From Haliotis rufescens (lineage: Eukaryota): 64,000 nucleotides of DNA. Both the position numbers and the translations under genes were made by a program. The notes under the pieces were generated by a model. It was not told the DNA's origin. It saw only the letters and a list, made by a program, of their open reading frames with translations, and ran no database searches. Position 1 is the first letter of the stretch, and each line of letters opens with the position of its first letter. Location: contig NW_025963779.1 of assembly GCF_023055435.1 (NCBI RefSeq), positions 88,102,001 through 88,166,000 of the forward strand. Reading direction: 5' to 3'. Of this stretch, positions 1-64,000 are shown piece after piece.

Positions 1-130
1 TAGTATTTTTCCAGCAATATCACGGCGGGGGACACCAGAAGGGGCTTCACACATTGTACCCATGTCGGGAATCGAACCCGGGTCTTCGGCGTGACGAGCA
101 AACGCTTTAATCACTAGGCTACCCGACCGC
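1..130 (-). mobile_element. tRNA-derived SINE family A (truncated by the window edge)
   Basis: Head GGTAGCCTAGTG..AAAGCGTT..CTCGTCACGCCGAAGACCCGGGTTCGATTCCC with pol III A/B boxes. Confidence 0.9.
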
Positions 131-1210
131 TACCTTACTTATGAAAGGCCGATCACGCCGTCTATACATAAGTTAGATGATGCGACAACGCGACAGACCT
201 TGAAAAATAACGCATTGTCGCCCTTTGATAAAAACCAAAAATATCACTCAAATTGTCAAAATTGTCGCATTGTCGCGTTTTGGTTAATACTTAGTTACTT
301 TTTGCTTGGTTTTGCAAGGGCGACAACGCGACAATGTCCCTTCTAGAATTCCATAGAATTACCCTCACGTTCGTTAAGTGGACAATGGGTCCGTATGTTG
401 ACAAACTGCACGCTGGCTATGCATCAATCACTTTTCATACTTATCATAAAGTATATACATTGTTGAAAAAAATAATTTTGACATTCATATTCCCCGATAT
501 GGAATGTTTCAACTCACCAGTTTATGACATTCCATTTTGGCATTTTGTTCAACACCATATTTCCACATGACAGGCACACTGGGTCTCATATAGCTCCTGG
601 CCATGACCGGCCTCGACAGTGACCCATCTATGCTGCAGTGGGAGGAGACAGGGGTTATCTGTTTCAGCCATCTGTAATATGAGTAATAACTACACGGCTT
701 ACGTGGGTCGTCTCGGGGATTGTGGTCTCGTAGATAATGAAACTTTCATTGTGAAAGATAATCAACTGATAATAGATCGCCTCTTATAGTCCCGACACTT
801 AACCCTGTCCCCCATTAACACGGATTCCCACCTGTCGGGGCCACCCATCTTCTAACCCAGACCCATCTGTCACCACCGTCGCGCCCACTAAAGGAATAAC
901 CTCTATTCATCTCCGTCTTAGATATGGCGTTAGGTAGTCTACTGGTTAACACGTTTGTTTATGACGCCGAAGTTCTGTTCGAATCCCCAAAATGGTGAAA
1001 TGGTAAGCTCATTCATAGTATACCGTGGTATTTCTGGAATGGTTTTAAAGCAGCGTACAATTGAAATTATTGTGGTGTCAGTGTTGTCCAGAGATCTGTG
1101 AGTTGCGTTACTTATCCGTGCCAGGATCCGCTACTGTTCCCCCTGATTGCGACCCATGGCATCCAGTCGCTACCGAGTGACTTTCACCTAAATAGTTATT
1201 GGCTGCAATA

Positions 1211-1370
1211 TGAGTGATTATTTTTTACGCCGCTTCAAGCAATATTCTAGCAATATCACGGCGGGAAACACCAGAAATGGGCTTCACACATTCAACCCAT
1301 GTGGGGAATCGAACCCGGGTCTTCGGCGTGACGAGCGATCACTTTAACCACTAGGCTACCCCACCGGCCC
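1211..1370 (-). mobile_element. SINE family A
   Basis: Full copy; flanking direct repeat tgg(c/t)tgcaata. Confidence 0.9.
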
Positions 1371-1476
1371 TGGTTGCAATATGCTTCACGTTTGGGTCTC
1401 TTCCCACTCTTCATCTCATTTTTTTTTTATTCAGTTCATTTGGTACAGTCTTCAACTCAACTTATTCTGTTGACAG

Positions 1477-1687
1477 GTGGCGCATCGGCGACTTCAGCAT
1501 GTGTTCCAGCACGTGCGGCGGCGGGGTCATGAACCGGAGTGTCACGTGTATACAGGTGGTCGCCCTGGGGCCGGAGAAGGTCCTCCGCCTCCCTGACGTC
1601 ATGTGTCAGCAGCCTGTCCCGGAGAGAGAGCGGGGGTGTAACAACCAGGACTGTCCCGCCGACTGGGTCGTGGGAGACTGGGAGAGG
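1477..1687 (+). CDS. ADAMTS-like/punctin (MADD-4/ADAMTSL1/3-type) internal exon, TSP1 repeat
   Basis: tgacag|G acceptor (phase 2), AGG|gtgggt donor (phase 0); WRIGDFSMCSSTCGGGVMNRSVTC...CNNQDCPADWVVGDWER is a TSP1 signature. Gene begins upstream of the window. Confidence 0.9.
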
Positions 1688-1716
1688 GTGGGTACACAGG
1701 CAGCTCTCTGTAGATT

Positions 1717-1876
1717 AGTGAGTGAGTGAGTATAGTTTTTCGCCGCTATATTCCAGAAATATCACGGCGAGGGACACCAAAAATGGGCTTCATACATTGT
1801 ACCCATGTGGGGAATCGAACCCGGGTCTTCGGCGTGACGAGCGAACGCTTTAACCACTAGGCTATCCCGTCGCCCG
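1717..1876 (-). mobile_element. SINE family A
   Basis: Full copy with (ACTC)n tail; TSD ctctctgtaga. Confidence 0.92.
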
Positions 1877-2705
1877 CTCTCTGTAGAACCAATCACACCT
1901 GATGTTACAGACACTATTGAATTCTGATCAAATAATGAACTTTGGGCGTTTGGTAGTCAAAGGGCAAAACGTCAGCGCCAGATTGAAATCAGTCTTGATT
2001 TATCTGCTGAAACAGATTCCATTGAGAGTAAAAGGCAAAATAACGATGAAATTGATATGAATGGATCACTGAAAATGAGTGATGACACCCGGTGTTCACG
2101 AGAAGGGTAAGCATGTCCTGTTCTACCACCTACATAATTTAGCACCCACCACTCACATAATTTGCATAAAAAAGTACGTGTTTGTTTGTTGCCTGGCGCC
2201 GCACAACAATACTCAAGTATATACCTTAAGTATTTGAATGAGAACGTCGGACTCCTTTGTATTCACGATGTCAATACGGTTTGGGATGGTTTTGTATTAT
2301 AAAGGACACTTCTTATGTCAGACCTCGCCCAAACTGCGAGACTGGGGCTGACAATGCGTTATTGTTGGGCTGGGTTTTCCCACGACAGTGAGCACTTTAT
2401 GATGTTTGAACATCTCTCTCGCAACACATAGTTACAGTTGTTAAATAGCTCGATGTCACGAGGGTGTTAATAATGTCATTATATAGACTAGGACTAGTCA
2501 TTGAAACATAGTAACATATAGGAAAAAAACGTTCGATATACTGGTTGTTGAGTGGGCTTTTCGGATTTGGGTACGGAAAATAATGGCATAAATATTTACA
2601 AGTTAAACCAGTTCGTTGAACCTGTCCGTAAATATATGTGACGTAGAAAACAGGTTTTTAAGTGCCTCCTTGGAGTGTCCACACCTGATGTATCTAAACG
2701 ATATT

Positions 2706-2925
2706 GACCCGTAAAGATCCGGGGTAGAATAGGTCTTCAGCAACCCATTCTTGCCATAAGAGGCGACTAACGGGATCGGGTGGTCAGGCTCGGTTGGTGC
2801 ATGTCATGGTATCCCAATTGAGTAGATCGATGCTCATGATGTAAATCACTGGATCGTCTGGCCCAGACTCGATTATGTACATACTGGAATATAGCTGGAA
2901 TATTGCTAAACAACAAACAAACAAA
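2706..2925 (+). mobile_element. SINE-like family B (gacccgtgaagatcc...(AAAC)n)
   Basis: Dispersed about 250 bp repeat sharing the gctggaatattgct 3' segment with family A. Confidence 0.85.
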
Positions 2926-2972
2926 TCATCAATGCGCTGACGATAATTTGTATGATGCATCTCCTCCTGCAG

Positions 2973-3773
2973 TGTTCAGTGACGTGCGGCGCGGGCATCA
3001 TCAGCCGGAAGGTGACGTGTCAGCGGAAGTCGGCCGAAGAGAGGACCACCCTCGTCACCTACATGGAATGTCGGCCCAGTGACCGGCCTCACTCCGAGAA
3101 ACCCTGCAACCTGAGCGTCTGTCCTGAAATAAGAATCAAGGAGCAACAGCTCAGATTCTTTCAGCTTAATAAAATGAAGAAGGTGCGTCTTCTCATCGGA
3201 TCAAATGCCGCCATCTTGCCTGGAACGTCTGTTATAGCCAAGTGCCCAGTGAAAGGCTTCAACAAGCGTAAGTTGGAGTGGTATAGAAACGGGCGACGCA
3301 TTCGAAATGGCCGACGGGTGAACGTTTCCAAAAAAGGAAATCTTAGAATTCGTAAAGGTCGTCCAGAAAGGGATGCTGGTGTTTACACGTGCAGAGCAAA
3401 CCACGCCATCTCTAACCTGACAATAGTGTTTAGCAACGTCCTTGACCTTTTAAGACAGACGGTAGTTAGAGAGAAGTATCTTCTCGGATACCTGTCAGAT
3501 GGCTCCCAGGCCGTTAATTCAGCATTATATAAAGACCCTTTTGATAGGAAGCAGAAGGCTTTGCAGATCGTAGTGAGCGAATGGACACGGTGTTCCGCCA
3601 GGTGCAATGGCGGAATAAGGGAACGTAACGTCAGCTGTGAGATCATCACCAATGACTATTTCGAGGAGTTCCCCCTCAAGGTGTGCCGGGGCGCCACCCT
3701 GCACGTGCCTCCGGGCAAGGAGGAGTGCAACGTTGATCCCTGCGTGACATGGACATCGGGCAACTGGTCAGAC
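2973..3773 (+). CDS. ADAMTS-like/punctin exon: TSP1 + Ig-like domain + TSP1
   Basis: ctgcag|TGT acceptor, GAC|gtaagt donor, 801 nt phase 0-0; CSVTCGAG TSP1, Ig motif KCPVKG...LEWYRNG...LRI...DAGVYTCRA, WTRCSARCNGG TSP1. Confidence 0.93.
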
Positions 3774-3877
3774 GTAAGTTCAACAGTATCACGTGGTTTT
3801 AGTTGTGTACCGGAAATGAGTTTCAGTGAAATGGTGTACCCATGTCTTAAAGTTGAGTATAGATAGGTGTGTGTCTC

Positions 3878-4300
3878 CAAGTTTCAGGGGGTATCAATAC
3901 GTGTGTGCCTTTATGTTTCAGTACAGTATTGACATCTTTCAGTGCGGTATAGACATACGAATGTTTCCAAATTTCAGTACGGTATAGACTAACGTATGTT
4001 ACATGTTTCAGGGCGGCATAGATTGACGTATGTTTCCATGTTTCAGTGCGGTATGAACAGCTTTATGTTTCCATGTTTCAGTTGGGCATAGACTGACATA
4101 TGCCTCCATGTTTCAGTGCGGTAAAGACAACTGTATGTCTCCATGTTTCAGTGCGGTAAAGACAACTGTATGTCTCCATGTTTCAGTGCGGTATAGACTG
4201 ACGTATGCTACATGTTTCAGTGCGGTTAAGACAACTGTATGTCTCCATGTTTCAGTGCGGTATAGACTGACGTATGCTACATGTTTCAGTGCGGCATAGA
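3878..4300 (+). repeat. 34-35 bp tandem array built from the splice acceptor and start of exon 4290 (about 12 copies)
   Basis: Unit atgtttcagtgcggt(a/t)(t/a)agac... versus the real junction atgtttcag|tgcggcatagacagctgt. Confidence 0.9.
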
Positions 4301-4475
4301 CAGCTGTGTTCGGGAGAGTTACGCCATCCACCGACGGCGGGTGAAGTGTGTCCGCCTGGACAACAGCTCGGCGGTGGAGGAGCGGTACTGTAACGTCACC
4401 CTGAAGCCCCTCGCCCTCAGCGAGTGCCCCAACATACACTGCAAGTCCATGTGGAATGTCTCCGAGTGGTCCCAC
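4290..4475 (+). CDS. ADAMTS-like/punctin exon, TSP1-like repeat
   Basis: tttcag|TGC acceptor, CAC|gtgagt donor, 186 nt; CGIDSC...RRRVKC...YCNVTLKP...C...CKSMWNVSEWSH. Confidence 0.88.
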
Positions 4476-5325
4476 GTGAGTAGCACCTCATGCTCAAAAT
4501 ACTAAAAAACTTGCCCGTACTGACAGTACTGGTTCATACCTAGAGTATTGGCTCTAACTCCGGTGTCCCTCGACGCGACATTGCTGGAATATTGCTGAAA
4601 GCGGCATAAAACCATACTCACTCACTCACTCACTCACTACTGGTTGTGAGTGATACTCCTGGTTCTAGCTGGTTCATACTTAATCGTACTGAAAGTACTG
4701 GTTTACATCGAGAGTACTGGTTTGTCTATATATGAGATGGTACATTCAATACCAGGAACACCATGCGTGGAAGAGAGTGCTACACTCACATGCTGCATGT
4801 GATCTGGTCTAGACATCTGGGGCCGTATCATGCAACGACGCCTACCGACATCTAACCATCCCAATACCAACAGACCTTCAAACTGATAACATCCGACCAT
4901 CCAACTGATACGACCAGGCCATCCAGAGAATACAATAACAACTACCTGAAACATTTGCTCTGCCCTTGTGAAATCCTTCTGGCGCCATGATGACGTTACA
5001 GGAATGTTTGCGCAACGTCTAGTGACGTTCTCTGTAGACTGTGAGATATTCAACAGAATACCTAGAAGACATAAGTCGACATCTCTTCATCAAGAATGTA
5101 TTGACTATTACTGTATCTAATGGAGTAGAACAGAACTAGGATCACATTTAACGGTCACTTCATATATGGGTTAACTTTAAGGGTGATACACTAATGACAT
5201 TGCAAGTAGTCCACTTGCATTACTGTTTGAACTTTATGTCCTATGTGTAAGTATGATGCACCTGGCTCGACACTCCTTTCGATACATAATCCAGTTAATC
5301 AATGATATCCCTCTTTTACGATGGA

Positions 5326-5495
5326 GTGAGTGAGTGAGTGAGTATGGTTTTACGCCGCTTTTAGCAATATTCCAGCAATATCACGGCGGGGGACACCAGA
5401 AATGGGCTTCACACATTGTACCCATGTCGGGAATCAAACCCGGGTCTTCGGCGTGACGAGCGAACGCTTTAACCTCTAGGCTACCCGACCGCCCC
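5326..5495 (-). mobile_element. SINE family A
   Basis: Full copy; TSD ttttacgatgga. Confidence 0.93.
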
Positions 5496-5823
5496 CTTTT
5501 ACGATGGAACCAGGTTATCGCAACTCTGTACAAAATGTAGTGTACATATATCAGAATTCGTTATCCATACCTAGTACACACAATAGTTTGCATATGACAA
5601 AATACTGTTGTTATCACATATGGATTTGAACGATCATACGTTCCTGGCACAACTAAGGGACGCAACTCTTTACGTGTAGCGTTTGCTCGTTTAAGCACAC
5701 TTCTCTTCCTTCCACATGTATATGTTTGCACGTGTGTGTGCTGTAACAAGTTTAAATCCTCCTAAGAGAAATGTTCATCCTTGCTATGACTGATGATGTG
5801 GTTGTCTGTCGTGCATGTTGCAG

Positions 5824-5971
5824 TGCCTGGCTGAGTGTGGCGAGACAGGTTTCCAGAGCCGCAGTCTCACGTGTATCTGGGACTTCACGGGACGACCAGC
5901 GGGACGGAGCTGTGAGCGACTCAAGCGGCCAATAGTCACACAGACCTGCAATGCCAGAGCATGTTCCGACA
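5824..5971 (+). CDS. ADAMTS-like/punctin exon, last TSP1 repeat (not in the ORF track)
   Basis: ttgcag|TGC acceptor, A|gtaagt donor (phase 1); CLAECGETGFQSRSLTCIWDFTGRPAGRSCERLKRPIVTQTCNARACSD. Confidence 0.9.
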
Positions 5972-5989
5972 GTAAGTACACGCTTTAAG

Positions 5990-6223
5990 GACCCGTGAAG
6001 ATCTGGGTTAGAATAGGTCTTCAGCAACCCATGCTTGCCGTAAAGAGGCGACTATGCTTGTCGTAAGAGGCGACTAACGGAGTCAGGTTCTCTGAATTTC
6101 ATGTCCCAATTACGTGAATCGATGCTGATGATGTCAATCACTGGACTGTCCAGATTCGATTACTTTCAGAACACAGTCATATAGCTGGAATATTGCTGAG
6201 TGTGGTGTTAAACAACAAACAAA
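5990..6223 (+). mobile_element. SINE-like family B
   Basis: Same consensus; (AAAC)n tail. Confidence 0.85.
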
Positions 6224-8177
6224 CTTGCTATAAGGGTGGGTTTTATACATCAAGCTGAGCTCTTGGCATCAACACATGTGGAGTATTACCGTGATACTCG
6301 TACTGGTGTTGTTGTGATTAACAGAGTAAGCTGGATTTATAAACGCTGCTTTGAACAGTTTGTGTGGCAGCTTAATGTGAGAGGGAAGGAGAAATTTCAA
6401 ATCGTAGACATTTATCACTTCAGTGAAACACACGAGCATGGGTATGATGCTCATACACTTAATGCCATAATCAGGGAAACTGGGATTCGAACCCAAGATC
6501 AGAGGATCCTGGTACCTCTAAGGGCCTGCACAGCGTATTTCAACCACCAATTCGCTACAACGACCAACCAGTCTCCAGTGACATTTGTAGGACGTCGTGT
6601 GGAGTTGTCCAGTTGGTGTTTGAGTGAGTGATGTTTTGCGCCGCGTCATCGACATCCGAGCTGAATCACGGGTGTAGAGGACTGAGACTTATTCCACCGT
6701 GGATCCTAGCGTGGTTGTAGCCGCTGATTTACCTGTGGTGCAGTTGTATAAACAGATTGTACTGATTGTCATAACAATACATGTAGCAACACGCTTGATT
6801 ACGACAACTACAAGAATTACCGTGTTAACTCAATCTACCAACAGAACGCATGGGAATGAATATCATGAAAAGTTGTGTCATAAAACACGATTTTACGTTG
6901 TTAACAAACATTTAATATATTAAAACTCACATTGTATCATAATATGTCTCCGGGAACTAGACTTGCGCAAATCTATTAGGCAATAGTTATTAGTTTAAAT
7001 CATAAATTCTAGATTATGTAAATAACAAGAACAAGTTGTCCCTATAAGAGACTGGAGTCCTTAGGTGTACTGTCCACATATCTAGACTTGCCTATTAGGA
7101 GCATAGAATAACTACACAACGAAGGACTTTTCTTTCAGTACAGCCTTGGAGCAAGGTCACCGGGACACTAGAGAATACATTAGAACAGGAATCACGTCAG
7201 GAGGGGAATTATTTGCTCCCCAGTTCACGCTCCATTTTGATTTTACTTTTAAAAAGTTTTTATTTTGACGATATATATCTTCAACCATGAAAACTGTTTG
7301 ATCTGGGACAAAGTTAGTCTAATTGTATTGTTACCTTCTTTTACACGAAGAATCCTCGACAGCTACCAGAAAGGCTCGCTACAGTTGTTTCTCTTGTACA
7401 GCTGTACATAGCTCGTGTCATATTACGTCCCTTTACACGGATCATCTCGTGATGTATGTGCACTGTAGTAATAGCAGGCATTCCTGACAGGCTGAGGGAG
7501 ACTGAACGCCACGAGGAAACAAAGGCTCTGTACCAACACTTACTGGTGTTGACCTCAGCTCAGATAGCTCTGAACTACTGGTGCGTTCTCCAGTGCAATT
7601 TGTGGTAACAGCGCGTGGCATGAAAGCTAGTTGCAACCTCTACACTCTTTTCGTAATGATTTTCCATCGCATGCAACTAGTTGCTGTCGAGTGTAAAGAC
7701 ATAACTTGTATTATTTGTTGCAACAAGTTGCAGACACTCAACAAATATGATTGTGTAGATTTGTGTCGTTCTGAGAGTGAGATCCGTAATGTCAGAGCAA
7801 CGTGTGAAAAAAATTGATTTTACAAAAGGCGAACGATTCATCAGCTTAATTGTTGACGAATTAATGCGGTACTGTTTTAGCACAAGCAGAACTAAAAACC
7901 GCACCGAGAGCACGGAACTTGATGGGAACTGGACGCGACTCATTACCAGTTCCAGTCAGTCTGATTCAGATCTGTCCTCTTGTCTTATGGTGTATGGTAG
8001 TCTGACATGGTAGGGATACCCTTACTACACACACCGAGACACTATTTAAAACGTCTAGACCTGTACAGAACAAGGGACCTTTTAGTCAGGCCAAAACTCT
8101 ACGTCCGAACACAAATGGCGTGGATCGCGGAATAAGGCATACAGTTATAGTAATGTTGATGTTTTTTTCTCTTTCAG

Positions 8178-8290
8178 GCTGTAATGACGAGTCAGACTAC
8201 TGTAGTATCGTAAAGCTGATGAGGTTATGCCGCTTTATAAACTTTAGACAAAAGTGCTGTGCAAGCTGCAAAGATGAAATGACATCATGA
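8178..8290 (+). CDS. ADAMTS-like/punctin terminal exon, PLAC domain
   Basis: Polypyrimidine + cag|GC acceptor matches phase 1; CNDESDYCSIVKLMRLCRFINFRQKCCASCKDEMTS* has the six-Cys PLAC pattern; TGA at 8288-8290. Confidence 0.92.
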
Positions 8291-9198
8291 CATAACGGAA
8301 GTAGTTCGACGTGGGGACTACGTGACCTAAGATGGTTTAATCTCGCGAGATTTGACGATGGGCGGCGTTACTAACAAGTAAACGTGTGGGTTCAACAGGA
8401 CATGAACCTTCGTGAGATGGAAGTAGCAGAAGCCATTGTCGCAGAAGATCCGTGTTTCCATGACAACGGCACGAATGCAAAATCATGATTATCTTGTACA
8501 ACGTTGATGATCCAAACATCACAGGAACCACCATTAGAGGAGACAGGTTAATTAACATGGGTACAACAGCGAGTGCAGTCCATATCTTCCCTCCGCCATA
8601 CCTGACACTTGGGGTTATACAGTCTGAGATGCATAGTAATTTCCATGTTAAATGATAATACCTTTTCCGTATATTACCTCATTTTACATTTCATTGGGGT
8701 TTTTGTGCACACATGTGTTCGTTGTCCTTGTTTTTGGTCACGTACTTAATGTCCTTGTTGACAGTGAGACCAACCTTGTGGTTTCTGTGCCATGTCACGA
8801 ACATCCATTTACTATGTACTCTCTCTTTGTTATGTCACTGTGTATTGGCTGACAACAGTTAGTGCAGATTACTGCACTATATTCAACATGTCTGACATCG
8901 ACTGTAAGAAATATCTGTTGGTACGGCGTTGTATATACAATTATAGGTGCTAAGATGAGTACCTTGAGAACATACGCAAATACCAAACACCAGCACGTTA
9001 TGACGTCATTGATGCCACTATGACGTCAAACTCCGTATACTGTAAGTTATTCATTATTATGTATATTCTTTATGTGTGTTGTGAGCGAATGTTTTCTATC
9101 GTCACTGGTGGTGACAATGATATTGGTATGTTTAATGGTGGTTTGATGTAGTTCAAACCGTTCACGTGTATCGTTATGTAGTTTATCATATAGATATT

Positions 9199-9200
<2 letters not shown>

Positions 9201-9270
<70 letters not shown>
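9201..9270. repeat. (TG)35 microsatellite
   Basis: Direct reading. Confidence 0.98.
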
Positions 9271-9274
<4 letters not shown>

Positions 9275-10591
9275 GCTGGGATCAACGAACAGCCGACCAG
9301 AGTGAGACATGATTCCTGTGGGCTCCACTGCACTAGACTGTCTTGACTGTCATAACAGGGGTGCGTTGCAAACAGCCAATCGCGATGTACAAACCCAAAT
9401 GGCGGCTTAATGAAATTTGAGTTTGACAGCGGAACAAGAAATTCCTCACTGCTCCACATTATAAAAGTAGTCATCAATAGTCATAAATTCATCGGCACGT
9501 CACCGAGCCTCATCGATTACGTTCTTCGTTTGGGCGAGGCACCAGACGCAAGTCGCGCCGCCATTTTGGAAGAGTGCGCAGGAATACAATGTCACAATGT
9601 GACAGTAGAATGACAACACGTGGTCACATTTGATCCGACACTCGGTCTGGTAGCCCTTCTGTTGCATCAAAATAAAGCTGCACGGTTGATATGACCTTAC
9701 AGCTTGGTTGTCATTGCCTGCACCTTTCCTAATGACATCGAATAACCTTTTTTACGTTTGATAAGGGATCAACATCGCCTGGTAAAATAACTTGGTGATA
9801 ACACTGGTCAGCTTGAATCCGATATTAAAATAATGCTCATATTTAGATAATCACAGACTGTTCGTGCTCACACGTGAATGGTCAAGTCTTCTTGACAGTG
9901 GTGTCAGAATGGACTGTCATTTAACATATACCTGATCTGGTCAGCGTTTAAAGAGATATCCATGGTCAGTTAATGTAAGATGTGACCACGGGATGACCTG
10001 GACAACGCCAAAACGTCACTATGGCTAGACCTGGTCTGCTGTGACTCTTCAGGGTGGCGAACGTATGACTCTGTATCGAAACACACGAACACAGACGAAC
10101 TAATTATCTTGAAATACTCGTTCAATTGCTCTCAGGTCTCGGTGCATTAAGACTAAAATAGATGGAGATAATAATAGTCCAAGTCTGGCACAGAAATGAA
10201 AAAAACTAGAAGACTTTATGCCAGACATGTTTCTCACTTTTAGTTATTAATCGTAATTAATTGGGTTCGTTTCTGGAGACTATTTACCGACTGGAAAACG
10301 TGCGTGCACCAGAGGTAAACAATGGAGGATTATGACGCTAACATGAAAACTGGTGGAGTATACGTTTATACCATTGTGCACTGAGATGCCGGGTACAGCA
10401 TTATACTATCAATATGCTAGTTGTCAAAGATGTATTTGACAAATCGTTTCCAGCCTTGCATTTAGTCTTGTGAGCCGTTCAGATTGACACATGTGTATGG
10501 ACTAAAGCTTCAGTTATGTTGAGAATAGTTTTAGTATTGAAGGATGTCACGTTAAAACTGATATAGGTGTTTACTGGCAATCAGTAACCGT

Positions 10592-11101
10592 ATATTGAGC
10601 ACCAGGTGTTGTGCTGTATCGTGTAACGTCAAGGTTTATTCAGCACCAGGTGTTGTGCTGTATCGTCTAACGTCAAGGTTTATTCAGCACAAGGTGTTGT
10701 GCTGTATCGTCTAGCGTCAAGGTTTATTCAGCACCAGGTGCTGTGCTGTATCGTGCAACGTCAAGATATTGAGCACAGGCGTTGTGCTGTATCGTGTAAC
10801 GTCAAGATATTGAGCACCAGGTGTCGTGCTGTATCGTGTAACGTCAAGGTATAGAGCACCAGGTGTCGTGCTGTATCGTGCAACGTCAAGATATTGAGCA
10901 CAGGCGTTGTGCTGTATCGTGTAACGTCAAGATATTGAGCACCAGGTGTCGTGCTGTATCGTGTAACGTCAAGGTATAGAGCACCAGGTGTCGTGCTGTA
11001 TCGTGCAACGTCAAGATATTGAGCATCAGGTGTCGTGCTGTATCGTGTAACGTCAAGGTATAGAGCACCAGGTGTTGTGCTGTATTGTGTAACGTCAAGG
11101 T
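10592..11101. repeat. About 42 bp minisatellite, about 12 copies
   Basis: Unit tattgagcaccaggtgtcgtgctgtatcgtgtaacgtcaaga with 41-43 bp variants. Confidence 0.95.
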
Positions 11102-12145
11102 ACTCTACTAGAATCTGACATAATTCAACTAGAGTTTTTTTAAGTTATTTTATCACCTTTGATATTATAATAAACCAACCCACTACCTCTTGTGTATTAG
11201 TATTATGTGTAATTGGTTTAAACACACGATACAACAACATTATTCTGGAACGACTTCGTATAGAGTACGGTCAAAAGATTATTGTCGGGATTAGTGTCGG
11301 AATTTTAACTTGGATGTTGATCTTCTTTAAAATGTTTTGGCCCTTTTGTTTATTTATTACCACCACAAGACTTTAATAGATATCGCATAGATAGTATTTC
11401 AATGTTTTCTAACTCATATTGTAATTGCGTTCAGGTGTGAGTGTTCGTGTAGCGTTCGGGAGTATTTTATCTTATCATGTCGTGTAATTTTATCTTTCAT
11501 ATTCCGTTTAACTAGCTTTATATATCAGATGTTGTAATCTGCTTTCTGTCAAAGTGGTTCATTCAGGTTCCAGTCGTCTCATCATGACTAGAGAGAAAAC
11601 ACCTCCCTCACTGACAAGTCTGGCGATCAATCACTAGAGTCAGGTCTTTTGTCGTCATAATGTTACTCTCATGTCAATTTATGCATATATTGCAAAATGT
11701 TTTCCTCGGTTCTTTTACATTTTATCATTTAATGTTTTCAGAGATAAATCATTTTTTTATATTTGTTTGTTTTAGACCTTATTTGAGACTGGTTATTTAA
11801 GCTTGATTTGTGTTTACTTTGAAACGGCCGCTGTCTTTTTTATATTTATTTATGAAATAAGCTGCAACACCTGACGAAATAAAGTATGTCGACAGATCAT
11901 CTTTCTGTTTCTAACAATATATTCTCTGTACTACGTTCATTTGGCCTCTGTACAACATTGTGTCCACATCCATGTTGTCCCGGAACAGAGAGTAGTCAGT
12001 AGACGTAGACAAGCAGAATGTGTCTAGTGTACAGTAGATGGATTGTATGTTACAATTTGTTTTGTGATACTGAACAATTTAGAATTTGATAAACCAAATT
12101 GTAAAAAGGCACAGCTTTTAATTTATGTCAACAATATTCCCCTGG

Positions 12146-12151
12146 AATAAA
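12146..12151 (+). promoter_or_regulatory. Candidate polyadenylation signal of the ADAMTSL gene (alternatives near 9672 and 11878)
   Basis: AATAAA followed by a T/GT-rich tract at the end of a long AT-rich, UTR-like region. Confidence 0.35.
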
Positions 12152-12541
12152 TAATAATTTTCATTTAGTTCGATTTGTGTTATCTTTTTTCCCCATCGTA
12201 AGTACGTCATGGGTACACGTCATCGCTCCATCACCCGTGAATATAGAGGGCGCTTTACTGTGCAGTCGCCATTTCTAACCAACGAATCATACAGAGGCCT
12301 GGTCTAGGGGAAAAGCAGCGCCGACCAATCAGCGCTCAGCTGAAAGATTTAGTCATTTCATGAAATTACCGATTTCACAGTTTGACTGTAACATTTACAA
12401 GACGCGGGGCTTACCTAAAGGCTTCACGTCATACCACGCTTAATATAGGTTCACCAACGTATAAACCACGTCGCAATTGCTTTTATTTAAAGAGGGGCAC
12501 GGGTGACCCAGATGTCTATAATGCGCCGCTGTGCAGAGTTA

Positions 12542-12717
12542 CAGTAAAGTACGGTTATAACGAACTCAAAGGGACTACTAATTTTAGTTCGTTATAACTG
12601 TAGTTCGTTATAAGCATATATACAGCATAACTACAGCAAATAGTCGGGACCAAAAAAGTAACTTCGTTATATCCGTAAGTTCGTTATAAGCGTGTTCGTT
12701 ATAACCGTAGTTTACTG
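12542..12717. mobile_element. Tc1/mariner-pogo-type MITE (176 bp)
   Basis: TIR cagtaaa(g/c)tacggttataacgaac; TA on both sides; inserted in a degenerate family-C SINE. Confidence 0.88.
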
Positions 12718-13169
12718 TACGTTCATTAGGAGTGGCAATAAGCTATGATTGTGGGTTGAAATCTCATATTCGCCATGGCTGATTATGTTTCTAGGTTTGT
12801 CAGCACAATACCCGTGCTTGTGATTTGTAGTGAGTGAGTTGCTGCATACTTTCAACAATTCACACCAAAAATTTGGGTCCCACAATGCCTGCCCTCGCGT
12901 TGAAGCCGGGGAATTTCACCCCAGGTAAACCACTGGATGTCAGAATACTTTTAATTTGTGTATTGGTCGTCTTTCTTTTGTGATATATCAAATGGACATT
13001 TATTGGTTTCTTCGGTAATTTGATCAAGGTGTTTTCTTCATGCCCCCACAACTGCACAACCCTAATTCGCATATACGCATCATTTACCTCTGTTCTTAAT
13101 GGGTCTGCACAGTTCTAATTCTTACATGTGCGTCTCCTATAACTTTCTAATATAAATACATGACACTTA

Positions 13170-13800
13170 CACGTTTACATAACTGCACGAGACAAGGTTG
13201 CTGATGGCTTTGTTACTAACAGGGCGTGGTGTCACATCCCAGACGGAGCTCGGCCTACAGGTGCATGCTGGGTGAGTGTTGCCTCCCTGGAGCTGCAGGA
13301 ACATTGCTCGACATAAAGGGAAAGTTGACTTGTGGAAAGTTGAAGTCTTCCCTTTTGTCACACTGTCTTGTGGAGAGTGTTTTGTCACTCCGTATTTTTA
13401 TGCATAGATCTAAATATGAAACCGATGAGGTGGTCTGACTGGTCTCCTTTATTTCTAATTCAGGTGGGTACATCGCTGGAAGGGAATTGGCTATTTGATG
13501 GCAATTGAACGATATCAGATCATCGATATAACTGAAGCTTAAGTTAAACTTCTTAAGTTAAATTCCCTTGTTTGGACTTTAACAATCCGAGCTGAAACTC
13601 CGATTCATATGCATAAAGAAACATATCAGCAAGAAGGGGGGCCCTATTGATGCCCAAGGGGATGCCTACTTCTTGCCTAAATGTCTCACCCCCTCATGTT
13701 ACATAGTGTTATCAAGGAGGAAGTCCAGCATTTCACATATTGTGTTCTCAGTAAACGTCAGATGTCAGTTGCTTTCATTTTTGACAAATTGACATCATTA
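13170..13800 (-). mobile_element. Decayed Penelope-like retroelement reverse-transcriptase fragment
   Basis: GIPLGINRAPLLADMFLYAYE, YIDDL, YPPELEIKET...SYLDL...DKREDFNFPQVNFPFMSSNVP motifs with frameshifts. Confidence 0.8.
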
Positions 13801-13845
13801 GGCCATTGTCGGTTTCTGAGGCAGAGGTAACTCTCTGCAGGTATG

Positions 13846-14009
13846 AGGGGCGGTCGGGTAGCCTAGTGGTTAAAGCGTTCGCTCGTCACGCCCAAGACCC
13901 GGGTTCGATTCCCGACATGGGTATAATGTGTAAAGCCCATTTCTGGTGCCCCCCGCCGTGATATTGCTGGAATATTGCTAAAAGCGGCGTAAAACCATAC
14001 ACACACACA
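13846..14009 (+). mobile_element. SINE family A
   Basis: Full copy with (AC)n tail; TSD tctgcaggtatga. Confidence 0.93.
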
Positions 14010-14738
14010 GAGTCTGCAGGTATGAAACTGTATCTTAATGTGCATGTATCGTTCCATTCCTACGACATTTAGTGTTGGTGCTGTGTGTGGGGGGAATTCC
14101 AAATTGAAACGCCTGGGGTTAACCCAGGAAAAGGTTTGCACAGGATCTTTTTTTTTCTTCACTAAGCAAAGCCAAAGCCGAATCAGTCAAACTTTCCTCC
14201 TCAAAATATCACTTTTTTGTGATTGAAGGCTTCTTAGCTAAAGCTCACATCGGATGTCTACAAAACAAATGAAACAAGTGACTCGACCATAAACTCCATA
14301 TTACCGATATTGATTGTACAATAATGAGGGTAGAATGAACACTGGCACATTTAATAATGAAACAACTCCCAGGCGAACCCTCTATTTCTGTTACGAGGTG
14401 AGTTCCAAAGCTAAAACAGAGGTTAACCCAGGAATCTGTACGCTCACAGCTGAATTGTGAAATCAGTGAATGACATAATGACAAGATTCAATGACTAATG
14501 AATAGATCATTTTTAAACACGCGGTTTTAGGTTCACAATGAAGGAGGCAATACAGAGGGTTTAATAAGTGGCGACAGCAATTAGAAGAAACTCATAATTA
14601 GTGTTAGAGCACTCAAGAATGTCTAGAATATTGTCACTGTTGTAAGTCTTGAAAGTGGTCTTCCTTCGTGTTGGGATCTGGCAGGAATCCGATGTTTCTA
14701 GTTAGGTATCCAAGCCGCACTTGACTAGAAACAAGTGA

Positions 14739-14846
14739 GGGCCCCGTTCCTCAAAGCAATCTTAGCGCTAAGGTGATCTAAGTCCAATACTTTAACATAG
14801 ATATACGATAATTGAAGCGCTAAGATCGCTTTGAGGAACGAGGCCC
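14739..14846. mobile_element. Small hairpin MITE (108 bp)
   Basis: 31-bp TIR gggcc(c/t)cgttcctcaaagc(a/g)atcttagcgct; no clear TSD. Confidence 0.75.
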
Positions 14847-15591
14847 AGGTCTTAAATAGGTACAGCCAGCCTTCTAGAAACTGTCTCTTCCCGATGCCTC
14901 TCGAAGGATTAAGCTTTCGATATTCATGCGTACAACAAGGGCGGATAACTCTAGTTATAGTACAAAACCTTTCTAGAAGGTCCACTTGCTGCTGTCGACT
15001 GCGATCCAAGTCAGGCCACGACGGCAATTGATATTTTTTACCAGTTGTTCAATATTTTCTGCCGCTGACAATTACTATTAATAAATGTACAACAGTTTTC
15101 TACCACCACTAATAGTGTCAAGGTCAAGGTCATCTCTGAGGTTATTGTGAACCATTGTTGTATTATTCATTGTCAGTTACTGTTGCAGTTTTACTTGTAC
15201 AGTCCTGAGACTCGGGTATTTGGTGGATGTTAAGACGTTGTATTGATTGAGGTCGCGGTCTGGAAGTAATGTTTTGGACAGGATGTACATGTGGAGCATG
15301 AAGAGTAGAAGGGTCAGGGCCACAGCACATGGGCGTCACACGCTGTACACATGAGGCTCCTCGGCGTGATGAAACAACGCTTTAACCACCAGATCAACTC
15401 ACAGTCTAGCATTGCCATGGCACGCTTCTGATTACACAGTAGTAAATAAACTGGTCGGGAGTTCGTACTTCACTCCCAGTCATCCTTCAACAGATACCTT
15501 ATTACACTGATAAGAAGGTACATGCGTTTTACATACAAATCAGTCGGCGTGATTTAACTAAGATAGCAAATGTTTTAGTTTCTACATTAGA

Positions 15592-15946
15592 CAACACTAA
15601 GGCAGAAACCGATGCCTAGACTTTCACAGACTGTAATTGGGTCAACAACACTAAGGCAGAAACCGATGCCTAGACTTTCACAGACTGTAATTGGGTCAAC
15701 AACACTAAGGCAGAAACCGATGCCTAGACTTTCACAGACTGTAATTGGGTCAACAACACTAAGGCAGAAACCGATGCCTAGACTTGAACGGACTGTAATT
15801 GGGTCAACAACACTAAGGCAGAAACCGATGCCTAGACTTGAACGGACTGTAATTGGGTCAACAACACTAAGGCAGATACCGATGCCTAGACTTGAACGGA
15901 CTGTAATTGGGTCAACAACACTAAGGCAGAAACAGAGCCCTAGACG
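15592..15946. repeat. 54 bp minisatellite, about 6.5 copies
   Basis: Unit tcaacaacactaaggcagaaaccgatgcctagactttcacagactgtaattggg; explains the 18-aa-periodic ORFs. Confidence 0.95.
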
Positions 15947-16444
15947 CACGGACTGGGGTTTGGTAAAACTTCCGAATATAACGGCAATCTGACTGTACTC
16001 AGATCTGAGATGACATTCAGTCGTATTACCTAAATCGGGTCAAACATACACGCGAATGATTCACTCATCAATGATTGCCACGATTTATTCAGCAATGCCT
16101 GGTAGAAGCTGTCGGGTGCTGTGCTCACCACTGTCAGATGTATAACTGACACTCCGCCTTTAAGACCACGCAAATAAGAGAGTGATCCTCCATACACACG
16201 TTGTCTCTCCAGAAACTATTAATCACATATCAACCGATTATCTCCTCTCTGTTGTACTTACTTAGGCTATTCTACAGCGTGTGTAGTAGAAGTGTCAAGT
16301 TTGATATATGGATGTAGGTAATATCGCCATGTAGCTATATATCATCTTTAGGCTAGAGCTGTGTGCGCTGTTTTACCTTTACCTCTCTAACCTTTCGCAA
16401 AAACATTTTACCCCACGATATAGAGTGAAAGTCACTCTTCCCGA

Positions 16445-16708
16445 TGAGTGAGTGAGAGAGTGAGTTGAGTTTGATGCCACTTTGAACAGTTATATCGCGG
16501 CGTGTCAGTTTAATGTGGGACGAAAGCCCGAAGTGATGCAGGTCTGAGACGTTTACCACTTCGGTGAAACCACTAACAAACCTAGAAACATAATCGGGGC
16601 GAAACGGGATTCGAACCAACAATCGAGGGTTTCTGGCGTGACCAAGGGACACAACTCTGCACAGCGAACAGCGGCGCCTTAGACGACTGGGCCACCCGTT
16701 CCCCCGCT
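16445..16708 (-). mobile_element. tRNA-derived SINE family C
   Basis: Head gggggaacgggtggcccagtcgtctaaggcg...ggttcgaatcc; homologous to 49976-50263. Confidence 0.85.
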
Positions 16709-18081
16709 TCCCGATGACATCGTCCACATTAACACATGTTCGTATTGGCGAATCGTGTGTACTGAATAAGGCCACTGTTTGTATGCGTTGGCGTTCCCTG
16801 TTTCCCTTGTTTTCGTGAGATATGTCATATATACATTGTAGTCTGCACTATCTGAGATCAATCACGCCGGATACTGCACTGACGTATGTTGCAAGTCTAT
16901 GTTAAGGTAGTTTTAGAAAAAAAACTGCATCGTAAAACTGCCAACTGTAAATCATCAGCGTGCCAGGTATTTGAATATCCTGTCTATGAAAAATATGGGT
17001 TACGCACTACAGATACGAGCACGAATGTCGGATCGCACAGTTGATGTATGGCAAAGCCGTTTTCACGTTTATTACGGAATTACAGATATGTTCAATTGTT
17101 TATAGATATCTTGAATTGAATTTAAGATATCTTGAATTTATTTCTAATATATTTATATGTACAGTAGGATGGTAAATGTTTAATGATATCTTAAAAACAT
17201 TTAGATATATCACAAACTAATTTGTTGATATCACCGTAACATTTTAAGATATCATTAATTGTATTATGGATATCGGAAATGAATTTAAGATATCTTTAAT
17301 TATTTTTGATATCTTAAAAACATTATTGATATCTTTAAATAAAATACCGATATCTTTAAAACAATTGAAGATATCAATAAATGTCAGTGAGTGAGTGAGT
17401 GAGTTTGGTTTTATGCCGCTTTTAGCAATATTCCAGCAATATCACGTCGGGGCACACCAGAAATGGGCTTCACACATTGTACCCATGTCGGGAATCGAAC
17501 ACGGGTCTTCAGCGTGACGAGCGAACGCTTTAACCACTGGGCTACCCGACCGCCCCGTATACTAATAAATGTGAAAAAGGCTTGCCATAGTATCGTCCCA
17601 GCCCTAGTATTGACACAAACCGAGTGTCATTGGTTAGTTGAAAACAAGCGAGTGGGCGCCAACAGGTGGGGCGTGGTAAATTAGGTTTTAACGTCGCGTT
17701 AAGTATTATTGCGCGCGTCTAGCGTGCGTGCGTGCGTGCGTGCGTACGTGCGTGCGTGTGTGTGTAAAGACGGTTTTATAGTACTGGCCCACTGAGATAC
17801 CATTCCGCAGCTAACATGGATGGATACCCTATTCACCACCCGTTCCCCCGCTTCCCGATGACATCGTCCACATTAACACGTTCGTATTGGCGAATCGTGT
17901 GTACTGAATAAGGCCACTGTTTGTATGCGTTGGCGTTCCCTGTTTCCCTTGTTTTCGTGAGATATGTCATATATACATTGTAGTCTGCACTATCTGAGAT
18001 CAATCACGCCGGATACAGCACTGACGTATGTTGCAAGTCTATGTTAAGGTAGTTTTAGAAAAAAAACTGCATCGTTAAACT
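16692..18081. repeat. Local duplication A-B-A': 16692-16939 matches 17836-18081, flanking a copy (16937-17835) of 20099-21399
   Basis: Near-identical sequence by direct comparison. Confidence 0.9.
17387..17556 (-). mobile_element. SINE family A inserted in the right TIR of a MITE (duplicated segment)
   Basis: Full copy; TSD aataaatgt. Confidence 0.9.
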
Positions 18082-18137
18082 ACAATGTTAATTAAGTTAG
18101 GTGGTGTTAATGATTCCATTCATTCTTCCAATACCCA

Positions 18138-18302
18138 GGGGCGGTGGGGTAGCCTTGTGGTTAAAGTGTTCGCTCGTCACACCGAGGACCCAGGTTGAAT
18201 TCCCCACATGGGCCAATTTCTGGTGTTCCCCGCCGTGATATTGCTGGACTGTTGCTAAAAGCGGCGTAAAACTCACTCACTTACTCACTCACTCACTCAC
18301 TC
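18138..18302 (+). mobile_element. SINE family A
   Basis: Copy with a small internal deletion; TSD tcttcc(a/c)ataccc. Confidence 0.88.
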
Positions 18303-18387
18303 TTCCCATACCCTCACACATTTCAGTGAATGTTACCACTATGTAAACATCTATGAATGATCAAAACCCAGTGTTTCCACATAAGTA

Positions 18388-18620
18388 TGGAATCCTATAA
18401 GGGACATTGTCACGATGTCGCATTAGTGTCACCTTGTCGCCCTGACAAAAAGCAATAAAAAGTATCCAAATTAACTAAAGACTAACTTTTAATGTACAGA
18501 GCGACTGTGAGATAATTGCTAAAATGTCGCTTTCTTGCATTGTGGCATTTTGGTTAATGTTGGCACTTTGGGCTTGTTAAAGTAAGGGCGACAACGCGAC
18601 ATTGTCCCCTCCAGGATCCA
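18388..18620. mobile_element. MITE with imperfect TIRs (relative at about 140-354)
   Basis: tggaatcc...gggacattgtc.cg.tgtcgc at the left versus gcgacaacgcgacattgtccc...ggatcca at the right. Confidence 0.6.
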
Positions 18621-20558
18621 CCACCCAAACCCCACTCCACTCCCACTACCCACCCCCAGAATATCAAATGGTCGTTATATATGAGTCCTGATTAATCACG
18701 CATTCAGACTCTCCGATCCCTCGTTTAGTGGAGTTTTACGACAATCAGTCGACACAGGGGGGAATATGACTAACTCTGGTTTTACAACTTCAATGCGATA
18801 AATTAAAGTTGTTGATGGCAATAAAATAGACGAAGTGTCGAGAAACGTTTCAGGGATTGGGAGATAAATTTTGAAAGATATCAAGTAACAGAACTTGTAG
18901 AACCTGCGTTGCTATCTATTACATAATTACTTGCGTTGAGGGTTTAAGGCGGTTTATCAATAACCGGTGTGTATGTTAGCTGTCAAGATGATATCAGCCA
19001 ATGGAATTTTATCCTTAGACTGATAACTACATGTAGTAACGTGCAATGCATTAAAACAAAAGTTGAACATCTCCATGGTAACGTCACGTCCTTTCCATGC
19101 CTTGTTTTCAAATGCCATTTAAATATATTTAGCGGAAATTATCCTATTTTTGACGCTAACGGGTACGAAATTTAAACTGTGTTGAGCGAGTATTTATACA
19201 TAGAACATAAGCCCTTATGAAGAAACAACTAAAGCGACATATGATAAACAAATTGTGACCTAGAGCAGATGTTAATTGGATTTCTAGAAAGCGTGTTCAA
19301 CCTTGTCCTCAAGTGTGGGTAATTATGCTGCCACTGACATCGTAAATCCCCTCTTTCACAAAATAACTCCGTACGTGTAGGGATCTAAATCGAAATGTCT
19401 AATCAGGCAGAAAAATTGGATTTGGTAAAGAATGCGACTGCTCCCTTTCAGAGGCTAGTCTTTTAACCACTACTTAATTTTCGATACGTTGAAAGATCGT
19501 GAAAGTAATTTTCAAGATGATTGCCCCTACCCAGCTGTCGTGGGAATGTTTCCCCTGGGTCACTTCACAGTCGTGGCTGTGAACGAGGACACATTCGTTT
19601 AAATAAGGAACAACATTTATAAATACACATTGCAGTAAAACACCAGGAATTCCTGCTATGTGGCAGCAGGGGTTGTGTGGGGGCGTTATGGCGTGTATGT
19701 AATAATTTGGTTGGACTTTTCGGCCTGACATATTGTGGACTGTCACTATCAATAGTCATGCCGTACTGTATCTATAAGTTTGGAATCTCGCACTGTCAGT
19801 GCAATCGGCAACTATCAGTTAATACAGTACACTGTCAGACTGATGTTATTCATTAAGAATGAGGTGTCCAGTCACAAGATGCTAGGTATAGACTAGTGGT
19901 GGGACGATACACCGATGCATCGGTGGATCGCGATATTTTACTTCCCGATACAAGTATCGATCACAGTTGCACACTAAGTAAAAAGTATCGATTCTTACCT
20001 TAAAAGGATTCGATAATACATGTTACACCAAACACTAATGAGTAGTGAAAATTAGTGGTGAAAAAGTAAATAGTTTCATCCATTGCGCCATACTTGACAC
20101 TGCCAACTGTAAATCATCAGCGTGCCAGGTATTTGAATATCCTGTCTATGAAAAATATGGGTTACGCACTACAGATACGAGCACGAATATCGGATCGCAC
20201 AGTTGATGTATGGCAAAGCCGTTTTCACGTTTATTACGGAATTACAGATATGTTCAATTGTTTATAGAGATCTTGAATTGAATTTAAGATATCTTGAATT
20301 TATTTCTAATATATTTATATGTACAGTAGGATGGTAAATGTTTAATGATATCTTAAAAACATTTAGATATATCACAAACTACTTTGTTGATATCACCGTA
20401 ACATTTTAAGATATCAGTAATTGTATTATGGATATCGGAAATGAATTTAAGATATCTTTAATTAGTTTTGATATCTTGAAAACATTATTGATATCTTTAA
20501 ATAAAATACCGATATCTTTAAAACAATTGAAGATATCAATAATTCCGTAATAAATGTC

Positions 20559-20729
20559 AGTGAGTGAGTGAGTGAGTTTGGTTTTATGCCGCTTTTAGCA
20601 ATATTCTAGCAATATCACGGCGGGGGACACCACAAACAGGCTTCACACATTGTACCCATGTGGGGAATCGAACCCGGGTCTTCGGCGTGACAAGCAAACG
20701 CTTTAACCACTAGGCTACCAGACCGCCCC
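20559..20729 (-). mobile_element. SINE family A, chimeric (body matches the 56172-56333 copy)
   Basis: Diagnostic cacaaacagg, gtgacaagcaaacg and ctaccagacc variants shared with the 56.2-kb copy. Confidence 0.9.
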
Positions 20730-20965
20730 GAATATTGTTTGTAACCAGTATATTTCTGAATTCAATGCTAACAAAACACTTGTTGAAACAGTGCAAAGCC
20801 AGCAGCACTGACATGACGTTCAATGTGGGTACTTCTCTCTTGATGCCAGCCATCCCTTGAGGCCAGATGCAGATGCAATTCCCCCCACACACAGCACCAA
20901 CACTAAATGTCGTAGGAATGGAACGATACATGCACATTAAGATACAGTTTCATACCTGCAGACTC

Positions 20966-21127
20966 TGTGTGTGTGTATGGTTTTACGCCGCTTTTAGCAA
21001 TATTCCAGCAATATCACGGCGGGGGGCACCAGAAATGGGCTTTACACATTATACCCATGTCGGGAATCGAACACGGGTCTTCAGCGTGACGAGCGAACGC
21101 TTTAACCACTGGGCTACCCGACCGCCC
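20966..21127 (-). mobile_element. SINE family A, chimeric (tail/body from the 13.9-kb copy, head like the 17.5-kb copy)
   Basis: tttacacattatacc shared with 13846-14009; aacacgggtcttcagcg and cactggg shared with 17387-17556. Confidence 0.9.
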
Positions 21128-21273
21128 AGTAATAAATGTGAAAAAGGCTTGCCATAGTATCGCCCCAGCCCTAGTATTGACACAAACCGAGTGTCATTGG
21201 TTAGTTGAAAACAAGCGAGTGGGCGCCAACAGGTGAGGCGTGGTAAATTAGGTTTTAACGTCGCGTTAAGAAT

Positions 21274-21308
<35 letters not shown>

Positions 21309-21414
21309 TACGTGCGTACGTGTGTGTGTAAAGACGGTTTTATAGTACTGGCCCACTGAGATACCATTCCGCAGCTAACATGGATGGATACCCTATTCAG
21401 ACAGTCCTTGTTTT

Positions 21415-21552
21415 ATCCCATTAATGCCGAACGTCAGGTAGGGTAACAACAAGTATAATGTTTTAACGTCTTTTGGTATGACCGGCCAGGGAATCGAACC
21501 CGGACCTTCTGCTCCCCGGGCCGACGCTCTATCCACTAGGCCATGGCGGCGG
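21415..21552 (-). mobile_element. tRNA-derived SINE of a fourth family, 3'-truncated
   Basis: tggcctagtggatagagcg...gggttcgattccctggccggtcataccaaaagac. Confidence 0.7.
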
Positions 21553-22430
21553 ACCACGGACTCTAATAATCTAGGTTAAAAGTTTACGGACCAATACGGA
21601 TACTATGTCCTGGTTGCGATGTTACGGCTAGTCTGTGGTACACACTCATGTGCACTTACAAGAGGACCTGACAAGGAAGTCTGAAAAGACCAAACTGTAC
21701 ATAATTGTGTAAATGTTTGACTGAAGCAATCGAGCAAACCCTTAGACTGGGAGTCCTAAATTTATACATGTCTTTATATGACCTATTGGAATTTCCCGTC
21801 TGTGCCTGACACTGTGGTATAATTAACCGGCTTTTGAGTAGAAAACTCCGAGGCGCTTAAACTAGCATGATCTCGTTCTTGGATTAACAGATCTTGGAAA
21901 GAGTGTTCGATGACTGCCTTAATCTGTAGAACAGTCGTGTCGCACCTTCGACGCACTGCCTGGGATCATATCGTAGTTGATATAGAGTGCAATGCTTTAA
22001 GTAATTTCTTGATTCCCGTCTCAAATACCTCAACTATCAACGCATTAATATAGATTCCAGTATTTTCTTGGTTCCCGACTGACATATTTCAACTATCAAC
22101 GCATTAATATAGATTCGAATCTAGCGCTGTAAAGTCTTGCTGAAAGTTCCGCTGATGATTGTTTAAAGAACAGTTGACAGTTCCGGTGATCGGCTGATCA
22201 TGACTAATGTACAGTTACCTAGATGGACGTATTATGCCATTCTAAGACAACTGAGAGTTCCGTTCGTGTATTGTACAGTTGGCAGTTCTGTTGATGACCG
22301 TTGTAAAAGACAACTGACAGCTTCATTGTTAGACTGTCAGAGACAGGATATTTTATTCCGTCACTGCTTTAAAACATGCAAGTTTGTGAAAGGGGAGCCG
22401 AACAATTAATTTTCTTTTGTACAGGACGTA

Positions 22431-22863
22431 TGTGGAGGGAGGGAGGAGCGTGTGTGGAGAGGGGGGGGGGGGGGGGGGGGCGGGGGCGTGTGTGGAGGGA
22501 TGGAGGGAGGAGCGTGTGTGGAGGGAGGGAGGAGCGTGTGTGGAGGGGGGGGGGAGGAGCATGTGTGGAGGGAGGGAGGAGCGTGTGTGGAGGGAGGGTG
22601 GAGGGAGGGAGGAGCGTGTGTGGAGGGAGGGAGGGAGGAGCGAGTGTGGAGGGAGGGGCGTGTGTGGAGGGAGGGAGGGAGGAGCGAGTGTGGAGGGAGG
22701 GGCGTGTGTGGAGGGAGGGATGGAGGGAGGAGCGAGTGTGGAGGGAGGGGCGTGGCGAGAAGGAGGGGCGTGTGTGGAGGGAGGGAGGAGCGTGTGTGGA
22801 GGGAGGAGCGAGTGTGGAGGGAGGGGCGTGGAGAGAAGGAGGGGCGTGTGTGGAGGGAGGGGT
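22431..22863. repeat. G-rich low-complexity tandem tract (gtgtgtggagggaggg-type)
   Basis: Direct reading; includes a G20 run. Confidence 0.95.
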
Positions 22864-24643
22864 GAATGAGGAGAAAGTGTGTAAAACATAAGGACCTTTT
22901 TTTTCTTGAATAGATTATTTTTGTCCACCCCTTCAAATACCAAATGGTCGGTTCCGTAAATATTTGATATTGTCTCACAACTGAATCTCAAACTGCATTT
23001 ACCTGCAAAACTATTGACGCGGCCTGCATAGGATCACTCGTCCAAACCAGTTCCCAGTGACAGCAACCTCACTCCGCCCAGCACAACATCCCCGTCTTTC
23101 TACACACACCTGGAATTTAAATCGACGTCTCAAAGTAGCTACAGCATACTTATCCATTAACGGGTCATTTTGACTCACCACATCCAAGTTTGTTAATTTA
23201 CAAAAGATCAGCTGGGTCATCATATTTGTATGTTCGACAATTTTTCATTCGCGTGTCAGTTGTGTGTGGATAATAGCGACTTTCTTGTTCGATAGGCCAC
23301 AAAGAGTTATCGTTCTTTGTTGGGACTACCGGAAAACTGCGGCGATTTGGTTCATTTGTGGCCTGACTTTACGACGTTGATTGGGAATCCGACATAAAAA
23401 AGATACATGAACTAAAAACAAGACTCGTTCTCGCATACTCGAACCGTATAGTTTAGATATTTTCAAAAACCAAATATTCTTTAGATTTCGACCGACGTAA
23501 TATTGTAGGGAAATTAGATATATCAGTGTAGGTGTAAGCTTGCGGACATCAACGCATGGGGGCGGGCGGGTCTGGTTAATCTCCATTTACCATCATGTGG
23601 AGTTGTCGCATTGTATACTGAACCAGTGCAACCAATTTTCCCCGATGACGCAAGTTCGTGACAACGTTACTTCCAACATGTATTGAAGATCAGTGTTGTG
23701 AGTCAAACTCGTCAATATCTGACCTATATATGGCCATACAGCCACGGGAGCATATTATACAGTAAGTAAAAACCTATAAAGCAAAATAGTAGATAAATAT
23801 CACTGATGGATCAAAATACGGTCTTGTTAGACTACTGTATATGGATTGATATCCTCTTGTATTTTCAATGAAACATATTTAAGTCTCTGTATTTCACATA
23901 ACAGCAATAATTCATTCACGGAATACAATGTTTATAGTGGGGAGTTATTTTGGAGGCGAAATTATCATTATTATATTATCAATATATAGGTAAGTATAAC
24001 TACAATGTGTTTGTGTTTGGTGTTTTACGCCGCACTCAGTAATAGTCCAGCTATATGAAGGCGACCTGTAAATACGACAAACATAGGTAGCTTTATAACG
24101 ATATATATTGGGAAATCGCCAAGTATAATCATAAGTGTTTTACGCGACAGGCAATAATTTTGTATAGCTTTTATAATTTTCCCAATCTATATTGCAAATA
24201 TTAGTTTGCTAACTGTGGCCTAACTCAAACATCGTCCTTTCATTTATAACGTGGGGGCACAGGTAGGTCCCTTTTTGTAGTCGCCGTTATTCTCTGTGCA
24301 GAGTTGCGCACCTTACCTGTTGAAGGATCCGCTTGTCGTTATTGACCAATAAGAAGGAAGACCGTATCTATAATCAATTCTGTTTATGTTCCTTGGTCAG
24401 CACCCTGCCAGTGATTCACCAGTGCGGTAGACGTCCTGTATCGCTTTAGACTTTCCGTCTGACACGCCGTTAACATTCTGTTCAAAGCTATTAATGAGTT
24501 TCCAATAGATATTTTACCGCAGCTTCAACTACTTCCATTCGCAAACAAACTCTTCTTTTGTGAGGAAGAAAAGACAATACTGGTATTAGAGTTGCGTCCC
24601 TTTGAAAAGAGGTTTGACATTGTCGTGACAAATTATCACGAAA

Positions 24644-24860
24644 ATGTCGCTTGTTGCGTACAATTCCAGTGACGAAAGTGGTGGCAGCGATGCAGAAGAT
24701 GATGTTCAAATGAACAATGTCAAAAATGATAAGTCTGTCGCACCAACAGATGACAATATTAGCGACGAGGAAGACTACGTCCCAGCGAGTACAACAGGCC
24801 AAGCACCTGCAACAGCTGGGACAGTGGACATTGACGACACTGTTACCAGCTTACTGAAAG
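24644..24860 (+). CDS. PRCC: PRCC (proline-rich mitotic checkpoint control factor) exon 1
   Basis: ATG MSLVAYNSSDES matches the PRCC N-terminus (MSLVAY-S-DE); AAAG|gtacct donor, phase 1. Confidence 0.92.
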
Positions 24861-25447
24861 GTACCTGTTTGTGATGATGGTAGAGATGCGGGCAGTGACA
24901 CTTAATGCATTTGTTTCTATGTCCATGATCTACCTAACGCTAAAACAACTCGAGCAACTCTAACCTGACCACCTGATATTGTAGGGATTTAGACGGGCCC
25001 ATTTAGACGATGTCCAAAAGCTAAGATATTATTAGTAAGTGCAAACCTAATCACTTAAGTAAGTAAGAGTTAGACGTTAGATTGTCTTGCAGCGATATAT
25101 GTCGAGTTGCTGTCTTGACTGTGGTCATGCTCGACCTGTTTATGGGCTGCGTATTGTTTTTGAACAGGGTACATTTTGATATAGCCTATAAGCATGTTTG
25201 CCCTTATTGCCAACTTCCAACTTCTAAATGCCTACCAAAGATTCCTTTTTTATATATTTTTTTAAATTTTCATCAAATTAAATCCATGCAGGTTTCAGCA
25301 AAGCATGACTGCATGAAAGTTCTACATGGCCACAAAAGAAAAGGTTGTAGTACATTTTTTGGAGCACCTTAGAATACAGTACCATAACTTCCCGTGAGAA
25401 CATTCTCTGCCGTAGGTCACATGTCTCAAAGACAAGCAACCAGATTT

Positions 25448-25523
25448 GGTGAGAATCCGACGGACATGAACTCGCGACCTTTGGATTGTTAGCCCGAGAG
25501 CTAACCGACTGAGCTACGTCCAC
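25448..25523 (-). pseudogene. Degenerate tRNA-like sequence (tRNA pseudogene or SINE head)
   Basis: tagctcagtcggttag A box and gagttcatgtcc degenerate B box; stems are imperfect. Confidence 0.45.
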
Positions 25524-26240
25524 ACTGTGAAACAAAGTGCAAATTTACCTAATCATCCCTATGACGTTACGGAACTGAACGAAAAGGGTCAAATAGGTGA
25601 CGGACACTTACGAAAGTTACGGGCAGGCATGGTGTCTCGTGACTTGAGTCTACGGACACTTACAAATGATCCCGATGCCATTTGGTGCACTCATCCCATT
25701 CTGTAATCTACAAGATACCGAGTGGTGAGGAATGAGCCGATATGGCGCAAACTGAAAACAGCTCCAGGCGTCCACGTCGAACTCGCGAGTACACTTGAAT
25801 GATATGGTATTTAATCATTTGTTGGGTGATTTTTGTGACAGAAAAGTGTGGTAGGGAACACTGTAAGGATGATGTGGATAACAGTAAGGAACGAGGGAGG
25901 CATGGGCGTGGCTAGTGACGACACAACGGTGACTTCGCTTTCAAATCAGTACTGAAAAAGTGTAACCGGTGAAAGTGGCTTGTGTGAATGTTCCAGGACT
26001 GTTTCCCATAGCCAAAATATTCGACACAAAACCATGTCATCCTTTTTACGTGACATTTTTTGTGTGAAGAATATTAGGAGCCGCTATAGAAAGCTATAAT
26101 AGCCACTAAACAGGTACCAAACCCTAATCGTAAAGGGGTGATTGATCGTAAAGGGGATCCGAGGGCTAAGGGTAGAGACACTGGCGACATTTGGATGTGT
26201 TCAGCACCAAAATAATATCCCTAATAAACTGCATTCTTGT

Positions 26241-26517
26241 GGTTTGGTTTGGTTTGGTTTGGTTTGTTGTTTAACACCGCACTCAGCAATATTCCAACTA
26301 TATAAAGGCGGTCTGTAAATAATGGAGTCTGGACTAGACAATCCAGTGATTAATATCATGAGCATCGATCCACGCAATTGGGATCAATGACATGCATCAA
26401 CCAAGTCAGCGAGCCTGACCACCCGATCCCGTTAGTCGCCTTTTATGACAAGCATAGTCACCTTTTATGGCAAGCATGGGTTGCTGAAGACCTATTCTAC
26501 CCCGGAATCTTCACGGG
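26241..26517 (-). mobile_element. SINE-like family B
   Basis: Full copy with (AAACC)n tail. Confidence 0.88.
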
Positions 26518-26972
26518 GGTGTGCATAATAATGAAAAGTAATGAACCTAAAAAATAATATATGTATATTAGTTCCCATTTATAACCATTTTAGCCACTTG
26601 AATTACAAAAACTAGCACTTCCTCTAAAATGCGCCGCCGCAGTCTATATTTAGATAACAAATATTCAAACTCTCAACACCGCTGGGCGTTTTCATTGACA
26701 TTGCGTGTAGGGGTGATAGATCACTGGGAGGAGCTTATGCACACTCGAAGACCCCTGACGTCACAGGGTATTGCTTCGCCGGTGTGACTGGCAACAAAAT
26801 ACTACAAATTATGTTATAGGGTATTGTCACGTGTTTAAAAAGGTTGTGGTACTGTATTCAAAAGGTAGGCCCATTTTTTATAGGTGAGATAAGCAGCTTA
26901 TTTGGTTCCTGTAGATGTAACAAAATGTTCTCTGGGTACAAAATGAAATAAGTATTTTCTTCCTTTGCCTTA

Positions 26973-27451
26973 TAGGGCAGGGACAGGTAACTCTGGTACT
27001 CGGGTGGGTACTGAGTATCACCCGGGTACCCACAGGACTACCCGGACCTGTGGTTAGCAACATAATATATTGTTTAATGACCAAAATTATCTAGAACTCC
27101 ACGGTTACACAACAAGTCACTAATGTTCGAAATTCTTTCTGACTATCCACGCATTCCTTCTAACTTTCATATATTTGAGTAAAGATAAAGCTTCAGTTTA
27201 CTTCAGTGTATGCATGACCAGATCGTAGCCGCGAATAGCTGGAATATTGCTGATGCGGCTTAAAGCAACATTTACTCACTCATGACCAGATCGTGTCATA
27301 CGTGTATCTAAATACATATTGCCAGGGCTACGGTCAAACTAATCCCAATCGGACATTTTGTACCCGTCTCTTGAGAACTACAATGGGTACCCAGATAGGG
27401 AATTAGGGGGTTGGGTAACCAGGTAGTAAATTTGGACTCATCCCAGCCCTA
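26973..27451. mobile_element. Possible hAT-like MITE
   Basis: Ends tagggcaggga / tcccagcccta; internal gggtaccc motifs; TSD poorly preserved. Confidence 0.45.
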
Positions 27452-27777
27452 TTGTCATCAACAATATTATAGTCTTAAAGAATAAATTCTATGTAATTTC
27501 AAGTACTTTGATTGTCTGCCTAGGAGAAATCTTTGTGTAACACAATAAACATATGCTGTAGATTCAATGGATTCTTGGAGGACCCCCTCCCCAGGGAATG
27601 CTAATCCTGTCAGCATATACAATGGACAATTTCAACAGTATGTCCCAACTTTAAGTTAACTGCTAAGGTTAATTTCAAAACAAACAAATTATAGGAGTGA
27701 ATTTGGGCAAGTGACTTAAAGCACAATTTGTATTTCTCAGTGAATGTTACTTCCCTACTTTTCCTCATTCTCTACAT

Positions 27778-28010
27778 GGGGTAGAATAGGTCTTCAGCAA
27801 CCCATGCTTGTTGTAAGAGGCGACTAACGGGATCGGGTGGTCAGACTCGCCAACTTGGTTGTTACATGTCGTCGTATCCCAATTGTATAGTTCAATGCTC
27901 ATGATGTCAATCACTGGATTGTCTGGTCCAGACTCGGTTATTTACAGATAACTGTCATATAGCTGGAATATTGCTGAGTGTGGTGTTAAGCAACAAACAA
28001 ACAAACAAAA
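27778..28010 (+). mobile_element. SINE-like family B
   Basis: Near-full copy. Confidence 0.85.
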
Positions 28011-28077
28011 ATCAGTTCTACATTATTCCATGTCCCTGAAGGCGATCTACAGTTACAATCAGCTTACTGATATACAG

Positions 28078-28232
28078 GTTTGCCTGCACCGAAGGTTGGG
28101 GGAGAGGATGGTGTCCAAGAAGATGAGCTGGAGGAAGAGGTCAAACCCAAAAGTACCCAGATATCTGATGCCCCCAAACCTCCAAAGAAAGCCAAGATGC
28201 CTGTCAAAATCAGCATTCCTAAACTTGATAAT
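28078..28232 (+). CDS. PRCC: PRCC exon 2
   Basis: tacag|GT phase-1 acceptor; LPAPK...PVKISIPKLDN; |gtgagt donor. Confidence 0.88.
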
Positions 28233-28797
28233 GTGAGTCCAGCATGTACAGAGTTACTGTTACACCGTAACCATGGTTACTTAGCCTTGGTTCATGTAAA
28301 AAAATAATTTTTTATCTCATTCCAAATAATGTTTATTGGTGACAAATACTCACTTAACCTGGAAATCCGAAAACAATGGTTATCTCCTAATTAGAAGCTC
28401 TTTCCATGGTTACTGCTCGTCTATCACATGCTCTCAAACTCAGCACTAGAAACAGGTGATGCTCATTTTTACAGGGACTGTACAATGTAAACTGTATCAT
28501 GTTGTGTAATGCAATGCACTGTGTAGTGGTCACTACAACGTGTGAAAGCATACAACTGAGCAAGTGTTCAGAGTTCCATCCCTTAGTTGTGCAAGGATCC
28601 GCTGACCATGGGTTTGAATCCAAAGTTTTGTCTTGAATGTGATTCTTGGTTTGTCGGCACTATGTCCATGCTCTTGGATTTCACCAAGCTGGTAAATGAC
28701 TAAAACTACATTAAGCTGATATGCCATGATATAACTGAAGTAATATGCTGGGCAGTATTATACCCAACTAACTCACTGGAATGTTTCATATTTTCAG

Positions 28798-28851
28798 GAT
28801 TCGGATGAAGAGGAACCGGTTTCAAAGAAAGCAAAAACCACTGACACAAAG
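28798..28851 (+). CDS. PRCC: PRCC exon 3 (54 nt)
   Basis: ttttcag|GAT acceptor, AAG|gtaagg donor; DSDEEEPVSKKAKTTDTK resembles the PRCC DSDxEEP-KK motif. Confidence 0.88.
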
Positions 28852-29385
28852 GTAAGGAGGATGTCTAGAGGTGGTGTCCATCTTACGAGATCATTTACAG
28901 AAATATATAGAGGATTGCGCCACTCGTGAAAATATCTCCTTTCCCCTGTCTCGAGAAACATGATATTTCACTTGACACAAAGAATATAGCATTTGTTTCA
29001 CCACCCCTTGTAATTGTTGTTCTGTGTTTGCTAAATCTTAAAAAATGTTAACAAAAGTAACAAAAAACTTCAGAGGTCAATACAATTCTTTATCATACAA
29101 TTTGATATGATTATATACAAAATAAAACTTCAACAAAATATATTCTTGACATCTACGATACCTCTGTTGGAAGCGAAAGAATATACAGTGGACAAGCAAC
29201 AGAATGGTGCTTTGTGAAACAAACCGTCTTGATTGACGAGTTAAATGAGAAATTTACAGTTTATACCAAAACATTTTCAAGAAAATAACAAATTGCCAGA
29301 AGCGATCTTATCTCCAGAAATGACCATCTGTGATTATTTGCCTTGTCAATTTCAAACTAATATTAAAAGGAAGTGAACAGTTTAT

Positions 29386-29554
29386 GGGGGCGTTCGGGTA
29401 GCCTAGTGGTTAAAGCATTCGCTCGTCACGCTGAAGACCCTGGTTCGATTCCCGACATGGGTACAATGTGTGAAGCCCATTTCTGGTGTCCCCCGCCGTG
29501 ATATTGCTGGAATATTGCTAAAAGCGGCGTAAAACCATACTCACTCACTCACTC
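29386..29554 (+). mobile_element. SINE family A
   Basis: Full copy; TSD aacagttta. Confidence 0.93.
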
Positions 29555-30620
29555 AACAGTTTACAGGCTAGACACTTACGGTAAGGGGAGGTAATTAATG
29601 GGGAGGTAACTCTGGTACGACAGTAGATCCATCAAAGTGTTCACTGCAGTGAAATATCAAGTGTAATATTCACTGCAATGAAAATATTATTTTTTCAAAC
29701 TTCAGAAAATTCAGTCTTTCACACTGAAGTTAAATATGAATAGCTTATCTTCTGTATTTCTCTAGTCATTACTGTATGTATTATGAATGTTCACATGCAC
29801 TAAGTATATGGTATGCAGAATAAAATATGAAAGGGTTTTGGGGTGGACCATATTTGGACTTTTAGACTGCTCTGGGCTCTGACCATGACATACTCTCTTC
29901 CCTTAAATGGTGAGGAATCTGAATACTTGTGTTATCTTATGATAACAGAAGTAGGTCCATTGATGTACTTAAATGAGTAGCACATATGAAACAGGAAGTG
30001 CCCATAACTTTCTTATCAATGTAACAAAGATGCTGTTTGGCTTTTAGGCCATGTGCTTTCTCAGACCACAAGTCATCATGGTAATATCTTGATGAGACCA
30101 GACAGGACTTTGGGTTCCTCCTTATGTTGGTTAGAGCTAAAGGCAGGGTACTTTAGACTGGGGTTGGAGTAAGCTTGGTATTGGACTGGAAGTGCACGGT
30201 GATATGTATCCCTATGTTATGGGTTTTCAGACTCTTAAGAAACATTAGTAATTTTCTCGTTAATCACTAGAACAATGTAAAAATCTCACTCACTTATCAA
30301 AAACGACTTTATCTTAAAGACAGGCCATCATCTGAGTATTTACAATGTCTACATGACGCCACACTCCTTGTTATAGCGTGAGTAATCGCAATAAACATAG
30401 CTGTCTGAAAACATGTGATGTCCGAATACTTGTTTATGGGGCCTTCTGGCAGTGCAGTAAAGCATCAGCTGCACTTGTTTGTGTTTGCTTATTCCTGTCA
30501 CTGTTTTGTCATGCCCTTACACTTTCATGTAGCAAATAGCCCAGAAAGTCAGGTAAGCTCCAAGCCTTGTGGCTCTATCTGTGTCACATGCAAAGCTTAA
30601 TGTTCATATCCTCTTGCCAG

Positions 30621-31286
30621 GGAAAAGTTGGTCTGTTTGCCTTGCTGCCTGCTCCAGTTCATGTGGCCAAGAAAGAATCCAACCGAATCCTCATCCCCCA
30701 CACCCTCACCAAGAGGCCGCAGAAACCATCGCCAAAGCCCCCACCTGCAAAACCCAAACCCAAGGTGGAGCAGGAGGCTGATGAATCGGGTTTCTCAAAG
30801 CGGTATACTGCCTTCAGTGGTTTAACGGGCTATGATTCTGACAGTGATGATGAAACAACAGTGAAATCAAACTTCTTCTCATTAGATTCTGAAACTGTTA
30901 AACAGAATTCTTCAGAAGTGATAGCAAATCCAGACATTGAGGAACCTGTTTCAAATCCCAAACCACTTTTGAGTGACAGTGTCGTGAAGGTGTCTCCTAA
31001 ACAGGAGAGTTCCTCAAGAACAGTAACTGTGAAGGCAGTGGATGAGTCAGTGCTACCAGTAGTGGTGAGTCATATCCCTCAAACAGAGACAGGTAGTGAC
31101 AGTGTGTCATCGGACGCTGTAGGTCAGTCTGTAGATCAGGATGCTCCCTTGGCGTTCAGGCCGACTGTGCCTCAACAGAATCTTCTCTCTGCTGCATCCA
31201 TGGGGACTCGCTACCAGTACATGCATACCGCCGGGACTGCACCACAGGAGCAGCAGTCATACCCTGCATACTCTTCATACCCTCAG
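30621..31286 (+). CDS. PRCC: PRCC exon 4
   Basis: ttgccag|GGA acceptor, CAG|gtcagt donor, 666 nt; GLFALLPAP...NRILIPHTLTKRP...DSDSDDE...NFFSL...DAPLAF are PRCC-type motifs. Confidence 0.92.
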
Positions 31287-33098
31287 GTCAGTGGTTGAAT
31301 CTTACAGTCATACCCTACACACAGGTCAGTGGTTGAATCTTACAGTCATACCCTACACACAGGTCAGGGGTTGAATCTTACAGTCATACCCTACACCCAC
31401 ATGTCAGTGGTTGAATCTAACAGTTATTCCCTACACACACAGGTCAGTGGTTGAATCTAACAGTCATACCCTACACACACAGGTCAGTGGTTGAATCTAA
31501 CAGTCATACCCTACACACACAGGTCAGTGGTTGAATCTTACAGTCATACCCTACACACACAGGTCAGTGGTTGAATCTTACAGTCATACCCTACACCCAC
31601 AGGTCAGTGGTTGAATCTAACAGTCATACCCTACACACACAGGTCAGTGGTTGAATCTAACAGTCATACCCTACACACACAGGTCAGTGGTTGAATCTAA
31701 CAGTCATACCCTACACACACAGGTCAGTGGTTGAATCTAACAGTCATACCCTACACACACAGGTCAGTGGTTGAATCTTACAGTCATACCCTACACACAT
31801 GTCAGTGGTTGAATCTAACAGTCATACCCTACACACAGGTCAGTGGTTGAATCAAACAGTCATACCCTACACACAGGTCAGTGGTTGAATCAAACAGTCA
31901 TACCCTACACACAGGTCAGTGGTTGAATCTTACAGTCATACCCTACACCCACATGTCAGTGGTTGAATCTTACAGTCATACCCTACACCCACAGGTCAGT
32001 GGTTGAATCTTACAGTCATACCCTACACCCACAGGTCAGTGGTTGAATCTTACTGTCATACCCTACACCCACAGGTCAGTGGTTGAATCTTACTGTCATA
32101 CCCTACACCCACATGTCAGTGGTTGAATCTTACAGTCATACCGTATATCGCTGTGTATAAGGCGATTCCACGTATAAGACGACCCCCCTGTACATGCCTT
32201 CAAAATCAACCCAAAATCCTATACTCCGTGTATAAGGCGACCTGGAATGAAGCACATCACAAGTGCGCACACAAACCTTATATATGCAATAAAAATATGT
32301 TTATCTTGCGTTGTTTTTTCTACGATGATTGGTTGCGTGTGTAACCTCAGCACGTTTCCATTTTGTGTTTACACGGTACGACACCAAATTGGTGCCCGTA
32401 AAATAAAATTCATATATGAAGTAATAACATATAAGAGACCATGGTGAGTAATTTAATCGCCAATTAACTATGTTGTAACTAACCATGCTTATGTTTGCTA
32501 CACATTCAGCGTGTTTATTCCACAATCACTTATACACACTGTCTCCAACAGTTGTTAATACAACTGTAAAAACAGCGGGAATTGATTTCAGCTTCACCGG
32601 TTATCACATTTTAGGTCACATGTGCAATATGCAAATGCTTACCGGTACTTCCGGCTCTCTACTCACGGATGTTGGTTGTTTTACTGTATCAGCTGGTTTG
32701 ACAATCTGCATCGAGGCGAGGGTCATTCCAACTTTATTTGCAGAAATTATTAAACTTTATTCAAGGAAAAGAGATACAAATCATGTTTATGTATGGAAAT
32801 AGTTATTGGAACAGTTATTTAGGACAAAATGCGAAGTTTTATTGTCAAATGCTGGGCTGGCTATCGGACGGCGGTTGCATCGCCAGTGGTAAAAAATGTG
32901 AGATCTTCGACTCCGTGTATAAGAGAACCCCCTGCTTAACCCCCTCATTTTAGGTACGAAAAACTCGCCTTATACACAGCGATATACGGTACCCTACACA
33001 TACAGGTCAGTGGTTGAATCTTCCAGTCATACCCTACACATACAGGTCAGTGGTTGAATCTTAGTCATACCCTACACATACAGGTCAGTGGTTGAATC
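31281..33098 (+). repeat. 38-40 bp tandem array containing the PRCC exon-4 donor (about 25 copies), interrupted by a MITE
   Basis: Unit cag|gtcagtggttgaatcttacagtcataccctacacaca; cagtcataccct also occurs in the exon 3' end. Confidence 0.95.
32141..32989. mobile_element. Tc2/pogo-like non-autonomous DNA transposon (849 bp)
   Basis: Perfect 25-bp TIR ccgtatatcgctgtgtataaggcga; TA duplicated at 32139-32140 and 32990-32991; splits one array unit (cagtcaTA|ccctacac). Confidence 0.93.
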
Positions 33099-33236
33099 AG
33101 TAAGTGTTAGGCCAATTTGTTCAGGATATGACTGATGTTTAAGTTGTTTGCGTAGTCCACTGATCATGCTTTGTCCCTTTTGTTTGGCATGTCCATATGT
33201 TTGACAAGGGAGATAACCTGTGCTTGTTCGTTTCAG

Positions 33237-33320
33237 TACTTGGAACCTGCAGGGCAATACGAGGGGGAAGACATGGCACCCCAGCAGGAGGACTTCAGCC
33301 AGTACATGCAAGATGAGCAG
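33237..33320 (+). CDS. PRCC: PRCC exon 5
   Basis: tttcag|TAC acceptor, CAG|gtcagt donor, 84 nt; ends ...YMQDEQ and joins FLRLQGK. Confidence 0.85.
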
Positions 33321-33975
33321 GTCAGTCTACTCGGGTATCCTCCTCATCCTCCTGTATCCAGGGGATTATATTGCCATTCTATCACAATAAATACCCTGGA
33401 CCCATTAGTTACCCAACTCCATTTCAGAAGTGGTTTCACCATGTCTATTTCGCTTGTCAATAACTTAGCACAGAATTGCCCTCATACACAGTGTAATTTG
33501 AGTGGATGGCTGTTTTTAACATCTTGTTAAGAAAGAAGTTATAGTAGAAAATGGGTACAGGCTATCATAGGCATAATAGAATGGATCTGGATAATGGCAG
33601 ATAGGGCATCCTAGGCAGTCACATGTACTCAGCCCTGATACTGGCCCTTGTAGACATGAGGTCCCCATTAAGACCTCACTGATGTATGAATCAGGTTAGT
33701 ACATTGACACTGTACCTGACACTAAATTGTTGCTCATGCTGTTAATCACATGATTATGTGGTCCAAAAATGTTATTCATTAGGGTGCACTATGTCCACTG
33801 TTTTTGTGTGTCTCCAGCACAAGAACGTGCCAAGGTCAACGTTTCTTTTGAACGAAAGGGATCAAGCAAATAATATCGCAAATAATATCATGCAGTAAGC
33901 CCCCTCTGTGGGTGAAGTGGACTTTCCATCATTCACTCACTCACTCAAAGGTTATCATGTCGTGTTGTGTTGCAG

Positions 33976-34173
33976 TTCCTCCGACTCCAAGGCAAGAAGC
34001 ATCGTGGGAAGGAGGAGATTAACATCATCGATGCCAACATGGATGACTTCGTCAGCTCTGTTGATGTTGCCAAGAACCTGACGGAAGAGTCTTCGTATCA
34101 GTCGCACAAGAAGGACAACAACCCCACCCAGCAACAGCGCCGCAAGAAGCAGATCACCTACCTGGCCTTCCAG
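33976..34173 (+). CDS. PRCC: PRCC exon 6 (conserved C-terminal domain)
   Basis: ttgcag|TTC acceptor, CAG|gtatgt donor; FLRLQGKKHRGKEEINII...KNLTEE...PTQQQRRKKQITYLAFQ. Confidence 0.95.
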
Positions 34174-37100
34174 GTATGTAATAATGTAGATATCTCTGGC
34201 TGGGTATGTTGCTACATGTTGATATCCCTGGCTGGGTATGTTGCTGCATGTAGATATCTCTGGCTGGGTATGTTGCTATATGTTGATATCCCTGGCTGGG
34301 TATAATGCTACATGTAGATATCTCTGGCTGGGTATGTTGCTACATGTTGATATCCCTGGCTGGGTATGTTGCTACATGTTTATATCCCTGGCTGGGTATG
34401 TTGCTACATGTTGATATCTCTGGCTGGGTATGTTGCTACATGTTAATATCTCTGGCTGGGTATGTTGCTACATGTTGATATCTCTGGCTGGGTATGTTGC
34501 TACATGTTTATATCCCTGGCTGGGTATGTTGCTACATGTTTATATCCCTGGCTGGGTATGTTGCTACATGTTGATATCTCTGGCTGGGTATGTTGCTACA
34601 TGTTGATATCTCTGGCTGGGTATGTTGCTACATGTTGATATCTCTGGCTGGGTATGTTGCTACATGTTTATATCCCTGGCTGGGTATGTTGCTACATGTT
34701 GATATCTCTGGCTGGGTATGTTGCTACATGTTGATATCTCTGGCTGGGTATGTTGCTACATGTTTATATCCCTGGCTGGGTATGTTGCTACATGTTGATA
34801 TCTCTGGCTGGGTATGTTGCTACATGTTGATATCTCTGGCTTGGTATGTTGCTACATGTTGATATCTCTGGCTGGGTATGTTGCTACATGTTTATATCCC
34901 TGGCTGGGTATGTTGCTACATGTTGATATCTCTGGCTGGGTATGTTGCTACATGTTGATATCCCTGGCTGGGTATGTTGCTCCATGTTGATATCTCTGGC
35001 TGGGTATGTTGCTACATCCCTGGCTGGGTATGTTGCTACAGGTTGATATCTCTGGCTGGGTATGTTGCTACAGGTTGATATCTCTGGCTGGGTATGTTGC
35101 TACAGGTTGATATCTCTGGCTGGGTATGTTGCTGGAGTTGACATCTCTGGCTGGGTATGTTGCTGCATGTTGATTTCTCTGGCTGGGTATGTTGATATCC
35201 CTGGCTGGGTATGTTGCTCCATGTTGATATCCCTGGCTGGGTATGTTGCTACACGTAGATATCCCTGGCTGGGTATGTTGCTACATGTTGATATCCCTGG
35301 CTGGGTATGTTGCTACATGTTGATATCTCTGGCTTGGTATGTTGCTACATGTAGATATCTCTGCCTAGGTATGTTGCTACATGTTGATATTTCTGGCTGG
35401 GTATGTTGCTACATGTTGATATCTCTGGCTGGGTATGTTGCTACATGTTGATATCTCTGGCTGGGTATGTTGCTACATGTTGATATCCCTGGCTGGGTAT
35501 GTTGCTACATGTTGATATCTCTTGCTGGGTATGTTGCTACATGTTGATATCTCTGGCTGGGTATGTTGCTACAGGTTGATATCTCTGGCTGGGTATGTTG
35601 CTGCATGTTGATATCCCTGGCTGGGTATGTTGATATCCCTGTCTGGGTATGTTGCTACATGTTGATATCCCTGGCTGGGTATGTTGCTGCATGTTGATAT
35701 CCCTGGCTGGGTATGTTGCTACATGTTGATATCTCTGGCTGGGTATGTTGCTACATGTTGATATCTCTGGCTGGGTATGTTGCTACATGTTGATATCTCT
35801 GGCTGGGTATGTTGCTCTATGTTGATATCCCTGGCTGGGTATGTTGCTACATGTTGATATCTCTGGCTGGGTATGTTGCTACATGTTGATATCCCTGGCT
35901 GGGTATGTTGTTACAGGTTGATATCCCTGGCTGGGTATGTTGCTACATGTTGATATCTCTGGCTGGGTATGTTGCTGCATGTTGATATCTCTGGCTGGGT
36001 ATGTTGCTGCATGTTGATATCCCTGGCTGGGTATGTGGATACAGGTTGATATCCCTGGCTGGGTATGTTGCTACATGTAGATATCCCTGGCTGGGTATGT
36101 TGCTACATGTTGATATCTCTGGCTGGGTATGTTCCTGCATGTTGATATCCCTGGCTGGGTATGTTGCTACATGTAGATATCTCTGGCTGGGTATGTTGCT
36201 ACATGGGTATGTTGCTGGCTGGGTATGTTGCTGGCTGGGTATGTTGCTACACGTAGATATCTCTGGCTGGGTATGTTGCTGCATGTTGATATCCCTGGCT
36301 GGGTATGTTGCTGCATGTTGATATCCCTGGCTGGGTATGTTGCTACAGGTTGATATCCCTGGCTGGGTATGTTGCTGCATGTTGATATCTCTTAATGGGT
36401 ATGTTGCTGCATGTTGATATCCCTGGCTGGGTATGTTGCTACATGTTGATATCTCTGGCTGGGTATGTTGCTACAGGTTGATATCTCTGGCTGGGTATGT
36501 TGCTACATGTTTATATCCCTGGCTGGGTATGTTGCTACAGGTTTATATCTCTGGCTGGGTATGTTGCTCCATGTTGATATCCCTGGCTGGGTATGTTGCT
36601 ACATGTTGATATCCCTGGCTGGGTATGTTGCTACATGTAGATATCCCTGGCTGGGTATGTTGCTACATGTTGATATCCCTGGCTGGGTATGTTGCTACAC
36701 GTAGATATCTCTGGCTTGGTATGTTGCTACATGTTGATATCTCTGGCTGGGTATGTTGCTCTATGTTGATATCCCTGGCTGGGTATGTTGCTACATGTTG
36801 ATATCTCTGGCTGGGTATGTTGCTACATGTTGATATCCCTGGCTGGGTATGTTCCTGCATGTTGATATCCCTGGCTGGGTATGTTGCTACATGTAGATAT
36901 CTCTGGCTGGGTATGTTGCTACATGTAGATATCCCTGGCTGGGTATGTTGCTACATGTTGATATCTCTGGCTGGGTATGTTCCTGCATGTTGATATCCCT
37001 GGCTGGGTATGTGGATACAGGTTGATATCCCTGGCTGGGTATGTTGCTACATGTAGATATCCCTGGCTGGGTATGTTGCTACATGTTGATATCTCTGGCT

Positions 37101-38568
37101 GGGTATGTTCCTGCATGTTGATATCCCTGGCTGGGTATGTTGCTACATGTAGATATCTCTGGCTGGGTATGTTGCTACATGGGTATGTTGCTGGCTGGGT
37201 ATGTTGCTACATGTAGATATCTCTGGCTGGGTATGTTGCTGCATGTTGATATCCCTGGCTGGGTATGTTGCTGCATGTTGATATCCCTGGCTGGGTATGT
37301 TGCTACAGGTTGATATCCCTGGCTGGGTATGTTGCTGCATGTTGATATCTCTTAATGGGTATGTTGCTACATGTTGATATCCCTGGCTGGGTATGTTGCT
37401 ACATGTTTATATCCCTGGCTGGGTATGTTGCTACATGTTTATATCCCTGGCTGGGTATGTTGCTACATGTTTATATCCCTGGCTGGGTATGTTGCTACAT
37501 GTTGATATCCCTGGCTGGGTATGTTGCTGCATGTTGATATCCCTGGCTGGGTATGTTGCTACATGTTGATATCCCTGGCTGGGTATGTTGCTACATGTTG
37601 ATATCTCTGGCTGGGTATGTTGCTACAGGTTGATATCTCTGGCTGGGTATGTTGCTACATGTTTATATCCCTGGCTGGGTATGTTGCTACAGGTTTATAT
37701 CTCTGGCTGGGTATGTTGCTACATGTTGATATCTCTGGCTGGGTATGTTGCTCCATGTTGATATCCCTGGCTGGGTATGTTGCTACATGTTGATATCCCT
37801 GGCTGGGTATGTTGCTACATGTAGATATCCCTGGCTGGGTATGTTGCTACATGTTGATATCCCTGGCTGGGTATGTTGCTACACGTAGATATCTCTGGCT
37901 GGGTATGTTGCTACATGTTGATATCTCTGGCTGGGTATGTTGCTCTATGTTGATATCCCTGGCTGGGTATGTTGCTGCATGTTGATATCTCTGGCTGGGT
38001 ATGTTGCTACATGTTGATATCTCTGGCTGGGTATGTTGCTCTATGTTGATATCCCTGGCTGGGTATGTTGCTGCATGTTGATATCTCTGGCTGGGTATGT
38101 TGCTACATGTTGATATCTCTGGCTGGGTATGTTGCTACATGTTTATATCCCTGGCTGGGTATGTTGCTACATGTTGATATCCCTGGCTGGGTATGTTGCT
38201 GCATGTTGATATCCCTGGCTGGGTATGTTGCTACATGTTGATATCCCTGGCTGGGTATGTTGCTACATGTTGATATCTCTGGCTGGGTATGTTGCTACAG
38301 GTTGATATCTCTGGCTGGGTATGTTGCTACATGTTTATATCCCTGGCTGGGTATGTTGCTACATGTTGATATCTCTGGCTGGGTATGTTGCTCCATGTTG
38401 ATATCCCTGGCTGGGTATGTTGCTACATGTTGATATCCCTGGCTGGGTATGTTGCTACATGTAGATATCCCTGGCTGGGTATGTTGCTACATGTTGATAT
38501 CCCTGGCTGGGTATGTTGCTACACGTAGATATCCCTGGCTTGGTATGTTGCTACATGTAGATATCCCT
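34174..38568 (+). repeat. 32 bp minisatellite filling PRCC intron 6 (about 137 copies)
   Basis: Unit gtatgttgctacatgttgatat(c/t)cctggctgg; the first copy starts at the donor gtatgt. Confidence 0.97.
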
Positions 38569-38616
38569 TACAAAGAACCAATGATAATGATTTGACCACA
38601 TTTCTTCCTTTTTCAG

Positions 38617-38703
38617 GCCAAAGAGAGAGAGTTGGAGCTGAAGAACTCGTGGGCCCAGAGTCGGATGACCAAGCGACAGACACAGGCCAAATATGGCTTC
38701 TGA
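38617..38703 (+). CDS. PRCC: PRCC terminal exon 7
   Basis: tttttcag|GCC acceptor; AKERELELKNSWAQSRMTKRQTQAKYGF* is the hallmark PRCC C-terminus; spliced CDS totals 1461 nt (486 aa). Confidence 0.96.
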   Translation, partial: AKERELELKNSWAQSRMTKRQTQAKYGF

Positions 38704-38858
38704 GAGGAGACTGGCCTACTTCTATGCATCACCTGGCACGGTGCCATAGATACCTGTAAATAAGTCCCCACGTGAACCCCTCGGCACACAACACCTGGTA
38801 TATTAGTATACCTGTGAAGCTATAGATCCTGCTCATGTAAATGTTAGATCAAATTGTA

Positions 38859-38864
38859 AATAAA
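38859..38864 (+). promoter_or_regulatory. Probable PRCC polyadenylation signal
   Basis: AATAAA about 155 nt after the stop, followed by a T-rich tract at 38891-38910. Confidence 0.55.
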
Positions 38865-38980
38865 TACAATGAAATTATATGGATGTAATATTCTTTTTGT
38901 TGTTTTTGTTCAAAAAGACGTTGTGCTTATTTCTCTTAGGAATAGGTTTCATTTTTTTCACTCTTGATTTTGTTTTTCCG

Positions 38981-40352
38981 TATGCCTTTATGCGAGACAA
39001 TTATATGCCTTTGTGGGAGACAATATGCCATTATGCGAGACAATATGCCTTTGTTGGAGATGATATGCCTTTACGTGACACAGTATGCCTTTAAGCGAGA
39101 CAATATGCCTTTAAGCGAGACAATATGCCTTTAAGCGAGACAATATGCCTTTAAGCGAGACAATATGCCTTTAAGCGAGACAACATGCCTTTAAGCGAGA
39201 CAACATGCCTTCAAGCGAGACAACATGCCTTTAAGCGAGACAATATGCCTTTAAGCGAGACAACATGCCTTTAAGCGAGACAACATGCCTTTAAGCGAGA
39301 CAATATGCCTTTAAGCGAGACAATATGCCTTTAAGCGAGACAACATGCCTTTAAGCGAGACAATATGCCTTTAAGCGAGACAATATGCCTTTAAGCGAGA
39401 CAACATGCCTTTAAGCGAGACAACATGCCTTCAAGCGAGACAACATGCCTTTAAGCGAGACAATATGCCTTTAAGCGAGACAACATGCCTTTAAGCGAGA
39501 CAACATGCCTTTAAGCGAGACAATATGCCTTTAAGCGAGACAATATGCCTTTAAGTGAGACAATATGCCTTTAAGCGAGACAACATGCCTTTAAGCGAGA
39601 CAATATGCCTTTAAGCGAGACAACATGCCTTTAAGCGAGACAATATGTCTTTAAGCGAGACAACATGCCTTTAAGCGAGACAATATGCCTTTTAGCGAGA
39701 CAATATGCCTTTAAGCGAGACAATATGCCTTTAAGCGAGACAACATGCCTTTAAGCGAGACAATATGCCTTTAAGCGAGACAATATGCCTTTAAGCGAGA
39801 CAACATGCCTTTAAGCGAGACAACATGCCTTTAAGCGAGACAATATGCCTTTAAGCGAGACAATATGCCTTTAAGCGAGACAACATGCCTTTAAGCGAGA
39901 CAACATGCCTTTAAGCGAGACAATATGCCTTTAAGCGAGACAATATGCCTTTAAGCGAGACAATATGCCTTTAAGCGAGACAATATGCCTTTAAGCGAGA
40001 CAACATGCCTTTAAGCGAGACAATATGCCTTTAAGCGAGACAACATGCCTTTAAGCGAGACAATATGCCTTTAAGCGAGACAACATGTCTTTAAGCGAGA
40101 CAATATGCCTTTAAGCGAGACAACATGCCTTTAAGCGAGACAATATGCCTTTAAGCGAGACAACTTGCCTTTAAGCGAGACAACATGCCTTTAAGCGAGA
40201 CAACATGCCTTTAAGCGAGACAATATGCCTTTAAGCGAGACAACATGCCTTTAAGCGAGACAATATGCCTTTAAGCGAGACAACATGCCTTTAAGCGAGA
40301 CAATATGCCTTTAAGCGAGACAACTTGCCTTTAAGCGAGACAACATGCCTTT
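38981..40352. repeat. 20 bp minisatellite (about 68 copies) just downstream of PRCC
   Basis: Unit caa(t/c)atgcctttaagcgaga. Confidence 0.98.
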
Positions 40353-40454
40353 ATGGCACACAAATGCCTTTTGCCTAAATCCATATGTAGAGGCTGCTTT
40401 TTATGATTACTTTACATTTCTGTCAACAGATGTCAGTGTGTGCACCTATAAGAG

Positions 40455-40845
40455 CCCTGTGAAGATCCGGATAGAGAATAGGTCTTCAGCAACCCATGCT
40501 TGTTATAAGAGGCGACTATGCTTGTTATAAGAGGCGACTAACGGAATAGGGTGGTCAGGCTCGCTGACTTGGTTGATGCATGTCATTGTATCCCAATTGC
40601 GTGGATCGTCGCTCATGACATTAATCACATTCTTGGTCCTGACTCAATTATTTACGAACCTCCGTCATATAATAATTTGCGAACTTCAGTATGGATTTGT
40701 TGACATGGTATTTCCGGTGCTCACAGTAATGTCTTTCCATGGGGGAAAAAACATCCAAACTCATAAAAAGTGCGCACTATACTCAAGAAAATACGGTAGC
40801 TGGAATGTTGCTGGGTGCAGCGTTAAACAACAAACAAACCAAACC
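40455..40845 (+). mobile_element. SINE-like family B interrupted by a Tc2/pogo-like MITE fragment (about 40669-40797)
   Basis: Consensus split at TA (ccgtcata...tagctggaat); the insert ends ...aaaatacgg|ta. Confidence 0.75.
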
Positions 40846-41436
40846 TATAAGAACATCCTTGATCCACACATACAAAACTATTAAAATCAACATAAAAATA
40901 TATGATTTTATTCAGTTCGGCAAACAGTTCTTTATATACAATATAACACATATTGAAATGCACCAATAAAGATATCAGAAGAAATTAACATCAGTGATAA
41001 GAGAGCATATGTTAGACACATAAGCAGTTTATATATAGCAAGATCAGCTCCTTTGGACCCTTAAATACAAACGGAATTTATGACATTAAAAAAAACAAGC
41101 ATTCTTGAGTTGACATCCGTATTGTACCCGAATACACGACACTCCATCACCGACCAGCAGGCACCAAGTCATCTATTGCCTGAAACTCTTCAGCCTTCCA
41201 CATCACCTTTAATCTGCACACGTTCATTTTTGACAACCCCAATTCCCGTAGTCCTGTCCCTTTTTCCTCCCCTTTAGTAACTGGTTACCAAACAAACACC
41301 ACACCTGGCCCCAAACAAACACCACACCTGGCACCACCCGACCATCCTTCTGTGTACCCTCTCTCTCGTCAGCTTCTCACATGACAAGGACAAGGCATAT
41401 ATCTTTTAGAAGAATATGTTTTCGCTGGGTTCACTG

Positions 41437-41670
41437 GTTTGTTTGTTTGTTTTTGTTGTTTTAATGCCACACTCAGCAATTTCCCAGCTATATGACGGCG
41501 GTCTGTAAATAATCAAATCTCGACCAGACAATCCAGTGATTGATATCATGAGCATCGATCCAAACAATTTGGATATGATGACATGTGTCAACCAAGTCAG
41601 CGAGTCTGACCACTCGAACTCGTTAGTCGCCTGTTACGACAAGCATGGGTTGCTAAAGACAGGTCTTCAA
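41437..41670 (-). mobile_element. SINE-like family B
   Basis: Consensus match. Confidence 0.85.
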
Positions 41671-42320
41671 CTGTTCTGAAGAATATGTGACGACATCGTT
41701 GTTGTGGGTGAGTGAGTGAGTGAGTGAGTGAGTGAGTTTGATTTAATGTTACCTTTGAACAGTATTTCAGTTTCATCATGGTATGTTATCATGTGGGAGA
41801 AAAGTGGTGAAACCCACGAGCATGGGTATGGTGCTGACATAACCAGAAACTTTATCAGCACAAATCTGGTATCATAGTCATAGGATTCTGGCATGCCTAA
41901 GGTACACAACTCCACAGCAAATTGCAGCCCCTAGTCGACTGAGCCACGTGTAGCCAACCCCAGGACATAGTAGTAGATGACAGTACATTGCATGCTTTTC
42001 ATCAGCTGCTAAAAGTATCCTTTTAAGTACTCGGTACCGTATAGTGGGACCAAAAAGATATTCAGTCACTGTCTCATTAAAAGGTACATGTAACCCTTCA
42101 GGTTGATTGACAAAACCAGATCAACAATTTTAACGGTTTAAAACTTAATACACAGTAGAAGATACAATACAATGTGCAATGTGAAACTCAGGTATCCTGA
42201 TACATCAAGGAAAAATTGTGCGTAATGTAATGAAATTACATGGAAAAATACACCTGACCTTCCAATGACCCTTATAAATGGTACTCTTGAGATGAAGAAT
42301 ATGTTGTCAGTGTTGACTGA

Positions 42321-42564
42321 TGGTTGTTGTTTGTTTCTTGTTTAATGCCGCACTCAGCAATATCTCAGCTTTGTGATGGCGGTTTGTATATAATCAAGTC
42401 TGGACCAGACAATCCAGTAATTGACATCATGAGCATCGATCTACTCAATTGGGATACAATGACATGCATCAACCAAGTCAGCGAGCCTGACCACCTGACC
42501 CCATTCGTTGCCTCTTACGAGGCATGGGTTGGTGAAGACCAGTTCTAACCCGGATCTTCACGGG
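42321..42564 (-). mobile_element. SINE-like family B
   Basis: Consensus match. Confidence 0.85.
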
Positions 42565-43153
42565 AGGAAATAACCCTTCAGTCAAACAGCACCACAACAA
42601 CCACAGGGGAGCCATGGATTGGTCATGAGACAGAACTCACAACAGCATATACAGTCCAACCAAACACTCCGGCTGCAGGTGAAGCACATCCATCAGAAGT
42701 TAATGTACATGTAGAAATGCCTTAAGAGTTCATTTAAAGAAAATAAATACAAAAATAAAACTGTACAACTAATTTAATTCCTCTAATTGTTCTAATTGCC
42801 TGAAATACTAATAATTCTTATATTGTGGCCTGAAGGCGATATGATATTGCACTGTGTATCATCAAGTGGTATGTATCCAACCTCACCTGTTGTCATATAA
42901 TAGTTGAAACTTGAATACACAATCTTAGATTGAGCAACAAATCAACATATTCAAATTTAATGTATTTTAAAAGAACAAATTCTAAAATGACATTGTAACA
43001 TTGTAACAATAAATAAACATGAAGATATTTGTTTCATGGCCAAAGCACATATAAATACTACTCAAAAGAAGTTAAAGAACAACTGATTTGTTTCATATGA
43101 CTTTAGTTAATCTGTCATGGCTGACAGGTATTGCAACACAGACTTCAAATTGT

Positions 43154-43182
<29 letters not shown>

Positions 43183-43184
<2 letters not shown>

Positions 43185-43360
43185 GGGGCGCGTGGTTGGG
43201 CAGCCCAGTGGTTAAAGCTTCCGCTCGTCATGCCAAAGACCCGGGTTCGATTCCCCACATTGGTACAATGTGTGAAGCCCATTTCTGGTGTCCCCCGCCA
43301 TGATATTGCTGGAATATTGCTAAAAGCGGCATAAAACCATACTCACTCACTCACTCACTC
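43183..43360 (+). mobile_element. SINE family A preceded by (TG)n and a poly-G expansion
   Basis: Full copy with (ACTC)n tail; flanking aattgtgtg repeat. Confidence 0.9.
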
Positions 43361-43664
43361 CAATTGTGTGCGTTCTTTAACTTGTTTTGAGTGGTATACA
43401 TAGTGTGGTCGATCACAGTTAAAGGCTGATATCACTATAATAAATATCACCAAGTCAGATGTATCACAGAAATACTGACTGATATGATCAAGAATTTTCA
43501 CAACAACAAGATTACATAAAACATTCAACACTGCTGTGGACAAAGTAAATCTGCTCAATAAAGTAAGGTAGAATTGCTAAGGTTGTCATTGAGTATTTTA
43601 TATCTAAATGAGGTTTTTTCTACACATATTTAATATTTATGTTCCCTGCTTCATAGCATTTTCT

Positions 43665-43705
43665 CACCTGATGAAGGAGTAAGAATATACTCGGACACGT
43701 TGTGT
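43665..43705 (+). other. Degenerate Penelope-type minimal hammerhead-like motif
   Basis: cac-CTGATGA-aggagt-aagaatat-actc-g-GACAC-gttgtg; the core GAAA is mutated to GACA. Confidence 0.35.
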
Positions 43706-43829
43706 TCCTCATGATAAAGGAGTTGACATGTTCCTAACCCTATGTTACTGTAGTTTCCAGGTATGCTGACACTAGCAAGCAACGAAATGTTCAGAAAAAT
43801 ACATTCATTTCTTTTATTGTTGCTTCAAT

Positions 43830-44050
43830 TGGTTTGGTTTGGTTTGTTGTTTAACGCCGCACTTAGCAATATTCCAACTATATGACCGCGGTCTGTAAAT
43901 AATGGAGTCTGGACCAGACAATCCAGTAATTGACATCATGAGCATCGATCCTCGCAATTGGGATACAATGACATGCCTCAACCAAGTCAGCGAGCCGACC
44001 ACCCGATCCCGATAGTGGCCTCTTACGACAAGCATAGTCGCCTTTTACAG
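43830..44050 (-). mobile_element. SINE-like family B
   Basis: Consensus match, 5'-truncated. Confidence 0.85.
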
Positions 44051-45149
44051 CAAACATTCTCCAATTGGCTGAGAGTACAAACAATGGATCCACATAAATT
44101 ATTTGCAATAGTCCTGTATATGATGAATCACTTACAGTTTTCATTTGTCTGAAATGAACATTGAGATACTCATGCATCACTCAGCCTGCTGCTGCTTCGG
44201 CTGTATGTGGGTCTCATGCAATAAAAAGGGCTTCATTTATAACAAGATTTTGCCACTAAGTGGCTATATCCCCACCCCTATTGCAGAATTTATGACATAA
44301 TTAAATCTAAACAAACCCTAACCTTTTTTAACCGAGGTGGAACTTGTCATGGAAATTGTAAAAAAAAGAAGAGTTTGCCACTATCGTGGCCAAGTCTCCT
44401 GCCCAGCAAATGAAGTGTATATATCATGTCAACAACAGTGAAATTTGATCACACAAATACATACATTTGAAAATATTCAAATTTTGTAAGGATTTAAAGG
44501 CAGAAGGGGAGCATCTACTTGATGTAAATGCAAAATAACCTGAAGAAACAAAACATAATGCTGCAAAACACAATTTCTATGAAGTTCAAGAAACAAATGA
44601 AACTTCTCCACAAAAACATGATGGAAGTACAAACTGACAAAACCAGTTACTGCATTTACTACTGAATTCATGAGGGTGGGAGAAAGAAAAAACATTACAA
44701 GTCACATTTTGACTCATAATAATATCTACATGGAATATTTGTTAAGAAACATAAGTGGTATTAGTTTGTGATATGTGACTATGGTCAAACCCAAGATGTT
44801 TCTTTGGACATAGTAGATTAAATGCAAAATATTAAGATTAAAAAAGTTCAGTTCATTACCACATTGAATAACATGCAAAGAAATAATGATAGTCACTTCC
44901 ATATACTGCACCTATTCCGTCACACCCCACACAAGATGATGGTCAGTGTATGGAACTGGAAAGACTCTAGTTGAGATGGGCTCATTACAGAAGATCAAGT
45001 CTAGTGTACCCCCAAGGGTGCGGGTTGGTTTGCTCATATACTGGGTGAATGTAAACTACTCCATTGTTGTCACGGACAGACTGGGTCATATTGAAGTCCC
45101 CAGTGATAACAATCCTATACTGATTGAGTTTTTAGCATCTAAAAAAAGA

Positions 45150-45552
45150 ATTGATAAATTTCTAAAAGTTCAACTTGTTGCAATGGAAAAATAAAAAAAT
45201 TAAAATTCCAAAAATTTTAAATAGCGAAAGGCACCAGTTCAGCATGTACCTGACTTACCTGCAAAGTTTCATGAAAAAATATTGAACGTTTTATGAGTTA
45301 TGCTCCGGAAACCAACCCTACCCTCACAGAACCTACATCCATCTTGTTGCCATCAAAACATAAAAAATATAAATTTCTAAAATTTCTAAATAGCAAAAGG
45401 CACCAGTTCAGCATGTACTCAACAGACCTGCAAAGTTTCATGAAAAAATATTGAACGGTTTCAGAATATTGCTCCGGAAACGAAATGTGACGGACGGACG
45501 GACGGAGCCCATTTCTATATCCCCCGCCAACTTCGTTGGGCGGGGGATAACA
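45150..45552 (+). mobile_element. Helentron-associated (HINE/DINE-like) element
   Basis: Two about 170-bp internal repeats, a (GGAC)n microsatellite, then 3' stem-loop cccccgccaac-ttc-gttgggcggggg before ataacaa. Confidence 0.6.
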
Positions 45553-46152
45553 AAAGGAATGAATATACATGGGAACCTAATCAAATGTGCAGTTCTATGA
45601 ACACGGGGCTCTATGATCACCATGATGTATGAATGCTAGAACTGAGTATTGCCTGGTATCTTCAATACGATTCGTATCACGATACAGACTGATGATACTA
45701 CTGGTATCACAATACACCACATCAAATATAAGAATGATGAAATCACTGAAATACAGCTCTAAAACCTCTTTCTTCATACATTCAATTATTGTTATCTCAA
45801 AAACTTTAACAAAGAAAACCACAAGAACAAAACAGATTTAAATGAAGGGATTGTTATTAAATGTAACAGTTAGTGGGCGTGTCCTCAGCTACCTTGTCCT
45901 TGTGATCTGCCATGTTTAAAGGTGGTGCTATGCTACTTCTGCCATTATGGGTGGTAACTCTATTAGTTCCTGTTCTATTCATAGCATATCATGACATCAC
46001 AAACTGAGGATTCAAGTATCGTGTGAACCTAAGTATCAATGATATCGTAGGTATCAGTGAATTGTTACAGCACTAATAAATGCGATATATCTTAATAACA
46101 GTCAAACACAGGGGGTAACTGTAAGATTCTGCAGGCAAATGTGTTACAAGCA

Positions 46153-46340
46153 AACCTGTTTAATGCCATAATAAGCAATATTCCAGGTCTACGGCAGCCT
46201 GTAAATATTCGAGTCCAGACCAGACACAACCAAGTGACTTGGATATGATGACCTGCATCAACCATGTCAGCAAGTCTGATCACCCGATCCTGTTAGCCGC
46301 CTCTCCTGTTATCGGCAATTCTAACCTGGACCTTTATTGG
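46153..46340 (-). mobile_element. SINE-like family B, degenerate
   Basis: Diverged consensus match. Confidence 0.65.
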
Positions 46341-47602
46341 GGTACATAGATGTAGTAAACGGATGCATAAAACGGAGACGGTCTTGACCAGCCAAGAGGT
46401 AACTGACAATGTATGAAGCTGGTTTCATAAAACATGGTAGTAGGCAAGTGTGCAGTTCGGTCTGAAGGGATGGTTTTCCAGTTTTGCACCTATTTGATGT
46501 TTGTTGCCCATGACAGAAATTTCACTGTGCTGCAAAGTTTATAATCAAGGTCAAAGTTCATAACATTGCCAATAATGGAACAAACATGTTGGCCCCACAA
46601 CTAACCACACCTGGGCCAAATGTCATTTACAATTTGAAAAAAAGCGATGTCAGATTAATAGTGAGATGCAGTAACAGAAGCCAGAGGCAGAAGCGTAGGG
46701 TTGCAGCTGGATCATAGCTGGATAATAAATAGAAAAATGCCCCAAAAGATATCTTATGTTATTCCGAAAACCAGAGTTATTCCGAGTTATGGCCCGAAAT
46801 TACATTAGAATCTGATATTTAAAATCTGATTAGAATTATGTGTGCAGGTTTTGGAGACACCATAGCTTGGATCAATTACATGAGAATCAGCCCACTAAGG
46901 CCTTGTAGTTTCAGAGGAGTGGTCAAAATTAAAAAATTAACCACGGTTAACCAAATGAAGAACCGGACGGACTGAAAAGTGACAACAAGCCACAACATAA
47001 ACTCACTTTGGTTTCAGTCTGATGAGCTAAACCCTGGAAGACTCGCCAGTAAATTGTTGATATGTTCACCATTTTTGAGGCCGTCAATCTAGTCCAAGAC
47101 AGGCCCTTGGTTATAATCATACTTAACAAATGAAGCATATAGGGGCATACATTGAAATCAATACATGCATATATGTTCTTGTACATTACTTGAGTCTCGA
47201 TTCTTATTTTAGGAAAACTTGACAAAAGGGATAAATCTTTTGAACAACACTTCCTGACATGAGCAAAATGCACCGCAAGCTCTGTTAAACAGTAAGCATA
47301 ACAATTAACGTTTTATAAACATCAAAGTCAATTCATATTCATAATTCACACACAAATAGTTTAAGTACCAAGTTGTGTTGACGTGTCAACCCCTGTTTGT
47401 AGTTTGTGTTCCACTTATCACCAGTATATAATTGCATTGTTCAGACCAGCTATACATGCAGGAGACTATTGGCACTATCAGAAGTACAGCAGACCAACGT
47501 GGCTAACTCACATCAAACTCCTTCAATATGTACATGTAAAAGTTGCTTCAAATGTTTCACATAATAATGAAATGCATTTCACATTTATGATATAAGTAGC
47601 CT

Positions 47603-48205
47603 GAGTTGTTTCCCCTACAGGAAGCCATAGGTTCACTTGTATGTAAAACAAGAGTTGTTCCCCTTACAGGAAGTCACAGGTTCACTTGTATGTTAAACAA
47701 GAGTTGTTTCCCCTACAAGAAGTCACAGGTTCACTTGTATGTAAAACAAGAGTTGTTTCCCCTACAGGAAGTCACAGGTTCACTTGTATGTAAAACAAGA
47801 GATGTTCACCCCTATAGAAAGTCACAGGTTCAGTTGTATGTAAAACAAGAGTTTTTCCCCCTACAAGAAGTCATAGGTTCACTTGTATGTAAAACAAGAG
47901 ATGTTCACCCCTATAGAAAGTCACAGGTTCAGTTGTAAGTAAAACAAGAGTTTTTCCCCCTACAAGAAGTCATAGGTTCACTTGTATGTAAAACAAGAGT
48001 TGTTCCCCCAACAGGAAGTCACAGGTTTACTTGTATGGGAAACAAGAGTTGTTTCCCCTTCAGGAAGTCACAGGTTCACTTGTATGTTTAACAAGAGTTG
48101 TTCCCCCAACAGGAAGCCACAGGTTTACTTGTATGGGAAACAAGAGTTGTTTCCCCTTCAGGAAGTCACAGGTTCACTTGAATCACAAAGAGTTGTTCCC
48201 CTTAC
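47603..48205. repeat. About 49 bp minisatellite (about 12 copies) in the presumed MFSD12 3' UTR
   Basis: Unit gagttgtttcccctacaggaagtcacaggttcacttgtatgtaaaacaa. Confidence 0.93.
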
Positions 48206-48371
48206 ATACAGTGATGGGATGTTGTGGAACATCAAAATAACTAGATACCACGTGGGCAAGGATGAACAAGGTAATGTGATGTTGTTTGAAGCCTACCACT
48301 GACTGTAGTCATGTAAGCCTACACCTGAGACATATGTTGTCACAGCAGTGTCTGAGCTAGAAGAAAGAAAT

Positions 48372-48577
48372 CTACCAAATGGGATCCACGTCTACCGGCG
48401 GCGAGTTCATGGACGTGTGAAGTGCGGCAGTTGTGTGGGGTGAGTTGGACGTAGGTCTCCCTGTAACTCCTGACGGTGGATTGATGCTCTTCCTGAGAAG
48501 GGGGGACTTTTCATCGTCATCATCATAAGAAGCAGGAATTGTTCCATTTTGCAAACCTGAGGATACCGTTATGTCCA
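48372..48577 (-). CDS. MFSD12: MFSD12 terminal exon, cytosolic tail with acidic dileucine motif
   Basis: ttttttccag|TG phase-1 acceptor; VDITVSSGLQNGTIPASYDDDDEKSPLLRK...DPIW*; TAG at 48372-48374. Confidence 0.8.
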
Positions 48578-49281
48578 CTGGAAAAAAGGTTGGATAAATA
48601 TATACATATAAGCATTCAATCATCTATGAAACGATTCCTGCACATCAGCTTACGCTACATATATACTACTCAAAAGAAGTTAAGGATCTTTCATATTAGT
48701 ATAGCTAATCTGTCATGACAGACAGATAGGCTATAGTAATATGAAAGAATGGGGTGGTCCTTAATTTCTTTTTAGTAGTATATGTACTACATTAGTAATA
48801 AAATAAGTAATCACTTCAGTAAAAATCAGAAACATATGGATTCAATAAGTGAATATTACAAGACAAAAACCTTTCATGTACAGAGGAACATGACATAAGA
48901 GCTCTATACAAGGTAAATATATCTGCCCATCGGATTCCTAGATCTCATCAGCCTCTGTGACTGGCCTAGGAGACTCTCACCAGCCCAGTGTTTTATTCAG
49001 AAATAAAAAACTGCCAGGCTGTCATCAGGACCCGAAGATTTTAGAAGATGCAGGCTCTTACTTAACTCTTTGGGACCTCATTTTAAAAAAACTGCAGCTT
49101 ATTCATACAAACACGAAAACTGCAGGCCAAAAGGACCTGTAGAAATTTGAAACTATGGACCCGACAAGAGATCTACCTGCCACGGGCCTATGGGTAGGCG
49201 CTTCGGACTGGCCAAGGAATAGGGTTACAGTAGGTGTATACAGGGTTCCTGCAATAGATTCAAGGTTAGAATGCCTCATAC

Positions 49282-49415
49282 CTTTATCTCTCCACCGAGA
49301 GCCAAGTGTTTGGGGTAGGAGCGTCAATAAAGTCACAAATCCTAGTATGGCGAAGCCGCCTGGCACGATGGACTGGACCAGGCGGTAGAAAGGTACACAC
49401 AGTGGGCAGCAGTCT
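49282..49415 (-). CDS. MFSD12: MFSD12 canonical last-TM exon
   Basis: ttgcag|A phase-2 acceptor, G|gtatga phase-1 donor; DCCPLCVPFYRLVQSIVPGGFAILGFVTLLTLLPQTLGSRWRDK resembles MFSD12 CCRACVSFYHW...GG. Confidence 0.9.
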
Positions 49416-49494
49416 CTGCAAGGATCAACAACATGTCTTGTGCAGTCTCTTTATCACACATGTTGGCAGTGAAACACACTGCAACATAATAACT

Positions 49495-49940
49495 ATGTTG
49501 ATAATCAAACACATTGTTACACATGTTGACAATTAAAAACATTGTAAGATGTCTTGACAGTCAAACACATTGTTACACGCTGACAACTAAAACCATTGTA
49601 ACATATGTTGACAGTCAAACACATTGTTACACATGGTGACTACTAAAACCATTGTAACATATGTTGACAGTCAAACACATTGTTACACATGGTGACAACT
49701 AAAACCATTGTAACATCTAAAACCATTGTAACATATGTTGACAGTCAAACACATTGTTACACATGGTGACAACTAAAACCATTGTAACATCTAAAACCAT
49801 TGTAACATATGTTGACAGTCAAACACATTGTTACACATGGTGACAACTAAAACCATTGTAACATCTAAAACCATTGTAACATATGTTGACAGTCAAACAC
49901 ATTGTTACACATGGTGACAACTAAAACCATTGTAACATAT
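49495..49940. repeat. Compound minisatellite about 80 nt upstream (on -) of the MFSD12 acceptor at 49416
   Basis: Alternating gttgacagtcaaacacattgttacacat and ggtgacaactaaaaccattgtaacat subunits. Confidence 0.9.
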
Positions 49941-49975
49941 AAGCAGAGACACTTGTCTTTATTCACACAATGATA

Positions 49976-50263
49976 GGGGGCACGGGTGGCCCAGTCGTCT
50001 AAGGCACCGCGATTCGCTGTGCAGAGTTGCGTCCCTTGGGCACGCCAGAAACCTATGATTGTGGGTTCGAATCCCGGTTCACCCCGATTATGTTTCTAGG
50101 TTTGTCAGCACCATACCCGTGCTCGTGGGTTTCACCGAAGTGGTAAACGTCTGAGACCTGCATCACTTCGGGCTTTCCTCCCACATTAAGCTGACACGCC
50201 GTGATATAACTGGAATACTGTTAAAAGCGGCGTAAAACCCAACTCACTCACTCACTCACTCAC
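49976..50263 (+). mobile_element. tRNA-derived SINE family C, full length
   Basis: A box tggcccagtcgtctaagg, B box ggttcgaatcc, shared 3' tail, (ACTC)n; TSD cacaatgata. Degenerate relatives near 6290-6500, 12493-12830, 41710-41850 and 58927-59060. Confidence 0.9.
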
Positions 50264-50737
50264 ACAATGATACATAGGTCAACACTTACACAACCTGACA
50301 TTCAACAGGACTGAGCAATGAGCAAAGGCGAGATTTTCAATATTGTTTTATATGAGATCCAATTAGGACACTACATGTGAACATTTGCTTGGATCTTAGA
50401 CCAATGTAAAATCCTGTTTATTGAGGGTAGATTTGAAAGGGCATAATGATTCAACTGAGAAAAGGTTCATTGCATGTTCATTGCAGGATAATGAACCAAA
50501 TTAACATTGTACTAGGACTGTTTAATTCATTATTCACTGCTGACATGTAAAGTGACCAATAGCTGGCCTGATGGTATTGCATACATGTATAATACTATCA
50601 ACCTAATAACAGATTCAGTAGCCTAGTGGTTAAAGCATTCACTCGTCACGCTGAAGACCCTGGTTTGATTCCTGACCTTGGGGTACTTTCAGTGACTTGA
50701 GCAAACACCTTCATGGTGTGGAGTCACCTATCATAAT

Positions 50738-50739
<2 letters not shown>

Positions 50740-50773
<34 letters not shown>
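50740..50773. repeat. (ATC)11 microsatellite
   Basis: Direct reading. Confidence 0.95.
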
Positions 50774-50774
<1 letters not shown>

Positions 50775-51430
50775 ATGCTTAACTCATAACATCTTTACAC
50801 ATAATACCGGTATTTAGAATATCAAACAAAAAAATTGATATCTGAGGACGTTTTCATGACACATTTACAGATGTCAATCATGCCGAGTCACCACGTCCTT
50901 TAGCGACAGACATATTGTGGAAACTATAAGTAACAACAAACAACGTGTATGATAAGATGATGCGGCGTCACACAGACTATTGATCCCGGTGACCTAAAGA
51001 GATAACCATATGTGGAGCAGTCAAGTTAATACACCTTTATCATGCATGAGATTTGACAAGCATCCTATTCAGGATGTAGTCTGGCTACATGCCAAGTGCT
51101 TCCCATCACAACAAACGTCAACCTTGAAAGTTCCTATCTTTAACCCCTATCGTCCTTCAAGATCGTCATCTAAGGTCATACTGCACTATGGGTTGTATTG
51201 TATTTCCAATTCATTCATTATTATCATACAACTATAACTAGAAACTAATATCTCTTACAATTTTGAAAATTTTAAGTTACTTTTTGTGGAGTATCCCCCA
51301 CTTTTATTAAGAGTATATATATGACTCTACTTAAAGTACTATTGGGGTTGCTCTTTTTACAAGTTTGACCATTTTTCCTTTTCCGTCACTCTCTATCCAA
51401 TCGTGTCCCATCAAACACATTCGTTCCCCG

Positions 51431-54400
51431 CCAGTCACTGCCCCACCTCACCCCAGACACTACACCACCTCATCAAAGTCACTGCCCCACCTCACCCCAG
51501 ACACTGCCTCACCTCATCCCAGTCACTGCCCCACCTTACCCCAGTCACTGCCCCACCTTACCCCAATCACTGCCCCATCTCACCCCAGTCACTGCCCCAT
51601 CTCACCCCAGACACTACACCACCTCATCAAAGTCACTGCCCCACCTCACCCCAGACACTGCCTCACCTCATCCCAGTCACTGCCCCACCTTACCCCAGTC
51701 ACTGCCCCACCTTACCCCAATCACTACATCACCTCACCCCAGACACTGCCCCATCTCACCCCAGTCACTGCCCCACCTCACCCCAGACACTACACCACCT
51801 CATCAAAGTCACTGCCCCACCTCACCTCAATCACTGCACCACCTCACCCCAGACACTGCCTCACCTCATCCCAGCCACTGCCCCACCTTACCCCAATCAA
51901 AACATCACCTCACCCCAGACACTGCCCCACCTTACCCCAATCACTGCCCCATCTCACCCCAGTCACTGCCCCATCTCACCCCAGACACTACACCACCTCA
52001 TCCCAGTCACTGCCCCACCTCATCCCAGTCACTGCCCCACCTTACCCCAATCACTACATCACCTCACCCCAGACACTGCCTCACCTCATCCCAGTCACTG
52101 CCCCACCTTACCCCAATCACAACATCACCTCACCCCAGACACTGCCTCACCTCATCCCAGTCACTGCCCCACCTTACCCCAATCACAACATCACCTTACC
52201 CCAGTCACTGCCCCACCTCATCCAAACAACTACCTCACCAAAACCCCAATCACTACACCACCTCACCCCATCACTACACCACCTCATCAGAGTCACTACC
52301 CCACCTCACCCCAATCACTGCCTCACATCACCAAAAACACTACACCTACTCACCCCATCACTGCACCATCTCTTCATAGTCACTACCCCACCTCACCCCA
52401 ATCACTACACCACCTCACCCAAGTCACTGCCCCACCTCACCCCGACAACTACCTCACCTCAACCCAATCACTACACCACCTCACCCAAATCACTACACCA
52501 CCTCTCCCCAATCACTACACCACCTCACCCAAATCACTACACCACCTCACCCAAATCACTGCCCCACCTTACCCCATCACTGCACCACCTAACCCCAATC
52601 ACTACACCACCTGACCCCCTCAATTCACCACCTCACCCCAATCACTACACCACCTCATCCCATCACTACACCACCTCACCCCAATCACTACACAACCTTA
52701 CCCCATCACTGCCCCACCTCAACCCATTACTACACCACCTCACCCCATCACTACACCACCTCACCCCAGACACTACACCATCTCATCAAAGTCACTGCCC
52801 CATCTCACCCCAGACACTACACCACCTCATCAAAGTCACTGCCCCACCTCACCCCAATCACTGCACCACCTCACCCCAGACACTGCCTCACCTCTTCCCA
52901 GTCACTGCCCCATCTCACCCCAGACATTGCACCACCTCACCCCAGACACTGCCTCACCTCATCCCAGTCACTGCCCCACCTCATCCCAACAACTACCTCA
53001 CCAAAACCCCAATCACTACACCACCTCACCCCATCACTGCACCACCTCATCAGAGTCACTACCCCACCTCACCCCAATCAATGCCTCACCTCACCAAAAA
53101 CACTACATCACCTCACCCCATCACTGCACCATCTCATCATAGTCACTACCCCACCTCACCCCAATCACTACATCACCTCACCCTAGTCACTGCCCCACCT
53201 CACCCCAACAACTACCTCACCTCAACCCAATCACAGCACCACCTCACCCGAATCACTACACCACCTCTCCCCAATCACTACACCACCTCACCGCAATCAC
53301 TACACCACCTCACCCAAATCACTGCACCACCTTACCCCATCACTGCCCCACCTAACCCCAATCACTACACCACCTCACCCAATCAATACACCACCTCACC
53401 CCAATCACTACACCACCTCACCCCAGACACTGCCCCACCTCAACTCATTACTACACCACCTCACCCCAGTCACTGCCCCATCTCACCCCATCACTGCCCC
53501 ACCTAACCCCAATCACTACACCACCTCACCCCATCAATACCCCACCTCACCCAAATCACCGCCTCACCTCACCAAAAACACTACACCACCTCACCCCATC
53601 ACTGCACCATCTCATCATAGTCACTACCCCATCTCACCCCAATCACTACATCACCTCACCCAAGTCACTGCCCCACCTCACCCCAACAACTACCTCACCT
53701 CAACCCAATCACTACACCACCTCACCCCAATCACTATACCACCTCACCCAAATCACTGCACCACCTTACCCGATCACTGCCCCACCTAACCCCAATCACT
53801 ACACCACCTCAACCCATCAATTCACCACCTCACCCCAATCACTACGCCACCTCACCCCATCATCACTGCCCCACCTCAACCAATTACTACACCACCTCAC
53901 CCCAGACACTACACCACCTCATCAAAGTCACTGCCCCACCTCACCCCAATCACTGCATGACTTCACCCCAGACACTGCCTCACCTCATCAAAGTCACTGC
54001 CCCACCTCAACCCAATCACTGCACCACCTCACCCCAGACACTGCCTCACCTCATCCCAGTCACTGCCCCACCTTACCCCAATCACTACATCACCTCAACC
54101 CAGACACTGCCTCACCTCATCCCAGTCACTGCCCCACCTTACCCCAATCACTACATCACCTCACCCCAGACACTGCCTCACCTCACCCCAGTCACTGCCC
54201 CATCTAACCCCAGACACTACACCACCTTAACCCATCAATTCACCACCTCACCCCAATCACTACGCCACCTCACCCCATCATCACTGCCCCACCTCAACCA
54301 ATTACAACACCACCTCACCCCAGACACTACACCACCTCATCAAAGTCACTGCCCCACCTCACCCCAATCACTGCATGACTTCACCCCAGACACTGCCTCA

Positions 54401-55590
54401 CCTCATCAAAGTCACTGCCCCACCTCACCCCAATCACTGCACCACCTCACCCCAGACACTGCCTCACCTCATCCCAGTCACTGCCCCACCTTACCCCAAT
54501 CACTACACCACCTCACCCCAGTCACTGCACCACCTCACCCCAGACACTGCCTCACCTCATCCCAGTCACTGCCCCATCTCACCCCAATCACTACACCACC
54601 TCACCCCATCACTGCACCACCTCATCAGAGTCACTACCCCACCTCACCCTAATCACTACCTCACCTCACCAAAAACACTACACCACCTCACCCCATCACT
54701 GCACCATCTCATCATAGTCACTACCCCACCTCACCCCAATCACTACAACACCTCACCCAAGTCACTGCCCCACCTCACCCCAACAACTACCTCACCTCAA
54801 CCCAATCACTACACCACCTCACCCCAATCACTACACCACCGCACCCTATCACTGCCCCATCTCACCCCAGTCACTGCCCGATCTCACCCCATCACAGCAC
54901 CACCTCATCAGAGTCACTACCCCACCTCACCCTAATCACTGCCTCACCTCACCAAAAACACTACACCACCTCACCCCATCACTGCACCATCTCATCATAG
55001 TCACTACCCCTCCTCACCCCAATCACTACATCACCTCACCCAAGTCACTGCCCCACCTCACCCCAATCACTACATCACCTCACCCAAGTCACTGCCCCAC
55101 CTCACCCAAACAACTACCTCACCTCAACCCAATCACTACACCACCTCACCCCAATCACTACACCACCGCACCCTATCACTGCCCCATCTCACCCCAGTCA
55201 CTGCCCGATCTCACCCCATCACAGCACCCCATCACAGCACCACCTCACCCCAGTCACTACACCACCTCACCCCAGTCACTGCCCCACCTCACCCCATCAC
55301 TGCCCTACCTCACCCTAATCACTACACCACCTCACCCCAATCACTACACCACCGCACCCTATCACTGCCCCATCTCACCCCAGTCACTGCCCGATCTCAC
55401 CCCATCACAGCACCCCATCACAGCACCACCTCACCCCAATCACTACATCACCTCACCCAAGTCACTGCCCCACCTCACCCCTACAACTACCTCACCTCAA
55501 CCCAATCACTACACCACCTCACCCTAATCACTACACCACCGCACCCCATCACTGCCCTACCTCACCCTAATCACTACACCACCTCACCCC
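51431..55590. repeat. About 22 bp C-rich minisatellite with higher-order blocks (about 4.2 kb)
   Basis: Unit cagtcactgccccacctcaccc / caatcactacaccacctcaccc; source of the 713-aa and 403-aa P/H/T-rich ORFs. Confidence 0.96.
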
Positions 55591-55851
55591 ACAATACCTA
55601 GCCTTCCTACCCAATGGGGCAAACAAGCAATATGTGTGTGGGAAGTGTAACCCTAAATCATTGTTTGGGGAACTCTAGGTTTTTCTATACAAATTTAGAT
55701 AAAATGTGATTGCGATTAAAAGAAGAAACCAATACCAGATTGTGATAATAAGCAGAAAGCAAGAGAAAAGAGAAAGCTTTGACAAGAACCAATGCAGAAG
55801 ACGGATATTCAAGTGGCCAGACAACAGAGCGAACCATTAGTACAGCATTCA

Positions 55852-55918
55852 ATGAATGGATGAATGAATGAATATTGTTTTACGCCGCATCAGCAATTTT
55901 CCAGCTATTCACGGCGAT
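55852..55918 (-). mobile_element. 5'-truncated SINE tail
   Basis: gccgtgaatagctggaaaattgctgatgcggcgtaaaac + (ATTC)n; 12-bp TSD gtacagcattca. Confidence 0.8.
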
Positions 55919-56171
55919 GTACAGCATTCAGAGTGATAGACAAAAGTTTCCCCAAAGATTTTTATTATATTTGAGCTGAACATGTATCATATATGGAATA
56001 ATCATCTCCGTAAGTTCATGAAAGAAAACATAGCTGTATCGGAGTGATCTCATCAATAAGACGAAGTTTCTGAGGTGGGAGATAGGAAGGCACAGCATAC
56101 ATCTTACTTTTGCAGGTATTCTGATGGAAAATATTTCAACTCGATATCTTTTTCTTGAATATTGTTTGTAA

Positions 56172-56333
56172 GTGAGTAAGTATGGTTTCACGCCGCTTTT
56201 AGCAATATTCCAGCAATATCACGGCGGGGGACACCACAAACAGGCTTCACACATTGTACCCATGTGGGGAATCGAACCCGGGTCTTCGGCGTGACAAGCA
56301 AACGCTTTAACCACTAGGCTACCAGACCGCCCC
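56172..56333 (-). mobile_element. SINE family A
   Basis: Full copy; TSD gaatattgtttgtaa. Confidence 0.93.
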
Positions 56334-56860
56334 GAATATTGTTTGTAACCAGTATATTTCTGAATTCAATGCTAACAAAACACTTGTTGAAACAGTGCAA
56401 AGCCAGCAGCACTGACATGACGTTCAATGTGGGTACTTCTCTCTTGATGCAGCCATCCCTTGAGGCCAGATGCAGAGACACATCTTTGCATGGTAATATG
56501 TGGCAGATCCATCGATGCGATGGTGCGCACACCCACTTCAAAATACTTTTAACATTTATACTTTCAGGAATTCTATAGGTAATCCTGTACAGTACCCTAA
56601 ATCATTTAACTGTTTTCGAGACACTTAAAATGATAGAGAGTTAAAACAGGCTATTCAAATAGGAGAATAAGAGTTTCATGAATGTGAAGCAGGGAAAGAT
56701 AGCAAGATGCTTGTACAGGCAACACTCCTATGATATAGAGTACCGTTCCACATACTATACAAAGGCTTAAAATTGCCACCATCCAGAGACATACTTACAA
56801 TTTTAGCATACATGGTGCATGGAAACTAAAGAATGCAAAGACAACTTCATCATTATGTTG

Positions 56861-57098
56861 GATTGTTTGTTGGTTTGTTTGTTTGTTTGATGCCACACTC
56901 AGCGATATTCCAGCTATATGTTTATGGTCTGTAAATAAACAAGTATGGACGAGACAATCCAGTGGTTGCTATCATTATCAATGCTGCACATCGTGAAAGT
57001 ACAGTGAACGCTTCCAGCAAAGTCACTGAACCTGCCCACGTAATCCAGAAGTTGCCTCTTAGAACCAGCATACGATGCTCACCCAGAATCCCCCACGA
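56861..57098 (-). mobile_element. SINE-like family B, degenerate
   Basis: Diverged consensus match with (AAAC)n tail. Confidence 0.65.
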
Positions 57099-57302
57099 GC
57101 TTTATCACTTAACCTAACGGTATGTTCATAATTGTCAAGATCTTTGAATATAAATCCAGCCTTGATGTAGAAATGTGTCTTGTCTACATCTTCTCACAAT
57201 GAATGTCCATTTATTAGGGAGTGTAAGAGGTCATGAAATTTGTATTTTTAACTAAAACTCACTGTTTTGTTAGCAATTTTGAATTTCTTTTAAAAAAATC
57301 AC

Positions 57303-57430
57303 CAGTGATTTGTATAGCATGCTGCGTGAACAGGAGACTTAAAACAGTTGAGAAGATGAGTGCTACCAGACCCGTGGATGGACACACATAAACCCAGGAG
57401 ACAAGCTTACGTGGACATTTCCCCGGTGAG
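57303..57430 (-). CDS. MFSD12: Candidate alternative (paralogous) MFSD12 last-TM exon
   Basis: ctttag|C phase-2 acceptor; SPGKCPRKLVSWVYVCPSTGLVALIFSTVLSLLFTQHAIQIT aligns ungapped to the canonical last TM; phase-1 donor G|gtgatt at 57303, or phase-2 donor CA|gtgagt at 57263. Confidence 0.5.
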
Positions 57431-57570
57431 CTAAAGTCTGTAGGCTTTACATTACAATATAACAAGGCCACACTCTTCCAAAAAAGGACAGCAAAACACA
57501 AACAGGGTCACTACAATCTACACACATTGTATAAGTGTGTACATGCTGTAATCCTTTATGAAGTACTTAC

Positions 57571-57665
57571 ACACAAGGATGCAACAGCTGTATAATCTCC
57601 ACGGCAACCCCATTGGACAACTTGTCAGTAAAACTCATAGCACCGTACACGAACGCTCCACTCTC
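57571..57665 (-). CDS. MFSD12: MFSD12 exon
   Basis: tttacag|GAG acceptor, GT|gtaagt donor (phase 2); [31 protein letters not shown]. Confidence 0.95.
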
Positions 57666-58666
57666 CTGTAAACATGACAACATCACAGCTATTACTTTAC
57701 CCAAATCATTCTGGAGATTGTTCGACGTAGAACTTTACCCATGATACCAGTCAGTTGTTACAATACTCTCACGTCAACACGACGTGTTTGTAAACATGCT
57801 GCAGGACAAACAGCAAAACAACTATTTACAAAGCCCAGTGTTCAGGATCGGCTGAATATCTGTATAAAATACCCCAAATAAATCACCATAACCTAATTGA
57901 TTTTGAGTTGGTTTCGGACAAATATGCATGAAACATTTCAAAATCCTGATAGAATAACATCACTATGCAAAACTACCCCATATAGCTTTTTCAGCTTCCG
58001 TACCTTTTTTTCTTTACAGATCCCTATTTACTGGCCTAATGCAGGTATCACACATACAAACTCTACTTCAGTGAAGTCTGCATAAATCCTAGACATATAT
58101 CGCTGTCATGATCTTGAAATGTGTGTCACATAACTAACTGTATAAGGAAGCAAAATTATGTGATCGGGCTACCAAACATAGCTGGACAAACAAATGAACC
58201 GGTTTTACAGATCTTTACATTCTTCCTGTGGCACAAACACCTATCAAGTAATCATTTTTGACCACCCCAATATTGACCAATGACCTTGAACTTGACCTGC
58301 ATCTAACAATGGGTTTCCTTCAAAATATTTTCGTTCAAATCCATTCACTGGTATTCACCGAGTTCTGTGAGTCTTAGCTAGTTCAGTTGACCTTTGACCC
58401 ACTGAATTCTTTCTGTATGACTTTAATGAATCCTTTAATATATGCATGATACTCAACGTGAAACCAGAAGTCAAGTTTTGATACTTCAAGTGTCTCAGTT
58501 ATATTTCAATTAATATTTTAATCAATACTTAATTCAACCAATACTATAGAAAAATGTCAATGTATGATTACGTAATATATTACAAGTTAAATGAAAAGCA
58601 AGAAACCCTTTCCATAACATAAGAAATCTGAAATCTCTGTTTAAGGCAAGTGTTGGTAAATCTTAC

Positions 58667-58840
58667 AGTGTTGTCTCCAATGAGGTCAGCGGTCATTGCA
58701 AGGGAGGTAATCAGCATAGTTGTGCCTCCAATTCCCATGAGGACAGCGGCTCCAAACACCTGCATGGTGCTGGTGCTGGTGATGAAGTGGATCCACACAC
58801 ATGACCCCACAGCAAACACGACCCCGATGATGTAAGTCAC
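58667..58840 (-). CDS. MFSD12: MFSD12 exon
   Basis: tgcag|GTG acceptor, ACT|gtaaga donor, 174 nt; ...AAVLMGIGGTTMLITSLAMTADLIGDNT contains the MFSD12 TSLAMTADLIG motif. Confidence 0.95.
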
Positions 58841-59307
58841 CTGCACAGAAAAGGGATGAAGTCACTTCATGGCATAACCACAGTCACTTCATGACAATGA
58901 AGGTCAGAGCAGAAGCCACTAGATGACATGGGTAACCCAGTGGTCTAAGGCAGCACAATTTGATGGAGTTTTATCCTATAATCAAGCCAGCAACCTGTGA
59001 TCCTGGGTACAAATCCCAGTTCACCCAGATTATGTTGCTAGGTTCGTCAGCATCAAACCCAGCAAGGGAACAATCTGGCCGGATATATTTTGCAGGCGTT
59101 ACTTACTTACTTACTTATATTGGAGATTTAACGTGCGCTTTCCGACTGCAAGCGTATGTCGCACGCGGTTGTGGGCATTGCTTTAGACTGTCTTAAGTAT
59201 CTTTTTTCATTTCATAAGTTAGATAAAAGACTTCCTCTCAGGTTTTTCCTGTGGATGTGGGTTTCAGACATTACAAAAACCTTCAGACATGCTTTAACAT
59301 ACACATA

Positions 59308-61331
59308 ACCTATTGCCTGCAGTTTCACCTTTTGTAACCTATTGCCTTGCAGTTTCACCTATTGTAACCTATTGTCTTGAAGTTTCACCTATTGTAACCT
59401 ATTGCCTTGCAGTTTAACCTTTTGTAACCTATTGTCTTGCAGTTTCACCTTTTGTAACCTATTGCCTTGCAGTTTCACCTATTGTAACCTATTGTCTTGA
59501 AGTTTCACCTATTGTAACCTACTGCCTTGCAGTTTAACCTTTTGTAACCTATTGTTTTGCAGTTTCACCTTTTGTAACCTATTGTCTTGCTGTTTCGCCT
59601 ATTGTAACCTATTGTCTTGCTGTTTCACCTGTTATAGCCTATTGTCTTGCAGTTTCACCTATGGTAACCTATTGTCTTGCTTTTTAACCTATTGTCACCT
59701 ATTGTCTTGCAGTTTCACCTATTGTAACCTATTGCCTTGCAGTTTCACCTTTTGTAACCTATTGTCTTGCTGTTTCACCTATTGCAACCTACTGCCTTGC
59801 AGTTTCAACTTTTGTAACCTATTGTCTTGCTGTTTCACCTATTGCAGTTTCACCTATTGCAACCTATTGTCATGCAGTTTAACCTATTGTAACCTATTGT
59901 CTTACAGTTTAACCTATTGTAACCAATTGTCTTGCTGTTTCACCTATTGCAACCTATTGTCTTACAGTTTAACCTTTTGCAGTTTCACCTATTGCAACCT
60001 ATTGTCATGCAGTTTAACCTATGGTAACCTACTGTCTTACAGTTTAACCTATTGTAACCTATTGTCTTGCTGTTTCACCTATTGCAACCTATTGTCTTAC
60101 AGTTTCACCTGTTATAGCCTATTGTCTTGCTGTTTAACCTTTTGTAACCTATTGTCTTGCAGTTTAACCTTTTGTAACCTATTGTCTTGCAGTTTAACCT
60201 ATTGCAACCTATTGTCTTACAGTTTCACCTGTTATAGCCTATTGTCTTACAGTTTCACCTGTTATAGCCTATTGTCTTACAGTTTCACCTGTTATAGCCT
60301 ATTGTCTTGCTGTTTAACCTATTGCAACCTATTGTCTTACAGTTTTACCTGTTATAGCCTAATGTCTTACAGTTTCACCTGTTATAGCCTATTGTCTTAC
60401 TGTTTAACCTTTTGTAACCTATTGTCTTACAGTTTCACCTGTTATAGCCTATTGTCTTACAGTTTCACCCGTTATAGCCTATTGTCTTGCTGTTTAACCT
60501 TTTGTAACCTATTGTCTTGCTGTTTCACCTATTGTGACCTATTGTCTTAAAGTTTCACCTGTTATAGCCTATTGTCTTGCAGTTTCACCTGTTATAGCCT
60601 ATTGTCTTGCTGTTTAACCTTCTGTAACCTATTGTCTTAAAGTTTCACCTGTTATAGCCTATTGTCTTGCTGTTTAACCTTTTGTAACCTATTGTCTTGC
60701 TGTTTCACCTTTTGTAACCTATTGTCTTGCAGTTTCACCTTTTGTAACCTTTTGTCTTACAGTTTCACCTATTGTAACCTATTGTCTTGCTGTTTAACCT
60801 TTTGTAACCTATTGTCTTGCTGTTTAACCTTTTGTAACCTATTACCTTGCTGTTTCACCTTTTGTAACCTATTGTCTTGCTGTTTCACCTATTGTAACCT
60901 ACTGCCTTGCTGTTTCACCTATTGTAACCTATTGTCTTACAGTTTCACCTATTGTAACCTATTGTCTTGCTGTTTCACCTTTTGTTACCTATTGTCTTGC
61001 TGTTTAACCTTTTGTTACCTATTGCCTTGCTGTTTCACCTTTTGTAACCTATTGTCTTGCTGTTTCACCTTTTGTTACCTATTGTCTTACAGTTTCACCT
61101 TTTGTAACCTATTGTCTTGCTGTTTAACCTTTTGTAGCCTATTGTCTTGCTGTTTAACCTTTTGTTACCTATTGTCTTGCAGTTTACCCTTTTGTTACCT
61201 ATTGCCTTGCAGTTGCACCTATGGTAACCTATTGCCTTGCAGTTTCACCTATGGTAACCTATTGCCTTGCAGTTTCACCTATGGTAACCTATTGCCTTGC
61301 AGTTTCACCTATGGTAACCTATTGCCTTGCA
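59308..61331. repeat. 30 bp minisatellite (about 67 copies) starting about 25 nt after the MFSD12 donor at 61357
   Basis: Unit aacctattgtcttgcagtttcacctattgt; source of the CNLLSCSFTY ORFs. Confidence 0.96.
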
Positions 61332-61357
61332 ATCCTGTATGCTGTGCCCGCACTCAC

Positions 61358-61450
61358 CTTCCTCCCGAACAGCTTGTTGACTGGCTTCATGACGAGTGAG
61401 GTGAAGAACCCACACACATACACGATCAGAGGCACAATGGCAATGTTGGT
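61358..61450 (-). CDS. MFSD12: MFSD12 exon (MFS transporter; lysosomal/melanosomal cysteine importer family)
   Basis: ttcttcag|ACC acceptor, AAG|gtgagt donor, 93 nt; TNIAIVPLIVYVCGFFTSLVMKPVNKLFGRK resembles MFSD12 [24 protein letters not shown]. Confidence 0.92.
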
Positions 61451-61625
61451 CTGAAGAAAGGTAAACAAATATCAAATATCCGTCAATGTCTAATCATACA
61501 AGAATGATTTGTACATAAAGCAGAACATGTTGCAAATGTGTGAAGACGTAAAAGCATTCATCTATCACTGTATCATAAATTTAGGCAGAAACAAAATTCT
61601 TGCAGTCCTGATTATATACTGGAGT

Positions 61626-64000
61626 GGTAGAAAGACCTGTGACAGGTTCACATACTATCTGGTACCCATGTATACAACCAACATACCTTGTCTAAAGGCA
61701 GTGTCTCCACTAGATACATACATAGGTAGATAGACCTGTGACAGGTTCACATACTATCTGGTACCCATGTATACAACCAACATACCTTGTCTAAAGGCAG
61801 TGTCTCCACTAGATACATACATAGGTAGAGAGACCTGTGACAGGTTCACATACCCTCTGGTACCCATGTATACAACCAACATACCTTGTCTAAAGGCAGT
61901 GTCTCCACTAGATACATACATAGGTAGAGAGACCTGTGACAGGTTCACATACTCTCTGGTACCCATGTATACAACCCACATACCTTGTTGAGTTGCAGTG
62001 TCTCCACTAGATACATAGGTAGATAGACCTGTGACAGGTTCACATACAGTCTGGTACACATGTATACAACCAACATACCTTGTTGAGATGCAGTGTCTCC
62101 ACTAGATACATAGGTAGATAGACCTGTGACAGGTTCACATACAGTCTGGTACCCATGTATACAACCAACATACCTTGTTGAGACGCAGTGTCTCCACTAC
62201 ATACATACATAGGTAGATAGACCTGTGACAGGTTCACATACAGTCTGGTACACATGTATACAACCAACATACCTTGTTGAGATGCAGTGTCTCCACTAGA
62301 TACATACATAGGTAGATAGACCTGTGACAGGTTCACATACAGTCTGGTACACATGTATACAACCAACATACCTTGTTGAGTTGCAGTCTCTCCACTAGAT
62401 ACATAGGCAGAAAGACCTGTGACAGGTTCACATACAGTCTGGTACACATGTATACAACCAACATACCTTGTTGAGATGCAGTGTCTCCACTAGATACATA
62501 GGTAGATAGACCTGTGACAGGTTCACATACAGTCTGGTACCCATGTATACAACCAACATACCTTGTTGAGATGCAGTGTCTCCACTAGATACATACATAG
62601 GTAGATAGACCTGTGACAGGTTCACATACAGTCTGGTACACATGTATACAACCAACATACCTTGTTGAGATGCAGTGTCTCCACTAGATACATAGGTAGA
62701 TAGACCTGTGACAGGTTCACATACAGTCTGGTACCCATGTATACAACCAACATACCTTGTTGAGTTGCAGTCTCTCCACTAGATACATAGGCAGAAAGAC
62801 CTGTGACAGGTTCACATACAGTCTGGTACACATGTATACAACCAACATACCTTGTTGAGATGCAGTGTCTCCACTAGATACATAGGTAGATAGACCTGTG
62901 ACAGGTTCACATACAGTCTGGTACCCATGTATACAACCAACATACCTTGTTGAGATGCAGTGTCTCCACTAGATACATACATAGGTAGATAGACCTGTGA
63001 CAGGTTCACATACAGTCTGGTACACATGTATACAACCAACATACCTTGTTGAGATGCAGTGTCTCCACTAGATACATAGGTAGATAGACCTGTGACAGGT
63101 TCACATACAGTCTGGTACCCATGTATACAACCAACATACCTTGTTGAGTTGCAGTCTCTCCACTAGATACATAGGCAGAAAGACCTGTGACAGGTTCACA
63201 TACAGTCTGGTACACATGTATACAACCAACATACCTTGTTGAGATGCAGTGTCTCCACTAGATACATAGGTAGATAGACCTGTGACAGGTTCACATACAG
63301 TCTGGTACCCATGTATACAACCAACATACCTTGTTGAGTTGCAGTCTCTCCACTAGATACATAGGCAGAAAGACCTGTGACAGGTTCACATACAGTCTGG
63401 TACACATGTATACAACCAACATACCTTGTTGAGATGCAGTGTCTCCACTAGATACATAGGTAGATAGACCTGTGACAGGTTCACATACAGTCTGGTACCC
63501 ATGTATACAACCAACATACCTTGTTGAGATGCAGTGTCTCCACTAGATACATACATAGGTAGATAGACCTGTGACAGGTTCACATACAGTCTGGTACACA
63601 TGTATACAACCAACATACCTTGTTGAGATGCAGTGTCTCCACTAGATACATACATAGGTAGATAGACCTGTGACAGGTTCACATACAGTCTGGTACACAT
63701 GTATACAACCAACATACCTTGTTGAGATGCAGTGTCTCCACTAGATACATACATAGGTAGATAGACCTGTGACAGGTTCACATACAGTCTGGTACCCATG
63801 TATACAACCAACATACCTTGTTGAGATGCAGTGTCTCCACTAGATACATACATAGGTAGATAGACCTGTGACAGGTTCACATACAGTCTGGTACACATGT
63901 ATACAACCAACATACCTTGTTGAGATGCAGTGTCTCCACTAGATACATAGGTAGATAGACCTGTGACAGGTTCACATACAGTCTGGTACACATGTATACA
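61626..64000 (-). repeat. 95/99 bp tandem array of an entire MFSD12 exon plus its donor site (about 25 copies, continues past the window end)
   Basis: Each unit encodes LVVYMCTRLYVNLSQVYLPMYLVETLHLNK (MFSD12 LYMTTRLIVNLSQTYMAMYL...LHLPK) and is followed by gtatgt. Confidence 0.93.

What the first reader, a model, noticed from the sequence alone, without database searches (positions are those of the whole stretch)
3878..64000. Recurrent splice-junction-seeded tandem arrays across all three genes
Seen: at least four large intronic arrays start exactly at an exon boundary and their unit contains that boundary. They are the ADAMTSL acceptor array (3878-4300), the PRCC exon-4 donor array (31281-33098), the PRCC exon-6 donor array (34174-38568) and the MFSD12 whole-exon + donor array (61626-64000). 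Two more lie within about 25-80 nt of MFSD12 junctions (59308-61331, 49495-49940). The units are unrelated to each other (30, 32, 34, 40, 95 bp), so this is not one satellite family spreading; each arose locally. Established: tandem duplication of an AG|GT segment is a proposed route to intron gain or growth. Inference: this genome may have a transcription- or splicing-coupled mechanism (R-loops, repair slippage at junctions) that amplifies junctions into kb-scale arrays. It may also need a way to pick the true site among tens to more than 100 decoys.
Basis: partly seen in the sequence, partly recalled or inferred. Interest (0 to 1): 0.88.

Follow-up and report, generated by a model that had tools for sequence, protein, structure and literature searches.

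The report
Minisatellites that copy splice junctions
In this repeat-rich animal genome, several introns consist mostly of locally born tandem repeats whose unit copies the neighbouring exon end and its splice site, leaving tens to over a hundred intact decoy splice sites; arrays also cluster at exon ends more than chance predicts, for an unknown reason.

Summary
TRF finds 12 large arrays covering 28% of the window. In three of them the unit demonstrably copies a splice junction: the ADAMTSL-like acceptor, the PRCC exon-4 donor and an MFSD12 exon tail plus donor. A fourth, in PRCC intron 6, starts at intron base +1. Two more arrays end 27 and 74 nt from MFSD12 junctions. The units are unrelated to each other, and the three arrays I searched each occur at a single locus.

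Corrections: the arrays begin inside the exon, by 12 to 87 nt, not at the boundary. The authentic MFSD12 exon lies just beyond the window. A transposon splits the PRCC exon-4 array.

Eight kinesin genes chosen before I looked for repeats gave four more junction-containing arrays, against 0.8-1.0 expected (P 0.005-0.012). Seven of their ten arrays lie within 50 nt of a known exon end, against 1.2-1.5 expected (P ≤ 1e-4). A myosin gene gave a fifth.

Best reading: ordinary local tandem duplication and slippage in a minisatellite-saturated genome. The copies are tolerated because the exon-proximal site is used, and decoy use hits an early stop codon or shifts the frame. A splicing- or transcription-coupled cause is neither shown nor excluded.

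Other first-stage notes report the same pattern elsewhere in this genome (APEH, YARS2, WARS1, TSFM, NOL11, calpain-15). No RNA or cross-species test could be run.

The parts
3878..4303 (+). Acceptor-junction array in an ADAMTSL-like gene. The 35-bp unit is a branch-point-like ctgac, a pyrimidine tract and cag, plus the first 12 exon nt. About 10 copies, with older, more diverged copies upstream.
   Evidence: TRF (3933-4303, 80% matches); sequence; unit alignment
4290..4475 (+). ADAMTSL-like TSP1 exon whose acceptor is copied. The upstream exon ends at 3773.
   Evidence: Pfam TSP1_ADAMTS on ORFs 2910-3863 and 4266-4502; PLAC in the last exon 8006-8287; the true join reads ..GNWSD|CGIDSC, and decoy use gives a stop
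31000..31286 (+). 3' part of PRCC exon 4; donor cag|gtcagt at 31286|31287
   Evidence: ORF 30540-31295; sequence; frame and stop at intron +10
31284..32142 (+). Donor-junction array, first part. The 40-42-bp unit is the exon tail plus the first 15 intron nt. With the second part (32990-33098) it holds 24 copies, all with an intact caggtcagt.
   Evidence: TRF; single locus in the genome
32143..32989 (+). Transposon-like insertion with 23-nt terminal inverted repeats that splits the array
   Evidence: Sequence; inverted ends
32990..33098 (+). Remainder of the same array; 138 nt of unique intron follow before exon 5 (33237-33320)
   Evidence: TRF; sequence
33976..34173 (+). PRCC exon 6; donor ccag|gtatgt at 34173|34174
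   Evidence: Sequence; ORF
34174..38568 (+). 32-bp array that fills PRCC intron 6 from base +1. 131-137 copies, each with tgg|gtatgt. Only 48 unique nt remain before exon 7.
   Evidence: TRF; single locus
38617..38703 (+). PRCC last coding exon (..QTQAKYGF, then stop)
   Evidence: Pfam PRCC PF10253, E 3.3e-9
61626..64000 (-). 95-bp array of the MFSD12 exon tail (87 coding nt) plus donor aag|gtatgttg. About 29 copies in all. It runs on to 64481, and the authentic exon is at 64399-64497, outside the window.
   Evidence: TRF; tblastn with MFSD12 homologues P0041, P0037 and P0127
61358..61450 (-). Next MFSD12 exon (TNIAIVPLIVYVCGFFTSLVMKPVNKLFGRK)
   Evidence: tblastn; sequence
59306..61331 (-). 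30-bp array that ends 27 nt downstream of that exon's donor. Its unit has ag|gtgaaa, but no demonstrable copy of the junction.
   Evidence: TRF
49490..49942 (-). 28/56/74-bp array that ends 74 nt upstream of the acceptor of MFSD12 exon 49281-49416; it does not contain the junction
   Evidence: TRF; tblastn

Best explanation
These are ordinary minisatellites, each born on the spot in a genome saturated with them. A short tandem duplication of 30-95 bp happened to span an exon-intron junction and was then expanded by replication slippage or unequal exchange. A junction-spanning duplication is tolerated because the coding exon stays intact. For a duplicated donor, the copy attached to the exon (the most upstream) is used and every later copy lies inside the intron. 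For a duplicated acceptor, the copy attached to the exon (the most downstream) is used. Occasional use of a decoy shifts the frame or meets a stop codon within 10-233 nt, so such transcripts should be removed by nonsense-mediated decay.

The arrays look as if they start exactly at the boundary because of geometry. The host introns had little unique sequence (about 58-173 nt in the window), so a 30-95-bp duplication there often overlaps a junction, and the exonic part of the first unit is counted as exon.

Shown: the anatomy, the local origin, the intact decoys, the reading-frame consequences and the excess near exon ends. Inferred: the duplication and slippage mechanism, which site is actually used, and decay of decoy transcripts. 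Unexplained: why arrays favour the neighbourhood of exons.
For: Arrays cover 28% of the window. They occur about once per 4-5 kb in the other loci of this genome.

Eight of the 12 window arrays and six of the 10 kinesin-sample arrays do not contain a junction.

The units are unrelated, and the three arrays searched are each single-locus.

The junction sits anywhere within the unit: exon shares are 12/35, about 22/40, 87/95, about 33/49, about 2/43, 8/31, about 62/83 and 20/83. This fits random breakpoints.

A CDK-like kinase has a 29-bp array that duplicates its stop codon and the end of its coding sequence (L021 2361-2475). It is the same tolerated overlap at a non-splice boundary.

Decoy sites match the true site and are intact in at least 90% of copies. 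Read-through or decoy use gives an early stop or a frameshift in every case.

Identical decoy donors downstream of the true one stay silent in the human F7 IVS7 minisatellite (PMC1557585).

Genome-wide, triple AGGTRAGT arrays give 9320 matches against 7497 for the reversed motif, so units are not generally built on donor consensus.
Against: Uniform seeding under-predicts what is seen:
- Window: 4 observed, about 0.3-0.5 expected.
- Kinesin sample chosen beforehand: 4 junction-containing arrays against 0.8-1.0 expected (P 0.005-0.012).
- Same sample: 7 of 10 arrays within 50 nt of an exon end against 1.2-1.5 expected (P ≤ 1e-4), also after masking detected SINEs.
- Placing each kinesin-sample array only within its own host intron still leaves about a 2.5-fold excess (hand calculation).

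SINE copies look older (81% pairwise identity) than the arrays (94-97% identity to their consensus). Dilution of deep introns by younger DNA is therefore a weak escape, although concerted evolution can keep arrays looking young.

No RNA data could be obtained, so silence of the decoys is assumed, not shown.
Confidence: 0.55

Rival explanations
1. An exon- or junction-targeted mutational process, coupled to germline transcription, splicing or chromatin, makes short tandem duplications or their expansion more likely within about 100 nt of exon ends. Candidates are R-loops at unspliced junctions, polymerase pausing, and nucleosome-phased Okazaki-flap errors of the kind seen in FEN1/rad27 mutants. 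Junction arrays would then be the surviving subset.
For: There is an excess of arrays at or near exon ends in a sample chosen beforehand and in the window. Donors outnumber acceptors 7 to 2 among junction-containing arrays. About 26 loci of a muscle-type myosin II cluster carry no array, while kinesin, an unconventional myosin, PRCC and MFSD12 carry many. This would fit a dependence on germline transcription. Other first-stage notes list many more cases in this genome, unverified.
Against: Breakpoints are not anchored at the junction. The small sample (10 arrays, 8 genes) gives a wide interval, roughly 1.3- to 10-fold. The donor excess can come from selection against duplicated 3' splice sites. 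The myosin cluster may lack arrays because highly expressed genes keep short introns, or because the paralogues are young. The genome-wide donor-motif excess is only 1.24x. Nothing here measures transcription or R-loops.
Confidence: 0.3
2. The arrays are kept by selection because they do something. Rows of U1-binding decoy donors (or decoy 3' sites) next to an exon could strengthen recognition of the true site, suppress premature polyadenylation in the lengthened intron, or provide regulated unproductive splicing that tunes expression.
For: The donor motif is intact in at least 90% of 24, 131 and 29 copies. None of the nine junction-array unit lengths (35, 40, 32, 95, 49, 43, 31, 83, 83) is a multiple of 3 (chance 2.6%), so decoy use would always be unproductive.
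Against: All unit positions are about equally conserved, so the splice motif is not specially protected. The arrays are young and vary in higher-order structure. Arrays near exons that lack any splice motif are equally enriched. No expression data are available.
Confidence: 0.08
3. The arrays, or their length, are assembly artefacts.
For: Long tandem arrays are where assemblers most often err. No reads could be laid on them.
Against: Copies carry ordered variants and higher-order periods, such as 289 bp in the 95-bp array and 80 bp in the 32-bp array. A transposon sits inside one array, which resumes in register after it. The same anatomy recurs at independent loci.
Confidence: 0.04
4. The arrays are pieces of a dispersed satellite or transposon family that landed next to exons, and the likeness to the exon end is coincidence.
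For: Some arrays of this genome recur at more than one locus: a 49-bp unit lies beside two kinase genes (L013 and L014).
Against: The three junction arrays searched match only their own locus in 1.33 Gb. The 95-bp unit encodes 29 conserved MFSD12 residues. The units share nothing with each other.
Confidence: 0.03

Closest known systems
Human F7 intron 7 37-bp VNTR (Borensztajn et al. 2006, PMC1557585)
   Same: It is a minisatellite whose first unit spans the exon-intron boundary, so the authentic donor is followed by identical pseudo-donors. The most upstream site is the one used.
   Different: F7 has a handful of copies at one human locus. Here there are 5 to about 137 copies at many independent loci of one invertebrate genome. 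Acceptor-side arrays also occur, and one unit includes almost a whole exon. Site usage was not tested here.
Minisatellite providing multiple splice donors in the interferon-induced 6-16 (IFI6) gene (Turri et al. 1995; recalled from memory, not read here)
   Same: A tandem repeat at an exon end that multiplies the donor site.
   Different: There the 12-nt unit is in frame and the alternative donors are used. Here the units are never a multiple of 3, and decoy use would be unproductive.
Intron gain by tandem duplication of an AGGT-containing exon segment (Rogers model; Hellsten et al. 2011, PMC3265369; Ma et al. 2016, PMC4974935)
   Same: A local tandem duplication creates duplicated splice signals, and the copy between them is spliced out.
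   Different: Those events create a new intron from exon sequence. Here the introns already existed: each keeps a unique 3' part with its own polypyrimidine tract and AG, and the units include intron-only sequence. The result is intron growth, not intron gain.
Introner-like elements and other dispersed intron-generating repeats
   Same: Repeats that carry splice signals and shape introns.
   Different: Introners are multi-copy and dispersed. The three junction arrays searched here are each single-locus, and all the array units are mutually unrelated.
Duplications and minisatellite instability of yeast rad27/FEN1 mutants (Tishkoff et al. 1997; Lopes et al. 2002; from memory)
   Same: Short duplications flanked by microhomology, and expansion of minisatellites, as a genome-wide mutational style.
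   Different: This is only an analogy for how a genome could become so rich in minisatellites. Nothing about FEN1 was tested here.

Membership tests
Junction-spanning minisatellite with duplicated splice sites (F7 IVS7 type) | Head-to-tail array whose terminal unit overlaps the exon-intron boundary | tested here: met
   for the window; for five further loci. For PRCC intron 6 the array starts at intron +1 and its exon share is weak.
Junction-spanning minisatellite with duplicated splice sites (F7 IVS7 type) | Pseudo-sites identical or nearly identical to the authentic site | tested here: met
   the motif is intact in at least 90% of copies. Positions -3 to +8 are identical for PRCC exon 4 and for MFSD12. 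The PRCC exon 6 decoys read tgg|gtatgt against cag|gtatgt.
Junction-spanning minisatellite with duplicated splice sites (F7 IVS7 type) | Pseudo-sites silent; the exon-proximal site is used | not testable with these tools
Intron gain by tandem duplication (Rogers model) | The new intron is made only of duplicated exon sequence, bounded by the two copies of AGGT | tested here: not met
   The units include intron-only sequence, and each intron keeps a unique 3' end with its own acceptor region: 48 nt, 138 nt and about 175 nt.
Dispersed satellite, introner or transposon-borne array | The same unit at many loci | tested here: not met
   only the home locus matches. One 70%-identity hit inside an unrelated 32-bp array on C401 does not change this; no similarity among the units.
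PRCC / MFSD12 / ADAMTSL gene identity | Exons match the family profile or homologues | tested here: met
   PRCC PF10253, E 3.3e-9. MFSD12-like exons match P0041, P0037 and P0127 in colinear order. TSP1_ADAMTS, Ig and PLAC domains.

The most novel reading that the evidence does not exclude
This genome has a mutational process that preferentially creates or expands 20-100-bp tandem duplications within about 100 nt of exon ends, possibly in germline-transcribed genes. As a result several percent of all splice junctions carry arrays of tens to hundreds of intact decoy sites. That would make it a major, previously undescribed route of intron growth and a genome-scale natural experiment in splice-site choice.
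Probability: 0.3. Interest if true: 0.85.

Novelty: new variant of a known kind. Interest (0 to 1): 0.58.

Why it matters
Single junction-spanning minisatellites are known, such as the one in human F7. What seems unreported in the papers I could search is a genome where they are routine. In the sample chosen beforehand, about 4% of junction sides carried one, and introns grew from a few hundred bases or less (about 60-520 nt of unique sequence) to kilobases this way.

If the excess near exons holds on a full annotation, it points to an exon-proximal source of tandem duplication. Even if it does not, the genome may offer thousands of natural constructs, each with 5 to over 100 identical donors or acceptors in a row. 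These could test how the spliceosome picks the right site, and how much unproductive splicing and nonsense-mediated decay a cell tolerates.

Tried and rejected
Only 8 of about 38 kinesin genes and none of the multi-exon kinase loci could be fetched.
- Pkinase loci: these are mostly intronless genes, so they say nothing about junctions.
- Genome-wide motif test: the ratio to the reversed motif is 1.24. It has little power, because none of the 7 verified donor arrays carries AGGTRAGT.
- Two-copy duplications as a picture of array birth: too few to use.
- Counting the scan's notes as a rate: the word match is loose (423 and 1201 'fits'), so I used them only as leads.
- Dilution of deep introns by younger transposon DNA as the cause of the excess: weakened by SINE copies being only 81% alike.
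- Satellite-family and assembly-artefact readings: rejected.
- Intron gain: rejected, because the introns pre-exist.
Full report
**What is there**

The window is G000:C1:88102001-88166000 of a 1.33-Gb, 615-contig animal assembly. TRF finds 12 large arrays that together cover about 18 kb, or 28% of the window. There are no N runs.

Three genes are present:
- The 3' end of an ADAMTSL-like gene on the + strand, with TSP1_ADAMTS, Ig and PLAC domains.
- PRCC on the + strand. Its last exon matches Pfam PRCC at E 3.3e-9.
- An MFSD12-like transporter on the - strand. Its exons align in colinear order with full-length homologues P0041, P0037 and P0127, found with one exon as query.

All protein searches were done exon by exon, by reference.

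**The four junction arrays**

1. ADAMTSL-like acceptor. The upstream exon ends at 3773 (..GNWSD|gtaagt) and the next exon starts at 4290 (tgcggcatagac = CGID). The 35-bp unit holds ctgac, a pyrimidine tract, cag and the first 12 exon nt. Each of about 10 copies is therefore a complete-looking 3' splice site.

2. PRCC exon 4 donor. The exon ends at 31286 (cag|gtcagt). The 40-42-bp unit is the exon tail plus the first 15 intron nt, in 24 copies. An element of about 850 bp with 23-nt inverted ends sits at 32143-32989. The array resumes afterwards, and 138 unique nt precede exon 5 at 33237.

3. PRCC exon 6 donor. The exon ends at 34173. A 32-bp array of 131-137 copies starts at intron +1 and leaves only 48 unique nt before exon 7 at 38617. 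Likeness to the exon tail is weak (cctggc only).

4. MFSD12. The 95-bp unit encodes 29 conserved residues (VVYMxTRLYVNLSQVYLPMYLVETLHLNK) followed by gtatgttg. The authentic exon is the first copy, at 64399-64497, just beyond the window (L002). The array runs from 64481 down to 61626, about 29 copies, and about 175 unique nt follow before the next exon at 61450-61358.

Two further arrays end 27 nt after a donor (59306-61331) and 74 nt before an acceptor (49490-49942). Neither contains the junction.

**Local origin**

The 12 array units share no similarity. The three arrays I searched match only their own locus in the genome. Ordered variants, higher-order periods and the transposon inside one array argue against assembly artefact.

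**Decoys**

The splice motif is intact in at least 90% of copies, and no unit position stands out as specially conserved or decayed. The true sites differ from the decoys only in being attached to the exon.

Reading on from the exon meets a stop at intron +10 for PRCC exon 4. In the other donor cases the first stop begins at +39 to +231. Using the nearest decoy acceptor in the ADAMTSL-like gene gives ..WSDVRYRLTYATCFSAA and then a stop. None of the nine junction-array unit lengths is a multiple of 3.

**Is it more than chance?**

Collapse each array to one unit and let the founding duplication fall anywhere. The expected number of junction-containing arrays is then the sum of unit lengths, times the number of junction sides, divided by the array-free length. 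For the window this is 469 x 31 / 45,961 = 0.32, against 4 observed.

It consists of eight kinesin genes from the Pfam PF00225 rows (L064-L071, 56 kb, 31 known exons) and the myosin loci.

TRF found 10 arrays in the kinesin loci. Four contain a junction:
- L066 4018-4959: exon tail ..GSNELTGENCS plus gtgagg.
- L066 2373-2536: an acceptor array.
- L069 2890-3447: cactcaag|gtgaga, 18 copies.
- L070 3124-4352: exon tail VEGAHINRSLLALGNCINAL plus gtaagt, 15 copies.

These were read. An unconventional myosin adds a fifth: L051, exon tail DECNFPQ plus gtcagt, 83 bp x 5.

Permutation results for the kinesin sample:

| Measure | Observed | Expected | P |
|---|---|---|---|
| Arrays containing a junction | 4 | 0.8-1.0 | 0.005-0.012 |
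| Arrays within 50 nt of a known exon end | 7 of 10 | 1.2-1.5 | ≤ 1e-4 |

These values hold with or without masking detected SINEs. The excess is therefore real in this small sample.

It is weaker under a stricter null in which each array may fall only inside its own host intron. That gives about 1.45 and 2.9 expected for the kinesin sample, and about 2.5 expected against 4 observed for the window (hand calculation). Much of the effect is thus that arrays sit in introns with little unique sequence, where overlapping a junction is geometrically likely.

**What argues against a splice-site-specific mechanism**

- The junction lies anywhere within the unit. The exon share runs from about 2 of 43 nt to 87 of 95 nt.
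- Arrays close to exons but without a junction are enriched about as much.
- A kinase gene has an array that duplicates its stop codon instead of a splice site.
- Genome-wide, three AGGTRAGT motifs at 23-53-nt spacing give 9320 matches against 7497 for the reversed motif. This test is weak, because none of the seven verified donor arrays has that consensus.

**What keeps a targeted process alive**

- The excess itself.
- Donors outnumber acceptors 7 to 2 among junction-containing arrays.
- The muscle-type myosin II cluster has no arrays at all.
- SINE copies look older than the arrays (81% pairwise identity against 94-97% to consensus), so dilution by young DNA is not an easy explanation.

**Comparison with what is known**

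The human F7 intron 7 VNTR is the same anatomy at one locus. Experiments there show that the most upstream of identical donors is chosen and the others stay silent (PMC1557585).

Tandem duplication as a source of new introns is established (PMC3265369, PMC4974935). Here, however, the introns pre-exist and simply grow. My literature searches found no genome-wide report of junction-seeded arrays.

Other first-stage notes on this genome describe the same thing in APEH, calpain-15, YARS2, TRIP13, WARS1, TSFM, NOL11 and a kinesin. These are unverified leads. One may be the L070 array that I found independently.

**Limits**

**Verdict**

Local origin and recurrence are confirmed, and an excess near exon ends is supported. 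The proposed splicing-coupled amplification is unproven and not needed for the anatomy. A dedicated system for avoiding decoys is not required by what is known.

Noticed in passing
window 32143-32989: Element of about 850 bp with 23-nt terminal inverted repeats (cgtatatcgctgtgtataaggcg), inserted inside the PRCC exon-4 array. The array continues in register after it.
   Followed up: partly
L021:2361-2475 (G000:C594, about 51.89 Mb): A 29-bp x 4 array that duplicates the last codons and the stop codon of a CDK-like kinase. It is the same kind of tolerated overlap, but at the end of a coding sequence instead of a splice site.
   Followed up: partly
nine junction-containing arrays (window, L051, L066, L069, L070): The unit lengths 35, 40, 32, 95, 49, 43, 31, 83 and 83 are never a multiple of 3 (chance about 2.6%).
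   Followed up: partly
G000:C113:13.93-14.29 Mb (L036-L050, L052, L056, L058, L059, L061-L063): Cluster of about 15 tandem muscle-type myosin heavy-chain paralogues with short introns and no minisatellite at all, in contrast with the kinesin, PRCC and MFSD12 genes.
   Followed up: no
window 51431-55591: A 4.2-kb C-rich 22/66-bp array deep in an MFSD12 intron. It produces spurious open frames of up to 723 codons on the + strand.
   Followed up: no
window 38981-40371: A 20-bp x 69 array that begins about 120 nt after an aataaa signal downstream of the PRCC stop codon.
   Followed up: no
window 26242-26523, 43821-44058, 41426-41660 and many others: SINE-like interspersed repeats of 170-280 nt, shared with up to 23 unrelated loci of the sample. 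Copies are about 81% alike. They cover at least 15-40% of most of the loci examined.
   Followed up: partly
L003 (G000:C401:1529000-1538900): Three unrelated arrays (23, 32 and 31 bp) fill 73% of 9.9 kb. The 32-bp one gave the only off-locus hit (70% identity) to the MFSD12 95-bp unit.
   Followed up: no
L013:3173-3759 and L014:1-1036: The same 49-bp unit forms arrays downstream of two kinase genes on different contigs (C334 and C223), so not every array of this genome is single-locus.
   Followed up: no
L004-L008 (G000:C13:14.815-14.825 Mb): Tandemly repeated intronless kinase genes, about 2 kb apart, separated by 218-bp x 3.3 repeats.
   Followed up: no
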